Source of the DNA: Flavobacteriales bacterium
Lineage (GTDB): Bacteria; Bacteroidota; Bacteroidia; Flavobacteriales_F; PHOS-HE28
NCBI GenBank assembly: GCA_016713865.1
Contig: JADJOG010000001.1
Span: 2,274 to 66,273 of the forward strand
DNA: 64,000 nucleotides
Direction: 5' to 3'
Shown here in pieces: positions 1 to 64,000 of the stretch. The stretch's first letter is position 1. Each line of letters begins with the position of its first letter. The position numbers and the translations under genes are program-made. The notes beneath the pieces were generated by a model that searched no databases, was not told the origin of the DNA, and was given only the letters and a program-made list of their open reading frames with translations.

Positions 1-113
1 ATACGCTCCTCGGTGCGCACCGTGCCCGCGCTGGTCACGCAATCGTCCCACTGATCGCGCTGGCAGCCGGTGAGTGCGAGCAGCAGGAATGGGAGCGCGC
101 GCTTCAGTTCCAT
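1..113 (-). CDS. 5' fragment of a lipoprotein gene. The start codon lies near 111-114 and the gene runs off the window start. It has a signal peptide and an LTGC lipobox, and is possibly DUF2807/head-GIN-like.
   Basis: Reverse-complement translation gives MELKRALPFLLLALTGCQRDQWDDCVTSAGTVRTEER. Its ATG lies 4 nt downstream of the stop of the upstream minus-strand gene, suggesting an operon. The family assignment rests only on the 'G.V.TE.R' motif. Confidence 0.4.
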   Translation of the reverse strand, partial: MELKRALPFLLLALTGCQRDQWDDCVTSAGTVRTEER

Positions 114-1189
114 CGGTAGCCGATGCCGAACTCCCAATGATCGGCGGTTGCGAAGTGGGTCTTGAGGCAGACGCTCGCGAGCAGGTGACGGCCTGAGCGA
201 TAACGTCCACCGATGCGCTGGAAGAGGAACGAGTCGTCGGCGACAGGCGAATAGAGGTAGGCGCCGAAATGGAAAAGCAATTCGCCCTGGCCCATGCGCA
301 AGGCGCCACCGGCATGCGCGCCGAATTGGGTGAGCGCTGCGCGGCTCTTCGCGGCCAGATCCGCATCCTCGGTGGCGAGATCCCCTTTGCTGAAGATGTC
401 GGCGCCAACCGACCATGTGCCTTTGCGGTTCTTCAGCCAGATCATATCCGACGACAAGGAGAACACGGGCTTCTGGCCATTGAGCGGCCGTCCGTTCTCG
501 CTCACCGCGCCCGCCAGCACGATCACATGCTCGCGTTGGCCGAATTCGCAACCGTAGTTGCCTGGCTCCGGCACCGCTGGCCGCTGAGCCGTGGCATAAG
601 ATGCGCCCACCGATGCCGTGATGAAGTTGAGGCCGAGGTTGGGCTGCTTCAAGCTGCCATTGCTCCAATGGTTCACGCTCAATCCGCCGAACAAGGAGAA
701 GCCCCCTGTTTCATACCGCAGTTCGGGCATCACTTGTATGGCGGTATTGATCCGCGAGCCGATCGCGATCTGCCGTGTATTGTCGCGTCGATCGAATGGC
801 TTGGCCACGTATCCCACGCCCCACGCCATGCGCAACCCGAAACTCAATCGTTCGCCATGCACCAACGGCATGGTGAGGTAAGGTGCCGCGCCCACCGCAT
901 CGCCGATGTTCTCCGGATTCGCCATGCGCGTGTGGATCGCGAGGATGCCATAACGCGGCATGCCATACGCCTTATGCCAAGGCCGATCGCCTTTCACCTG
1001 CCGCTCCATGAAGAGCTCGGTGGCACCCGCGTGCCCTTCGACCAGGATCCAGCTCGATGGCCTGTGCGCCCAGAGGAAGCCGAAGTGGCCACGCGCACCG
1101 ATCGACCAGGGCTGCTGGGCGGCACCGGCAATCGTTTGCAGAAAGAAAATCGCGAAGGCGATCGCGCGCATGCACCAAAGGAATGGCAT
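104..1189 (-). CDS. Outer-membrane acyloxyacyl hydrolase / lipid A deacylase (PagL family), 361 aa.
   Basis: ORF track. Signal peptide MPFLWCMRAIAFAIFFLQTIAGAAQ. 'VNHWSNGSLKQPNLGLN' matches the His-x-Ser/NxGxN core of PagL-type hydrolases. The C-terminus ...FGIGYRWN is a typical beta-barrel terminal aromatic signature. Confidence 0.5.
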   Translation of the reverse strand: MPFLWCMRAIAFAIFFLQTIAGAAQQPWSIGARGHFGFLWAHRPSSWILVEGHAGATELFMERQVKGDRPWHKAYGMPRYGILAIHTRMANPENIGDAVGAAPYLTMPLVHGERLSFGLRMAWGVGYVAKPFDRRDNTRQIAIGSRINTAIQVMPELRYETGGFSLFGGLSVNHWSNGSLKQPNLGLNFITASVGASYATAQRPAVPEPGNYGCEFGQREHVIVLAGAVSENGRPLNGQKPVFSLSSDMIWLKNRKGTWSVGADIFSKGDLATEDADLAAKSRAALTQFGAHAGGALRMGQGELLFHFGAYLYSPVADDSFLFQRIGGRYRSGRHLLASVCLKTHFATADHWEFGIGYRWN

Positions 1190-2116
1190 CTACGCCACCA
1201 CCGGCTCGTTCTGCGGGTACCTCACGCGGCCGTACTGCTTCATGTACAGGTCGTAGATGATGCCATCGGCCAAGCCCACCTTCGGAACGAAGACCTCTTC
1301 GATGTCGGCGAGCTCCATCACCCGCAGGAAGATGTCCGCTGCGGGGATGATCACGTCGGCGCGATCGGGGCGCAGGCGCAGCAGCTTCACGCGGTCCTCG
1401 AACGAATGCGCCGCGATGCGGTCGCGCTGCATCTGTATGTCGTTCTTCGAGAGCGGCTCGCCGAAGAGGTTGCCATTCTCCTTGAAGATGCGGTTGATGT
1501 TGCCGCCCGTGCCCACCGCCATGAACTCGCCGTGCTGCGCGCGCAGGTCCACCAGGAAGGCCTGCATCTCCACCCATGCGCTCAGGGGCACCTTGTTCTT
1601 CAGCGTGCGCACCGTGCCGATCTTGAAGCTGGCGCTCTTCACGCGTTTGCCGCCTTCGAGCCAGGTGAGCTCGGTGCTGCCGCCGCCCACATCGATGTAC
1701 AAGTAGGGCCGATCCTTCAGCAGGTCCTGTGTCCAAAAGGTGTTCGTGATGAGGTCGGCTTCCACCTTGCCCGCGATCGTCTCGATGTGCACGCCGCTCT
1801 CCATCTCTACGCGTGTGAGCACCTCGTCCTTGTTCTCCGCCTCACGCATGGCGCTAGTGGCGCAGCAGCGCATGTAGGCCACGCCATACACTTCGGTGAG
1901 CAGCCGGAAGGCCTTGAGGCTCTTGATCAGGTAATCCTGCTTCGCGACGGTGATGCTGCCGCTGCCGAACACATCCTCGCCCAGGCGGATGGGCACGCGC
2001 ACCAGCGTCTGCTTCTTGATGATGGGATGGTCGTCGCGCTCGATCACCTCGCCAACCAGCAGGCGAACTGCGTTCGATCCGATGTCGATGGCGGCGTAGG
2101 TGAGGTCGCGGTCCAT
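1190..2116 (-). CDS. ppx: Ppx/GppA-family exopolyphosphatase / guanosine pentaphosphate phosphohydrolase, 308 aa.
   Basis: Translation from [23 protein letters not shown]... shows the canonical Ppx/GppA N-terminus with the DIGSNA phosphate-1 motif. The ORF-track extension upstream of this Met is translation of the poly-G tract (poly-Pro) and was discarded. Confidence 0.85.
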
Positions 2117-2118
2117 GG

Positions 2119-2249
<131 letters not shown>

Positions 2250-2348
2250 CCCCCCAAAGGGAGGGGGGGAAGTATCGGGGGGGGGGGGGGGGCCCCGCGC
2301 CCTCCCCCGCCCCCGGGGGGCTTTCTTCGCCGATCATCATTCCAGCAC

Positions 2349-3869
2349 ATGAGCACCACCAAGCGCAGCGGCGTCGATCGTTTCCTCTCCGTCGTCGAGC
2401 GCGCGGGCAACGCGCTGCCGCACCCGGCCACGCTCTTCGCCATACTCGCGCTGCTGGTGGCAGTGATCAGCTGGATAGCCGACCTCAGCGGACTCAGCGC
2501 CATCCATCCCGGAACAGGTGAAGCAGTAACGCCCAAGAACCTGCTGAGCGCCGAGGGCCTGCACTTCATCCTCACCAAGATGGTGGTGAACTTCACGGGC
2601 TTCGCGCCGCTGGGCACCGTGCTCGTTGCGCTGTTGGGCATCGGCATCGCCGAGGGCAGCGGCTTGATCGGTGCTGTGCTGCGCGCGGTGGTGCTGGCCT
2701 CGCCGAAGAAACTGCTCACCTTCGTCATTGTCTTCGCCGGTGTCATGAGCAATGCGGCAAGCGAAGTGGGTTATGTGCTGCTCGTTCCATTGGCGGCAGT
2801 GATTTTCCTCGCGGCAGGTCGGCACCCCTTGGCGGGCCTCGCAGCCGCGTTCGCTGGCGTGAGTGGCGGCTATAGCGCCAACCTGCTCTTGGGCACCGTT
2901 GATCCTTTGCTGGCCGGTCTCAGCCAGGAAGCCGCGCGCATCATCCGCCCTGACTACACGGTGAATCCTGCGTGCAACTACTACTTCATGGCGGCGAGCA
3001 CATTCATCATTGCAGGGCTGGGCACATGGGTCACCGAGCGCGTCGTAGTTCCACGCTTAGGCGCCTACACCGGCGATGAAAAGGCCGAAGAGATCCGCAA
3101 GGCAACACCCGAAGAACGAAAGGGCATGCTGTACGCGGGCCTCACGGTGGTCGGCGTGGTGGCCATCATCCTTTGGGGGCTGATCCCTGTGGATGGCTTC
3201 CTGCGCGATCCGAAGACGCACGAGATCCTGCACTCGCCCTTCATGAGCGGCATCGTCGCGCTGATCTTCTTGAGTTCCGCGCTGGCCGGTATCGCTTATG
3301 GCATCGGCGCGGGCACCTTCAAGAGCGATAACGATGTTATGAAAGGCATGAGCAAGAGCATGGAGACGCTCGGCAGCTACATCGTGCTCGTGTTCTTCGC
3401 CGCGCAATTCGTGGCCTACTTCAACGAGACCAAGCTCGGCCTCATCCTCGCCATCAAGGGCGCCGATGTGCTCAAGGCCGCTGACCTCGGCGCTATCCCG
3501 CTTCTGATCTGCTTCGTGCTGATCAGCGCCACCATCAACTTGATCATGGGCAGCGCCAGCGCGAAGTGGGCCATCATGGCACCGGTGTTCATTCCCATGT
3601 TCATGCTGCTTGGCTACTCGCCCGAGTTCACGCAGATGGCCTACCGCGTGGGCGACAGCGTTACCAACGTGATCAGCCCGATGATGAGCTACTTCGCGCT
3701 GATCGTGGCCTTCATAGGCCGGTACGATAAGAAGGCGGGCATCGGCACGGTGATCGGCACCATGCTCCCCTACTCGCTCGCGTTCCTCCTCGGATGGACG
3801 GTGCTCTTGATCATCTGGGTGGTCTTCGAGCTGCCCATCGGACCAGGTGCGAGCATGTTCATCAAGTAG
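2349..3869 (+). CDS. AbgT-family transporter (p-aminobenzoyl-glutamate / MtrF-type), 506 aa.
   Basis: [31 protein letters not shown]... followed by multiple transmembrane helices. The length and sequence are typical of the AbgT family. The start was taken at the first ATG after the poly-G tract. Confidence 0.8.
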
Positions 3870-3936
3870 GTTGGAGGTTGAGGGTTGGTGCAGGTTGTGG
3901 GTTGAGATCACCCCACCCTGGACTTAGGCCCCCAAC

Positions 3937-6570
3937 TCAACGCAGCACTGCCAGCCGCTCCTCCAAGGCCTTGATCTTGATCTCGGCATCGGCTTTCTTC
4001 TTGCGCTCGTTCTCCAGCACTTGCGGCGGCGCGCCATTCACGAAGCGCTCGTTGCTGAGCTTCTTGTCCACGCTGGTGAGGAAGCCGCGCAAGTAGTTGA
4101 GTTCCTCTTCCGCTTTGTTCGCTTCAGCGGCGGCATCCATCTGCGGAAGCAGAACGGCGTATTCCGTTGCTCCAGCGAATACCGCTGTGGCTCCTGATGG
4201 AATTGCACCGAAGGATGCGGCAAGCGCACCTGTGTTGGCGAGCTTATCGACCAACGATGCCGAAGCGGCTGTTAGTGGGCTGCTGCCTGTTGGTCCAAAT
4301 TGCAGTTGCTCCTTGGGCGAGAGGCCACGCTCGTTGCGCACACCACGCACCGCGCTCACTAAGTCGAAGGCGTGTTGCACTTCGGCTTCGATGCGCGCAT
4401 CGCCTGCACCGCCCTTCGGCCAAGCGGCGATGATGATGTCCTCCCCTTCCTTCCGCTCGCGCAGGTGGTGCCACAAGTCTTCCGTGAGGAAAGGCATGTA
4501 GGGATGAAGCAGTTTGAGGACATCCTCGAAGATGCCGATGGTGGCCTCGAATGTCGCAGCATCGATCGGTTGCGAGACGCCATCGACATATGCGGGCTTG
4601 ATCGCTTCAAGGTACCAGCTGCAGAGATCGTCCCAGATCAGCTTGTAGGTGGTCATCAATGCTTCGCTGATGCGGAACTGGTCGTACAAGCCGTCGAGCT
4701 CGGTGGTGGTGCGTTGCACGCGGCTGCGCATCCACGCAACGGCCGCAGCGTTGCCTGCTGACTGATCCTGTTGAGCGACATTCCAACCCTTCACCAGGCG
4801 GAACGCATTCCAGATCTTGTTGCTGAAGTTGCGGCCCTGCTCGCACAGCGAATCATCGTAAGGCAGATCATTGCCCGCAGGCGAGGTGAGCAGCATCCCC
4901 ACGCGCACGCCATCGGCGCCGAACTTGGCGATGAGATCCAGCGGATCGGGGCTATTCCCGAGGCTCTTGCTCATCTTCCTTCCCTGCTTGTCGCGCACGA
5001 TGCCGGTGAGGTACACGTTCTTGAAGGGCACATCATCGCGGTACTCCATGCCCGCCATGATCATGCGCGCCACCCAGAAGAAGAGGATCTCCGGCGCGGT
5101 CACCAGGTCGTTGGTCGGGTAGTAGTACTTGATGTCGGCGTTGTCCTTGTCCTTGAAACCATCGAACACGCTGATGGGCCACAGCCAGCTGCTGAACCAG
5201 GTGTCCACGACGTCCTCATCCTGCTTGATGCCAGCGGTGCTCTGTCCTGCGGTTTTGAATTGCGCGATGGCTTCCGCTTCGGTCTTGCACACGGCCACGT
5301 CGCCGTTCTCGTTGTACCAAGCGGGCACGCGTTGTCCCCACCACAACTGGCGGCTGATGCACCAGTCGCGCACGTTCTCCATCCAGTAGGTGTAGGTGTT
5401 CACGAACTTCTGGGGATGCAGCTTCACGCGGCCGTCCTTCACCACTTCCAGCGCGGGCTTGGCGAGCTCGCCCATCTTCACGAACCACTGCAGGCTCAGG
5501 CGCGGCTCGATCACGGCATCGGTGCGCTCGCTGGTGCCCACTTTGTTCTTGATGTCCTCGATCTTCACGAGGTGGCCCTGCGCTTCGAGCTCCTTCGCGA
5601 TCTTCTTGCGCACGATGAAGCGGTCCTCGCCCAAGTAGAGTTGTGCTGCGGCGCTGAGCGTGCCGTTGGGCTCCAGGATGTCGATTGTCTCGAGCTTGTG
5701 CTTCTTGCCCAACTCGTAGTCGTTCACATCGTGCGCGGGCGTCACTTTCAGCGCACCGGTGCCGAACTCGCGCTCAACGTACTCATCGAAGATCACAGGG
5801 ATGCTACGGCCGATCAGCGGCACGAGCACGCGCTTGCCTTTCAAGTGCGCATAGCGCTCGTCCTCGGGGTGAACGGCAAGTGCGGTGTCGCCGAGGATGG
5901 TCTCGGGACGGGTAGTGGCGATCGTCACCCACTCATCGGCTGTGCCTTCCACCTTATACCGCACGAAGTAGAGCTTCGAGTTCACTTCCTTGTGGATCAC
6001 CTCCTCATCGCTCACGGCCGTCAATGCCACGGGATCCCAGTTCACCATGCGCAGGCCGCGGTACACCAGGCCTTTCTTGTGCAGGTCGATGAAGACGTCG
6101 ATGACCGCTTCGCTGAGGTCGTGCTCCATGGTGAAGCGCGTGCGGTCCCAATCGCAGCTCGCGCCGAGCTTCTTCAGTTGCTCCAGGATCACGCCGCCGT
6201 ATTTCTCCTTCCACGCGAAGGCGTGTTTCAGGAACTCCTCCCGGCCGATCGCGCTCTTCTTGATGCCTTGCTCACCCAGCAAACGCACCACCTTAGCTTC
6301 CGTCGCGATGCTCGCATGGTCCGTCCCCGGCACCCAGCACGCGTTCTTGCCCTGCATCCGAGCGCGGCGCACCAGCACATCCTGGATGGTGTTGTTGAGC
6401 ATGTGCCCCATGTGCAGCACACCCGTCACGTTCGGCGGCGGGATCACCACGGTGTAGGGCTCGCGGTGGTCGGGCACGCTGCGGAAGTAGCCCTTGTCCA
6501 TCCAGTGCTGGTACCACTTGCCCTCGGCTTGCTGCGGTTCGAAATGCTTGGGAATCTCCTGCGTCGACAT
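3937..6570 (-). CDS. valS: Valine--tRNA ligase, 877 aa.
   Basis: MSTQEIPKHFEPQQAEGKWYQHWMDKGYF...; class-I HIGH motif (VTGVLHMGH); KMSKS motif present (RKMSKSLGN); C-terminal coiled coil. The start was trimmed from the ORF-track start to the conserved MSTQEIP. Confidence 0.9.
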   Translation of the reverse strand: MSTQEIPKHFEPQQAEGKWYQHWMDKGYFRSVPDHREPYTVVIPPPNVTGVLHMGHMLNNTIQDVLVRRARMQGKNACWVPGTDHASIATEAKVVRLLGEQGIKKSAIGREEFLKHAFAWKEKYGGVILEQLKKLGASCDWDRTRFTMEHDLSEAVIDVFIDLHKKGLVYRGLRMVNWDPVALTAVSDEEVIHKEVNSKLYFVRYKVEGTADEWVTIATTRPETILGDTALAVHPEDERYAHLKGKRVLVPLIGRSIPVIFDEYVEREFGTGALKVTPAHDVNDYELGKKHKLETIDILEPNGTLSAAAQLYLGEDRFIVRKKIAKELEAQGHLVKIEDIKNKVGTSERTDAVIEPRLSLQWFVKMGELAKPALEVVKDGRVKLHPQKFVNTYTYWMENVRDWCISRQLWWGQRVPAWYNENGDVAVCKTEAEAIAQFKTAGQSTAGIKQDEDVVDTWFSSWLWPISVFDGFKDKDNADIKYYYPTNDLVTAPEILFFWVARMIMAGMEYRDDVPFKNVYLTGIVRDKQGRKMSKSLGNSPDPLDLIAKFGADGVRVGMLLTSPAGNDLPYDDSLCEQGRNFSNKIWNAFRLVKGWNVAQQDQSAGNAAAVAWMRSRVQRTTTELDGLYDQFRISEALMTTYKLIWDDLCSWYLEAIKPAYVDGVSQPIDAATFEATIGIFEDVLKLLHPYMPFLTEDLWHHLRERKEGEDIIIAAWPKGGAGDARIEAEVQHAFDLVSAVRGVRNERGLSPKEQLQFGPTGSSPLTAASASLVDKLANTGALAASFGAIPSGATAVFAGATEYAVLLPQMDAAAEANKAEEELNYLRGFLTSVDKKLSNERFVNGAPPQVLENERKKKADAEIKIKALEERLAVLR

Positions 6571-6589
6571 GAGGTCTGTAAAAGGTCGC

Positions 6590-6597
6590 CAAATGTA
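6590..6597 (-). promoter_or_regulatory. Candidate Bacteroidota sigma-A -7 box (TACATTTG), 19 nt upstream of the valS ATG.
   Basis: The reverse complement reads ...GGGTACATTTGGCGACCTTTTACAGACCTC ATG. It matches the Bacteroidota consensus TAnnTTTG. Confidence 0.4.
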
Positions 6598-6769
6598 CCC
6601 GGCCCAACTTGAAAGCACTTGGCCGCGGCAAGCTGGCGCTGGCGCGTTACTTGCCACCCGCGGCGCGCGCTGCCGAGCCCGCTGTTAATCTCCTGTTAAG
6701 CATGAAGGCGGCTCCGAAGCGCGCCACACATTTGCCGTACCAAGCTCGAAAAACAACACACCCACACAC

Positions 6770-7231
6770 ATGAAGAAGCTTCTCTTCTCCCTCGGCCTCG
6801 GCCTCGCCATGCTCAGCGCCAGCGCGCAAACCAACAGCAAGCCCGTTGGCGGCAGCGGCCCCATGATCAGCGTTGATAAGGAGACGCATGACTATGGCAA
6901 CATCCCCAAGGGCGCCAATGGAACGTGCGAGTTCATGGTGACGAACACGGGCGATGCCCCGCTGATCATCACCCAGTGCCAAGGCAGCTGCGGATGCACC
7001 GTTCCCAAGTGCGATACCGCTCCGATCATGCCCGGACAGAAGAGCGCCATCACCGTGAAGTACGATACCAACCGCGTGGGCGCCATCAATAAGACGGTGA
7101 CCATCACCAGCAACGCCACCAACGCGCCCAGCAAGCTCGTTACCATCCGCGGCAGTGTTGAGGATGCGCCTACCTCGCCCGCTTCGCCGGTGAAGGAAGC
7201 CAGCCCGATGGCTCCGGTGGAGAAGCACTAA
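6770..7231 (+). CDS. DUF1573 domain secreted protein, 153 aa.
   Basis: Signal peptide MKKLLFSLGLGLAMLSASAQ. The core 'HDYGNIPKGANGTCEFMVTNTGDAPLIITQCQGSCGCTVPKCDTAPIMPGQKSAITVKYD' matches DUF1573. The next gene is a paralog. Confidence 0.75.
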   Translation: MKKLLFSLGLGLAMLSASAQTNSKPVGGSGPMISVDKETHDYGNIPKGANGTCEFMVTNTGDAPLIITQCQGSCGCTVPKCDTAPIMPGQKSAITVKYDTNRVGAINKTVTITSNATNAPSKLVTIRGSVEDAPTSPASPVKEASPMAPVEKH

Positions 7232-7252
7232 CCCGCTCCAGCGAACACGACC

Positions 7253-7660
7253 ATGCGTACGATCATCGCCGCAATCGCTGCCGTGCTGCTGCCTTTCGTC
7301 CTGGCAGCGCAATCAGGCCCGCTGATCCAGATCGACAAGCAGGTGCATGATTACGGCACCATCGCCCAAGGCGCCAATGGAGACTGCGTTTTCGTGGTGA
7401 CCAACACCGGCGATGCGCCGTTGATCCTCACCAACTGCAAGGGCAGCTGCGGATGCACCGTTCCGAAGTGCGACACCGAGCCGATCCTGCCCGGACAGAA
7501 AAGCTCCATCTCGGTGCGTTACGACACCAAGCGGACCGGGCCGATCAACAAGAGCGTGACCATCAGCAGCAATGCGGCTAATGAGCCGGAGAAAGTGGTG
7601 CGCATCAAAGGCATGGTCGAAGGCACGGCTGGCACTCCTGCGGGAGGCAGCGCGGAGTAA
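7253..7660 (+). CDS. DUF1573 domain secreted protein (tandem paralog), 135 aa.
   Basis: MRTIIAAIAAVLLPFVLAAQ signal peptide. It is about 70% identical to the upstream paralog across the 'HDYGTIAQGANGDCVFVVTNTGDAPLILTNCKGSCGCTVPKCDTEPILPGQK' core. Confidence 0.75.
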   Translation: MRTIIAAIAAVLLPFVLAAQSGPLIQIDKQVHDYGTIAQGANGDCVFVVTNTGDAPLILTNCKGSCGCTVPKCDTEPILPGQKSSISVRYDTKRTGPINKSVTISSNAANEPEKVVRIKGMVEGTAGTPAGGSAE

Positions 7661-7680
7661 TCCCGACACAAGCAACTTGG

Positions 7681-7704
7681 AAAGGCCTCCGCAAGGGGGC
7701 CTTT
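7681..7704 (+). terminator. Intrinsic-terminator-like hairpin after the DUF1573 pair.
   Basis: AAAGGCCTCC GCAA GGGGGCCTTT forms a 10-bp stem (one G·U pair) with a GNRA loop, followed by CTGTTGTG. Confidence 0.5.
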
Positions 7705-7750
7705 CTGTTGTGCTCCAGTGGCGAACTTCGCCCGCACAACCGACAACCAT

Positions 7751-8977
7751 ATGCCTGCCATCTCAGCCAAAGGCCGCTCGATGCCCCCCTCGCCCATCCG
7801 CAAGCTGGTGCCTTATGCCGAAGCTGCGAAGAAGCGCGGCACGCAGGTGATCCACCTCAACATCGGCCAGCCCGATATAGCCACTCCTGAAGTGGCGCTG
7901 GATGCGATCCGCCATCTCGACCGCACGGTGATCGAATACAGCCATAGCGCTGGCTACGAGAGCTACCGGAAGGGCTTGTCCGCCTATTACGCCCAACACG
8001 GCATCGCCGTCACGCACGAGCAGATCCTGATTACCAACGGCGGCAGCGAAGCCTTGCTCTTCGGAATGATGAGCTGCTTCGAGCCCGGCGATGAAGTGAT
8101 CATACCCGAACCGTACTACGCCAACTACAACAGCTTCGCTATGAGCGCTGGCGTGAAAGTGGTGCCCGTGCGCTGCAGGATCGCCGATGGCTTCGCTTTG
8201 CCTTCGATCAGTGCCTTCGAGGCCTTGATCACACCCAAGACCAAGGGCATCCTCATCTGCAATCCAGGCAATCCCACTGGCTACCTGTACAGCCGCTTCG
8301 AGCTCGAGACCCTGCGCAGCATCGTGCTCAAGCACGACCTCTTCCTCTTCGCCGACGAGGTGTACCGCGAGTTCTGCTACGACGGCGCCAAGCACGTGAG
8401 CGCGTTGGAACTCGACGGCCTCGATCAGCACGCGATCCTGATCGATAGCGTGAGCAAGCGCTACAGTATGTGCGGCGCGCGCGTTGGTGCCTTCATCACC
8501 CGCAACGCTGAGCTCTACGCCACCGCGCTGAAATTCGCTCAGGCACGCTTGAGCCCGCCCACCTTCGGACAGATCGCCAGTGAGGCCGCGCTGCGCACGC
8601 CTCAATCGTACTTCGATGCCGTGGTGGCCGAATACGTTCAGCGCCGCGACATCCTGGTTGATGGCCTGAACAGCATTCCCGGCGTGAGCTGCCCCAAACC
8701 CAAAGGCGCATTCTATTGTGTAGCCGAACTGCCTATCGACGATAGCGATGCGTTCTGCCAATGGCTGCTCGAATCGTTCAGCCATGATGGCCACACCGTG
8801 ATGATGGCTCCCGCCACCGGTTTCTATGCCGACCCGGCGACCGGGCGCAAACAGGTTCGCTTGGCCTATGTGCTCGAGCAGCCCTTGCTGAAGCTCGCAG
8901 TGGAATGCCTGCGGCGCGCCGTGCTTGAATACCCGGGCAGCACCGTGAAGGAGCAAGCCGGCGAAGCTGTCCGCTGA
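7751..8977 (+). CDS. PLP-dependent class I/II aminotransferase (aspartate/aromatic aminotransferase-like), 408 aa.
   Basis: MPAISAKGRSMPPSPIRKLVPYAEAAKKRGTQVIHLNIGQPD...; the motif 'SVSKRYSMCGARVG' carries the PLP lysine. The ORF-track start at 7718 is GTG; I chose the ATG at 7751. Confidence 0.8.
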   Translation: MPAISAKGRSMPPSPIRKLVPYAEAAKKRGTQVIHLNIGQPDIATPEVALDAIRHLDRTVIEYSHSAGYESYRKGLSAYYAQHGIAVTHEQILITNGGSEALLFGMMSCFEPGDEVIIPEPYYANYNSFAMSAGVKVVPVRCRIADGFALPSISAFEALITPKTKGILICNPGNPTGYLYSRFELETLRSIVLKHDLFLFADEVYREFCYDGAKHVSALELDGLDQHAILIDSVSKRYSMCGARVGAFITRNAELYATALKFAQARLSPPTFGQIASEAALRTPQSYFDAVVAEYVQRRDILVDGLNSIPGVSCPKPKGAFYCVAELPIDDSDAFCQWLLESFSHDGHTVMMAPATGFYADPATGRKQVRLAYVLEQPLLKLAVECLRRAVLEYPGSTVKEQAGEAVR

Positions 8978-9090
8978 CCAGGTCGGTCGGCTCTTTCAGC
9001 CCAAGTGTTCATCGTTCCGTAACCGACGTTCGTCGATTGCGTTGAAGCGGCCCGGCATGGCCTACTCCGCCATGCTCCAAACGGACCGAC

Positions 9091-9432
9091 ATGAACACGA
9101 TTTCACGCATACTGATACTGGCTGCATTAGGCATGGCGCCTGCTGCAGCCCTACGTGCGCAGCAAGGCACCATCGGATCGGAGCACCGCTACCAATTCAG
9201 CCTCGCGCAGGCGCCATCGTCCTACAGCGAGAAACTGATGCTCGAGTCCTTCAGCGGCTTGGATCCGGAGATGCGCGTGGACATTGACCGTGGCGAGCGT
9301 TCGCTCAAGATCCTCGCTTATCGCCCGCTCGATCAACAGGAGCTCATCCGCATGGCCGCGAGCCATGGCATTGGCATGCAACCAAGGAATCCGCGTCGGG
9401 ATCCTGATCCAACCTTGATCGGCAATCAATGA
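9091..9432 (+). CDS. Small secreted protein (113 aa). Member A of a three-member paralogous family with a predicted ferredoxin-like/HMA-like βαββαβ core and no CxxC.
   Basis: Signal peptide MNTISRILILAALGMAPAAALRAQ. Its stop (TGA 9430-9432) overlaps the ATG (9429) of the downstream giant gene. It aligns with the proteins at 13062 and 15863, for example KLMLESFSGLDPEMRVDIDRGERSLKILAYRPLDQQELIRMAASHG. Confidence 0.6.
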   Translation: MNTISRILILAALGMAPAAALRAQQGTIGSEHRYQFSLAQAPSSYSEKLMLESFSGLDPEMRVDIDRGERSLKILAYRPLDQQELIRMAASHGIGMQPRNPRRDPDPTLIGNQ

Positions 9433-12400
9433 GCAGCGCCATGAAGAACATCATGAAGCACTTCTTCGCGACACTGACAACGGTTGTGCTTGGCCAAGTG
9501 GCGATGGCGCAGACCGCCACCAACAATTGCGGGTATAACGCGGGCAACGAATACCCTGTGGGCACCTCGTGCAATCTGCTCACCTTCAACAAGACGGATG
9601 CATTCACGGTGAACCTGAATGCCAGTGGATGCAACGCCGGCAACCGGGACGATGCCTGGGGCTGGTTCACAGCGACAGCGAACGTGACGAATCTGACGTA
9701 CGACCCCGCTACTAGCCAACGGCCGATCATGCATGTTTATTCCGGAGCATGTGGCAGCCTAACCCAGGTTGGCTGCGTTGAATGCCGGAAGCAATGGCGC
9801 GAACGCGAACCTGACCATAGCAACGATCCCTGGCCAGAATTACATGGTGCGCATCCAGCTGCATAACAGCGATGCGGCCATGAATGGCTCCTTTTGCGCA
9901 TGGTCGCCATCAGCGCCCGCGAACGACAATCCATGCGGCGCGGTGGGCCTGAGCGTCAGCAACTCCTGCCTCACCACCGCCGCAACCAACCTCGGCGCCA
10001 CCAGCACAGCCGGCGTTCCGGCACCAGGCTGCGGCACCTATGTGACCGGTGATGTCTGGTTCACCTTCGTGGCCCCAGCGAATGGCGCAGCAGCCATTCG
10101 CACTACTGCCGGTGGGCTTACGGATTCAGGCATCGCGCTCTATACCGCGACTGCTTGCGCAGGCACTTTCACCCTAGTGGCTTGCTCGCCGAATGGCAAC
10201 GGCAACATGGGTCAGATCAGCCAAACCGGGCTCACGCCTGGTCAAACCTATTACGTGCGCATATGGGGCGATAGCAATGCAAGTGGCACCTTCAACATCT
10301 GTGTGGTTGGCCTGCCTAACGATGAGCCCTGCGGCGCCACGGCGCTGCCAGTGAATGCCAGCTGCACGAATACCACCAGCACGAGCGCCTTCGCCACCAA
10401 CAGCCAAGGGATTCCTGCCCCGGGCTGCGCCAATTACCAAGGCGGCGACGTTTGGTTCTCCTTCGTTGCGCCAGCGAACGGCACCGTGGTCGTGCAAACC
10501 GGGTCAAGCGGAGGCCTCACCGACACGGGCTTGGCACTCTATGAAGCGACCAATTGCTCCACCGGTTACAACCTGCTTGCATGTAACGACGATGCGACTG
10601 GGCTCGGCTTCTTCAGCCGTATCATAAGCACAGACCTAGTACCAGGAACCACTTACTACGCTCGCGTATGGGGCTACGGCGGCGCAACGGGCGGCTTCAA
10701 CATCTGCGCGCATTCGCCGCCCCCGCCTGCGAACGATGATCCATGCGGCGCCACCGCGCTCACGGTGAATGCGACCTGCACGAATACCGCCACAACGAAT
10801 CTTGGTGCAACAGCTACCCCCAGCATACCGGCCCCCGGATGCGGCAACTACACGGGCGGCGATGTCTGGTTCAGTTTCGTTGCTCCGGCAAGCGGCCGCA
10901 CCTCGATCCAGACCAGTTCCTCTGGAGGCTTGGCCAACACCGCCATCGCGCTTTACAGTGCTACCAACTGCTCATCCGGTTTCGCACTCATCGCATGCGA
11001 CGACGACGCGGTCGGCTTCTTCAGTCTGATTGACCGAGTTGGCCTCACGCCGGGCGCTACCTACTACGTGCGTGCTTGGGGCGTTAGCGGCAGTGCTGGC
11101 ACATTCAACATTTGCGCATATGAACCTGCGATTGCTCCGCCGTCGAACGACGAGCCATGCGGGGCAATCGACATCGCACTAGGTACCAGTTGCACCTTTT
11201 CAGCCCGCACCAATGCAGGGGCATTGCACAGTTCAGGCATTCTATTTTCGGGCTGTGGCAATTATGGGGGCCGCGATGTGTGGTTCCGCTTCGCCGCGCC
11301 GGCAAACGGATTGGCCACCTTCCGCGTGAATACAGGAACCTTGGCGAATCCTGCCATGGCCCTGTACCAGGCCTCCAGCTGCAGCGGACCATTCACACTG
11401 ATCGCTTGCGACAATACCAGTGGCCCCGGCGATGCGCCATTCATGACCCTCACACCGCTCGAGGTCATTCCGGGCGAGACCTACTACCTGCGCGTATGGG
11501 GGCAACAATGGCACCGCTGGAACATTCGATCTCTGCGGATACACCGCGCCCAGCTCCGGCGATTGCATCTACGTGCTACGCATGTGGGACAGCCAAGGAG
11601 ATGGCTGGGGCAACAGCCGGGTGACCATTCAAGTAGGTGCAGGGCCAGCGACGAATTACTGGAACGCCAACGCCGATGAGGATGTCGCGTACATCTCTGT
11701 AAGCGTCGGACAAAGCGTCACGGTTTCCTATGCAACCGGCGGCTCCGGTGGACAGGGCCAGATCCGTTACGCCCTCAATTGATCAATGGGCCGCTTTACA
11801 TGGATGGGCCGACCCTGGCACCGGGCCGCGTTGGGCTGGCACGGCGAATTGCCAGAGTGCTACACCCCTTCCAAGTGATTGCGTTGGCGGTGCTGCGATC
11901 TGCAATGCGCAGCAGATCAGCGCGAACCCTAACAACACGGGCCTCACACAAGACCTGAATCAACTCAGCCGCGGGTGCCTTGGCTCCAATGAGCGCCAAG
12001 GTTACTGGTACCGGTTCACTGTTTCGGGCACCGGCCTGCTCGGTTTCACCATCAGTCCGAATAACGCTGGCGATGACTATGACTTCGGCATCTGGGGCCC
12101 TTACAGTTCAATCACTTGCCCACCGCGTGAAACTCCAGTTCGCTGCAACTACAGCGGTGACCCCGGCGACACAGGGCTTTCTGCCTTGGGCTCAAACCCC
12201 ACCGAGGGTGGCAGTGGGAACAAATGGTCGAGTCGATTGCCTGTGATCGCGGGCGAGAACTACTTCCTCTACGTGAGCAATTTCTCCCAGAGCGGGCTCG
12301 CTTTCGACCTCAGCTGGCAACTCGAGAGCGGCGCTAGCCTCGATTGCACCTTGCTGCCGATCCAACTCCTGAGCCTTAATGGCGCACCCGTGCCCGAAGG

Positions 12401-12905
12401 CATCCGCTTGGACTGGAGCACCGCCACCGAATCGAACTCGGCCGCTTTCGCGATCGAACGCATGAATGAATTCGGCGACTTCGTGCAGATCGGCGAATTG
12501 CCCGCCGCTGGGAACAGCAATAGCCTCATCGAATACCAATTCATCGATTCCCAGCCCATGCAAGGCTTCAACCACTTTCGCTTGAAAATGATCGACGCCG
12601 ATGGCAGCGCCGAGCTCAGCCAAGTGGTCTCCGTGGCCAATCGATATGGCGGTTTCGTCGGCTTATACCCGAACCCGGCAACGGATCACATCAGCATCGT
12701 TATGGATGAGCTCCCCGAAAGCGAGATCATCATCAGGTTCCACGATGCAAGTGGCCGACTGGTGCGCGAAGAGCGGACAATGGTCGCTGAAGGTCAATCA
12801 TTGGTGACGATTCCTTTGCTCGGCCTCGACCCCGGCCACTATGCTCTCTCGTACAGCTTTCAGAACAGCGCCATGCGATATGGCGGCAGGTTCCTCGTGC
12901 AATAG
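9429..12905 (+). CDS. Giant T9SS cargo / cell-surface protein (~1,158 aa as one reading). It has PPC-like Cys-containing β-sandwich repeats, then conserved middle modules, then a Por_Secre_tail (type A C-terminal domain). Reading frame is interrupted by three +1 shifts near 9778, 11498-11502 and 11770-11790.
   Basis: The ORF-track pieces 9429-9866, 9769-11679, 11573-11782 and 11730-12905 are contiguous by paralogy with the intact neighbouring genes. There are 4-5 ~115-aa repeats of the form 'ANDxPCGA..L.VN..C.NT..TN.GAT....P.PGCG.Y.GGDVWFSFVAP..G......GGLTD..ALY.A..C.G.F.L.AC.DD...GTFNIC'. The C-terminus ends 'LYPNPATDHISIV...'. The shift at 11498 is an extra G in a GGGGG run. Confidence 0.7.
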
Positions 12906-12923
12906 TTGTTGTTCGCGTGTTCA

Positions 12924-12954
12924 GAACAAGGCCGGGCTCAACCCGGCCTTGTTC
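12924..12954 (+). terminator. Perfect 13-bp stem / 5-nt loop hairpin after giant gene 1.
   Basis: GAACAAGGCCGGG CTCAA CCCGGCCTTGTTC, followed by GTTCATG. Confidence 0.55.
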
Positions 12955-13061
12955 GTTCATGCCCGGACCTATTGCATTGCCCTTTGCGGCAAAGGTTTAC
13001 CTTCGTCATGCTGGACAACCAGCACCGGTTCCCTTCGTCATACTTGAAACCCGAGGTTGGA

Positions 13062-13481
13062 ATGATGAGACTGTTTACCCTTTGTGCCTCTGCCATCTGC
13101 GCATTTCTGATCGCGAACTCAGCCCACGGACAGGGCGCTACCATCCATCTGCTGCAATGTGACGCGGTGATTGATGGCGCCCATGGCAAGCTAGCCGCGG
13201 AAGTCGTCAAGAACCTGGATCCACAAGCCCTGATCAGCTGGGATGGGCAATTGATGAAGATCAGGCTGAATAGCGGGATCGAGCAGCAGGAATTGCTCCG
13301 CGCCTTGAATCAAGGTGCAGCGCGATTCGCGATCCTCGGTGGCGACCCGCGTTCAGGCATGCCTGTTCGGATCGATACCGGCGACCCTTCGGGCGACGAC
13401 CTCCGCTATGAGCAGGCCAAGGCTGCATGGCTGAACCAGCAGCAGTCATTGGTCCAACCCGTTTCACCGGCAAAGGAGTGA
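13062..13481 (+). CDS. Small secreted protein (139 aa), member B of the ferredoxin/HMA-like family.
   Basis: MMRLFTLCASAICAFLIANSAHGQ signal peptide. The core 'KLAAEVVKNLDPQALISWDGQLMKIRLNSGIEQQELLRALNQGAARFAIL' aligns with members A and C. It ends 5 nt before the ATG of the next giant gene. The ORF-track start (12906) was trimmed to the signal-peptide Met. Confidence 0.6.
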   Translation: MMRLFTLCASAICAFLIANSAHGQGATIHLLQCDAVIDGAHGKLAAEVVKNLDPQALISWDGQLMKIRLNSGIEQQELLRALNQGAARFAILGGDPRSGMPVRIDTGDPSGDDLRYEQAKAAWLNQQQSLVQPVSPAKE

Positions 13482-13485
13482 TCCC

Positions 13486-15702
13486 ATGAAACGCCACCTC
13501 CTCATTCCTTGCTTCGTCCTTTGGGGAGCGTTCACGGCTCTGGGCCAATGCCCTGATAACAATACCGTGATCGCAGGTGGCGCTATAACGCCCAGTTGTC
13601 CCGGTACCACTAACGTGCCTTGTGTGCAAGGCGGTCAATACGCCTTGGTGAATGTGACCGCTGGTTATCAGTACACGTTCGCGACATGCGGCGCCTCGTT
13701 CGATACCCAGATCACGCTTTACAACAACACCGGCGGAGGCAGTTTGGGCTACAACGACGATAGCGGCACCTGCGGCTTCCTGAGCACGCAGTCGTACATC
13801 GCTTGGACTGCCGGATTCACAGGACAATTGCGCGTGCTGGTTGACCTGTACAACTGCGCGTCGAATGCGGTGTGCGCGCCGCTGACGATCACGTGCACCG
13901 TGCCTCCACCTCCGGTCACGAATGGCACGCCTTGCGCCAACCTGCCTCAAGCACTCGTGCTTTCGTGCGGTGGCGGCACCTTCAGCAATGTGGGTGGCGG
14001 GAACTCCGGCATCGCGCCCGCGCCTACTTGCGGCAATTACATCGGGGGGACACAGGATGTCTGGTTCTCTTTCGTTGCCGGACCGTATGGCCAAGTGAAT
14101 CTCTCGAGCACCGCAGGAACCATGACCGATGGCGCCATGGCGGTTTATAGTGCCCCCTCCTGCTCCGGCCCATTCACTCAAGTGGCTTGCGACGATGACG
14201 GTGGTCCTGGGTTGATGCCGCAGCTCAACCTGAACGGACTCAACCCCGGCCAGACCTATTTCGTGCGCTTCTGGGGCTATGGAACAGCCACGGGAACCTT
14301 TAACCTCTGCGTGCAAGGCGTTAGCACCGTGCCACCCGGTGGCTGCGTGTACATGCTCAACCTCTACGACGGTTTCGGCGATGGTTGGGGCAGCAGCAAT
14401 GTGGGCGTCAGCATCAATGGTGGCCCATTCACTTATTACACGGTCAGCGGCACATCGAACAGCGTGGCGATACCGGCCACCGCAGGAACCCTGATCGTGC
14501 TCACCTATAACAACTCCGGACCGTTCCAAGGCGAGAACTCCTACACGCTCACATTGGGACCTGGATCAGTATTCAGTTCCGGCAGCCCTCCTACGGCCGG
14601 CACCAGCTACGCAGGAACGCTCACCTGCAACCCGCCTCCCGCGCCGCCCGAGGATTGCATCGGCAGCATCACGATCTGCAATGCGCAGAGCTTCAACAAC
14701 AACACGAATAACACAGGGAATGTCGCTGACCTGAATGCGACCTCAGCTGGTTGCTTAACGACTACGGAACGCCAAGGCACCTGGTACAACTTCACCGTGA
14801 GTGCTAGCGGACAGATCGGATTCTCCATCAACCCTGCGAACCCCGCCGACGATTACGACTTCGCCATCTGGGGGCCATTCCCGCCGGGAAGCACGCCAGG
14901 TAGCATCTGCCCGCCGCTATCCGCGCCATTGCGCTGTTCCTATTCATTGCTTGGCGGGGCCACAGGGCTCAATTTCGCTGCAACGGATTTAACCGAACCT
15001 CCTTCGGGAGATAAATGGGTGCGCTACCTCGATGTGGTGGTCGGTCAGGTGTACCTGCTCTACATCAGTAATTTCTCGCAGAGCGGCTTGTCCTTCGCGC
15101 TCGATTGGAACCTGCAGGGAGGCGCATCGCTCGATTGCACCGTGCTAGGAGCTGACCGGTTAGCGCTGGATGCGCATGAAGAGAATGATGTTGTCGCTGT
15201 CGAATGGTCAAGCGCATCAACGGATGGCACCCACATGTACATGATCGAGCGCTTCGAGCCGGAGCATGGTTTCGTGGACATCGGTCAAGCGCTCGCGTTG
15301 CGCGATGCGCAAGGAGCCGTGAGCTATCGGCACATTGATCAAGAACCGCTTGTCGGATTGAATCGCTACCGCTTGAGGATGGTGGATGCGCATGGTTCGA
15401 GTGCGGTGAGCCATGAGGTCGTCGTGGCTCGATTCAAGCTCGATCAAGGCCCGCGGATCTCGCCGAATCCCGCTGCGGGCCTGGCCTGGATCCATTTCCA
15501 TGCACCGATGCAAGGAGCCGCTACCTACCAATTGCTCAACGCCGACGGAAGAACACTGGCCGAAGGCCTGATTCCAGTGAACGAAGGCGCTAACCGATTC
15601 GCGCTCCCGTTGATCAGCGTCGGTGAAGGCTGCTATACCCTGCGTTTGAAACTGCCCGGCGGTGAATGCCAGCACGCGCGATTAGTCGTGAGCGGTTCAT
15701 AA
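13486..15702 (+). CDS. Giant T9SS cargo protein (738 aa, intact): N-terminal Cys-rich PPC-like domains, a 'DGFGDGWGSS' β-sandwich module, the 4-Cys 'DCIG..CNAQ...DYDFAIWGPF...CPP...LRC' module, an Ig/FN3-like domain and a Por_Secre_tail.
   Basis: Signal peptide MKRHLLIPCFVLWGAFTALGQ. The C-terminus 'ISPNPAAGLAWIHFHAP...' is a type-A C-terminal domain. Modules were defined by alignment with giants 1, 3 and 4. Confidence 0.75.
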   Translation: MKRHLLIPCFVLWGAFTALGQCPDNNTVIAGGAITPSCPGTTNVPCVQGGQYALVNVTAGYQYTFATCGASFDTQITLYNNTGGGSLGYNDDSGTCGFLSTQSYIAWTAGFTGQLRVLVDLYNCASNAVCAPLTITCTVPPPPVTNGTPCANLPQALVLSCGGGTFSNVGGGNSGIAPAPTCGNYIGGTQDVWFSFVAGPYGQVNLSSTAGTMTDGAMAVYSAPSCSGPFTQVACDDDGGPGLMPQLNLNGLNPGQTYFVRFWGYGTATGTFNLCVQGVSTVPPGGCVYMLNLYDGFGDGWGSSNVGVSINGGPFTYYTVSGTSNSVAIPATAGTLIVLTYNNSGPFQGENSYTLTLGPGSVFSSGSPPTAGTSYAGTLTCNPPPAPPEDCIGSITICNAQSFNNNTNNTGNVADLNATSAGCLTTTERQGTWYNFTVSASGQIGFSINPANPADDYDFAIWGPFPPGSTPGSICPPLSAPLRCSYSLLGGATGLNFAATDLTEPPSGDKWVRYLDVVVGQVYLLYISNFSQSGLSFALDWNLQGGASLDCTVLGADRLALDAHEENDVVAVEWSSASTDGTHMYMIERFEPEHGFVDIGQALALRDAQGAVSYRHIDQEPLVGLNRYRLRMVDAHGSSAVSHEVVVARFKLDQGPRISPNPAAGLAWIHFHAPMQGAATYQLLNADGRTLAEGLIPVNEGANRFALPLISVGEGCYTLRLKLPGGECQHARLVVSGS

Positions 15703-15862
15703 CGTCTGCTTGGCTTTGAGGCAACCATGACTGCTTGCCTCGTCTCCTCTTCATCCTGAGAACCATTGCATGCCTATGGCCGTTGCAGGTGACGCCTTGG
15801 ACCGCAGCCTTTTGAACCCGCTTGGAACCCAAGCTTATATTAGCCCCAAACACCACTTTCAG

Positions 15863-16306
15863 ATGACCCGCAGATTCCTGATGCTCAGCGTTTTAGCGGC
15901 ATTCGCCGGAGCTGTGAGCGCCCAGAGCGCCCCATTCTACTTCTACCAGGCCGAGGAAGCCATCAATCGGAGCCAATTGAAGTTGATGATCTCGGCGGTG
16001 ATGGATGTGGACCCCCAAGCGGACGTGTTCCACTCGGACGACATGACCATCATCCAAGTGAAAGCGGCGAGCAATCTGCCCGCCGAAACCTACCGTGAAG
16101 CCTTGGTTAATGCTGGTGTTCGTCTGCGTGCCGGCATGCTCTCTCCGGAACAAGTGCACGCAGCGAACGCGGTTGAAGCACCGCCCATTTTCATAGCAAC
16201 GGGCGATGCGGCTGGCGATTTGGCCCGCTACCAACAAGCGGTGCAGGCTTGGAATGCCAACCACCCTGACAATCAGCTCTCTCCCACTCCGGTCCACCTC
16301 CGTTGA
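15863..16306 (+). CDS. Small secreted protein (147 aa), member C of the ferredoxin/HMA-like family.
   Basis: MTRRFLMLSVLAAFAGAVSAQ signal peptide. The core 'KLMISAVMDVDPQADVFHSDDMTIIQVKAASNLPAETYREALVNAGVRL' aligns with members A and B. It ends 17 nt before the ATG (16324) of giant gene 3. Confidence 0.6.
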   Translation: MTRRFLMLSVLAAFAGAVSAQSAPFYFYQAEEAINRSQLKLMISAVMDVDPQADVFHSDDMTIIQVKAASNLPAETYREALVNAGVRLRAGMLSPEQVHAANAVEAPPIFIATGDAAGDLARYQQAVQAWNANHPDNQLSPTPVHLR

Positions 16307-16323
16307 ACCCTAGCGTGCAGCGC

Positions 16324-19300
16324 ATGAAGCAGCACTACCTTTCTCTAGCTCTTGCATTGTCTTTGGTTGGCGCGTCGGGCGTGGCGCATGGCCAATGCGT
16401 CTCGGGCACCGGCACAACCATGATTGCCCCTGCCGGGCAAACCCCGGAGCCCCAGCAATTCACGGCCGGGGCAATCACCGCAGGGGTAGCCAACATCACA
16501 ATCATAGCACCGACAACTGGGACTGTCGGATTGGTGAACGGCATGGTGATCAGTGGACCTCCGGGTCTGTTTGCCCCAGGTACGGTGCTCACTGGTAAAC
16601 GCGACGACAATTTCTGTGGCCCCACCACCTCTGCTTACTGTTGGTGCCGGATCGATTGTCTGGTTCAATAACTGGAATGCAGCCACGGTGCCGCCGAGTA
16701 CAAACACACGCGAGTGTGAACTTCCCGCCCCCACTTGGAGGCACCCCGTCAGCAATCAACTGCACCGTCTGTCCGGCTACTTTCAGCGCGACTGTGTGCG
16801 CAGGGCAATACTTCGACTACTACATGTGCACCGGGAACAACTACACGTTCTCGATGTGCGGCAGCCCGAACTGGAACTCCACGATCACGATAACCTCCAC
16901 TGCTGGCGCTGCGACCACGAACGGTTTCCCAACCTACGACGATGATGGCTGCGGTGCAATCGGCGGGCACGCGGTGCTCAACTTCATCCCCACCACCACG
17001 GGTATCTTCCGTGTTCGCCTCTTCAACAATCCATGTACTGTGAATGGCGGGCTATGCGGCACACTGAACATCCAATGCAGCCCTAACCCTGTTCCACCGG
17101 CTAACGATGAACCTTGGAACGCGCAAGTGCTACCCGTGAGCACCGTGTGCAATTTCGTTCCAGCCTCGAATGCGTTCTCGACCGGCTCTAGCGGTCCAGT
17201 ATCGCCTCTTACTCCAGTGAACTGCTTAGCCAATTGTGTTGCCGGCTCGGGCAACTATGGTGGTGCAGATGTTTGGTTCGCTGCCAACGCAAGCCCGACT
17301 GGAACCTTGAGCGTACAGACCAACTTGGTGAGCGCGCAGAACCTGGCCATGGCGGTTTACACCGGAACCCCGGGTGTTTCGCTGAACCAAGTAGGTGGCC
17401 CCGGCTATTGCAATTCGTGCAACGACGACAGTGCGCCCACCTTACTGAACCCCTTCTTGCAGATGAGCGGTTTCGCGCCCAACCAGACCGTCTACATCCG
17501 TGTATGGTCCAATTCGGGCTTGATAAACAGCGGCTCTTTCCAAATCTGCGCCTACCACCCGGTGCCGCCACCGAACGATGATCCCTGCTTCGCCATCAAC
17601 CTGCCCATCAATACCAGTTGCAACCTCACTTCGTTCACCACCGAGAGCGCGCTGCCGTTGAGCGTGGCCATGACGACTAGCCCGGCTTTACCCACCTGCG
17701 GCACTCCCGTAGCCGGTGGCGATGTCTGGTTCACGACCACGGTTCCTGCTGGTCAATCGGTTACGATCAACACCCAGCAAGGCTCACTGACGGATATGGC
17801 CATGGCCATTTACACGCTGACCGCAGGAACGATTTGCGCGGGCACCTTGACCTAAGGCCTCTGCAACGACAACCTGACGGTGACTAACCTGATGCCCAGC
17901 GTCACCTTGCCAATCTCCGGAAGCCCGGTCACCTATTACATCCGATTGTGGAACAAGACTGCGGCATTCGGTACCGCGAGCATCTGCGTGGTGCTGAATA
18001 CGCCACCAGCGAACGACGATCCTTGTGGCGCCATTCCGTTGCCGGTTAACCTCGGCTGCGTGTTCCCATCTCCGTTCTCCACACAGTTCGCGACAACCAC
18101 AGGTACTCCATCACTTCCTCCTAGGGGTGACATCGATCGTGAACACGAATACCGGGTTATGCTCACCGGCCCTCTTCAATCCGGCTTCCCTACACGAGCG
18201 ATGTCTGGTTCACCGCGGTTGTGCCAGGGAGCGGCTCGCTCTCCTTCGATACGGATGATCTTCAGTTGAACGATGCGGCCTTCGCCGTTTACACCACGGG
18301 TGGCACAACCTGCCCCAACCTCGTGCTCACACGCGTGGCTACAAGCTGCTCCAGCGGTGGAAGCTTGAACGGCGGCAACATGCCTGTAACGAATGTGACC
18401 GGCCTGACCCCAGGGACAACGGTATACATCCGCGTTTGGCGCGATAACGCCGGAGCGAATGATGGCACTTTCGTCATCTGCGCCAGGAACCCGCAAACAC
18501 CAAGCGGTTGCTGGTACACCTTACGCTTGACCGATAGCGCTGGCGACGGCTGGAACGGCGGTTTCGTGACCTTGTGCATCAACGGTTCCTGCACCAACTA
18601 CACGGTGTATGGTTCACTATCCACCGTGGTGTTCACGGCGAACGTGGGCGATCTGGTCACCCTGTCCTACACCGCTGTCGGCGGATTCCAGAACCAAGTC
18701 TCGTGGACGCTCTCTGCCAGCACTGGCGCCAACATCTGGCCGGGCCCGATATCGAACCCGCCATCGTCAGGACCGCAGCATTCCATGACGGTGAACGCTG
18801 CGTGCAACGTGCCACCGGCGCCTATCTCCGATTGCATCGGGCACCAGGTGGTCTGCAATAACCAGAACATCAGCTACAACCCTTCGAATACGGGCAACGT
18901 GGTTGACTTGACGTCCACCAATGACGGTTGCTTGGCCGGTGAGCAGCAGGGCGCTTGGTTCGTTTTCACCACGAATGCCGCTGGAAACATCGCCTTCACC
19001 TTGAATGTGGCCGTTGGCACCGACTACGACTTCGCGGTCTGGGGACCCTTCGCGCCGGGCGCACCTCCCTGTCCGCCACCCGGAGCGCCCATCCGTTGCA
19101 ACTGGTCGGCTACCACCGGGCCAACCGGCTTGAGCCTCTCGAGCTTCACGCCATCCGTTGGTGCTGTAGGCTCACCGTTCTCGCAATGGATCACCGCTGG
19201 CGCCAACGAGATGTACATCCTCTACGTGGACAACTGGTCGAGGAATGGCATCTCCTTCAGCCTGACCTGGCAGAACACGCCTACCAACATCCTCGATTGC

Positions 19301-19846
19301 GTGCTGCCGGTTGAACTGGTCGAGTTCGATGCCTACGGCACCGGTGCTGTTGCGCAGTTGAAATGGACCACTGCCAGCGAGGAGAACCTCTCGCACTTCG
19401 TGATCGAGCGCTCGGCCGACGGTACGCGCTTCGATGCCCTGAACCAGGTGCAAGCCGCTGGCGAGCGCTCTTTGGTAACCCGTTACGAGACCATCGATCA
19501 ATCTCCGATGCGTGGCGTGAACCACTACCGCTTGCGCATGGTCGATGACGATGGCTCGGTGCAGCACAGCAAGGTGATTCCGGTGCGCTTCGGATGGTCG
19601 CCCGCCAGTGTGCAGGTGTTCCCCAACCCGGCTGGCTCCAGCCTGTGGGTGGCGGCGCACGATGTGGACGAGGGCTGGCAATGGCGCATCCTGGACGCGA
19701 GCGGCCGCATGGTGCGCGCTGGTCGTGCTATGGCCGAGAGCGCCCAATTCGAGATCCCGCTCACCATTGAATCCGGCGCGTACGTGCTGGAAGTGCTCGA
19801 CCAGAACGGCGCCACCATGGGCCAAGCCCGCTTCGTGAAGGACTAG
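16324..19846 (+). pseudogene. Giant T9SS cargo gene 3, disrupted in this sequence: a -1 shift near 16640-16670, an in-frame TAA at 17856-17858, and a -1 shift near 18180-18260. It has the same architecture as giants 1, 2 and 4 and an intact Por_Secre_tail.
   Basis: The ORF-track pieces 16303-16671, 16641-17855, 17880-18269 and 18221-19846 are all paralogous to adjacent genes. The C-terminus is '...VFPNPAGSSLWVAAHDV...ARFVKD'. Given errors elsewhere in the window, the lesions may be sequencing artefacts. Confidence 0.55.
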
Positions 19847-19877
19847 CAGGCCCGAATCGTTCATAACCCCGTTGATT

Positions 19878-19910
19878 CTGCGGCGGTTGAGTTAACCTCA
19901 ACCGCCGCAG
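19878..19910 (+). terminator. Strong intrinsic terminator (14-bp perfect stem, 5-nt loop, then a T-run).
   Basis: CTGCGGCGGTTGAG TTAAC CTCAACCGCCGCAG TTCTTTACATT, located 30 nt after the stop of giant gene 3. Confidence 0.7.
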
Positions 19911-20032
19911 TTCTTTACATTCGCCTCCTTCGGGGATTATGCGCTCCGCAGTGAACGAAACCAACTGCCCGAGCGTCTAGTGCGCGTGATCAGCAACAGG
20001 CGATTTGAATGATGAGCAAAACGGAACACACC

Positions 20033-23000
20033 ATGAAGCGCCTTCTCACCCTGCTCTGCATCGCAGCAGCTCTCTCCCTCCCGCGTGCTTCACAGGCGCA
20101 GTTGCCATGCACTGGCGTAGGGATGGGGGCAACCACGATAGTCAACAATGCAGCTTGGACGGCGAACGTGGTGCCGCCCAACATGACCATCACCCGGGCA
20201 TGCAACATCACGAACGGACTTACGGCAATTGCTATCGGCACGTGTAATGCAGCATTGAACGGAGCAGTGGTTTCAGGACCCGGGATTCAACCGGGCACAA
20301 CGCTGAGCGGTGCTTGCGGAGCTAGTACGTTGAGCTTGCCCGCCACAGCCACGTTATCAGCGGTTACGCTGACCTTCACCTTGCCGGGTTACGTAAGCAA
20401 CTTCCCTCCCCAGACCACTGGTACTCCGAGCCCACTGCACTGCTCGGTATGCCCTTCCCTCTTCACCACGAATATCTGCACCAACCAATATGCTTCACTG
20501 TACATGTGTGCTGGCAACGTGTACACGATCAGTTTATGCTCCAGCGGTTCAGCGTGGAACTCAACCTTGAGTATTACTTCGAACAACGCTTCCACATTCG
20601 CGGCAACAACGGGTGGTTACGTCACCTCGAACGACGATGGCTGCAGCCCAAGTGGTCATGCCGAATTGGTCTTCGTTCCAACCGCCACGAACATCTACTT
20701 CGTTCGTGTCTTCTCGAATGTGGCGGGCAACCCATGCGTGTCCAACCCGCCGCTGAATTGCGGAACGCTCACCGTTACGTGCTCACCGGCACCACCAGCC
20801 CCTGCGAACGATAACCCATGCGGTGCCACACCGTTAACGGTGAACAGCGCATGCACCACCATCGGCAGCACCACGTCTTGGGCAACTGGCACAGGCACAC
20901 CCGGCAATCCAGGCTGTGGCTCATATGCAGGCTTCGATGTTTGGTTCAGCGCTGTTGTGCCAGCGAGCGGTCGTTTGTCCTTGCAGACCTTCAATGCAGG
21001 CGCCACTGACTTGGCAATGGCCGTTTACACAGCCCCAGCATGCAACGAGCCTGTTGCAGGGAATTGGACGCTTCGTGCCTGCAATGCGGATATCGCACCA
21101 GGCTTCACGCAGCCCTATGTATTCCTGAACAACATCGCGCTGGCCGGACAAACGGTTTACATCCGGGTGTGGCCGCAGTCCATTGCCGGTAACGGTGGCA
21201 CCTTCGAGATCTGCGCATTCGAGCCTGTGGCGCCTGCGAACGACAATTGCGGGGCCTTCCCTGTTGCGGTTACAGCGGGCTGCACTCCCGTCGTGGGCAC
21301 CAACTTGGGTGCTACGCCTTCGGGATTGGCCTTGCCTGCATGCTGGGGCTCACCCTCTTCGGTGAACGACATCTGGTACACGGTGCAGGTTCCCGTGGGC
21401 GCTGGGGTGAACATCGCCTTGAACAGCCTTGGCCTCACCGACCTGGCCGTGCAAGCCTATTTGGGTGTATGCGGCACGCTGACACCGATCGCTGCGGCAT
21501 GCTCCGACCCCGCATTCCCAGCGCAACCAACCCTACAGATCCTGCAGAACGGGACCACCATCGTCGATAACACGATCATCTACGTGCGGGTGATCCACCG
21601 CAACGACTACTTCGACAACTTCACCATCTGCGCGACACCGGCGCTGCCACCAGCGAACAACGAGCCGTGCGGCGCGCTGGACCTCCCTTTGAATTATGGC
21701 TGCGTGTGGCTCGGTGGCACCAACACGCAAGCGACCAACACGGCTGTCTCTCTCGGAGGGCAGCATAGCAATGTGCCTGCGCCTGCGGCACCGTGCGCCG
21801 GAACCGCCACCAACGACGTGTGGTACACGATCAACGTGCCTTCGCTCCCGGCTGGAACCAACGTGGTACTCGATACCTACGCCGGCTCATTGTCGAATGC
21901 CGCAATGGCCGTTTACACAGGCACTGGTCTCTGCACAGGCACCTTGGCGCTCACGCAGGTCGGTTGCGCAACGCAGAACGTGACCACGGGCTCCGCGATG
22001 CCGATCCTCACGCTCACCTCGGGCACGCAGTTCCCTGCGCTTACGGCAACAACGCTGTATGTGCGTGTCTGGCGCGAAGGCGGCCCCGATGGAACCTTCC
22101 AGATCTGCGCACGGCGCACCGATCCGCCTCCCGGCAATTGCTTCTTCACGCTGCGCATGATTGATTCAGCCGGCGATGGCTGGAACGGGAGCTTCGTGAC
22201 GGTATGCGTTGGCGCTGCATGCACCAACTACACGCTCACAGCAGCGACCAGCACCATCAACATCCCCGCGAACATCGGCCAGATCGTCTCTTGGGGCTAT
22301 ACCGCAGCCGGCGGCTTCCAGAACCAGAACAGCTTCCAGATCCTCGCGCAGAACGGCGGCGTGCTTTATACCAGCGGCAGCCCTCCCACCGTGGGCAATC
22401 CGCTGGGCGCCTTCACGGTGAATGCCACCTGCAATGTGCCTCCCGCGCCACAGGAGGATTGCATTGGAGCCGTGAACGTGTGCTCCAATACCGCACAGAG
22501 CGCCAATCCGCAGAATACCGGCGGTGTTGTTGACTTGAACCTGAGCAACCGTGGATGCCTGATCACGAACGAACGTCGTGGGGTATGGTACACCTTCCAG
22601 ATCACGCAGCCCGGTCAATTGGGATTCACCATCAATCCTTTCCCCTACGGCATTTCGGATTACGATTACGGCCTGTGGGGCCCTTACTCGTCCATCACGT
22701 GTCCGCCCACAGGTCCGCCGCTGCGCTGCTCTTGGGCCGATGGACCTTCGCTAACAGGATTGAATTGGGTGGCTACCGATTTCAGCGAAGGCGTGGCTGG
22801 CGATAGCTGGACCCAGTACATCAACGTGGCTGTGGGCCAGTTCTACATCCTGTACGTCGACAACTGGTACATGACCGGTTTCGCGTTCGATCTCAACTTC
22901 ACTTATCAGCCGAACTGCGGGGTGGGCGCCAATCCGCCTTGCGCGTCCATCGATTGCTCCTTGCTCCCAGTGGAGTTCATCGACCTGTGGGCACGCCCGA

Positions 23001-23515
23001 TCGGCACCGCGATCAATGTGGAATGGAGCACCGCCAGCGAACGCGGAAGCTCGCACTTCATGGTGCAGCGCTCATTGGATGGCACCAACTACGAGACCAT
23101 CGGCCGCCAAGAGGCTGCGGGGCAATCGGATGGGCGCCGCAACTACAGCTTCATTGATCCCAAGCCGCATAAGGGCTTGCAGTACTACCGCATCGAGCAA
23201 TTCGACAGCGATGGGCGATCGAGCTATTCGGCTTCCGTTCCTGCGTACATGGGCGCCGATGGCTCCAAGCTCACGGTATTCCCGAACCCGGCCCGCGACG
23301 AGGTGAACCTCAATTTCGAAACGGAGATGGAGGGCAACGTGCATTGGTTCATCAGCGATGGTTCTGGGCGCACGGTGCGCTCGGGCAACCTGAGCACCGA
23401 TGCAGGCTCGCAAACCACCACCATCGGGCTTAGCGGCTTGGACGGCGGAGCGTACACCATATCCATGATGCACGCCGACCGCAGTGTGAGCCGGGCCCGC
23501 TTCGTGAAGCAGTGA
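20033..23515 (+). CDS. Giant T9SS cargo protein (about 1,160 aa, intact): PPC-like repeats ×4-5, a 'DSAGDGWNGSF' module, the 4-Cys module, Ig/FN3-like domains and a Por_Secre_tail.
   Basis: Signal peptide MKRLLTLLCIAAALSLPRASQAQ. Repeats of the form 'PANDNPCGA.PL.VN..C...GT...AT...P...CG....DVW[FY]...VP.G'. The C-terminus 'LTVFPNPARDEVNLNFE...ARFVKQ'. The ORF track starts 24 nt earlier at MMSKTEHT. Confidence 0.75.
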   Translation: MKRLLTLLCIAAALSLPRASQAQLPCTGVGMGATTIVNNAAWTANVVPPNMTITRACNITNGLTAIAIGTCNAALNGAVVSGPGIQPGTTLSGACGASTLSLPATATLSAVTLTFTLPGYVSNFPPQTTGTPSPLHCSVCPSLFTTNICTNQYASLYMCAGNVYTISLCSSGSAWNSTLSITSNNASTFAATTGGYVTSNDDGCSPSGHAELVFVPTATNIYFVRVFSNVAGNPCVSNPPLNCGTLTVTCSPAPPAPANDNPCGATPLTVNSACTTIGSTTSWATGTGTPGNPGCGSYAGFDVWFSAVVPASGRLSLQTFNAGATDLAMAVYTAPACNEPVAGNWTLRACNADIAPGFTQPYVFLNNIALAGQTVYIRVWPQSIAGNGGTFEICAFEPVAPANDNCGAFPVAVTAGCTPVVGTNLGATPSGLALPACWGSPSSVNDIWYTVQVPVGAGVNIALNSLGLTDLAVQAYLGVCGTLTPIAAACSDPAFPAQPTLQILQNGTTIVDNTIIYVRVIHRNDYFDNFTICATPALPPANNEPCGALDLPLNYGCVWLGGTNTQATNTAVSLGGQHSNVPAPAAPCAGTATNDVWYTINVPSLPAGTNVVLDTYAGSLSNAAMAVYTGTGLCTGTLALTQVGCATQNVTTGSAMPILTLTSGTQFPALTATTLYVRVWREGGPDGTFQICARRTDPPPGNCFFTLRMIDSAGDGWNGSFVTVCVGAACTNYTLTAATSTINIPANIGQIVSWGYTAAGGFQNQNSFQILAQNGGVLYTSGSPPTVGNPLGAFTVNATCNVPPAPQEDCIGAVNVCSNTAQSANPQNTGGVVDLNLSNRGCLITNERRGVWYTFQITQPGQLGFTINPFPYGISDYDYGLWGPYSSITCPPTGPPLRCSWADGPSLTGLNWVATDFSEGVAGDSWTQYINVAVGQFYILYVDNWYMTGFAFDLNFTYQPNCGVGANPPCASIDCSLLPVEFIDLWARPIGTAINVEWSTASERGSSHFMVQRSLDGTNYETIGRQEAAGQSDGRRNYSFIDPKPHKGLQYYRIEQFDSDGRSSYSASVPAYMGADGSKLTVFPNPARDEVNLNFETEMEGNVHWFISDGSGRTVRSGNLSTDAGSQTTTIGLSGLDGGAYTISMMHADRSVSRARFVKQ

Positions 23516-24117
23516 CCATCGCGTTGCGATCGCTGGCCGTGAATCGCGGCATCGCTGTCTTGCTCGCAGCGTTGCCCGCAACGATCTGCTTGAAGGGCGG
23601 AGGGACCTCTCCGGTAGTGGCGAGCCACACCTTCGGCATGAGCCTCATGACCGGCATGAACAGCGAGCTCTTCACCCTCTTCGTGGTGAAAGAGCTCGAA
23701 GGGCGCATCCTGGAAGCGCGGCCGATCACACGCGGGCAATTCGTGATGCAAGCGCAAGGGGCCATGCCCAGCGCAGCGAATCCCGGCGGGGTGAACCTCT
23801 TCCTGAAGTACGATGTGCGAGGCTGCATGCTGCCATCTTCGGCGGATGACAAGCCCCGTATCGTGAGCGATTGCGGCGTGTTCGACGAGCTATGGAAGCT
23901 GCGCTTCTGGAAATTCCCCTTCCGACAGGGCGAAGGGCAGCAAACCGGAAACGGCTGGGCGGAAATGCAGACACGCCCGAGCGAGCGCCAGCAGCTGCTC
24001 CTTTGCGGGTATGGCCTCTGCAACCCCACTGACCTTGCTTGCGGAGAGTATCTCTTCCGCCTGCTCCGGGACATCGAAGACCCGGAATGGGTGGACAACT
24101 ATCGCAAGGGGTACTAG
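23512..24117 (+). CDS. Hypothetical protein (up to 201 aa) with no recognisable domain.
   Basis: The ORF begins with GTG overlapping the giant-4 stop and ends 1 nt before the meaB ATG. It has coding-like composition. An alternative ATG start is at MSLMTGMNSELF. Confidence 0.35.
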   Translation: MTIALRSLAVNRGIAVLLAALPATICLKGGGTSPVVASHTFGMSLMTGMNSELFTLFVVKELEGRILEARPITRGQFVMQAQGAMPSAANPGGVNLFLKYDVRGCMLPSSADDKPRIVSDCGVFDELWKLRFWKFPFRQGEGQQTGNGWAEMQTRPSERQQLLLCGYGLCNPTDLACGEYLFRLLRDIEDPEWVDNYRKGY

Positions 24118-24118
24118 G

Positions 24119-25109
24119 CATGGGCATACCTGTGGACCTGTTCACAGCGCTGCGTAATGGCGATCGATCAGCGTTGGCGCGGGCCATCACGTTGATCGAG
24201 AGCACTCGCGAATCGGATAAGCCACAGGCCCGTGCATTGCTTGAAGCGTGCATGCCATTCAGCGGCCAGAGCATCCGCATCGGCATGACCGGAATACCCG
24301 GCGCAGGGAAGAGCACGATGATCGATGTCCTCGGGCTGCTCTTGCTTCAACAGGAGCATCGGGTCGCGGTGCTCGCGATCGATCCGAGCAGCGCGCGCAG
24401 CGGTGGCAGCATACTCGGCGACAAGACACGGATGGAACGGCTCGCGCAGGAGGATGGCGCGTTCATCAGGCCGACAGCCGCAGCAGGGCACCTGGGCGGC
24501 GTGGGGCGACGCACGCGAGAAGCTATCGTGCTGTGCGAGGCCGCGGGCTACGATCGATTACTGATCGAGACCGTGGGAACCGGCCAGACTGAATTGGAGG
24601 CCGACGCCCTTTCCGACGTGAACGTGCTGCTTCTGATCGCTGGTGCTGGCGATGAACTGCAAGGCATCAAGCGCGGGATCATGGAATCGGCCGATGTGAT
24701 CGTATTCACCAAATGCGACACCGCGAAGGAGCATGCGCGCAAGGCCGCCGGCGAATTACGGAGCGCCTTGCAGCTGTTGCCGCCACGGTGGCATGGCGGT
24801 CGGCCTGCGGTGCTGGTGACCAGCGCGATCACGCAAGAGGGCATCGATGAATTAGCCACTGGGATCGAAAGCCTCTCGGCTAAGAATGGCGCGAGCGGCA
24901 AGCTGGAGCAGCGCAGGCGCGAACAGGACCTCCTCTGGTTGGACCATGCCGTGAACGAATCGCTGCGAAGCGCGTTCATGCGCCATCCGGGCGTGGCAGC
25001 CGCGCTTCCGAGCATGAAACAGGCTGTGCTTGATCGGGATAAGAGCCCGTTCGCGGCCGCGGATGAAATGCTGGAACTGTTCAGAAAAGGCGACGGACCT
25101 CTTCCTTGA
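24119..25109 (+). CDS. meaB: MeaB/ArgK-family GTPase (methylmalonyl-CoA mutase-associated G-protein chaperone), 330 aa.
   Basis: MGIPVDLFTALRNGDRSALARAITLIES...; P-loop 'GMTGIPGAGKST'; motif 'ETVGTGQTE' (invariant GQ: probably MeaB-type DxxGxGQxE with an E/T for D — either a variant or an indel-affected region). The start was trimmed from the ORF-track start 24039. Confidence 0.85.
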
Positions 25110-25617
25110 GCACAACCAGTGCTTCCTGCGCCGGACTGTGCGATAGCCGGGCAGCATGCTCGAATACACGCTGGGCCAACGTGCTGGCCGGCGCACCGGA
25201 GCCAACCTGCTCAAAGCTCATGTTCACAAGGCGGATGGTCTCCTCCTTGGCTTGGCGCACCTTCGCCCAAGCGCGATCGCTCACGTAGATCTGCTGGGTC
25301 ACGTTGTGCTCCAGCTCCTCGCGGATCGCCATCACGAGCGCGGCCTGCAGATCACCGGAATCCATCCCTGCGCGCTGCACGCGGAGCAGCATGGGCCCGG
25401 GCTGGATGCGCTCGAGGTACAAGGCGAGCCGCTCGTAGGCCTGCAGCCTTAATGGCAGCACCTGCTTGCGGTCATCCTTCCGAAAATCGGCCATTTGCGC
25501 GGCCTGCTGCTCCTTCGCCTTGGCGCCGATGAAGTAACGGATCGCATAGAATGATGTGAGGAAGACCACTACGCTGGGCAGGATGGCCACCAGGACGAGT
25601 ACAAGGGGATCGCTCAT
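25081..25617 (-). CDS. Hypothetical membrane-anchored protein (178 aa) with an N-terminal transmembrane helix.
   Basis: ORF track. MSDPLVLVLVAILPSVVVFLTSFYAIRYF is a single N-terminal TM segment. It overlaps the meaB 3' end convergently by 29 nt. Confidence 0.45.
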   Translation of the reverse strand: MSDPLVLVLVAILPSVVVFLTSFYAIRYFIGAKAKEQQAAQMADFRKDDRKQVLPLRLQAYERLALYLERIQPGPMLLRVQRAGMDSGDLQAALVMAIREELEHNVTQQIYVSDRAWAKVRQAKEETIRLVNMSFEQVGSGAPASTLAQRVFEHAARLSHSPAQEALVVLKEEVRRLF

Positions 25618-25679
25618 CGTTCAGAAAACGGTGGACGAATATCGGTTCCAACGCATGAAATCGCGGCAATCGGGGTGGT

Positions 25680-25687
25680 TAGCTTCG
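25680..25687 (+). promoter_or_regulatory. Candidate -7 box TAGCTTCG, 18 nt upstream of the aminotransferase ATG.
   Basis: It is a member of the recurrent TAnnTT[T/C]G motif set found at fixed spacing upstream of start codons in this window. Confidence 0.35.
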
Positions 25688-25705
25688 CGGCCAGCCAAGT
25701 CACGC

Positions 25706-26890
25706 ATGCATTTATCCCCCATCGCACGCTCCATCGTTGAGCCCGCCACGCTGCTCATGGCGCGCCGCAGCAGAGAGCTGCGCGCCCAAGGAAAGGACAT
25801 CATCGACCTGAGCCTCGGCGAACCGGACCATGACCCGCCTGCCTTCGCGCTTGAAGCCGCGCATGAAGCCCTGCGCGGCCCTTGGCACAAATACCCGCCT
25901 GTGAACGGCTTTCCCGATGTGCGCGAGGCCATTGCACGGAAATTCGAGCGGGACAACGGCTTGCGCTACTCGCCGGAGCAGATCGTGATCAGCACCGGCG
26001 CCAAGCACAGCATCATGAACGCCATCATGGCGCTCTGCGGCCCGGGCGATGAAGTGGTGATTCCCGCGCCTTACTGGGTGAGCTATTCCGAGCAAGTGAA
26101 GCTCGTGGGCGCCACACCGGTGATCGTGAGCAGCACCTTGGAAGAGGATTGGAAGGCTCCCATTGAGCGGATCGCCGCAGCGATCACGCCGCGAACACGA
26201 CTGCTGATGTTCAGCTCGCCGTGCAATCCGAGCGGCTCGGTGCTCACGCGGCACGAACTGGAAGCATTGGCCGCAGTGGTCGCCAGGCATCCTCAGCTGC
26301 TGGTGATCGCCGACGAGATCTATGAGCACATCGTGTTCGAGGGATCGCATGTGAGCTTCGCCTCATTGCCCGGCATGGCCGAACGCACGATCACCGTGAA
26401 TGGCCTGAGCAAGGCCTTCGCCCTCACCGGCTGGCGCATCGGCTACATCGGCGCTCCGCTCTGGGTGGCGCAGGCCTGCACCAAGATCCAAGGGCAATTC
26501 ACCAGCGGCGCCAACAGCATCGCGCAGCGCGTGACCAAAGCCTGCGTCGATGCCGACCCTGCGCTGCTCTCGCCCATGCGCGCCGATTTCCTGCGACGCC
26601 GCGACTTGGTGATCGATGCGATGAAAGCCATTCCGGGCTGGCGCTGCAACGTGCCGCAAGGCGCTTTCTATCTGCTGCCCGACGTGAGCGCGAGCTTCAA
26701 TGGAAGTACCTTGAAAGGCGCTGTTGACCTGAGCCTGCACCTGCTCGATTCCGCCGGCGTGAGCCTGGTGGAGGGCGCGAGCTTCGGCGCGCCCAGCACC
26801 TTGCGGATCAGTTACGCCACAAGCGATGCCAAGCTCGTTGAAGCCATGGCGCGCGTGGCCAGGGCCGTTGGCGAATTGGTTGAGGCATGA
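25706..26890 (+). CDS. PLP-dependent aspartate aminotransferase-like (class I/II), 394 aa.
   Basis: MHLSPIARSIVEPATLLMARRSRELRAQGKDIIDLSLGEPD...; the motif 'NGLSKAFALTGWRIGY' carries the PLP lysine. The start was trimmed from 25556 to the Met after the divergent gene. Confidence 0.8.
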   Translation: MHLSPIARSIVEPATLLMARRSRELRAQGKDIIDLSLGEPDHDPPAFALEAAHEALRGPWHKYPPVNGFPDVREAIARKFERDNGLRYSPEQIVISTGAKHSIMNAIMALCGPGDEVVIPAPYWVSYSEQVKLVGATPVIVSSTLEEDWKAPIERIAAAITPRTRLLMFSSPCNPSGSVLTRHELEALAAVVARHPQLLVIADEIYEHIVFEGSHVSFASLPGMAERTITVNGLSKAFALTGWRIGYIGAPLWVAQACTKIQGQFTSGANSIAQRVTKACVDADPALLSPMRADFLRRRDLVIDAMKAIPGWRCNVPQGAFYLLPDVSASFNGSTLKGAVDLSLHLLDSAGVSLVEGASFGAPSTLRISYATSDAKLVEAMARVARAVGELVEA

Positions 26891-27879
26891 TGGATACGGG
26901 ACGCTTCTTCGCCGGCTGCGAACTGACGCATCTGCTCGTTGTGGGCGATGTGATGGTTGACGCTTACCTGTGGGGGCGCGTGGACCGCATCAGCCCTGAA
27001 GCACCAGTGCCCGTGGTGCAAGTGACGCATCGCAGCGCGCGACTCGGTGGTGCCGCCAACGTAGCGCTGAACGCACGGGCCTTGCGGGCCAAAGCCACCA
27101 TTGCCACCGTGATCGGCGACGATGCCGATGGAGACCGGATCGAATCGCTGCTGCGCGAGCAGAACCTGCCCACCGATGGTATCGTGCGCTCGAAGCAGCG
27201 CCGCACCACGGTGAAGACGCGCGTGATCAGCGGGCATCAGCATGTGGTGCGCGTTGATGAGGAACAGGAGGATGACCTCAGCACGGATGACGGCACCAGG
27301 CTCTTGGAACGCATCGCCAGCGTCCTTGATGCCCAGCGGCCCGATGCCATCGTGCTCGAGGACTACAACAAAGGAGTGCTCACTGAAGCTGTGATCACCG
27401 GTGTCATTCGCATGGCTAATGAGAAAGGGATCCCGGTGGCCGTCGACCCGAAGAAGAAGAACTTTCTGGCCTACCAGGGTGTTGACCTGTTCAAGCCGAA
27501 CCTGAAGGAATTGCGCGAAGGGCTGAAGACCGATGTCGATCCGACCGACGACAGCAGCATGTCAAGCGCGGTGAACCTGCTCGAGGAGAAGCTCAGCAAC
27601 CGCATGACCTTGGTGACCTTGAGCGAGCACGGCGCATTCGCGCATGATAACGACGGGCCTTCGCGCATCGCCGCGCACAAGCGGAAGATCGTTGACGTGA
27701 GCGGCGCTGGCGATACCGTGATCGCCGTGGCCGCCATGGCGCTCGCGCAAGGCCTTGATGCGCGCGGGATCGCCGCGCTGAGCAATCTCGCTGGCGGCCT
27801 GGTGTGCGAAGAGGCGGGCGTGGTGCCCATCGACCTTGAACGCTTCAAGCAGGAATGCGAGCGCCTGCAGCTCCCGTGA
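26887..27879 (+). CDS. PfkB-family carbohydrate kinase, RfaE domain-I-like (D-glycero-β-D-manno-heptose-7-phosphate kinase-like), 330 aa.
   Basis: 'LLVVGDVMVDAYLWGRVDRISPEAPVPVVQV' is the HldE/RfaE N-domain signature. The 'GAGDT' anion-hole motif lies near the C-terminus. Confidence 0.7.
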   Translation: MMDTGRFFAGCELTHLLVVGDVMVDAYLWGRVDRISPEAPVPVVQVTHRSARLGGAANVALNARALRAKATIATVIGDDADGDRIESLLREQNLPTDGIVRSKQRRTTVKTRVISGHQHVVRVDEEQEDDLSTDDGTRLLERIASVLDAQRPDAIVLEDYNKGVLTEAVITGVIRMANEKGIPVAVDPKKKNFLAYQGVDLFKPNLKELREGLKTDVDPTDDSSMSSAVNLLEEKLSNRMTLVTLSEHGAFAHDNDGPSRIAAHKRKIVDVSGAGDTVIAVAAMALAQGLDARGIAALSNLAGGLVCEEAGVVPIDLERFKQECERLQLP

Positions 27880-28601
27880 TGACCGTGAAGCCTTATACCG
27901 AAGACGGGAGCAAGCGCGAGCAGGTCGAGCACATGTTCGATGCCATCGCGCCGAAGTACGACCTGCTGAACAGGATCTTCTCCTTGGGCATTGATCAAGG
28001 CTGGCGTCGCAAGGTGATCCGCATGGTGAAGCAAGAGCCCGTGCAACGGCTGCTCGACGTGGCGACAGGCACAGCGGACCTGGCCATCCTCGCGGCCAAG
28101 CGTGATGCCGCACGGAGCGTCACAGGAGCCGACATCAGCGAAGGCATGCTCCGCCACGGCCGTGTGAAAGTGAGCGGCGAAGGGCTCGCGGGCCGCGTGG
28201 AGCTGATCCGTGCTGACAGCGCATCGCTGCCGTTCGCCGATGGCACCTTCGAGGCCGCCACCGTGGCTTTCGGGGCGCGCAACTTCGAGGACCTGGAGCT
28301 CGGCCTGCGCGAGATGATGCGCGTGCTCAGCCCGAACGGCCGCCTCTTCGTGCTCGAATTCAGCAAGCCCACCAACAGCCTCATGGGCGTGCTCTTCCGC
28401 TTCTACTTCCACCGCGTGATGCCATTCATCGGCCGCTTGGTGAGCAAGGACAGCGCGGCGTACACCTATCTGCCCAAGAGCGTCGACGCCTTCCCATCGG
28501 GCGCTGGGTTCACGCGCATACTCGAGCGCTGCGGCGCGCGTGAAGCCAAGGCCATCACCGTCACCGGCGGCATTGCCACCATCTACAGCGCGCGCAAGTG
28601 A
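27879..28601 (+). CDS. ubiE: Demethylmenaquinone / ubiquinone C-methyltransferase UbiE/MenG, 240 aa.
   Basis: 'EQVEHMFDAIAPKYDLLNRIFSLGIDQGWRRK...LLDVATGTADLAI' is a SAM-methyltransferase of the UbiE family. There is a TGATG overlap with the upstream kinase. Confidence 0.85.
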   Translation: MTVKPYTEDGSKREQVEHMFDAIAPKYDLLNRIFSLGIDQGWRRKVIRMVKQEPVQRLLDVATGTADLAILAAKRDAARSVTGADISEGMLRHGRVKVSGEGLAGRVELIRADSASLPFADGTFEAATVAFGARNFEDLELGLREMMRVLSPNGRLFVLEFSKPTNSLMGVLFRFYFHRVMPFIGRLVSKDSAAYTYLPKSVDAFPSGAGFTRILERCGAREAKAITVTGGIATIYSARK

Positions 28602-28623
28602 GCGCCACGCAACATGCACCAAC

Positions 28624-28631
28624 TACTTTCG
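28624..28631 (+). promoter_or_regulatory. Candidate -7 box TACTTTCG, 11 nt upstream of the porT-like ATG.
   Basis: TAnnTT[T/C]G motif set. Confidence 0.3.
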
Positions 28632-28642
28632 TTGCCGAACGC

Positions 28643-29365
28643 ATGAGACTGCCGCGCCTAGCATTGATCATGGGCCTGATCGCCTGCTCCGCTCCTGCTT
28701 TTGCGCAGCGCGACAAGCGGATCGTGGCCGAGAACCTGCCCAATTTCGACCTGCGCCGCTTCCACTTCGGCTTCCTGCTCAGCTACAATACCAGTGACCT
28801 CTTCGTGCGGCTGAAACCGAGCGCGCTCACCGATTCGCTGCTCGTGCTCAACCACAACCGCCAACCGGGCTTCAATCTGGGCATCGTGGCCTCGCTCAAC
28901 TTCACCAAGAACACGAGCATCCGTTTCCTGCCAACGCTGAGCTTCCAGGAGCGCACCTTGCAATACCAATTCAAGCGGTCCGACAACCGCGTGGTGTACT
29001 TCCAGAAACCGGTTGAGAGCACATACTTGGAGTTCCCTGTACTCATGAAGTTCCGCAGCGACCGCATCAACAACTTCGCCGTGTATGTGATCGGTGGCGG
29101 CAAGTTCGCGATCGACATGGCCAGCCAGAAGGACGTGGACAACGCGCTGGATGACGACGTGGTGGTGAAGCTGAAGAAATACGATTACGGCGCAGAAGTC
29201 GGTGGCGGCTTCGACTTCTTCCTCCCCTACTTCAAGTTCGGCATCGAGCTCAAGGGCTGCTTCGGCCTGCCCAACATCGCGATCGACGACGACACGCGAT
29301 TCAGCACGCCCATCGAGAGCATCCGCAGCAAAGCGTACGTGCTCACCTTCACCTTCGAGGGTTAA
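28643..29365 (+). CDS. porT: PorT/SprT-like outer-membrane β-barrel protein (OMP_b-brl_2 family), 240 aa. A probable T9SS component.
   Basis: Signal peptide MRLPRLALIMGLIACSAPAFAQ, ~240 aa of alternating β-strand pattern, and a C-terminal ...YVLTFTFEG. Placement immediately downstream of ubiE mirrors the ubiE-porT arrangement recalled for other Bacteroidota (from memory). Confidence 0.5.
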   Translation: MRLPRLALIMGLIACSAPAFAQRDKRIVAENLPNFDLRRFHFGFLLSYNTSDLFVRLKPSALTDSLLVLNHNRQPGFNLGIVASLNFTKNTSIRFLPTLSFQERTLQYQFKRSDNRVVYFQKPVESTYLEFPVLMKFRSDRINNFAVYVIGGGKFAIDMASQKDVDNALDDDVVVKLKKYDYGAEVGGGFDFFLPYFKFGIELKGCFGLPNIAIDDDTRFSTPIESIRSKAYVLTFTFEG

Positions 29366-29370
29366 GGCGC

Positions 29371-30937
29371 GTGGAGCGGATCGTCGATATCGTGCTATTG
29401 CCCATTGAGGCTGCTGATCCGGTTCTGGTGAGGGCCGCTGCCGAGGAAGCGGCGGGCATGAAGCACGGTGCCGCGCGCTGCTCACGGATCCTCAAACGCT
29501 CCATTGATGCGCGAAGCAAGCAGCCGCGCATGCGATTGCGCGTGCTGGTAAGCGATGCGGAATCGCACGATGCCCCAGAAGTTCCTCCCCATCTACCCGA
29601 TGCGCTCCGCCGTGCCGGTGATCATCGTTGGTGCTGGACCCGCTGGGCTGTTCTGCGCGCTGCGCTGCATCGAGCGCGGGCTGCGCCCCATCGTGCTCGA
29701 GCGCGGCAAGGATGTGCGCGCGCGCCGCCGTGATCTAGCAGCAATCAACAAGTCGCATATCGTCGACCCCGATAGCAACTACTGCTTCGGCGAAGGCGGA
29801 GCGGGCACGTACAGCGATGGCAAACTGTACACCCGCAGCCATAAACGCGGCGATATCGAAGGTGTGCTCCGCACGCTCGTGGCCTATGGCGCGAGCACCG
29901 ACATCCTCATCGACGCGCACCCGCATATCGGCACCAACAAGCTTCCTGGCATTATCACGGCGATGCGGGAAGCGATCAACCAGGCCGGCGGCGAGGTCCG
30001 CTTCAACAGCCGCGTCGATGACCTGCTCATGCATAGAGTGGCAGTGCTTGGCGTTCGCCTGGCCGACGGCACCGAAATACAGGCCCGAGCCACCGTGCTG
30101 GCCACAGGGCACAGCGCGCGCGATGTGTTCCGGCTTCTTGCCGCCAAAGGCATTCGCATAGAGCGGAAGGATTTCGCGCTGGGCGTCCGGGTTGAGCACC
30201 CGCAATCGATCATTGATCGCGCGCAATACCATTGCGATGCGCGTGACCCGTACCTGCCACCCGCCAGCTACAGCATGGTGCAGCAGGTCGATGGCCTTGG
30301 CGTTTACTCCTTCTGCATGTGCCCTGGCGGCATTATAGCGCCATGCGCCACGGCGCAGGACGAGGTAGTGACCAATGGCTGGAGCCCGAGCAAGCGCAAC
30401 AACCCCTTCGCCAATTCCGGCATCGTGGTTCCGATCACGCCAGCCGAAGCGCGCTCGCGCCCCTTCGATGGCAGCGATCCGCTCTGGGGCATGCACTACC
30501 AGCGCGGAGTTGAGCACGCCGCGTGGAATGCGGGAGGTCGCAGTCAAACAGCGCCCGCCCAGCGCTTGGAGGATTTCATTCAAGGCCGCGCCTCCATCGA
30601 CCTTCCCGAATGCAGTTACCCGCCAGGCATCGTGCCTTGCCGGATTGACGAGCTTTTGCCTGATGAGGTGAGCAGCCGGCTGAGGAAGGGGTTCATTGCA
30701 TTCGGCGAGAAGATGCGCGGATACCGGACCAATGAAGCCGTTGTGGTCGCGGTGGAAAGCCGCACCAGTTCGCCGGTGCGCGTACCGCGCGATCCGGTCT
30801 CCATGCAGCATTACACCACCGAAGGGCTCTATCCATGCGGCGAGGGCGCCGGCTATGCAGGCGGCATCGTGAGTGCGGCAATGGACGGGCAACGCGTGGC
30901 CGAGGCGATCGCTGTCAGCTACGCGGTGCGCGCCTGA
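29371..30937 (+). CDS. NAD(FAD)-utilising dehydrogenase of the COG2509 family (about 520 aa). Interrupted by one frameshift near 29560-29600.
   Basis: ORF-track pieces 29371-29733 (MERIVDIVLLPIEAADPVLVRAAAEEAAGMKHGAARCSRILKRSIDARSKQ = COG2509 N-domain) and 29555-30937 (PVIIVGAGPAGLFCA... Rossmann/FAD). Confidence 0.7.
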
Positions 30938-31686
30938 CGCGAAAGCTCCATGCACAGCGCGCTGGCAGCAGCAGCCACATTCAATGATTCGGCGCCGCCG
31001 AACCGCGGAACCGCGAGCTCTGAAGCGCCTAATGCGCGAACGGCTTCCGAAGGCCCATGCGATTCACTGCCCATGATCAGCACGCATGGACGTGCGACCT
31101 GCACGTCGAAAATGCTGCGCCCTTCCATGGTAGCCAGGTAGAGCGACGCACCATCAGCGCGCAGCCGATCGAGTTCATCGGGCAACTCAGCCCTGCGAAG
31201 CGCTACACGGAACAAGGAGCCCATGCTCGCTTGAACGCACTTCGGGTTGAACTCCTCCACGCAATCGGCGCTGAGGATCACGCGAGCGATACCGAACCAA
31301 TCGGCGATGCGCAGCAGTGTGCCCAGGTTGCCAGGATCCGCGATACCATCGAGCGCGAGCACGGTGTCGGCAGACCGTAGTGGCCTGTATGGCCCTGGTG
31401 CGGGTATGCGCGCGACAGCGATCACATCGTTAGCGCTTTCCATCGTGCCCATGCGCTCCAGGTCATGGGAAGGATGCACCTGCACCAGCTCCATCGGATA
31501 CCGTGATGCATGAACCGCGCTCGCATGGATGCTCAGCACCGGCCATCCGGCATCGAGCAGTTCCTGCACCACCTTGGGGCCTTGTGCGAGGAACAATCCT
31601 TGCCCTTGCCGTTGCTTCTTCTGCTGCAGCGCCCGCACGGCGCGCCAATCGGGAATGGTGCTCAACGCTCGGATATATTTGGCCAT
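30919..31686 (-). CDS. TrmH/SpoU-family RNA 2'-O-methyltransferase, 255 aa.
   Basis: MAKYIRALSTIPDWRAVRAL...; 'LDGIADPGNLGTLLRIADWFG' and 'GSESHG...ESLNVAAAASA' are SPOUT motifs. The start was trimmed from the ORF-track 31731. Confidence 0.75.
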   Translation of the reverse strand: MAKYIRALSTIPDWRAVRALQQKKQRQGQGLFLAQGPKVVQELLDAGWPVLSIHASAVHASRYPMELVQVHPSHDLERMGTMESANDVIAVARIPAPGPYRPLRSADTVLALDGIADPGNLGTLLRIADWFGIARVILSADCVEEFNPKCVQASMGSLFRVALRRAELPDELDRLRADGASLYLATMEGRSIFDVQVARPCVLIMGSESHGPSEAVRALGASELAVPRFGGAESLNVAAAASALCMELSRQARTA

Positions 31687-31708
31687 GCCTGCGCGACGCG
31701 CGGCCAGC

Positions 31709-34205
31709 ATGCCGCGCAAAGTAGGAAGCACATACGCTCACTTGAGGAAAGCGGCACATCACATCGGAGCAGCTCTGCTCGTCTTGGCAACGCTCTCCGG
31801 CTGCGATGCCACCAAGCGGCTCACCAGCGATGAAGTGCTCCTGAAATCGAACCGGCTCGTGATCGATTCCCGCGAGGTGAGTCGCGATGAGTTGATGGCG
31901 ATCGTGAAGCAAGTGCCCAATCGAAGGGTCTTGGGCATCCCCTTTTACCTGCACATGCATAACCTGCCCAATCCGGCCCGGATACCCGAGTGGCGGGCCA
32001 AGAAGAATGCGCGCAAGGACCGTCGGAACGAAAAGCGCGCGCTGCGCGGCAAAGCCCCTAAGCCATACTCACCAACCCGCGCCGAGTGGCTGCGTGAGAA
32101 TGTGGGTGAAGCGCCTGCGGTGCTCGACAGCAGCCTGACCGAACGCTCGATCGATCAGATGCGCCTTTACATGACGAAAGAGGGCTGGTTCCATGCCGAG
32201 GTGAGCGCTGCCGTGACTTTGAAAGAACGGGCCTGGTTCGGGGGCGGCTGCATCGGCCGGAAGGCCGTTGTGACCTACACCGTGCGATCGGGCGCGCCGT
32301 ACCGATTCAGGAATATCACGTCCAGAATCGACGATGAACAGATCGTTGCCCTGCTGAAGGCGAACGAGGGCAAGAGCTTCTTGAGAACGGGCGACCGCTT
32401 CGATGATGATGCCTTGGAGCAAGAACGCGCCCGCATCACCTCGCTCCTGCGCGACGACGGCTTCCTATACTTCACCAAGGACCTGATCTATTTCGTCGCG
32501 GATACCAGCGTGGGCAGCCATCAGGTTGACCTCTCGGTGCGCATGGGCCGGCAACAAGGCGCAGGGCAGCGCGGCATCACGGGCACGCCAGAGGCCCGCA
32601 GGTATCACCTGGGCGAAGTGACAATCGCAACGTTCCGACAGCAACGCGGCAGCAGCCTCCTGCGTGCCGATACCATTGTCGCCGAAGGCTATCGCTTCAT
32701 TCACCCGGGCCGACCGCTATACCGCCCAAAGCCCTTGGGGCATCCCGTGTTCCTGAATACCGGCGAATTGTACCGCCAACGGAACGCCGACCGCACCTAT
32801 CGAAGGCTCACATCGCTTGGCGTGTTCGAGCGTGTGGATATCGCTTACGATACGACCAGGCGCGCAGGAGAAGGAGTCGCGGATACACGGATCGCACTGC
32901 TGCCCGGCAAGCATCAAGGCTTCTCCGTCGAGGGCTTCCTGACCAATCGCGGTGGTGCGCTGGGCAGCTCGGTGAACTTGGGGTACAAGCACAAGAACCT
33001 GTTCCGATCCCTCGCCTCGCTCCAAATCGGACTCAGTGTCGGCCTTGAGGCGCAACAGCGCATCGCAGGCGCGGAGCAGAGCACCTCCCAGAGCGCAGTG
33101 CTCGGCGACGGCTCGGTGTTCAATACGGTCAGCCTCGGGCCCGAGCTCACATTCGGCTTCCCGATCTATTGGCGGCTATTCAGCAAATCGAGCAACGCGC
33201 GCCTGCTGCTGAACGGACTGTACAACTACCAGCGACGGCCCGATTTCACACGGAACCTGGGCCGTCTTTCCGTGGGCACGCAATGGCAGGAGACCCGGTC
33301 CAACACGTGGGGCTTCTTCCTGGAGGGCAACGTCGTTCGGCTACCTCGTGTAACCGAGGCCTTCGAGCGCTACCTGGCCGCCAGCAACAATCCGGTGCTA
33401 CGCGACAGTTACACCGACCACTTGATAACCAGCGCGCGCGTCACGCGAACGCATGCCACCCCGGACGGCGAGAAGCAACGCAATTCATTCTTTGCCCGAA
33501 CCACCTTGGAGTGGGCCGGACCCTTCCTGCAGGCATTCGGGGCAGCGGTAGAGGACAGCTCGGGGCAGCGGTTCAACACAGTGGCAGGCATACGCTACGC
33601 GGAATACGTAAAGGTGGATGCCGATTTGCGATGGCGCCACACCCTGCACGAGCGCAGTAGCTTGGCTTTCCGCGCGGCCGGTGGCGCCGGACTCCCCTAT
33701 GGGAATCTGGGCGTTCTTCCATTCGAGAGCAGCTTCTTCGTTGGTGGCGCGAATGGCCTGCGCGCGTGGCGGGCACGATCCATCGGACCGGGCTCCTACA
33801 GTGCTCCCCTGACAGCCTTCGACCGGATCGGAGAGATCCGGATCGAGGGGAATGCGGAATACCGATTCAGGCTCATCGGCTTCCTGGAAGGCGCGCTCTT
33901 CGCCGATGTGGGCAACATCTGGAACTTCAAAGACCAGAAAGGTATGCCTGGCGGTGCGATATCAGAGCGCTTCCTCAGTGAGTTGGCTGTTGGCGCAGGA
34001 GCCGGAGCAAGATTGAACTTCGACTTCTTCATCGTTCGTTTCGATCTTGGGCCTGCAGACGAAGGATCCTTCGTTGCCTCCCGGCGAGCGCTGGTTATTC
34101 CAGCCGAAGGACAGGTACGAGAGTTCAATGAGCGACCTCACCGGGCAAAAAGTCCGCTACACGCCCGAGCTGAATTTCAACCTCGGGATCGGCTACCCGT
34201 TCTAG
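31709..34205 (+). CDS. BamA/TamA-family (Omp85) outer-membrane protein, about 830 aa, with a lipobox-type signal. There is a frameshift near 34040-34110.
   Basis: [34 protein letters not shown]..., POTRA-like regions, and a long β-barrel. The canonical Omp85 terminus '...[16 protein letters not shown]' is found in the +1 frame and ends at 34205. The ORF-track frame runs on to 34294. Confidence 0.7.
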
Positions 34206-34245
34206 GTGCTCTGTTCGGCCCATGGTGCCGCACATGCCGGTGGCC

Positions 34246-34253
34246 TACCTTCG
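34246..34253 (+). promoter_or_regulatory. Candidate -7 box TACCTTCG upstream of fbaB.
   Basis: TAnnTT[T/C]G motif. It lies 37 nt before the ATG at 34291, or 22 nt before the alternative ATG at 34276. Confidence 0.3.
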
Positions 34254-34290
34254 CCGACCTGAAAATCGAGCACGCATGCCAACGCTTACC

Positions 34291-35346
34291 ATGAGCAAGA
34301 TCGAAGAGCTCCTCGGCGCCGACGCCCCAAGCCTCCTGAACCACCAGAGCAAGACCATCGAAAAAGGCAGCCTCAACCTGCCCGGCCCCGATTTCGTGGA
34401 CCGCTGCTTCGTCGCAAGCAACCGCAGCCCGCAAGTGCTCCGCAGCATACAGGCACTTTATGGGAGCGGACGCTTGGCCAACACAGGCTACATGAGCATC
34501 CTGCCGGTTGATCAGGGTATCGAGCACAGCGCTGCCGCGAGCTTCGCACCCAACCCCATCTATTTCGACGGCGAGAACATCGTGAAGCTCGCGATCGAAG
34601 GCGGTTGCAATGCCGTGGCCAGCACCTACGGCGTGCTTGGAAGCGTGGCGCGCAAATACGCCCACAAGATTCCTTTCATCGTGAAGATCAACCACAACGA
34701 GCTGATGACCTATCCCAACAAGTTCGACCAGGTGCTCTTCGGCACGGTGGAGAGCGCGTGGGACATGGGCGCTGTGGCCGTGGGCGCAACAATCTATTTC
34801 GGCAGCGAGGAGAGCACCCGCCAGATCACCGAGATCGCCAATGCATTCCAGCTCGCGCACGAGCTCGGCATGGCCACCATCCTCTGGTGCTATATGCGCA
34901 ACCCCGGCTTCAAGAAGGATGGCGTGGATTACCACACCGCCGCCGACCTCACCGGCCAGGCCAACCACTTGGGCGTCACCATCCAGGCCGACATCATCAA
35001 GCAGAAGCTGCCCGAAGTGAACGGCGGCTACAACGCGCTGAGCGGTTACGGCAAGACGCACAAGAAGGTGTACAGCGACCTCAGCAGCGAGCACCCCATC
35101 GACCTGTGCCGATACCAAGTGGCCAACTGCTACATGGGCCGCATCGGCCTGATCAACAGCGGCGGTGCCAGCAGCGGCGCCAGCGACATGGCCGAGGCCG
35201 TGAAGACCGCCGTGATCAACAAGCGCGCAGGCGGACAAGGCCTCATCAGTGGTCGCAAGGCATTCCAGCGCCCTATGGGTGAGGGCGTGCAGTTGCTCAA
35301 CGCGATCCAAGACGTTTACTTGGATCAAAAGGTCACCATCGCATAG
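34291..35346 (+). CDS. fbaB: Class I fructose-bisphosphate aldolase (DhnA/FbaB type), 351 aa.
   Basis: Near-collinear with E. coli FbaB from memory: [19 protein letters not shown]...[28 protein letters not shown]...VKINHNE...[22 protein letters not shown]. Confidence 0.85.
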
Positions 35347-35419
35347 GCCATCGGCAACCGGCAATAGCGCCCCCTCTTGCTGATGGCTGATTCAAACCGC
35401 TAACGATTACTTCGCACGC

Positions 35420-36265
35420 ATGGGTTGGTTCACACGCACCAAGGAAGGCATCACCACCTCCACCGAGGAGAAGAAGGAGACGCCGGAAGGGCTCTGGTAC
35501 AAGTGTCCGAGCTGCGACGAGATAGTGACCTCAGAGGATCACGAGAACAATCTATGGGTCTGCGGCAAGTGCAACTACCACGAGAAGATCGGCAGTGCTG
35601 AGTACTTCGCCATCCTCTTCGATGACCAGAAATACACGGAGATCGCGGCGGACCTGATCGCTGGTGACCCGCTGAGATTCGAGGACACGAAGAAATACAG
35701 CGACCGCCTCACGAAGACCCGGAAGGACACCGGGCTCAACGATGCGCTGCGCGCTGCTGAAGGCAAGCTGGAAAAGCACACCGTGGTGATCGCTTGCATG
35801 GATTTCCGTTTCATCGGGGGAAGCATGGGCAGTGTTGTAGGCGAGAAAATCGCCTTGGCAGCTGATATGGCGCTGAAGAAGAAGTGCCCGCTCATCATCA
35901 TCAGCAAAACCGGTGGCGCCCGCATGATGGAAGCCGGTTTCTCGCTGATGCAGATGGCCAAGACCAGCGCGAAGCTCACCCTCCTTGCCAAGAAGAAACT
36001 GCCGTACATCAGTGTGATCACCGACCCAACCACGGGCGGCGTGACAGCCAGCTACGCCATGCTGGGCGACCTGAATATCGCTGAGCCGAAGGCGCTCATC
36101 GGTTTCGCGGGCCCGCGCGTGGTGAAAGAGACCATTGGCCGAGACCTGCCCGAGGGTTTCCAGACCAGTGAATTCGTGCTGGAGCACGGCTTCTTGGACA
36201 AAATCGTGGAACGCAAGGACCTCAAGTCCTTCCTGGCCAAGACCTTTCAGATGTTCAGGGCCTGA
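35420..36265 (+). CDS. accD: Acetyl-CoA carboxylase carboxyltransferase subunit β, 281 aa.
   Basis: Zn-ribbon 'CPSCDEIV...CGKCNYH' followed by the carboxyltransferase fold '[21 protein letters not shown]'. Confidence 0.9.
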
Positions 36266-36310
36266 TTTGCAGGACCATTAGGGAACATTCATTGGTTGGC
36301 GTCAAGCGCC

Positions 36311-36318
36311 TATATTCG
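36311..36318 (+). promoter_or_regulatory. Candidate -7 box TATATTCG, 19 nt upstream of the rpsO ATG.
   Basis: TAnnTT[T/C]G motif with the same 19-nt spacing as at valS and the BNR gene. Confidence 0.4.
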
Positions 36319-36337
36319 CGCCCTGTTACGAAAGACC

Positions 36338-36607
36338 ATGTACCTGACCACAGAGGACAAGAAGGCCATCTTCACCGAACACGGTGGCAATGCCAAGAAT
36401 ACCGGTGCCGCAGAGAGCCAGATCGCGCTGTTCACCAAGCGGATCGACCACCTGACCGGCCACCTGAAAATCAACAAGAAAGACCACGGCACCGAGAAGG
36501 CGCTGCTGGATCTGGTGGGCAAGCGCAAGCAGATCCTGAATTACCTGCGCACCCACGACATCGAACGCTACCGGGCCATCATCGGCAAGCTCGGTCTGCG
36601 CAAGTGA
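36338..36607 (+). CDS. rpsO: 30S ribosomal protein S15, 89 aa.
   Basis: MYLTTEDKKAIFTEHGGNAKNTGAAESQIALFTKRIDHLTGHLKINKKDHGTEKALLDLVGKRKQILNYLR. The start was trimmed from the ORF-track 36296. Confidence 0.9.
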   Translation: MYLTTEDKKAIFTEHGGNAKNTGAAESQIALFTKRIDHLTGHLKINKKDHGTEKALLDLVGKRKQILNYLRTHDIERYRAIIGKLGLRK

Positions 36608-36653
36608 TACAGGCCATGGCCGCTGCTGCGGCACACGGCATTCTATCTTGATC

Positions 36654-36686
36654 GAAGGGGGGCGATCGCGAAACGGTCGCCCCTTC
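36654..36686 (+). terminator. rpsO terminator / pnp leader hairpin.
   Basis: GAAGGGGGGCGATCGCG AAAC GGTCGCCCCTTC is an imperfect 12-bp G/C-rich stem followed by TCTTTTAGG. An rpsO-pnp intergenic hairpin is a conserved regulatory site in other bacteria. Confidence 0.5.
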
Positions 36687-36774
36687 TCTTTTAGGACCAG
36701 CATGCCCAATCGAACTCGGCCTACCTGAGAAGCAATCCAACCACAAAACCGGCGCGAACGGCGCGCCCAAGAAC

Positions 36775-39089
36775 ATGAAGCCACAAGCAATCACCAAGAC
36801 CATCGACATGGGCGATGGCAAGATCATCACGCTGGAGACAGGCGTGCTGGCCAAACAAGCCGACGGGGCCGTGACGGTCCGCCTCGGCGATACCATCCTC
36901 CTGGCCACCGTAGTGGCCACCAAGGAGGCCCGCGAGGGCATCGACTTCCTGCCCCTGCAGGTGGAGTACCGCGAGAAATTCAGCGCAGCCGGCCGATTCC
37001 CCGGTGGATTCTTCAAGCGTGAAGCGCGTCCTAGCGATCACGAGGTGCTCACCAGCCGCCTCATCGACCGCGCACTGCGCCCACTCTTCCCCGATGACTT
37101 CCACGGCGACACCCAAGTGGTGGTGACCCTGATGAGCTCGGATAAGATGAACCAAGCCGATGCCATCGCCTGCCTTGCTGCATCCGCGGCCTTGGCCGTA
37201 AGCAACATTCCCTTCGGCGGCCCAGTGAGCGAGGTACGCGTAGCCCGCATCAATGGCAAATACGTCCTCAACCCGCTGATAACCGAAATGGAAGGCGTGG
37301 ATCTGGACCTGATCGTGGCTGGCACCAAGAGCGATATTCTCATGGTGGAAGGCGAGATGAAGGAAGTGCAGGAAGCCGACATGATCGAAGCGATCAAGCT
37401 GGCGCACGAGGCCATCAAAAAGCATTGCGTGGCCATGGAAGAGCTCAGTGCCATGGTACCCAAGAGCCAAGTGAAGCGCACTTACAACCACGAGAACAAC
37501 ATCGCGGAGATCGGCCAGAAGATCCACGACTTCTGCTACCAGAAGTACTACGATCTGGCCATGAACCCCACGGGCAAGGAAGAGCGCAACGAGAAGTTCG
37601 CTGCCATCAAGGAAGCGTGCCTCGCCACCTTGTCCGATGAAGAGAAGACCGACAAGGCCATGCTCGCGCGCTTCTTCAAGAAGACCCAGAAGAAAGCCGT
37701 GCGCAACGTGTGCTTGGATCACGGCAAGCGCCTCGACGGTCGCAAGACCAACGAGATCCGCCCCATCTGGAGCGAAGTGGATGTGCTGCCCGGCACGCAC
37801 GGCAGCGCCATCTTCACCCGTGGCGAAACCCAAGCCATTAATCTGCTCACCTTGGGCAGCAGTATGGACGAGCAGACCATCGACCGCGCCACCGCGAAGA
37901 CCAGCGAGCGCTTCATGCTCCATTACAACTTCCCCAGCTTCAGCACGGGTGAAGTGAAGCCGATCCGCGGCCCTGGCCGTCGCGAAGTGGGCCACGGCAA
38001 CCTCGCCCTGCGCGCCTTGAAGCCCGTGATCCCAGGTATCGAGACCAACCCATACACGATCCGCCTGAATTGTGATATCCTGGAGAGCAATGGCTCGAGC
38101 TCTATATGGCCACCGTGTGCAGCGGCACCCTCGCCCTTATGGACGCTGGCGTGAAGATCACCGCCCCGGTTAGCGGCATCGCCATGGGCATGATCAGCGA
38201 CGGCAAGCGCCACGCGATCCTCAGCGACATCCTCGGCGACGAGGATTTCCTTGGCGACATGGACTTCAAGATCTGCGGCACCGCGAAAGGCATCACCGCA
38301 ACGCAGATGGATATGAAGGTTGATGGCCTGCCCTATGAAGTGCTCGCACAGGCATTGGAGCAAGCGCGTCAAGGCCGCCTGCACATCCTGGGTGAAATGC
38401 TGAAGACCCTCGACGCACCCCGCGCCGATTACAAGGACCACGCTCCAAGGATCATCACGATCACCATCCCGAAAGAGAGCATCGGCGCCGTGATCGGACC
38501 CGGTGGCCGTGTGATCCAGGAGATCCAGGCCGAGACCGGTGCGCACATCAGCATCGACGAGGTGGACGGCATGGGCCACGTAGAGATCATGAGCGAGAAC
38601 AAGGCGAGCATCGACGCCGCCCTCGCCCGCGTGAACGCCATTGCCAACCCGCCGCAAGCCGAAGTGGGCGCTACGTACAAAGGCAAAGTGAAGACCATCA
38701 TGCCCTACGGCGCCTTCGTGGAGGTGATGCCCGGCGTGGACGGCCTGCTCCACGTGAGCGAACTGGACTGGAGGCGCATCGAGCGCGTTGAGGAAGTGCT
38801 GAAGGAAGGCGATGTGATCGAATTCCAGGTTGTGGGCAAGGACCCGCGTAGCGGCAAGCTGAAGCTGAGCCGTCGCGTGCTGCTGCCAAAGCCAGAAGGG
38901 TATGTGGAGCGCGAGCCCGCCATGGCCGGTGAGCGCCGCGATCGTGGCGACCGCCCGCATCGTGGTGATCGGCCACGTCGCGATGACCGCCCTCGTCGCC
39001 GCGACACGCGACCGCCCCCGCCGCAAGACCATGGCCATCATGATCAAGATGGAGGTCAGCAAGGCAACCCAGAGCCGAGCAACAACTGA
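36775..39089 (+). CDS. pnp: Polyribonucleotide nucleotidyltransferase (PNPase), about 770 aa. Frame is broken by a 2-nt insertion (ATAT vs AT) at about 38104-38107.
   Basis: The two ORF-track pieces 36775-38154 and 38106-39089 join at '...ILESNGSSS|[16 protein letters not shown]', the conserved PNPase RNase-PH-2 active region. KH and S1 domains follow, then an R/D-rich tail. Confidence 0.85.
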
Positions 39090-39107
39090 ACAAAGCCACC
39101 ACTCAAG

Positions 39108-39135
39108 CGAAAGCCGTCCGAAAGGGCGGCTTTCG
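39108..39135 (+). terminator. Hairpin after pnp (12-bp stem, GAAA loop).
   Basis: CGAAAGCCGTCC GAAA GGGCGGCTTTCG. No clear U-tract follows. Confidence 0.4.
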
Positions 39136-39252
39136 GAGTTCATGGCCTCAATACGCGCCGTTCATCGCATGATGCAGATTGCGGGTAACTCCATTCGGTC
39201 TGCAAGCGTTCAAACCGCCTCAATCACAACATCCCCCGCTCGAATGGCACGT

Positions 39253-40119
39253 ATGCGACAGTTGAAGATCGTGAAGCAGGTGACGAACCGCGACACGCCA
39301 TCCTTGGACAAATACCTCCAAGAGATAGGCCGCGTGAAGCTCATCACCGCGCAAGAAGAAGTAGAGCTGGCGCGCCGCATCAAGCAGGGCGATCAGGAGG
39401 CATGGAAGCACTCGCGAAAGCCAATCTGCGCTTCGTGGTCTCCGTGGCTAAGCAATACCAAGGGCAAGGCCTCAGCCTGCCCGACCTGATCAGCGAAGGC
39501 AACCTCGGTTTGATCAAGGCTGCCACGCGCTTCGATGAGACACGCGGCTTCAAATTCATCAGCTACGCCGTGTGGTGGATCCGTCAGCAGATCCTGCAGG
39601 AGCTTGGCCGAGCAAGCGCGGATCGTGCGTTTGCCGCTTAACAAGATCGGCTCGATCAACAAGATCAACAAGGCCTTCGCGCGACTGGAACAAGAGCACG
39701 AACGCCCACCTACGGCCTTGGAACTTGCCGAAGTGCTGGAAATGACACTTGAAGAAGTGAAGACCAGCCTCAGCAACACCGGCCGCCATGTGAGCATGGA
39801 TGCACCGCTCCGAGACGATGGCGACAGCGGCACCATGATGGACGTGATGAGCAATCCGGACCTGCCCAGCCCGCTGGACACCCTGATGACCGACAGCCTG
39901 CGCAACGAGATCGAGCGCAGCCTGCGTGCCTTGCAAGGCCGAGAAGCCGACGTCATCCGACTCTACTTCGGCCTGAATGGCAACCAGCCGCACACCTTGG
40001 AAGAAATCGGCCAGAAGTTCGACCTCACCCGTGAGCGCGTGCGCCAGATCAAGGAGAAGGCCATACGCCGCATGAAGCACACGAGCAGGAGCACGGTGTT
40101 GAAGGCTTACCTGGGCTGA
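39253..40119 (+). CDS. rpoD: RNA polymerase sigma factor RpoD (Bacteroidota short sigma-A, about 289 aa). Two 1-nt indels near 39400-39410 and 39600-39615.
   Basis: Pieces: [50 protein letters not shown] | [65 protein letters not shown] | [25 protein letters not shown]...[12 protein letters not shown]...[29 protein letters not shown]. These are regions 1.2 to 4.2 in three frames. Confidence 0.85.
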
Positions 40120-40136
40120 TCGAAAGCACGGTTCGA

Positions 40137-40187
40137 AGTCGGCAGTTCGCGAATGGCAGAAGCACTGCCATTCGCGAGCTGCCGACT
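40137..40187 (+). terminator. Very long hairpin (23-bp stem with one G·U, 5-nt loop) after rpoD.
   Basis: AGTCGGCAGTTCGCGAATGGCAG AAGCA CTGCCATTCGCGAGCTGCCGACT, followed by GCTTGCTTCTA. Confidence 0.6.
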
Positions 40188-40208
40188 GCTTGCTTCTAGC
40201 CGCCCGCC

Positions 40209-40216
40209 TACATTCG
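40209..40216 (+). promoter_or_regulatory. Candidate -7 box TACATTCG, 5 nt upstream of the rpe ATG. This suggests a leaderless or very short-leader transcript.
   Basis: TAnnTT[T/C]G motif. It lies inside the 3' flank of the rpoD hairpin. Confidence 0.3.
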
Positions 40217-40221
40217 CGGCC

Positions 40222-40872
40222 ATGCCGCACCTGCTCGCCCCTTCGCTGCTCTCCGCCGATTTCGCCGAGCTCGGCAAGGCGGTCCATCTGATTGAATCGA
40301 GCGAGGCCGCATGGCATCACATCGATGTCATGGACGGTGTCTTCGTGCCCAACATCAGCTTCGGATTGCCAGTGATCAAGAGCATCCGCAAGCACGCGAA
40401 GAAACCCTTCGATGTGCATCTGATGATCGTGCGGCCCGATCAGTACATCACCGCTTTCCGCGATGCTGGAGCCGACATCCTGACCGTGCACTTCGAAGCA
40501 TGCACCCATCTGCATCGCAGCATCCAAGCGATCAAAGCAGCAGGCATGAAAGCAGGAGTTGCCATCAATCCGCACACCTCGGTTGAATTGCTCAGCGACG
40601 TGCTCGCTGATATAGACGTGGTTTGCATGATGAGCGTGAACCCCGGGTTCGGTGGGCAGAAGTTCATTGAACGCACTTACGGCAAGATCGATGCGCTGAA
40701 GGCCCTGCGCACGCGCACGGGATCAAAGGCCTTGATTGAGATCGATGGCGGAGTGAGCATGGAGAACGTGCGGCAGTTGATTGCAACCGGCGCCGATGTG
40801 CTCGTTGCCGGCAACAGCGTCTTCGGCGCGGCCGACCCCATTTCAGCGATTCGCGAGCTGAGCCGGGACTGA
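40222..40872 (+). CDS. rpe: Ribulose-phosphate 3-epimerase, 216 aa.
   Basis: MPHLLAPSLLSADFAELGKAVHLIESSEAAWHHIDVMDGVFVPNISFG...MMSVNPGFGGQKF...IEIDGGV. The start was trimmed from the ORF-track 40153. Confidence 0.9.
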   Translation: MPHLLAPSLLSADFAELGKAVHLIESSEAAWHHIDVMDGVFVPNISFGLPVIKSIRKHAKKPFDVHLMIVRPDQYITAFRDAGADILTVHFEACTHLHRSIQAIKAAGMKAGVAINPHTSVELLSDVLADIDVVCMMSVNPGFGGQKFIERTYGKIDALKALRTRTGSKALIEIDGGVSMENVRQLIATGADVLVAGNSVFGAADPISAIRELSRD

Positions 40873-40991
40873 CCTCTTTCATCGAGGTAGTCGTCGGGCT
40901 TGGCTAACGGTTTCCGTTATCCGCCGAATACCGCATCGCACGTGTAAACCCACGAGGGACGCACCCGTATTCATTGGCAATCCCCTTCGCC

Positions 40992-41612
40992 ATGTACCGT
41001 TCCTTGCATCTCCTGACCTGCTCGCTACTGATCATCCCGCTCACGAACGCAGCCTGCGCCCAGCATAGCGGCATCGGCATCAAAGGCGGCCCCTTGGCGA
41101 GCCACATGCAGTCTGCAACACTGAGCACGAACAAGATTCCCGGCGCGAGCTTGGGCATCTATGTTCCTCTGCGTGCGGGCCCGCGGATGGAACTGCAGCC
41201 TGAATTCCTGCTCACTTCATTTGGTGCCCGCTACGCCATGGCAGACGGGGGCACCAGCGCCGTTCGGACGCTCTACGCGCAAGTTCCGCTGTCCTTCAAA
41301 CTCTATCTCGGCAACATCTTCAATGGCCAAGTAGGATTGCAGATGGGGCGGCTCCTTACCGCGCAGCAATCAACCGAAGCAGGCAGAACCACTGTGACTG
41401 AGAGCTACGAGCATTGGGATTACGGTTTCATCCTGGGTGCAGGAGCGGATATGGTATCCGGCTTGGACCTGGGCCTCCGCTACTACAACGGCCTGCGCCC
41501 CGTCATGATGGACGATGATGGCTCCTACCCGCGCAACCGGGCACTCATGCTCTCAGCAGGCTATCGCGTAGGTCGCTTGCGCGCGCCCAAACTCAACCGC
41601 CGCCGTTCCTGA
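40992..41612 (+). CDS. Outer-membrane β-barrel protein of the porin/PorT-like superfamily (OMP_b-brl_2), about 206 aa.
   Basis: Signal peptide MYRSLHLLTCSLLIIPLTNAACAQ. Amphipathic β-strands. 'GLDLGLRYYNGL' is a typical terminal strand. Confidence 0.5.
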   Translation: MYRSLHLLTCSLLIIPLTNAACAQHSGIGIKGGPLASHMQSATLSTNKIPGASLGIYVPLRAGPRMELQPEFLLTSFGARYAMADGGTSAVRTLYAQVPLSFKLYLGNIFNGQVGLQMGRLLTAQQSTEAGRTTVTESYEHWDYGFILGAGADMVSGLDLGLRYYNGLRPVMMDDDGSYPRNRALMLSAGYRVGRLRAPKLNRRRS

Positions 41613-41631
41613 TCAGCCAACCCAAGCCGGG

Positions 41632-41639
41632 TATCTTCG
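41632..41639 (+). promoter_or_regulatory. Candidate -7 box TATCTTCG, 6 nt upstream of the purK ATG (leaderless-type spacing).
   Basis: TAnnTT[T/C]G motif. Confidence 0.3.
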
Positions 41640-41645
41640 CCGCCC

Positions 41646-42812
41646 ATGGCGAAGGCTCCAGTGATCGTATTGCTCGGCGGAGGCCAGCTCGGCCGCATGT
41701 ATATCGAGAACGCGCTGCGCTACACAGCAGAGGTGCATGTGCTTGATCCCGATCCAAAGGCGCCCTGCGCTCGTGTTGCCAGCCGTTTCGTTATCGGCGA
41801 TTTCCGAGATAAGGAAACCGTGCTCCGTTTTGCCGCAGATGCCGATGTGGTCGGAATCGAGATCGAGCAGGTCTCTTTGGAAGCCATGGAAGAACTCAAG
41901 AAGCAAGGCAAACGGGTGATACCCGACCCCAGCGTACTGCGCATCATTCAGGACAAGGGCTTGCAGAAACAGTTCTATGCCGACCATGGCATCCCCACAT
42001 CGCCATTCGCATTGATCGAGAAGCGCACGGAGATCGCCGCGCACGCGCATTTGTTGCCTGCTTTCCTGAAAACCCGCACCGGTGGCTACGACGGTCGCGG
42101 CGTGATGCCCATTGATGCTGTGTCGGATGCGGAGAGCGCATTCGATGGACCCTGCGTGCTGGAAGAGCGCGCGAGCATCGCCCTAGAGCTCGCCGTGCTT
42201 GTTGCCCGCGCCGCTAACGGAACTGAGGTGGCCTATGACCCCGTGGAGATGGTCTTCGACCCGAAGCTGAACCTGGTGGATCACTTGCGTGCACCGGCCC
42301 GGATTCCGCAGCATGTGGCCGATGCCGCAAAGCGCTTGGCGAGGCGCGTGACCAGCGCTTTCGGCGAACCGGGGCTTTACGCCGTGGAGATGTTCCTGAC
42401 GAAGGACGATGAGCTGCTGGTGAACGAGACCGCACCGCGCGCGCACAACAGCGGCCATCACACCATCGAAGCCTGCGCGAGCTCGCAGTTCGACCAACTG
42501 CTGCGCATCCATTGCGATTGGCCGCTGGGCGATGCAGCACTGCGCTCGAAGGCCGCCATGATAAATCTGGTCGGCGAAGGAGGCACCGGCTCACCCGAAT
42601 TGATCGGTGCCGATGACATCCTGCACTTGCCCGACACCTTCATCCATCTCTATGGCAAGCACGAGACGCGCGATGGACGCAAGATGGGCCACGTGACGGT
42701 GCTCTCCGCAACGGACCTCGGCATCGATCAGGCCATCGCGGTAACAAAGGTCCATTGCCGTGTGGAACCCATGCGAGCGAAGCAGCGTGAACAACAGACG
42801 AACAACAACTAA
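41646..42812 (+). CDS. purK: N5-carboxyaminoimidazole ribonucleotide synthase, 388 aa.
   Basis: [23 protein letters not shown]... with an ATP-grasp fold, immediately followed by purE. Confidence 0.85.
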
Positions 42813-42816
42813 GCAC

Positions 42817-43320
42817 ATGGTCGGCATCATCATGGGAAGTCGCAGCGATCTGGAGATCATGCGCGAAGCCTTGGACACGATGAAGGAATTCGGCGTGGAG
42901 CATGAGCTCACTGTGGTGAGCGCGCACCGCACACCCGACCGCATGTTCGCTTACGCGAAGGGCGCGGCAGCACGCGGTGTGAAAGTGATCATTGCCGGTG
43001 CTGGAGGCGCGGCGCACTTGCCGGGGATGGTGGCTTCGCTCACCACACTGCCGGTGATCGGCGTGCCCATCAAGAGCCGCAACAGCATCGATGGATGGGA
43101 TTCGCTGCTGAGCATCGTGCAGATGCCATCCGGCGTGCCAGTAGCAACCGTGGCCGTGAATGGCGCACGCAATGCGGGCCTGCTCGCCGTGCAGATCCTG
43201 GCCATCCACAATGAGAAACTCGCCGCCAAGCTCGATGCCTTCAAAGGTGAGCAGGAAGACAAGGTGCGCGACGGCATCGCTGCGCTGAAGCAGCAGTTCC
43301 CGAACGGCTTCGATCAATGA
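42817..43320 (+). CDS. purE: N5-CAIR mutase (PurE class I), 167 aa.
   Basis: [84 protein letters not shown]. The start was trimmed from the ORF-track 42760. Confidence 0.9.
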
Positions 43321-43742
43321 TGCATGCTGCAGGGAGGCCTTACCGGGTGCATACGCTCCGGATGCTCCCCGGCGATGATGTGCGCCTCTCGCTTCAATCC
43401 TGGTGCGAGCAGAATGGCATTGAGGCCGCTGCCATCGTGAGCGCCGTTGGCAGCCTGAGCCATGCGCGCATCCGCTTCGGTGGCAAGCAGGATGGCGCCC
43501 TTGTCGAAGGCGATCTTGAAGTGTGCGCGCTTAGTGGAACGCTTTCCAAACACGGCATGCACGTTCATCTGGCCGTTGCTGATGGTGATGGCCGCATGAC
43601 CGGCGGGCACATGCTGCAAGGCTGCTTAGTGCGCACCACATTGGAAGTAGTTATCCAGGAGATCGGTGGCGTGCGATTCGCGCGAAGGCCCGATGAGCGC
43701 ACGGGCTACGACGAGCTCTTCCCAGAAGAAATCAAGCCTTAG
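43317..43742 (+). CDS. PPC/DUF296 domain protein (predicted DNA-binding PCC-type), 141 aa.
   Basis: ORF track. ATGA overlap with the purE stop. The pattern '[45 protein letters not shown]' is typical of DUF296. Confidence 0.55.
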
Positions 43743-43748
43743 CAGGCG

Positions 43749-44366
43749 CTAGGGCAGCACTTCCATCATTGTGCGGTACGCGATGATGTACGGATAGATC
43801 TCATCCACATCGGCGTTCCTCAGCGCGATGCAGCCCCAGGTCCAGTCGGCGCCGGTATCGATCCAATGGTCCATGCCGTCAGGCACGCCGTGTATGCCGA
43901 TCTCGCCGCCAATGTCCTTGCCGCGCGGGATCAGGCCCTTCGCCTTGCGCTCGTTGTATCGTTTCCAGCTCTCGGCATTCGGGTAGTCCACCCAGATGAA
44001 TTTGTGCCATTGCGCATGCACGCGCTTGCTGCGGAAGGTGAATTTGCCTTCGGGCGTCTTGCGATCGCCTTGGTGGAACTTATCGCCAACAGGCACCTCT
44101 CCCAGCACGCACGGGTACGACTTCAGCACTCGGCCCTGCGCCACCACCTCGAATCGCCGCTTCGACTTATGCGCCTTGAAGCCGATGGACTTCGCATCGA
44201 TCTTCAAGGAATCGATGATGGCAGCCAAGGGCTTGATCGCCGGAGCCGGAACCGTGGCTTCAGCAATGGCCGCTTCGTCCGTGCGCCCGGTGGAGGGCTG
44301 GCAGCAAGCGGATAGGGTAAGAAGGACGAGCAGTGGGGCGGCGCAGCGAATCATGTTCATGCACAA
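43749..44366 (-). CDS. L,D-transpeptidase (YkuD/ErfK domain) lipoprotein, about 200 aa.
   Basis: Lipobox LLTLSACC. 'EIGIHGVPDGMDHWIDTGADWTWGCIALRNADVDEIY' contains the catalytic H...C of the YkuD fold. The ORF-track first codon is TTG; the likely ATG is at MNMIR. Confidence 0.75.
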   Translation of the reverse strand: MCMNMIRCAAPLLVLLTLSACCQPSTGRTDEAAIAEATVPAPAIKPLAAIIDSLKIDAKSIGFKAHKSKRRFEVVAQGRVLKSYPCVLGEVPVGDKFHQGDRKTPEGKFTFRSKRVHAQWHKFIWVDYPNAESWKRYNERKAKGLIPRGKDIGGEIGIHGVPDGMDHWIDTGADWTWGCIALRNADVDEIYPYIIAYRTMMEVLP

Positions 44367-44396
44367 CGCAATGCGCCGCCCCTTCCCGCGTAAAGG

Positions 44397-44981
44397 CTAC
44401 AGCACAGTGTAGGGAATCTCCACAGCGATGTCGGTCTCACCGCCCGCGTTGGTGATATCGCCAGCGCTCACGCCGGCCGCGCTCTTGTTGGGCTCGTGGC
44501 GGAGGATGATGGTGAGATTGCCCGATCCAGCCGCAGTGGTGGTCCAAACGGTGGCCAATCCGATGGGCAAGCCATTGGAGTCGGCATCGGCGTAGGAACT
44601 CCAGGTGAGCGAGCCGCCCGTGGTGGCGAAGAAGAATTGATGCGCTGCCGCTTCGGCAGCCACCTCGTTGCTGATGGTATCTGCGGGCGTTACGCTCTCA
44701 TTGAGCAGCAGCAAGCTCACCGCGTAGGTGGCGCCAGGCTGCAATTCACCACCCGTGATCACGGGCGCATTGCCGCCATCACCGTCGATATCCCTCCAAC
44801 TGAACTCGACCACATCATTGGTGACCGAATGAGTGAAGTAGGCCCGCACCGTGGTGATGAGCTCCTCTTCGTTGTGGTTGTGGCCGTGGTCGTGGTCATC
44901 GTCTTCCTTGTCCTTCTTGCAGGACGCGAGTGCGAAAACGGCGAGGAGCGAGAGCGTGAGAAGTTTCGAGCTGATCGTCAT
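44397..44981 (-). CDS. His-rich lipoprotein (194 aa), probably metal-binding. It is encoded immediately downstream of the TonB-dependent receptor.
   Basis: MTISSKLLTLSLLAVFALASCKKDKEDDDHDHGHNHNEEE..., followed by two β-rich half-repeats. The start was trimmed from ORF-track 45401 to the signal-peptide Met. Confidence 0.55.
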   Translation of the reverse strand: MTISSKLLTLSLLAVFALASCKKDKEDDDHDHGHNHNEEELITTVRAYFTHSVTNDVVEFSWRDIDGDGGNAPVITGGELQPGATYAVSLLLLNESVTPADTISNEVAAEAAAHQFFFATTGGSLTWSSYADADSNGLPIGLATVWTTTAAGSGNLTIILRHEPNKSAAGVSAGDITNAGGETDIAVEIPYTVL

Positions 44982-45015
44982 TGTGAGTTGTGGTTCGTTG
45001 TTGTGAGAGTTCTGT

Positions 45016-47427
45016 TCAGCCTGCATCGTGCAGGCGTTTCTCGGCAAAACGGCCGAACGCGTAGCGCACACTGAGCACGATGTCCGTGCCGCGCGCATCG
45101 GTGAAGTAGCGGAATCTGTCCAGGTAGTCCCTGTATGCGGTGTTGAAGAGGTTGTTGGCTTGAAGGCCGATGCGCAATTCACCTTTCCCGAGCGTGCGCG
45201 ACGCAGAAGCGGAAAGGGCGAAGAGGTGATAAGTGGAAGGCGGCGGCGCGAAATCGAGCCCCTCGGGAATGCGGCGCTGCTCGAATACGGCCTGATGCGT
45301 GGCACCGGCCTCGAAGGCCCGCCACTTGCCACCTGAAGCCGTGCGGAACAGGAGACCATTCTCCAGCCGATCGGCGGGCATGAGGAAGAGCCATTCATCA
45401 CGGCGCTGATCGCGAGCGTGTACCGTGCTGCCGCGCATGCGCCATGCGAACCGCTTGCTCAACTTCAGCGTGGCCGAAGCATCCAAGCCGCCCATGAGTG
45501 CATCGGTGGCCGTATAGCGGAACACCGGGAAAGCACCACGGATGGTGAGCCGTGTGCCATCGGGACGCAGGTAGATGAAGCCCTTAATGCGGCTCGCATG
45601 CACCGTGGCATCGATCCGCAGGCGACCACCGAAGAGCGCAGCTTCCGCATCCAAGGTGGCTTTCAGCGAACGCTCGCTGCCGAGCAATGCATCGCCTTCC
45701 TCGATCGCCGCCGCACTATGATGCAAGCCTTCGCTGTAAAGTTCGCTCACATGCGGCGGGCGGAAAGCACTAGCCAGTCCAAGGCGAAGCCTCGCGCTAT
45801 CACTCAATTGATAGCTCGCGCCAAGAGCGAACGCCGCATTCGTGAAGCGATGTTCCGGTGCTTGCAGCTGGCCTTCGCGATCGAAGCGGCGCACATGGAG
45901 CAAGGTGCCCTCGGCACGCGCGCCGGCCTCCAACTCGAGCCGCTCTCCTACCGGCATGTGCTCGATGATGAAAGCGCCGATGCTCTCCTTGCGGAAGTCG
46001 GGAATCAGCGGCCGCACACCAGTGCCGGGGATGTTGGTGTTCTCCTGCGCGAGCGCCGTAACGCCGACTTTGCCGTGCACATGCTCGCCGATCCAATGCT
46101 TCAGCACGGCTTCGGCGGTGTGCGTGGCCAACCAGAGGTCGAGCGCTGGTGTGGCGCTTCGTCCGGCGCGGCGTATGTCGTACTCCTGCCGGTCGTTGGC
46201 TTGGTAGCCATAGTTCACCTCCAACCTGTTCCGATCGGTAAGCGCGATGCTGCCTTGCACGCGGAGCAAATGGTGCGTCACGGTCTGGCGCGGTGCATCG
46301 ATCGCGTAGCTGAAAGGCGCGGTGTACCATGGCTCGCCGCTCTCGATGGCGCGTTGCAGATCGGTGGTGCTGCCGATGTGCGCGGCGCGCAGGATGCCCA
46401 GTTCGCGCGTGAAGCGGCTGTAGAAAACGCTCGCGCCCCGGCGATGATCGCGATAGCCGACTGAAGCACTGCCGCTCCATTCGCGCTGGCCGGTATTGCT
46501 CAAGGTGTAGCGCGCTGCTTCGCTATCGCCCAAGTACCTGCCACTGCCCTGCACGCGCCAACCGAGGCCAGTGATACCCTTCACGCCACCCTCGAGCAAA
46601 CCGCTTCCACCGCCGCCGCGACCATTCCATTGACCCAAGCCGCGCAGTTCACCGCTGATGCCAGCCGTACGCGGCAGCTCCACCGGTTCCACGATCACAG
46701 CCCCGCCGATGGCATCGCTGCCGTACTGCACGCTGGCCGCGCCCTTCACCACGGTGATGCGATCGGCGCTGAGCGGATCAAGGCTGGGCGCATGCTCGCT
46801 GCCCCACTGCTGGTCCTCCTGCCGGATGCCTTGGTTGAGGATGAGCACTCGATTGCCGCTGAGGCCGTGGATCACAGGCTTGCCGATGCTGGGACCTGTG
46901 GCCAGCACCGTGACACCCGGCACGCGCGCGAGCAGATCTGCGATCCCGGTTCCAGCGGCCCGCTCCATATCCTCTCGATCAACGCTCTTGGCTGGTTGGC
47001 CTACCTGTTCATCGGGCCGCGCCTGGATCACCTCCAATTCGCGCAGTTCCTCGGCATGGTGCTCCAGTTTGAAATCGATCGTGGTTGATGAGGTGAGCCG
47101 CACTTCGCGCGTCACGGGTTCGCAGCCCAAGTGGTGTACACGCACCTGATAGGTGCCGGGGCAAAGTCCTTCGATGCGGTAGTGTCCTTGATCATTGGTC
47201 ACGGCACCTTTACCGAGTGAGGTGATGAATACCTCGGCATATGCCAATGGCTGCATATCGTGCTCATCAATCACACGACCGCTGAGCTCGAAATCGCACG
47301 ACTGGGCGCTAGACCAAGCAGCAATCACGACGGCGAATGCAGAAAGCAGGAAACGAGTGGCTTGCAATGGAAGTGAATGACCAGATGAATGACAGTGGCA
47401 TGGCGTAGCGCCATGTAGCCGCGACAA
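45016..47427 (-). CDS. TonB-dependent outer-membrane receptor with an N-terminal CarboxypepD_reg-like domain, about 800 aa.
   Basis: 'SGRVIDEHDMQPLAYAEVFITSLGKGAVTNDQGHYRIEGLCPGTYQVRV' (carboxypeptidase-regulatory fold), a plug region 'VIQARPDEQVGQPAKSVDREDMERAAGTGIADLLARVPGV' and a 22-strand barrel. No ATG gives a good N-terminus; a TTG at 47367 or the ORF-track TTG at 47427 are candidates. A local indel is possible. Confidence 0.75.
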   Translation of the reverse strand: MSRLHGATPCHCHSSGHSLPLQATRFLLSAFAVVIAAWSSAQSCDFELSGRVIDEHDMQPLAYAEVFITSLGKGAVTNDQGHYRIEGLCPGTYQVRVHHLGCEPVTREVRLTSSTTIDFKLEHHAEELRELEVIQARPDEQVGQPAKSVDREDMERAAGTGIADLLARVPGVTVLATGPSIGKPVIHGLSGNRVLILNQGIRQEDQQWGSEHAPSLDPLSADRITVVKGAASVQYGSDAIGGAVIVEPVELPRTAGISGELRGLGQWNGRGGGGSGLLEGGVKGITGLGWRVQGSGRYLGDSEAARYTLSNTGQREWSGSASVGYRDHRRGASVFYSRFTRELGILRAAHIGSTTDLQRAIESGEPWYTAPFSYAIDAPRQTVTHHLLRVQGSIALTDRNRLEVNYGYQANDRQEYDIRRAGRSATPALDLWLATHTAEAVLKHWIGEHVHGKVGVTALAQENTNIPGTGVRPLIPDFRKESIGAFIIEHMPVGERLELEAGARAEGTLLHVRRFDREGQLQAPEHRFTNAAFALGASYQLSDSARLRLGLASAFRPPHVSELYSEGLHHSAAAIEEGDALLGSERSLKATLDAEAALFGGRLRIDATVHASRIKGFIYLRPDGTRLTIRGAFPVFRYTATDALMGGLDASATLKLSKRFAWRMRGSTVHARDQRRDEWLFLMPADRLENGLLFRTASGGKWRAFEAGATHQAVFEQRRIPEGLDFAPPPSTYHLFALSASASRTLGKGELRIGLQANNLFNTAYRDYLDRFRYFTDARGTDIVLSVRYAFGRFAEKRLHDAG

Positions 47428-47801
47428 GCTCAGGCTTGCCCAGCGGAACAGTCACATCAACATTGCGGAGGTCCGCGAGCCAAATGCGCCTGGCGAACGG
47501 CGCGGAGCAGGATGATCTCCCCTTCAACCCAGGCGACCTGAATCCAAACGGGAACAGTTGGGACCAAGCGGGCCTCTTCTGGCAGGAAGGGTGTGGCCTG
47601 AAGCCCGCACAGCAGGCAAGCTTCCTCGACCGATAAGCAGTTCGGCCCGTCGGCCTCGTGGCCCGGGTGGCACTCGTGCGGGAACACCACGCATGGCCAG
47701 CACCAAGGCTATCGCCGAGCCCAGAAGGCCCAGCATCCTGCCGATGGAGGTTCCGGCTCGCATGGGGCGAAAGTATGCGCTGCGCGAGCCGACGGCCTAG
47801 C

Positions 47802-47809
47802 TATTTTCG
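47802..47809 (+). promoter_or_regulatory. Candidate -7 box TATTTTCG, 19 nt upstream of the BNR-repeat gene ATG.
   Basis: TAnnTT[T/C]G motif with 19-nt spacing. Confidence 0.4.
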
Positions 47810-47828
47810 CCGCCCTACGCTACAGCCC

Positions 47829-49067
47829 ATGACCCGCACACTACCCCTGCTCACGCTCACCTCGCTGCTCTGCCTAACAACCGCGAAGGCCCAATGGAAC
47901 GTCTTCGATCATCCGGGCTACACCTCGATCTACAGCATCACATCCGGCCCCGGCGCGCTGTACATGGTCGCGTATCCGAATGGCGTGATCAAGAGCACCG
48001 ACGGCGGCAACTCCTGGAATCCGGCGAACAATGGATTGCCAGCTGGGACAGCGGTCGAGTCGGTCTATTACAACAACAGCGTGCTCTTGGCCGGGACTCA
48101 TAGCGGCGTGTATCGCTCAACCGACGCGGGGGCCACTTGGGTCTTGTCGAACAGCGGCCTGCCCGCAACCAATACCTCGAACTTCGTGAACAAGTTCTTC
48201 CACTACGGCACTGCCACCTTCGCGGTTTACTCCGGCGCCGTCGGTGCGAATACGGGTGGTGTTTGGCGCAGCACGGACAATGGGCAGAGCTGGTTCAGCG
48301 GCAATGGTGGATTGCAATCGAACATGACCGTTTACCAGATCGCTGACATCAATAGCCGCCTCTGGGCCGCCACCAACAACGGGTTGGCATCGACCACCAA
48401 CCTTGCTGTGAGTTGGAACACCGATGCTGCTTCGAACTTCGCTTGCTATGGAGTGCAAGGCAATGCCTCGCGCATGGTGGTGATCTCCTCGTTCGGCTAC
48501 CGCTACCGCACCCACAATATCGGCAACGGCAGCTATGGGGCTTGGACCAATGGAACGGGAGCTCCTGCCAACCCGACCAGTGGCGAACTGATCCTCTACG
48601 ATGGAAAATACTGGGCGATCACCAATCAATCGCCGAGCACCGTGCTCCGCTCAACGGACAACGGATCCACGTGGAGCACCTATGCCACCGGCATCTCCGG
48701 CTTCGATGCGATCACGCAATACGAATTCCACGCGAGCGGCACTTCGCTCTACTTGGGCACGCTGATGCATCTGTACAGCCATACCGGCACCACGCTGGGC
48801 GCACAGGATGAGGCCAGCATGAATCTGCCTGCGCCGTATCCTACCGTCTTCAACGACCGCTTCATGATCGACCTCAGCCTCGCGCCGGCCGGTTCGCAGG
48901 TCGTACTGTTCGATGCGACAGGCCGCGAAGTGAGCCGCAACGGCAATCTGCCCAACGGCCCGGCACAGATCGAGCGCAATGGCCTGCCTGCTGGCACTTA
49001 TCGCGTGATGCTGATCAGCAGCAACGGCGCGCAGCGGTCGCTTTTGGGCGCCGTGGTGGCCCAATGA
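47829..49067 (+). CDS. BNR/Asp-box repeat protein (Ycf48/sortilin-like β-propeller) with a T9SS type-A C-terminal sorting domain, 412 aa.
   Basis: Signal peptide MTRTLPLLTLTSLLCLTTAKAQ. Asp-box repeats 'STDGGNSW', 'STDAGATW', 'STDNGQSW', 'STDNGSTW'. The C-terminus is 'YPTVFNDRFMIDLSLAP...AVVAQ'. Confidence 0.7.
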   Translation: MTRTLPLLTLTSLLCLTTAKAQWNVFDHPGYTSIYSITSGPGALYMVAYPNGVIKSTDGGNSWNPANNGLPAGTAVESVYYNNSVLLAGTHSGVYRSTDAGATWVLSNSGLPATNTSNFVNKFFHYGTATFAVYSGAVGANTGGVWRSTDNGQSWFSGNGGLQSNMTVYQIADINSRLWAATNNGLASTTNLAVSWNTDAASNFACYGVQGNASRMVVISSFGYRYRTHNIGNGSYGAWTNGTGAPANPTSGELILYDGKYWAITNQSPSTVLRSTDNGSTWSTYATGISGFDAITQYEFHASGTSLYLGTLMHLYSHTGTTLGAQDEASMNLPAPYPTVFNDRFMIDLSLAPAGSQVVLFDATGREVSRNGNLPNGPAQIERNGLPAGTYRVMLISSNGAQRSLLGAVVAQ

Positions 49068-50050
49068 GCACAAGCCCGGGCATCGGGCATATCGGGGTAT
49101 TCACCTCCGGTGGCGATAGCCCCGGCATGAATGCGGCGCTGCGAGCAGTGGCGCGCACAGCCGCGCATCGCGGGGTGCGATGCACCGGAATCATCGGCGG
49201 CTACGATGGAATGATCCGGGGCAATGTCACGGATCTGGGTCCGCGCGCGGTGAGCAACATCATCCAGCGGGGCGGCACCATCCTTCGGTCCGCTCGGAGC
49301 GAGGAGTTCCGTACGAAAGAGGGTCGCGCGAAAGCGGCGGCGAACCTGCAGGCCATGGGCATCGATGCGCTCGTGGCTATTGGCGGCGATGGCACATTCA
49401 CCGGCGCACGGCTGCTCTTCGAGGAGCATGGCGTGCATGTGATCGGATTGCCCGGGACGATAGACAATGACCTATCGGGAACCGACCGCACCATCGGATT
49501 CGACACAGCAGTGAACACGGCGGTGGAAGCCATTGATAAGCTACGCGATACGGCCGCCTCGCACGACCGCCTCTTCTTCGTGGAGGTGATGGGCCGCGAT
49601 TCCGGCTTCATCGCCCTTGCCTGCGCGATTGCCGCCGGCGCCGAATACGTGATGCTGCCGGAAGTGGCTCAACGGATCGATGAGCTCGTTGATGCATTGG
49701 CGCAGGCCAAGCAGACCAAGAGCAGCAGCATCGTGGTGGTAGCCGAAGGCGATGAGGAAGGCGGTGCGCTGGAGATCGCGCACAAGGTGAAGTCGCGCTT
49801 GCCGCAATACGACATGCGCGTGACCGTGCTCGGGCATCTGCAGCGTGGTGGATCGCCCACCGTGCTCGATCGCGTAATGGCGAGCCGGATGGGCGCGGCC
49901 GCCATTGATCACCTGCTGCGCGGCGCGCACGATGCAATGGTGGGCGAGGTCTGCGGAACCATCTGCCTGACACCCTTCGCCGAGGCGATCGGACGGAGGA
50001 AAACCCTGCCGCCTGACCTGCTTGATCTATTACCCGTGTTAGCAACCTGA
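49064..50050 (+). CDS. pfkA: ATP-dependent 6-phosphofructokinase, 328 aa.
   Basis: 'IGVFTSGGDSPGMNAALRAVAR', 'GGDGTFTGA' and 'PGTIDNDL' are the classic PFK-A motifs. ATGA overlap with the upstream gene. Confidence 0.9.
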   Translation: MSTSPGIGHIGVFTSGGDSPGMNAALRAVARTAAHRGVRCTGIIGGYDGMIRGNVTDLGPRAVSNIIQRGGTILRSARSEEFRTKEGRAKAAANLQAMGIDALVAIGGDGTFTGARLLFEEHGVHVIGLPGTIDNDLSGTDRTIGFDTAVNTAVEAIDKLRDTAASHDRLFFVEVMGRDSGFIALACAIAAGAEYVMLPEVAQRIDELVDALAQAKQTKSSSIVVVAEGDEEGGALEIAHKVKSRLPQYDMRVTVLGHLQRGGSPTVLDRVMASRMGAAAIDHLLRGAHDAMVGEVCGTICLTPFAEAIGRRKTLPPDLLDLLPVLAT

Positions 50051-50062
50051 GTCCGGGCAACC

Positions 50063-53000
50063 TTGACAGCTCGCAGAGGGTCGTTAACCTTGGTCGGTCG
50101 AAACAGGCAGCCCGTGATCAGAACCCGGACCCCTCTCCTACTTGCGATTCTCATTTCAGCCCTTTCGGCAAGCGCGCAGCCGTGCTTGGTGGGCTACAGC
50201 TTCACGCAATCGCCGCCGCCCACCAACGGCACATACGCTTGCGGTGAAACCGTCACCTTCTGCTTCACGATTACGAACTGGAATACGACGAATGCGAATT
50301 GGTTCCACGGCGTCGTAGCCACATTCGGCCCAGGCTGGGATCTGACCACACTGGTGCCAGGAACGCCTCCTGCAACAGCTGGCACCAGCACCGGCGCATG
50401 GAATTGGTACAACAGCGTGCAAGGCACTGCGGGCACCAATAGCGGCCCACAAGGCCCGGGTTTCTTCTTCGACCTGAATAACGATGGCAACCCGGGCAAC
50501 AATTTCGGTGATTTCAGTACCGGCTCTTGGACATTCTGCTGGACGATCAGCGTGCTGAGCGGACCGGCCTGCGTGAACGGGCTTGGCCTTGGGGTGAGTT
50601 TCAACACCTTCTCTGATAGCGAAACCGGATCGTGGGGAAGCAGCGCTTGCGTGAACGACCCCATCGCACCATCGACACCTGCGGTGATTCAAGCCTGTTC
50701 GGCGAATGCTGGAACGAGTGGATCAATCACATTGTGCTCGAATGCACCGGCTGTTGCCTTATCGAGCGGCCTTGGTGGAACACCGGATCCAGGCGGCACA
50801 TGGACCGGCCCCGGCGGCGGAGCCTTCAGCGGCAACTTCAATGCTGCTACCGATGCTCCCGGCAATTACACCTACACAGTGAGTTCCGCATCGCCGCCGT
50901 GCTCGGCATCAGCTCTTGTTTCCGTAGCCGTTAATCCACAGCCGAATGCGGGAACCAATGCAAACATCACCCTTTGCGCGAGCGACCCGGCGACGAACCT
51001 GTTCACCGCGCTAGGAGGTCCGGCTGATCCAGGAGTAAGCTGGGCAGGTCCGACCGGAGCCTTCTCAGGCACCTTCAACCCCGCAGCGGACGCAGCCGGT
51101 GTTTACACCTATACGGTGAACGGCGTTGCACCATGCGTGAGCAGTTCAGCCTCAGTCACGGTGGCCGTGAACCCTAGCCCTAACGCCGGCACCAATGGAG
51201 CTGTTACGCTCTGCACCACAAGCGGACCCACCGCACTCTTCACGCAACTCGGCGGCGCACCCAGCGCAGGTGGCTCATGGACATCGCCGAGCGGAATGCC
51301 GGCCACCGGGATCTTCACACCTGGGGCCGATGCGCCGGGCTCTTACACCTACACCGTGAATGGCACTGCGCCTTGCCCGAACAGTTCAGCCACGGTCAAT
51401 GTCGCCGTGAATGCAGCGCCCAACGCAGGCTCGAATGCCAATGCCTCGCTCTGCAGCACAGCGCCTCCCGTAACACTCACCACATTGCTGAATGGCACAC
51501 CCGACCAGAACGGCACATGGACGGATCCGAGCGGCAACGCCATACCCGGCATTCTGAATCCGACCAGTGCATTGAGCGGAGCCTATACCTATTCAATCGT
51601 CGGCATTGCACCGTGCGTCAGTGCTTCAGCAACTTTGAACCTCACGGTGAATCAGCAGCCGAATGCCGGCACCAGTGCAACCGTGAACCTCTGCAACGCA
51701 TCACCTGCTATCGATCTCTTCCAATCGATAGGAGGCACTCCCGATGCGGGCGGCACCTGGAGCGGACCGAATGGACCCGTTGCCAGTACAACGTTCACGC
51801 CGGGGACGAGCACGCCCGGCGCTTACACTTACACCATTGCCGCTTCCGCGCCTTGCGTGAATTCAACGGCGACCGTCACCGTGAATGTGAGCGCTCAGCC
51901 GAATGCGGGCACGAGCGCACCGCTGAACGTGTGCAGTTCCGGCGCTGCGGTTGGCTTGTTCGCATCACTTGGACCGAATGCTCAAGCAGGCGGCGCTTGG
52001 ACCAATCCGAGTGGCGGCGCATCAACCGGCACCTTCACTCCGGGAACCTCGGCCGATGGCGCCTACACTTATACGATAGCAGGTGCTCCGCCATGCCCGA
52101 GCTCGAGCGCGATCGTAATCGTTACCACCACAATGGCGAGCAACGCCGGCGCGGGCAACCCCTTGGCCGTGTGCAGCTCGGGTGCGCCGGTGAGCCTGAT
52201 TGCTTCGTTGAGCGGCAATCCTCAACCCGGCGGGAATTGGACAGCACCGAGTGGTGGCGCGATGAATGGCACATTGAACCCAGCCACCGCTGCGAGCGGC
52301 AATTACACCTATACCATCGCAGCGAACGGACCATGCCCTGCCGTATCCACTGTTGTCGCTGTTACCGTTTCGCAAGCCGTGAATGCTGGGAGCAACGGGA
52401 ACCACACGCTGTGCAGCAGCAATGGCGCAGCGTATAGCCTGATCAGCGCGCTCGGTGGCGCCCCGAATCCCGGCGGCGCTTGGACAGCACCCAATGGAGC
52501 GCCACACGGAGCAACGTTCACCGCTGGCACAAGCGCTCCTGGCATCTACACCTACACGGTGAATGGCGTTGCGCCTTGCCCTTCGGCGTCGAGCACGGTG
52601 ACCATGCAGGTGGTACAAGCACCGAATGCTGGCGTTGGTGGTACTGCCGCGCTGTGCATGAATGGCGTTGTCGTTGACCCATTCAACTGGCTCAGCGGCA
52701 ATCCGCAGCAAGGCGGTTCTTGGGTATCGCCCGGTGGCGCAGCCATAACGCAGATCGATCCATCGACGGCGGCGAGCGGCAATTACACCTACACCGTGAA
52801 TGGCACAGCTCCATGCCCGAACGCGACCGCCACGGTGCAACTCAGCATCGATCCATTACCGAATGCCGGGGCCGATGGAAGCTTGAACCTCTGCGCGGAT
52901 GCCACACCCGTGGGCATGATCGGGTATCTGTCCGGCGCCCAGCCCGGAGGCAATTGGCAAGGTCCGAATGGCGCCACCTCGGACACATTCTCGCCCGCCA

Positions 53001-53887
53001 CGAATGTGCCCGGCCTCTACACCTACACCGTGTTCGGCGGAGGTGCTTGCGCGAATGAAACGGATCAGGCCCAACTGACCGTGCAGGTGAATCCTTTGCC
53101 GCAACCGAGCTTCCAATCCGATATTGCAGCAGGCTGCGCGCCTTTGCAAGTGCAATTCACGAACACCACGCAGGGCAGCGTTCAATCAGGCACTTGGGAT
53201 TTCGGCGATGGCGATAACGGAACAGGAACCGCAAGCGTTTGGCATACCTATACCACGGGTGGCCAATTCGATGTGCAGCTCACGGTAACGGATGCCAATG
53301 GTTGCGCAGGCAGCCTTCTCGTTGGTGATGCGATCACGGTTTCCACTGGACCGGACGCCAGCTTCTTCGCGCTTCCACTTCGAGTCAGCGTGAACAATCC
53401 CACCACTGTCATTACGCAAGTGCCGCAGAATAGCATCAGCTACTCGTGGGTGATCGACGGCATCGCGCTCGATACCAGCGGCATCTTCAGTTGGACCTTC
53501 GACCCACCAACGGTTGGCGAACGGGAAATCTGCCTCGTAGCCACTGATGCACTGGGCTGCTTCAATACACTGTGCCAGCGCATGCTCGTCGATGACGACC
53601 TGACCATCTATGTGGCCAATGCCTTCACACCGAACGACGACGACAAGAACGAAGTGTTCCTTCCGTCAGTGATCGGTGCCGAACCGGATTGGTATGAGTT
53701 CATGGTGTTCGATCGCTGGGGATTGCTTGTCTTCAGAACCACCGACCCGGGCGAAGGCTGGAATGGCGGCATGAACAACAGCGGCGACATTCTTCCGCAG
53801 GATGTGTACGTATGGACCTTGCGCGCCAAGGACCAGTTCACGCCGGAGAAGGCGGAGCTGATCGGCACGGTGACCCTGCTGCGCTAG
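50063..53887 (+). CDS. Giant gliding-motility-type surface protein (1,274 aa) with about 11 tandem ~85-aa Ig-like repeats, a PKD domain and a CHU_C / T9SS type-B C-terminal domain.
   Basis: Repeats 'PNAG.N...LC......L...LGG.P..GG.W..P.G.....F.P......G.YTYTV.G.APC..SSA.V.V.V'. PKD: 'WDFGDGDNGTGTASVWHTYTTGGQFDVQLTVTDANGC'. C-terminus: 'YVANAFTPNDDDKNEVFLP....FMVFDRWGLLVF...GWNG......YVWTL.....KAELIGTVTLLR'. The start may be the GTG at about 50114, which gives a better signal peptide. Confidence 0.8.
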   Translation: MTARRGSLTLVGRNRQPVIRTRTPLLLAILISALSASAQPCLVGYSFTQSPPPTNGTYACGETVTFCFTITNWNTTNANWFHGVVATFGPGWDLTTLVPGTPPATAGTSTGAWNWYNSVQGTAGTNSGPQGPGFFFDLNNDGNPGNNFGDFSTGSWTFCWTISVLSGPACVNGLGLGVSFNTFSDSETGSWGSSACVNDPIAPSTPAVIQACSANAGTSGSITLCSNAPAVALSSGLGGTPDPGGTWTGPGGGAFSGNFNAATDAPGNYTYTVSSASPPCSASALVSVAVNPQPNAGTNANITLCASDPATNLFTALGGPADPGVSWAGPTGAFSGTFNPAADAAGVYTYTVNGVAPCVSSSASVTVAVNPSPNAGTNGAVTLCTTSGPTALFTQLGGAPSAGGSWTSPSGMPATGIFTPGADAPGSYTYTVNGTAPCPNSSATVNVAVNAAPNAGSNANASLCSTAPPVTLTTLLNGTPDQNGTWTDPSGNAIPGILNPTSALSGAYTYSIVGIAPCVSASATLNLTVNQQPNAGTSATVNLCNASPAIDLFQSIGGTPDAGGTWSGPNGPVASTTFTPGTSTPGAYTYTIAASAPCVNSTATVTVNVSAQPNAGTSAPLNVCSSGAAVGLFASLGPNAQAGGAWTNPSGGASTGTFTPGTSADGAYTYTIAGAPPCPSSSAIVIVTTTMASNAGAGNPLAVCSSGAPVSLIASLSGNPQPGGNWTAPSGGAMNGTLNPATAASGNYTYTIAANGPCPAVSTVVAVTVSQAVNAGSNGNHTLCSSNGAAYSLISALGGAPNPGGAWTAPNGAPHGATFTAGTSAPGIYTYTVNGVAPCPSASSTVTMQVVQAPNAGVGGTAALCMNGVVVDPFNWLSGNPQQGGSWVSPGGAAITQIDPSTAASGNYTYTVNGTAPCPNATATVQLSIDPLPNAGADGSLNLCADATPVGMIGYLSGAQPGGNWQGPNGATSDTFSPATNVPGLYTYTVFGGGACANETDQAQLTVQVNPLPQPSFQSDIAAGCAPLQVQFTNTTQGSVQSGTWDFGDGDNGTGTASVWHTYTTGGQFDVQLTVTDANGCAGSLLVGDAITVSTGPDASFFALPLRVSVNNPTTVITQVPQNSISYSWVIDGIALDTSGIFSWTFDPPTVGEREICLVATDALGCFNTLCQRMLVDDDLTIYVANAFTPNDDDKNEVFLPSVIGAEPDWYEFMVFDRWGLLVFRTTDPGEGWNGGMNNSGDILPQDVYVWTLRAKDQFTPEKAELIGTVTLLR

Positions 53888-53909
53888 AATCTATCCCTAG
53901 AAACGAGAA

Positions 53910-53931
53910 GGCCTCGGATTGCTCCGAGGCC
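53910..53931. terminator. Bidirectional hairpin between convergent giant genes (9-bp perfect stem, 4-nt loop).
   Basis: GGCCTCGGA TTGC TCCGAGGCC. Confidence 0.4.
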
Positions 53932-53951
53932 CCTCATCCAACATCGGTCCG

Positions 53952-56900
53952 TCAGTTCTTGACGAACCTCGTTCGCGCAAGCGGTCTGCCTTCCGCATCA
54001 AGCGCGACGATCGTGTAGATGCCCATCGCGAGGGCATCGCAGTCGAGGTATGCGCGCCATGGCGCATCGATGATCTGTTTCCCGGCAGCGTCGGTAACGC
54101 GCATGCGGCGCGCTTCGCCGGAAGCAAGGCGGATCTGCAGCAACCCGCCGCGTATCGGATTAGGCGCTACGCTGAAACCGGAGCCGACCTCCGATTCCTG
54201 CACACCAGTGACTAGTTCGCAGGCATCGCCAACACCGTCCTCATTGGTGTCGTCTTGGTCGGGGTTATACACCCACGTGCAATTGTCGCAGCCATCACCA
54301 ATCCCATCGCCATCGAAATCGGCCTGGTTCGGATTGAACATCAAGAGGCAATTGTCGTCGCAATCGAGCACTCCATCCGCATCACCGTCGGGATTCGGAG
54401 TCACGCCCGTGCTCCCACCTGCGCATTGACCGCACGCGTCAATGAAAGCGGATCCATTAACCACCCCCGCGCAATCCAACAAAGCTTGCTCGCCAATGCA
54501 GAAGCACTGATTGTTCCACGCATCGTTCACCGTGTTCGCATTGCCATCGTTGCAAGGAGTTCCAGGTAGCGCGCTGCCGCCGGGCGTGCCCATGCAGTCG
54601 ATGAGCTGGCCCATGCATTGGCAGTTGCTGTTCCATGTGTCGTTGCCCGTATTCGGGTTATTGTCGTTGCATGGTGTGCCGGACACCGCGCTGCCGCCGG
54701 GCGTGCCCATGCAATCGATGAGCTGGCCCACGCATTGGCAGTTGCTGTTCCATGTGTCGTTGCCCGTGTTCGGGTTATTGTCGTTGCACGGAGTACCGGA
54801 CACCGCGCTGCCGCCGGGCGTGCCCATGCAGTCGATGAGCTGGCCCACGCATTGGCAGTTGCTGTTCCATGTGTCGTTGCCCGTGTTCGGGTTATTGTCG
54901 TTGCACGACGTGCCGGACACCGCGCTGCCGCCGGGCGTGCCGAGGCAATCCACCACGAGCGGCGTTCCTGCACAGCTGCAATTCACGCCGATCGTGTCAT
55001 TCACGGTATTGGGATTACCATCGTTGCAAGAAGCGCCCGGATCAAGATTCCCGCAACCGCAATTCCCGGGCGCATTCTTGTTCGGATCATTCGGACAACC
55101 ATCAGTCGCATTCGCAACATAGCCCTGAGGTTGACTGCACGCATGCATGCTCATGGCTGGATCACCCGCGCCGTCACCATCCATATCGGCATACCATGTG
55201 GTCGCTGCCGTGATGCTCACGCCCGCCGTGGTGCTGAATGCCGCGCATCCGCCCGAGGCTGCGATGCTGTACGTGACCGTGTAAGTGCCTGCGGTGCTCG
55301 CGCCGGGATTGATCGCGCCGGTGCTGCTGTTGATGCTCAAGCCGCTGGGCGCAGCGCTGTACGTACCACCCGAAGTGCCGGTGCGTGTCACGTTCACTGA
55401 TCCGCTGCTGCTGCAGATCGGCGATGCGCCGTAGGTGATCGTTGCTGATGGACCCGCCGTGATGCTCACGCTCGCCGTGGTGCTGAAGGCCGCGCATCCG
55501 CCAGAGGCTGCGATGGTAAGTGACCGTGTAAGTGCTCGCTGTGCTCGCGCCGGGATTGATCGCGCCCGTGCTGTTGTTGATGCTCAAGCCGCTCGGCGTG
55601 GCGCTGTAAGCGCCGCCCGATGTGCCGGTTCGTGTCACGTTCACTGATCCACTGCTGCTGCAGAACGGCGATGCGCCGTAGGTGATCGTTGCTGATGGAC
55701 CCGCCATGATGCTCACGCTCGCCGTGGTGCTGAAGGCCGCGCATCCGCCCGAGGCTGCGATGCTGTACGTGACCGTGTAAGTGCCTGCCGTGCTCGCGCC
55801 GGGATTGATCGCACCGCTGCTGCTGTTAATGCTCAAGCCGCTGGGCGCAGCGCTGTACGTGCCACCCGATGTGCCGGTGCGTGCCACGTTCACAGTGCCG
55901 CTGCTGCTGCAGATCGGCGATGCGCCGTAGGTGATCGTTGCTGATGGACCCGCCATGATGCTCACGCTCGCCGTGGTGCTGAAGGCCGCGCATCCGCCCG
56001 AGGCTGCGATGGTGTAAGTGACCGTGTAAGTGCCTGCCGTGCTCGCGCCAGGATTGATCGCGCCCGCGCTGCTATCGATGCTCAAGCCGCTTGGCGCAGC
56101 GCTGTACGTGCCGCCCGATGTGCCGGTGCGTGTCACGTTCACCGTACCGCTTCCCGTGCAGATGGGCTGTGTGCCGTAAGAAATCGTTGCGGAGAAGCTC
56201 GCAGCGATCGTGATCGATGCAGTAGTTGAGAATGACGGACAGCCACCGGCGGCGGCCAGCGTGTACGTGACAGTGTAGGTGCCGGGTGTGCTTGTCGATG
56301 GCGTCACATTGCCGTTGCCCGTGTTGATCGATAGGCCCGTTGGCGTTACGCTGTAGCTGCCTCCAGAATTGCCGGTGCGCGTAACGCTCACGACGCCCGC
56401 AGACGCGCAGAATGGCGATCCCACATAGTTGATGGTGGCTGTGGGCGGAGTATTCACCGTAACACCCACGGTCTGCTGCGAACTGCTGCAGCCATTGCTC
56501 ACTGTTAGCGTGTACACGCCAGAAGCAGCGGCAGTAGCAGAATTGATGGAGGGGTTCAGCGATGTGGAGGTGAATCCGTTCGGACCCGTCCAAGCATAGG
56601 TCAGAGTTCCCGAACCGGAAGCGCTCGCATTTAGGTTGATGTTCTGTCCAACGCAAATGAGGCCATTGCCGGATATGGCCGTGATGTTCGGTGCCTGAGG
56701 CAACGCGCCCAGGCATTGGCAGCTGGCATTCCAGGCATCATTGGAGGTGCATGCGTTGCCATCGTTGCACGGCGTTCCAGGAGTCGCGCTTCCGCCGGGC
56801 ACGCCAAGGCAATCCGTCGAAGAGGCGCTCTGCGCGGTGCCCATCGCACCGAGCGAGAGGTTGTAGTAGGACCCGGTATTGCTGACCTCCAGCTTCACGG

Positions 56901-58560
56901 TGCGCACCATGTATTCGCGGCCCGCAACGAAAGGAATAGCGGCATTCGTGTAGCCCGTTCCCAATACCGGCGAAGACGTCAAACGGTTGATGCTTCCATC
57001 CGCCGCGAATTCATACACGTGGTAGCCTTCGATCCCGGTTTCCGGCGATGCGGCCCAGGAGAAGGCCGCCGCGCCCGCGCTGTTGGATACTACCACGTTG
57101 GCTGGGGGCGCCACCATCTTCATGCGCAAGGTGGGATCCCCCATGAGTCCGAGATGTGTTCTGCCAATTGAGCCTTGCCAACCATCGTGAAGCGGCGTGT
57201 ATAGACTGCTGTTGTTCATAGTGAGCAGAGTGCTGTATCCGATTGGATCACCCATGCCCATGTGATGGTAGTAGTATCCCGGAATGGCAGACCAGACGCT
57301 TGCCAGGCCAGATCCGCCAGCGATGTAGGCGCGCAGGAAATTGTTGCGGTTATCCCAATCGCCGAAGTAGCTGCCAAAGGTCATGTTGAAGACGCCGCCC
57401 ATGCTGGTGGAAGCAAGGTTCTGCGTTGTCGCGATGTTGGTCGCGCCGTTAAAGGTCAGTACGCCCCCATCGCTCGCTTGTCCGCCTGCGCCACTGCTGT
57501 AGGTCCACATGTAGCTCTGGCCATTCACCAATTGGTGGAAGGGCGTACCGTTCTGATTCGCGTTAGTGATGTTACCAGCGCCAACCAAGGCAGCCATGCT
57601 GCGCCAGCCACTTGCCGCGAGCGGATTGCTCACCCACTGCAGATTGTCGAACATGAGCGCACGCTGCTGGGGCACCCAGCCCTTCAACTTGAAATCGTGC
57701 GCACGATTGAGATAAGCACGCATGAGCTCCGTGGCGCTCAACGGGAAGGCTGGCATGTTCGTCAGATCCACGCGCCCTACCTGCAATTCGAGATCGCTCG
57801 GGAAATTGCTCTGGTCGAATTTGCCATCGCTCGGGATGTTGCGGTTCTCGGCGCGCTGCGCACCATTGTTGTTCACGGTATTGTCCGTCCAATTGCCATT
57901 GAGCTCGCCATAGTATCCATCGCAGGGCCACGCGCCCTGATGCTCACTGTGACCATCGGGATTCACATTGCCCGAATACGGCACGGGCACGTGACCGATC
58001 ATATAGACGGCCTTCACGTTCGTGGGATCGGCGTTGTAGTGCCCTTGGATGATGGAACGCACGCTGGGCACGGTCGCTGAAGGCGAAACATCGCTGCGGA
58101 TCACGCCCCAGCCATCAGCGCGCAGGTCGCGCTCCAATTGCTGCAATTCAGCGCTCAGTGGCGAGGAGAATGTGTTATCGACCAAGAGGATGACACGGCC
58201 ACGGAAATCGGGCGGCTGCACCTGAATGCCCGATGAAACGTAGCCCTGTCCTGTAACACCGTTCGATACGCGCACCACGCGGTACTCGTACGCTGTGCCT
58301 ACCACGACATTGTTATCCTGCCAGCTGAGATCAGCTGCCGCTGGCGTCGCGATGGCCGTGCCCCACGACGTGGCGGTCTTCAGCTTGCGGTAAATCGTGA
58401 TGCTGGTGGTACTGGAGATCGAGGTCCAGTTGAGCGTGATGCGCGGCGGAGAGGCCTGCACCGTTGCAGCGAGTTGCACCGAAGCGCGTTGCGAGCTGGT
58501 CTGCGCGGAAGCGCCCAGCACAATGAACAGTACGAGAACGGAAGCGAGTATGCGTTGCAT
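53952..58560 (-). CDS. Giant T9SS cargo protein (about 1,535 aa). It has an N-terminal FN3-like domain, a gingipain (C25)-like α/β domain with the Cys position substituted, a Cys-rich repeat, 5 near-identical 83-aa Ig-like tandem repeats, 4-Cys ~39-aa repeats ×5, thrombospondin-3-like repeats and a Por_Secre_tail. One 2-nt deletion near 55535 splits it into ORFs 55174-58560 and 53952-55469.
   Basis: Signal peptide MQRILASVLVLFIVLGASAQ. 'VNPDGHSEHQGAW' resembles the gingipain His motif GHGSETAW. C-terminal TSP3-like '[14 protein letters not shown]...DFDGDGIGDGCDNC' and 'VAPNPIRGGLLQIRL...RFVKN'. Confidence 0.75.
54571..54960 (-). repeat. Intragenic near-identical tandem DNA repeat, 117-bp unit × about 3.3, encoding the 39-aa unit DCMGTPGGSAVSGTPCNDNNPNTGNDTWNSNCQCVGQLI.
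   Basis: Unit starts at 54571, 54688, 54805 and 54922. About 95% nt identity between units. Confidence 0.85.
55212..56205 (-). repeat. Intragenic near-identical tandem DNA repeat, 249-bp unit × about 4, encoding the 83-aa Ig-like unit (...SATITYGASPICSSSGTVNV.RTGTSGGTYSAAPSGLSI.SS.GAINPGASTAGTYTVTY.IAASGGCAAFSTTASVSIMAGP). The copy at 55461-55707 is 247 bp, which is the frameshift.
   Basis: Unit anchors 'GATGCTCACGC' are at 55212, 55461, 55708 and 55957. Confidence 0.85.
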
Positions 58561-58706
58561 GGCCGCGATGTTGGATGGCCATGAACACCGACGTTGCCCT
58601 TAGGCTGAACCGGTCGCGAGGCAGCGCGAACGGTCCGCGGCGGTGTGCAGGACCGCGGCCTTGTACCACCGGACGATGGCAACGGTTACGTGGCAACCAA
58701 CAGTGA

Positions 58707-61700
58707 CCTAGAACTTCACCAACCTGGCCGCCGCCAAGGGAAGCCCCTCAGCATCGAACACCATGAGGGCGTAAGTGCCCTGCGCGATGCCTTCGGAGGT
58801 TGATCAGAGGCGCAAAGCGCCGCTCAGCCACGCTCCGGCCGACGGCATCGAGGAAAATGATGCGCACCGCGCCCTTCACATCGGCGCACCGGAGGTGATC
58901 GAAGGACGGGTTCGGATGCACGCGGAATGCTGGCAAACCGGCGATCTCGACCACACTGATGTCGTCGCAGAGATCACCCACGCCATTGCCATTGACATCC
59001 TCTTGTCCGGGATTCGCCACCCAAGGGCAATTATCGCAGGCATCACCCACCCCATCACCATCGAAATCAAGCTGAGCCGCGTTCGGGACCTGCGGGCAAT
59101 TGTCATCGCAATCGAGCACGTCATCCGTATCGGCATCGGGGTTAGGCAGCACGCCGGTTGTGCCACCAGCGCAGGTACCGCAATCATCGATGTAGGCCGA
59201 TCCAGCCGGAATACCCGCGCAATCGAGCTGCAATCCAAGGCAGGTGCATGTCAATGTCCATGCATCATCCACCGTGAGCGGATCACCATCGTCGCAGGGT
59301 GTTCCTGGCAACGCAATGCCGCCGGGCGTGCCCACGCAATCGAATGGCTCGCCTAAGCACTGACAGTTGCCCAACCAGATGTCATTGCCCGTATTGGCAT
59401 TGCCATCATCGCAAGGTGTTCCCGGCAACGCGGGCCCACCGGGTGAATTCTCGCAATCGACGAGCAAGCCAACGCATTCGCACGACGCCGTGTACGCATC
59501 CAATGCGGTGGCGGGGTCACCATCGTCGCAAGGCGATCCGGGCCAGGTACTGCCGCCGTAAATCCCGAGACAATCGGGCAACTCTCCGAGGCAGTCGCAG
59601 CCATTGCTCCACGTATCGTTGATCGAGAGCGGATCACCATCGTCACAGGGCGATCCCGGTTGAGCGGAGCCACCGGGAATGCCGGCGCAATCGTAGAAGA
59701 GCCCGACACAATCGCAGTTAACGGTCCAGCGATCGTCGCCGGTGAAGAAATCGCCATCGTCGCAAGGCGCACCGGGCAAAGCAGCGCCTCCGACCTCGCC
59801 TTCGCAATCGATGAGCACGCCCGCGCACTGGCAGTTGCTGGTCCATGCGTCAAGCGCGGTGTTGTCGTCGCCATCATCACAAGCAGCACCTGCTATGGCT
59901 GCACCACCAGGAGTGCCCTCACAATCCAAGGGCATGCCCGCGCATCCGCAATCGGCATCATAGGCATCGGCACCGGTCTGCGGATCGTCATCGTCGCAAG
60001 GAGTTCCCGGCAATGCGCCTCCACCGGGCACACTCGCGCAATCGAGCGGCAGGCCAACACAATCGCACATGGCGGTATATGTGTCGTTCCCCGTGGTCGC
60101 ATCTCCATCATCGCAAGGCGAACCGGGCAAGGCGCTTCCACCGACAACACCTGCACAATCGATCAATTGCCCGATGCACTCGCACGCTACGGACCAGGTA
60201 TCATCGCCCGTCGCTTCATCACCATCATCGCAAGCCGTGCCTGGAAGCGCATCGCCACCAGCGGCCCCGGTGCAGTCGAGCTGCAAGCCCACGCACGCGC
60301 AAGCCGTTGTCCAGGTATCGTCGCCCGTGCCCGCATCACCATCGTCGCATGGCGTGCCTGGCAACGCAGAGCCTCCTGCGATTCCGATGCAATCGAGCGG
60401 GAGTCCGATGCAGGCGCAGTCCACGGTCCAGGCATCGTTGCCTGTTGTCAGATCACCATCGTCGCACGGCGTTCCTGGCAAAGCGCTTCCACCGGGCAGT
60501 CCTTCGCAATCAATCGGCTGGCCAACGCATGCGCATTGAGCAGTCCATGAATCAGTCCCGGTCAGTGGATCACTATCGTCGCATGGAGTCCCAGGAATCG
60601 CGCTGCCGAATGGCATGTCTTCGCAATCCAGATCGATCGGAACATCGGCACAAGCACAATCGACTCCATATGCATCATCAATTGTGAGTGCCAATCCGTC
60701 GTCGCACGGTGTTCCGGGAAGCGCATCGCCCCCAACAATGCCCAGGCAATCGATCAGCTCACCCGCGCATTCACAATCCGCAGACCAGCTGTCGTTGCCC
60801 GTGGTCGCATCGCCATCATCGCGGGGTGCGCCCGACAAAGCCACTCCACCCGCGACTCCTTCGCAATCGAATGGCTCACCTGCGCATGTGCAGTTCACGC
60901 TCCAGGCATCATTCCCGGTGAAGGGGTCGCCATCATCGCACGGTGTCCCAGGCAGCGCGCTTCCGCCAGCTACACCTTCACAATCAATCAGCAAACCGGC
61001 ACAGATGCAATCCGGGCTCCAGGCATCTCCGATCGTGCCGGGGTTCCCATCGTCGCAAGGCGTGCCCTGCAGCGCGGAACCGCCAGCAATTCCCTCGCAA
61101 TCGATCAATAAGCCGATGCAATCGCACGACGCATCGTACGCATCGTTTACCGTGGTCGCATCGCCATCGTCGAATGGCGATCCCGGAAGCGCAGATCCGC
61201 CCGGCGTTCCGGCGCAATCCAACGGTAGGCCCACGCACGTGCATTCACTTGTCCAGGTATCGGCACCCGTGGTGGCCTCACCATCGTCGCAAGAGGTACC
61301 AGGCTGCGCAGGGCCGCCTTCGACGCCATTGCAATCAATCGGAGGCAACGCGTAGGAGACGCACAGTTTCGCGGAACGCGTTGGGTCCTGATCATGGCTC
61401 CACGAGGTGCGGCGCCCCACGCCCCACACGAAGGCCGCCACAGCATTGCCCTCTTGCCAGCCCGGGCGATCGATCACCGACTGCAGCAATGCGGCAAGAT
61501 TCGGTGTGCGTTGCGCGGGACCGTTCTGGTTGGCCGTGGGCCACGCAGCAGGCAACCAAGTCGTTGATGCCGTGCGCGGACGCGTGGAATAACTGAAAGG
61601 CACGAAGCCCAGGGCCGGCGCGTTGGCATCGTCCTGCAGGGCAACCAGCAAGGAGCACGGATTGATCTGCGAGGTGCCACGCGAAGTGAACTGGATGCGT

Positions 61701-63982
61701 GCATCGACGATGGTGCTTCCGGCAGGGATGCTCACGCCGCCCCAGCGTATCGCGATGAACTGATTCCCGCGCCATGGGCTGGCCTCGCTATCGAACACGA
61801 GGTCGAGCGCGCCGGTGTTGGCGTAAATGTTCCCGTTCTCTGCCTCTTCACCATCGGGGTTCGGCGATGAGACCAGGGTGAAGCACGTGGTGACATCGAT
61901 GCAGGCATTGTTGCCGCCGCACACGTTGCAGAGATCGATCACGGCACCACCGCCGGGAACACCGTTGCAATCGATTGGCAGGCCGATGCATTGGCAGCTG
62001 GCATTCCATGTATCGTTACCCGTATTCGGATTGTTGTCGTTGCACGGGATGCCCGGCAACGCGCTGCCGTTGGGCACACCAAGGCAATCGACCACCTGGC
62101 CGATGCATTGGCAACCCGCTGTCCAGGCATCGCTCACCGTGAGCGGGTTACCGTCGTTGCATAGCGACCCTGGCAATGCCGTTCCACCTGCGACGCCCAA
62201 GCAATCAATCAACTGGCCCACGCATTGGCACTGCGCGTTCCAGGCATCGTTGCCCGTGTTCGGATTGTTGTCGTTGCACGCCGTCCCGGGCAGTGCGGCA
62301 CCACCTGCTACACCAAGGCAATCCACAAGCTGGCCAGCGCACTGGCAGTTGGGCCTTATCACATCATTCACCGTGGCCGGATTGCCGTCGTTGCATAATG
62401 CGCCCGGCTCGGGATTTCCGCAGCCGCATTGGCCGGGAGCAGACTTGTTCGGGTCGAAGGGACAGCCATCGAGCGCATCGCAAACGCCATCGCCATCGCT
62501 ATCACTGCTGGGCGTTCCCGCGCATTGGCAGCTCGCGCTCCAAGCATCATTCAGCGTGCAGGGATTACCATCGTTGCACGCGGTTCCCGGCAACGCAGGA
62601 CCGCCGACCACTCCATTGCAATCAGTCACCTGCTGATTCAACGTGACCTGGCCGAAGGCACCCAGGCTCAGGTTCCAATAGCTTCCGCTGAATGAGACTT
62701 GCAGCTTCAGTGCGCGCACCATGTAACGCACGGTGCCATTCAGCCCGACAGTGTTGTCCGTGAACGATGTGCCCGTTACAGCTGTGGTGGTCCTTCGCAC
62801 CCACTGCTGCGTGGCGGAATTGAAGCGGTAAACGTGATAACCTGCAAGGCCGGGCTCGGGGGAAGCGGTCCAGGTGACCGTTGTGCTCGAGCCGTTAGCC
62901 GAAGAGGCTTGCACATTCGACGGCGGTGCAACCACGTGCATGCGCAAGGTGGGGTCGCCCATGAGCGCGATGTGGATGCGGCCCGCTTGCGGATTGGCGG
63001 GCTCATAATGCCCATTCGCGTTGTTCTGCGTGAGCGTGGTGGCGTAACCGATGGTCTCGCCCATGCCCATGTGGTGGAAGAACCAATTGGGATAGCCCGC
63101 CCAGAAGTTGGTGAGGATGTTGCCACTGGCGAGAGCGGCCCGCAGGAAGTTGTTCTGGAAATCCCAATCGCCGAAATAGCTGCCGAAAAGGATGGTGAAT
63201 ATGCCTTGAGGATTGGAGCTCGCGAATTGCGTGGTATTGCCCACACCGTTCGCACTGGGCCACCAGCCCGGGCCGCAGCCATAGCTCCACAGATGGGTCT
63301 GGCTCGAGAGCGCCGTGAAATAATCCCCGGCTGCAACGTTATTGGGGTGCACCAAAGGCCCGAATCCCCGCCATGCATTCTGAGAGAACGCATCGGTATA
63401 ACCTGTGAAATTGTCATCGACCACGGCCCTGTCGGCGGCAGTGATCTGCTTCAATTTCCATTGGCGCAATTTGCTCAGGTAATTGGCCGTGAGCTGCGTT
63501 TCCGTCTGGCTGAAAGCGGGCAGGTCATAGAAATCGACACGGCCAACAGCCAACTCGACCGCTGTTGGTATTATGCTCTGATCGAACTTGCCATCGCCAG
63601 GCACATTATGGTTGCGCGGCCATTGCGCGGTTGCGCTGTTCACCGAGTTATCGGTCCAGCTGCCGTTCATCTCACCGTAGTAGACATCGGCAGACCACGC
63701 TCCGTAGTGCTCACCATGTCCATCGGGGGCCAGCGCGCCGCTCAGGGGTACCGGCACATGCCCAAGGATGAAAACAGCCTTCACGTTGCTCGGGTCGGCA
63801 TTGTAGGCGGCGGTAACAAGCGCCTTCACACTGGTTACAGGGGCCGTGCGGCTCACATCGTGCCGTATCACCTGCCATCCATCGCCTTCCAGATCCTGCA
63901 GGAACTGCGTCAATTGGGTGGCGAGGGACGTTGTGAAAGTGTTATCGACCAGCAGCACCAGCTTGCCACGAGACTCCACCAT
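58707..63982 (-). CDS. Giant T9SS cargo protein, 5'-partial (more than 1,750 aa; the N-terminus lies beyond the window end). It has a gingipain(C25)-like domain with the Cys position substituted, more than 25 tandem 33-39-aa 4-Cys repeats, thrombospondin-3 Ca-binding repeats and a Por_Secre_tail. There is a frameshift near 58790-58815; the true stop is TAG at 58707-58709.
   Basis: Paralogous to 53952-58560 in its N-terminal domain ('GHVPVPLSGALAPDGHGEHYGAWSADVYYGEMNGSWTDN'). Repeats 'DC.G..GG.ALPGTPCDDGD..T..D.W...C.C.G'. TSP3 '[61 protein letters not shown]'. After the shift, the alternate frame gives 'EGIAQGTYALMVFDAEGLPLAAARLVKF*'. Confidence 0.75.
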
Positions 63983-64000
63983 GGCCAGTTCGATGCCGGC

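Follow-up and report, generated by a model that had tools for sequence, protein, structure and literature searches.

Frameshifts and a premature stop in conserved genes of a Flavobacteriales contig are very probably consensus errors

The 64,000-nucleotide stretch of DNA analysed here (the window), from an uncultured Flavobacteriales bacterium presumably of wastewater origin, carries frameshifts in genes as conserved as rpoD, pnp and bamA as well as in several giant surface-protein genes, which raises the question of whether the organism itself is mutated or whether the consensus sequence is wrong. A sequence-only reading of the window had counted at least 13 lesions and explained them by consensus indel errors rather than by pseudogenes. 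The lesions were found again, all within approximately 25 nt of the positions given except for an item concerning a TonB-dependent receptor, but the tally was slightly low. In total, we detected 18 frame-shifting indels (12 insertions versus 6 deletions) and one nonsense substitution, which together span 9.7–58.8 kb (~49 kb) and affect 9 of about 45 genes. The density of 1-2-nt indels is ~0.37 per kb.

Thirteen of the 19 lesions were compared base by base with same-species short-read contigs of 98.7–99.5% nucleotide identity (L081/L082, L083, L084/L085 and L088), which were taken from ENA MUNK22-1/ERZ15185901, Logan ERR1352925 and Logan ERR14964778 and represent at least three sequencing data sets. 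The ENA contigs L081 and L082 are identical to each other, as are L084 and L085, and each pair might derive from the same reads, so that independence is lower than the number of contigs suggests. Four further lesions, all in giant 1, were compared with a divergent conspecific allele (L089), and the remaining two, the N-terminal shifts of giant 3, solely with a 77%-identical ortholog. All 13 lesions covered by the near-identical contigs were present in the window only, and the four in giant 1 were absent from L089. Between two independent short-read contigs there were 15 substitutions and not a single indel. After seventeen indel edits and one base substitution, giant 1, the COG2509 oxidoreductase, bamA, pnp, rpoD and both 3′ giants each form a single ORF as long as in the orthologs. 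The explanation by consensus errors is supported, and the proposed check, comparison with orthologs after 1-2-nt edits, gave the single ORFs expected, with giant 3 still one edit short. No contigs were returned by exact-protein look-ups for the ORFs at 20009–23515, 49064–50050 and 41646–42812, for P0121 and for a 147-aa protein (15863–16306), and consequently the conspecific contigs obtained do not extend to 15.7–17.8 kb or to 1–9 kb. In the first 9.4 kb, for which the comparison was by Pfam and not with a conspecific contig, valS, abgT, ppx and an aminotransferase gene are continuous and no obvious break was seen; silent or compensated errors may be present there.

Four of the affected genes lie in the middle of the window.

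29371–30937, plus strand: FAD-dependent oxidoreductase, COG2509-like with an FAD-depend_C domain (Pfam); 2-nt deletion at 29600 (TGTG>TG)
31709–34205, plus strand: bamA (Omp85/POTRA); three indels
36775–39089, plus strand: pnp, polynucleotide phosphorylase; 2-nt insertion at 38103–38104 (TAT>TATAT)
39244–40119, plus strand: rpoD, primary sigma-70 factor; loss of T at 39402 (TT>T) and gain of G at 39599 (G>GG)

The two rpoD indels, placed at about 39405 and 39608 by the sequence-only reading, leave 66 codons between them out of frame, stops included, and distribute the Sigma70 regions r1_2, r2 and r3-r4 over three separate ORFs, in agreement with a three-frame view against orthologs. Neither indel is present in L081/L082, in which the RpoD frame stays open until the contig stops and truncates the gene at 248 aa. 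After repair, the ORF reads MARMRQLK...KAYLG. In pnp, where a dinucleotide expansion to ATAT had been noticed at 38104–38107, the Pfam domains are divided between two frames; orthologs continue through the insertion site as ...ESNGSSSMATVCSG..., and L081/L082 lack the additional TA and encode a PNPase of 770 aa. A cluster of gaps at 39000–39026, where pnp has a low-complexity C-terminal tail, was considered as a further lesion; it nets to zero, leaves the ORF unbroken and was treated as natural divergence or alignment ambiguity. An additional T was observed in intergenic DNA at 39148, and another at 12970, both outside the 18 counted indels; each could be an error or natural divergence.

The 3′ shift of bamA, expected at about 34070, was located as a gained G at 34049 (GG>GGG), which shifts the frame for the last ~50 codons; as had been claimed, the canonical terminus is intact in the other frame, with the true stop at 34203–34205. 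This insertion is absent from both L081 and the independent L083, so that two strains agree against the window. A compensating pair upstream, loss of G at 32239 (G6>G5) and gain of G at 32259, had been overlooked. BamA is intact at 806 aa in the conspecific contigs. For the COG2509 oxidoreductase (shift predicted at about 29580), tblastn changes frame at 29588–29601, and L081 carries TGTG at this site and an intact gene of 522 aa. The earlier argument that frameshifted rpoD, pnp and bamA are not credible is borne out by conspecific contigs carrying an intact PNPase, an intact BamA and an unbroken RpoD frame.

One might nevertheless assume that the lineage is degenerating, as in a host-restricted strain or one deficient in mismatch repair, and that genuine pseudogenisation proceeds by real slippage at short repeats. 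Nearly all indels in the window are run-length changes, mostly in short homopolymer or dinucleotide runs, and of the slipped-strand type, phase variation or decay often affects genes for giant surface proteins, and giant 1 is hypervariable across conspecific strains. A cell that loses the primary sigma factor or BamA is not viable. Reductive evolution would be expected to spare essential single-copy genes while dispensable genes decay, yet rpoD (two lesions), bamA (three) and pnp (one) are broken here at the only syntenic locus and are intact in a 99.4%-identical strain. Accessory genes are affected as well, and the housekeeping block carries 0.34 lesions per kb, equal to the density overall. 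The substitutions point in the same direction. Among 355 coding substitutions versus the conspecific contigs, 237 were synonymous and 118 non-synonymous (67% synonymous, 66% at codon position 3), indicating real strain divergence under purifying selection, also in the affected genes, whereas the coding indels checked against near-identical contigs were all out of frame (11 of 11) and in no case a multiple of three. Three clusters of substitutions (37569–37605, 24557–24561 and 24876–24881), inspected as possible hidden compensating indels, turned out to be plain substitutions with conservative amino-acid changes. The frameshifts resemble slipped-strand pseudogenes and phase-variable adhesin genes in their location at short repeats and, in several cases, within genes for large surface proteins, but differ from both in that essential single-copy genes are equally struck and single genes carry several lesions. 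We consider genuine pseudogenisation very improbable.

Compared with this, errors confined to the housekeeping genes would leave room for real lesions in the giant surface-protein genes.

9429–12905, plus strand: giant 1, T9SS type-A cargo gene of ~1158 codons; five frame segments through four indels
16324–19846, plus strand: giant 3, T9SS type-A cargo gene; four insertions and one nonsense substitution
53952–58560, minus strand: giant Ig/PKD-repeat surface protein of ~1535 codons; 2-nt deletion at 55516 (TATA>TA)
58709–64000, minus strand: giant TSP3-repeat protein extending past the window edge; gain of G at 58795 (G>GG)

Giant 1 had been described with three +1 shifts. Shifts are indeed present, but orthologs and L089 demonstrate four, namely insertions of T at 9778/9 (T>TT) and of G at 11498–11502 (G4>G5) and 1-nt deletions at 11775–11778 and 11811–11813. 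Its Pfam domains (PPC, four copies of GBD_T9SS_assoc and Por_Secre_tail) are distributed across three ORFs, full-length orthologs (P0172, P0167 and P0187; 1154–1165 aa) without the shifts align through the frames, and L089 shows a gap at all four sites. After repair, giant 1 is one open frame of 1165 codons. The comparison with L089 also revealed that giant 1 is hypervariable among conspecific strains.

In giant 3, the in-frame TAA reported earlier was recovered as a C>T substitution at 17853 (CAA>TAA); the two −1 shifts reported with it were wrong in sign and number, as L088 and the ortholog indicate four +1 insertions. Two are N-terminal, an A at ~16596–16598 (AA>AAA) and one nucleotide within 16706–16718, the latter placed by ortholog alignment only, at a site where the 77%-identical ortholog has ~75 extra residues. 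The other two are an A at 18123 and a C at 18188 (CC>CCC). The ortholog L086 (1228 aa) aligns to giant 3 in frames 1>2>3>2, and the conspecific L088 (99.2% identical) lacks the lesions at 17853, 18123 and 18188 and reads uninterrupted as ...TLTQGLC.... Giant 3 is the sole broken gene still split after the edits; one more at ~16712 (16706–16718) is needed, its exact place not being fixed.

The deletion in the Ig/PKD-repeat giant, correctly anticipated as 2 nt missing from one copy of a 249-bp repeat, was found as loss of TA at 55516 within a tandem array of 3.8 copies (55207–56142, TRF). The two bases are present in L084 and in the other repeat copies, and repair yields one open frame of 1549 codons. 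For the TSP3-repeat giant, a shift at about 58800 in a gene placed at 58707 corresponds to the G at 58795, which is absent from L084 and removes the last ~28 residues of the T9SS C-terminal sorting domain; without it, the protein ends ...HPNPSFDHL...AARLVKF*.

Surface-protein genes with internal repeats do slip, the lesion at 55516 lies in such a repeat, and the allele differences of giant 1 between strains are strong. The lesions in the adhesin genes could on these grounds be real, reflecting phase-variable or decaying surface proteins, and those in the housekeeping genes errors. However, the two groups match in kind and density, four to five independent lesions each in giants 1 and 3 are unlikely for a recently inactivated gene, and the conspecific contigs run uninterrupted through giants 1 and 3 and the 3′ giants at every site they cover. 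Unlike phase-variable adhesin genes, the window has no long simple-sequence tracts typical of phase-variation switches at any site, the lesions are absent in conspecifics, and purifying selection is ongoing. We therefore give such a division only a slim chance. The more specific idea that some of the adhesin-gene frameshifts, for example in giants 1 and 3 or in the 249-bp repeat, are standing variation that turns T9SS surface proteins off, amid sequencing errors in housekeeping genes, is likewise a long shot.

Two sites remain.

45016–47367, minus strand: TonB-dependent receptor, intact; TTG start at 47367, signal peptide QATRFLLSAFAVVIAAWSSAQ
47680, plus strand: additional G (GG>GGG) between the TonB receptor and a BNR/sortilin-like gene; absent from L084/L085

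The TonB receptor had been listed as a lesion for want of a plausible ATG. An ATG is indeed absent, but this is no lesion: the gene has a normal TTG start, shows no indel versus L084, which likewise lacks an ATG, and is called from the TTG at 47367 in GenBank (MBK7943812.1, 783 aa, 45016–47367). The site at 47680 is non-coding or lies within a doubtful 92-aa ORF; the BNR gene starts in GenBank at the ATG at 47829 (MBK7943813.1).

Finally, the genes might be expressed despite the shifts by programmed ribosomal frameshifting, transcriptional slippage or another form of recoding. Apart from a few sites being short runs (G5, TATAT), nothing specific speaks for this. A recoding site would be conserved in close relatives, yet the conspecific contigs and the orthologs L001 and L002 lack the frameshifts, with plain in-frame sequence at every position. 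There are neither slippery heptamers nor long poly-A/T tracts, and a TAA nonsense codon and 2-nt indels are among the lesions. Recoding is accordingly a vanishingly improbable explanation.

Taken together, comparison of the sequences makes it very probable that the lesions are consensus errors, arising by base-calling or polishing, of a presumably long-read MAG and not mutations in the organism, even though the indels could in principle be strain-specific given the 0.5–1.3% divergence of the comparison contigs. Residual 1-2-nt indels, chiefly expansions or contractions of short homopolymers or dinucleotides, would have been left in the consensus, along with one or more miscalled bases. At such sites the long-read signal may have been ambiguous, and low depth or a mixture of strains may have hampered short-read polishing. 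The indels are clustered, with 5 of 17 spacings below 200 nt (P = 0.004); this pairing suggests local polishing failure, possibly due to strain mixtures, rather than purely systematic base-calling error. The inserted bases are mostly G on one strand. No shared motif pointing to methylation-linked miscalls was evident in the ±10-nt contexts of the lesion sites.

Watson and Warr reportedly described in 2019 how indels fragment genes in uncorrected or under-polished long-read assemblies, an effect measured by IDEEL-type length-ratio tests. The window resembles such assemblies in that short-run 1-2-nt indels split conserved genes into adjacent ORFs and do not occur in conspecific short-read assemblies. 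Errors of R9.4.1 reads are usually deletions in long homopolymers; the window departs from this textbook pattern by insertions exceeding deletions, by the dominance of G insertions on one strand and by paired errors. The nearest GTDB genome (L001) is an EsbW MAG from the project of Singleton et al. (2021), in which Nanopore R9.4.1 reads were assembled with CANU and polished with Racon, twice with medaka and once with Illumina reads and Racon (PMC8012365). The window lies on a 230,279-bp contig of a GenBank MAG with proteins MBK7943791-816 and locus tag IPJ85. Judging from accession and locus-tag style, we infer that this MAG belongs to the same project; which technology produced its reads and why polishing stayed incomplete are likewise inferred.

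The errors have already reached the public protein databases (GenBank/nr). MBK7943801.1 is the frameshifted 861-aa BamA product (31709–34294) with a wrong C-terminus, and MBK7943816.1 is a 1128-aa fragment of the Ig/PKD-repeat giant, entered as a separate 'hypothetical protein'. The 23 loci from IPJ85_00115 to IPJ85_00230 yield only 21 proteins, and the accessions of rpsO and rpe are consecutive. Counted in this way, pnp and rpoD, which would be IPJ85_00180 and IPJ85_00185, appear to lack protein records, as would fit PGAP pseudogene flags.

The broken genes are very probably an artefact of low biological interest, and the finding matters chiefly for data hygiene: the lesion coordinates and edits provide a correction list for the region. 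The 'pseudogenes' of this MAG should not be taken for biology, and analyses of gene content, pseudogene load or adhesin variation would be misled by them. In the genome of the organism itself, rpoD, pnp, bamA and the COG2509 gene are almost certainly intact, and so are the T9SS-secreted giant surface proteins that it encodes.

The window (61% G+C) carries a gene set typical of Bacteroidota, including T9SS cargo genes with Por_Secre_tail or CHU_C domains, a TonB-dependent receptor with a CarboxypepD_reg domain, Omp85/BamA and a housekeeping block (meaB, ubiE, deoC, accD, rpsO, pnp, rpoD, rpe, purK and purE); no tRNA genes were found in the 64 kb. Pfam searches demonstrated that single conserved genes are scattered across adjacent frames. 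PNPase domains were split between two ORFs, Sigma-70 regions 1.2, 2 and 3-4 lay in three ORFs, the N-terminus of the COG2509-type oxidoreductase was found in another frame, and the Omp85 protein was without its C-terminus. Each of the four is one ORF in two related genomes (L001 and L002), and tblastn with their proteins located frame changes at 29588-29601, 34047-34051 and 38106-38124 as well as inside rpoD. Three-frame views placed the pnp lesion at TCT-AT[AT]-GGC and those of rpoD close to 39402 and 39599.

An exact match to the window AccD protein yielded the first same-species contigs from other data sets, and further ones were obtained via near-identical homologs of three other window proteins.

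Conspecific contigs, window range covered and nucleotide identity
L089, ENA MUNK22-1, 9054-15717, partly divergent
L088, Logan ERR14964778, 17780-25306, 99.2%
L081, ENA MUNK22-1, 25421-39987, 99.45%
L083, Logan ERR1352925, 33899-36687, 99.5%
L084, ENA MUNK22-1, 40113-63813, 98.7-99.0%

Contigs L082 and L085 (ERZ15185901) were not counted as independent because they are identical in sequence to L081 and L084, respectively. Between two independent short-read contigs there were 15 substitutions and no indels. Base-by-base comparison with the conspecific contigs revealed the following differences.

Lesions present only in the window (+, extra base; -, missing base)
17853, C>T (CAA>TAA), giant 3 (T9SS type-A cargo gene, 16324-19846, + strand)
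18123, +A, giant 3
18188, +C, giant 3
29600, -TG, COG2509 oxidoreductase
32239, -G, bamA
32259, +G, bamA
34049, +G, bamA 3' end
38103-4, +TA, pnp
39402, -T, rpoD
39599, +G, rpoD
47680, +G, non-coding or hypothetical
55516, -TA, Ig/PKD-repeat giant (53952-58560, - strand)
58795, +G, TSP3-repeat giant (58709-64000, - strand, running off the window)

In the comparison contigs, COG2509, BamA and PNPase are intact with 522, 806 and 770 aa. Small indels that leave ORFs unbroken were also observed, namely a cluster at 39000-39026 that sums to zero, within the low-complexity Arg/Asp/Pro tail of pnp, and a single +T in intergenic DNA at 39148 and at 12970; these may be either natural or errors.

For giant 1 (9429-12905, + strand), the gaps in the L089 alignment fall precisely on four sites, 9778 (+T), 11502 (+G within a run of G), 11775 and 11813 (each -1), and the frame order f2>f0>f1>f0>f2 was confirmed by full-length orthologs of 1154-1165 aa. 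Two distinct 1-nt deletions, separated by 36 nt, thus account for what the sequence-only reading had taken for a third +1 shift near 11780. Within the species, giant 1 is hypervariable: the L089 flanks are 95-100% identical (9054-9450 and 12468-15717), the interior only 64-81% (window 9650-12270 versus L089 600-2400), and the L089 allele has 882 aa versus ~1158 aa in the window, which suggests allele replacement or a change in repeat number in a surface protein. The N-terminal part of giant 3 contains two further +1 shifts relative to a 1228-aa ortholog, at ~16597 (AA>AAA) and within 16706-16718; placed through the ortholog, between the ranges of L089 and L088, these two are the least secure of all lesions. 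This ortholog has ~75 extra residues exactly at the frame change (16700-16720 versus L086 5400-5700), where the 1-nt shift may be accompanied by a natural deletion or by a collapse in the assembly.

A cassette is repeated over 9091-23515, made up of a small secreted protein and, after it, a giant gene for a T9SS type-A cargo protein that contains GBD_T9SS_assoc domains.

Cassette units
9091-9432, small protein, with giant 1
~13008-13481, small protein, with giant 2
15863-16306, small protein, with giant 3
20009-23515, giant 4, closing the series

Giants 2 and 3 are preceded by paralogous small proteins (29% identity, E = 5e-12). In giant 4, 11 purely synonymous substitutions relative to the conspecific contig fall within 85 nt (22366-22450), and in the TonB receptor (45016-47367) there are 41 synonymous and 10 non-synonymous ones; such dense synonymous tracts look like recombination between strains. 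The missing ATG of this receptor had been listed as a lesion but is none, as the N-terminus in the conspecific contig is the same, likewise lacks an ATG and shows no indel, and GenBank starts the protein at TTG 47367 (783 aa, good signal peptide). The 249-bp tandem repeat described for the Ig/PKD-repeat giant was confirmed, with 3.8 copies at 55207-56142; in the short-read scaffold L084 this array contains a gap of 100 N. Both 3' giants also contain 117-bp tandem repeats of 2.3-3.4 copies (54547-54941, 60176-60481 and 62076-62347).

Reading frames were repaired by applying 17 indel edits and 1 base substitution to the window.

Genes after repair
giant 1, single open frame of 1165 codons
COG2509, 594 codons stop-to-stop
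bamA, ends ...[10 protein letters not shown]
pnp, 811 codons stop-to-stop
rpoD, MARMRQLK...KAYLG
53.9-58.6 kb giant, 1549 codons
last giant, C-terminus ending in a T9SS sorting domain

Giant 3 remained in two pieces, the longer of 1097 codons, because the ~16712 indel lacks an exact placement.

In total, 18 indels and one nonsense codon were found in ~49 kb, affecting 9 of ~45 genes; this count of 19 bears out the earlier figure of at least 13. Nearly all are run-length changes, either of single bases (G4>G5, G6>G5, GG>GGG, CC>CCC, TT>T, AA>AAA, T>TT, G>GG) or of dinucleotides (TGTG>TG, TAT>TATAT, TATA>TA). All 11 indels within genes in these alignments were out of frame, none being a multiple of three. 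The same alignments contained 402 substitutions, 355 of them in called genes (237 synonymous, 118 non-synonymous, 66% at codon position 3; a partial giant 3 gene with 9 substitutions was scored one base out of frame), which is the pattern of normal divergence between strains under purifying selection. True pseudogenisation of rpoD, bamA and pnp is excluded, as their loss is inconsistent with viability and the selection signature in the substitutions contradicts it. Recoding is likewise excluded, since even sequences with 99.4% identity lack the shifts.

Essential genes were not spared (two lesions in rpoD, three in bamA), and the 20-kb housekeeping block, with 7 lesions, has 0.34 per kb versus 0.37 per kb overall. 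Lesions are clustered, 5 of 17 spacings being below 200 nt (binomial P = 0.004). In two of these close pairs, 32239/32259 and 39402/39599, the second indel brings the frame back. Such a pattern is in line with local failures of consensus calling and does not fit independent mutations kept by a living lineage. A mixed situation, with real frameshifts in the adhesins and artefactual ones in housekeeping genes, retains a slight probability; against it, the adhesin lesions share type and density with the others, number 4-5 in each gene and do not occur in conspecifics. The lesions covered by conspecific contigs are absent from them, and the edits give single open frames for all genes but giant 3; the data support the assembly-error interpretation of the sequence-only reading, and the lesions are almost certainly consensus errors in a long-read MAG.

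Exact protein matches (MBK7943791 to MBK7943816) identify the window as part of a 230,279-bp contig of the GenBank MAG 'Flavobacteriales bacterium', whose locus tags begin with IPJ85. The closest GTDB species representative (JADJLR010000005, isolate EsbW_18-Q3-R4-48_BAT3C.247, ~80% nucleotide identity) is a member of the Danish activated-sludge MAG project, and accession and locus-tag style suggest the same origin for the window's MAG. In that project, Nanopore R9.4.1 reads were assembled with CANU 1.8 and polished with Racon, twice with medaka (r941_flip213) and once with Racon and Illumina reads (PMC8012365). The indels comprise 12 insertions and 6 deletions, and 1-nt insertions on the + strand are G in seven cases versus C in one (one-sided P ~0.035). 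This insertion excess and G bias are unlike the classic R9.4.1 signature and may derive from the particular polishing chain or from strain mixtures, leaving the verdict unchanged.

Between IPJ85_00115 (MBK7943792) and IPJ85_00230 (MBK7943813), 23 loci correspond to 21 proteins, and rpsO and rpe are MBK7943804 and MBK7943805; by arithmetic, the two protein-less loci are therefore pnp and rpoD, which, judging from the accession numbering, were presumably flagged by PGAP as frameshifted pseudogenes. Error-derived proteins of this MAG are nevertheless contained in NCBI nr: MBK7943801.1 is an 861-aa BamA read through the 34049 frameshift to a false C-terminus (31709-34294), and MBK7943816.1 is a 1128-aa fragment (55174-58560) of the ~1535-aa giant broken at 55516. 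The feature is an assembly artefact, partly flagged already in the public annotation. Its biological interest is low, and its practical use lies in the correction list and in the warning on error-derived nr proteins.
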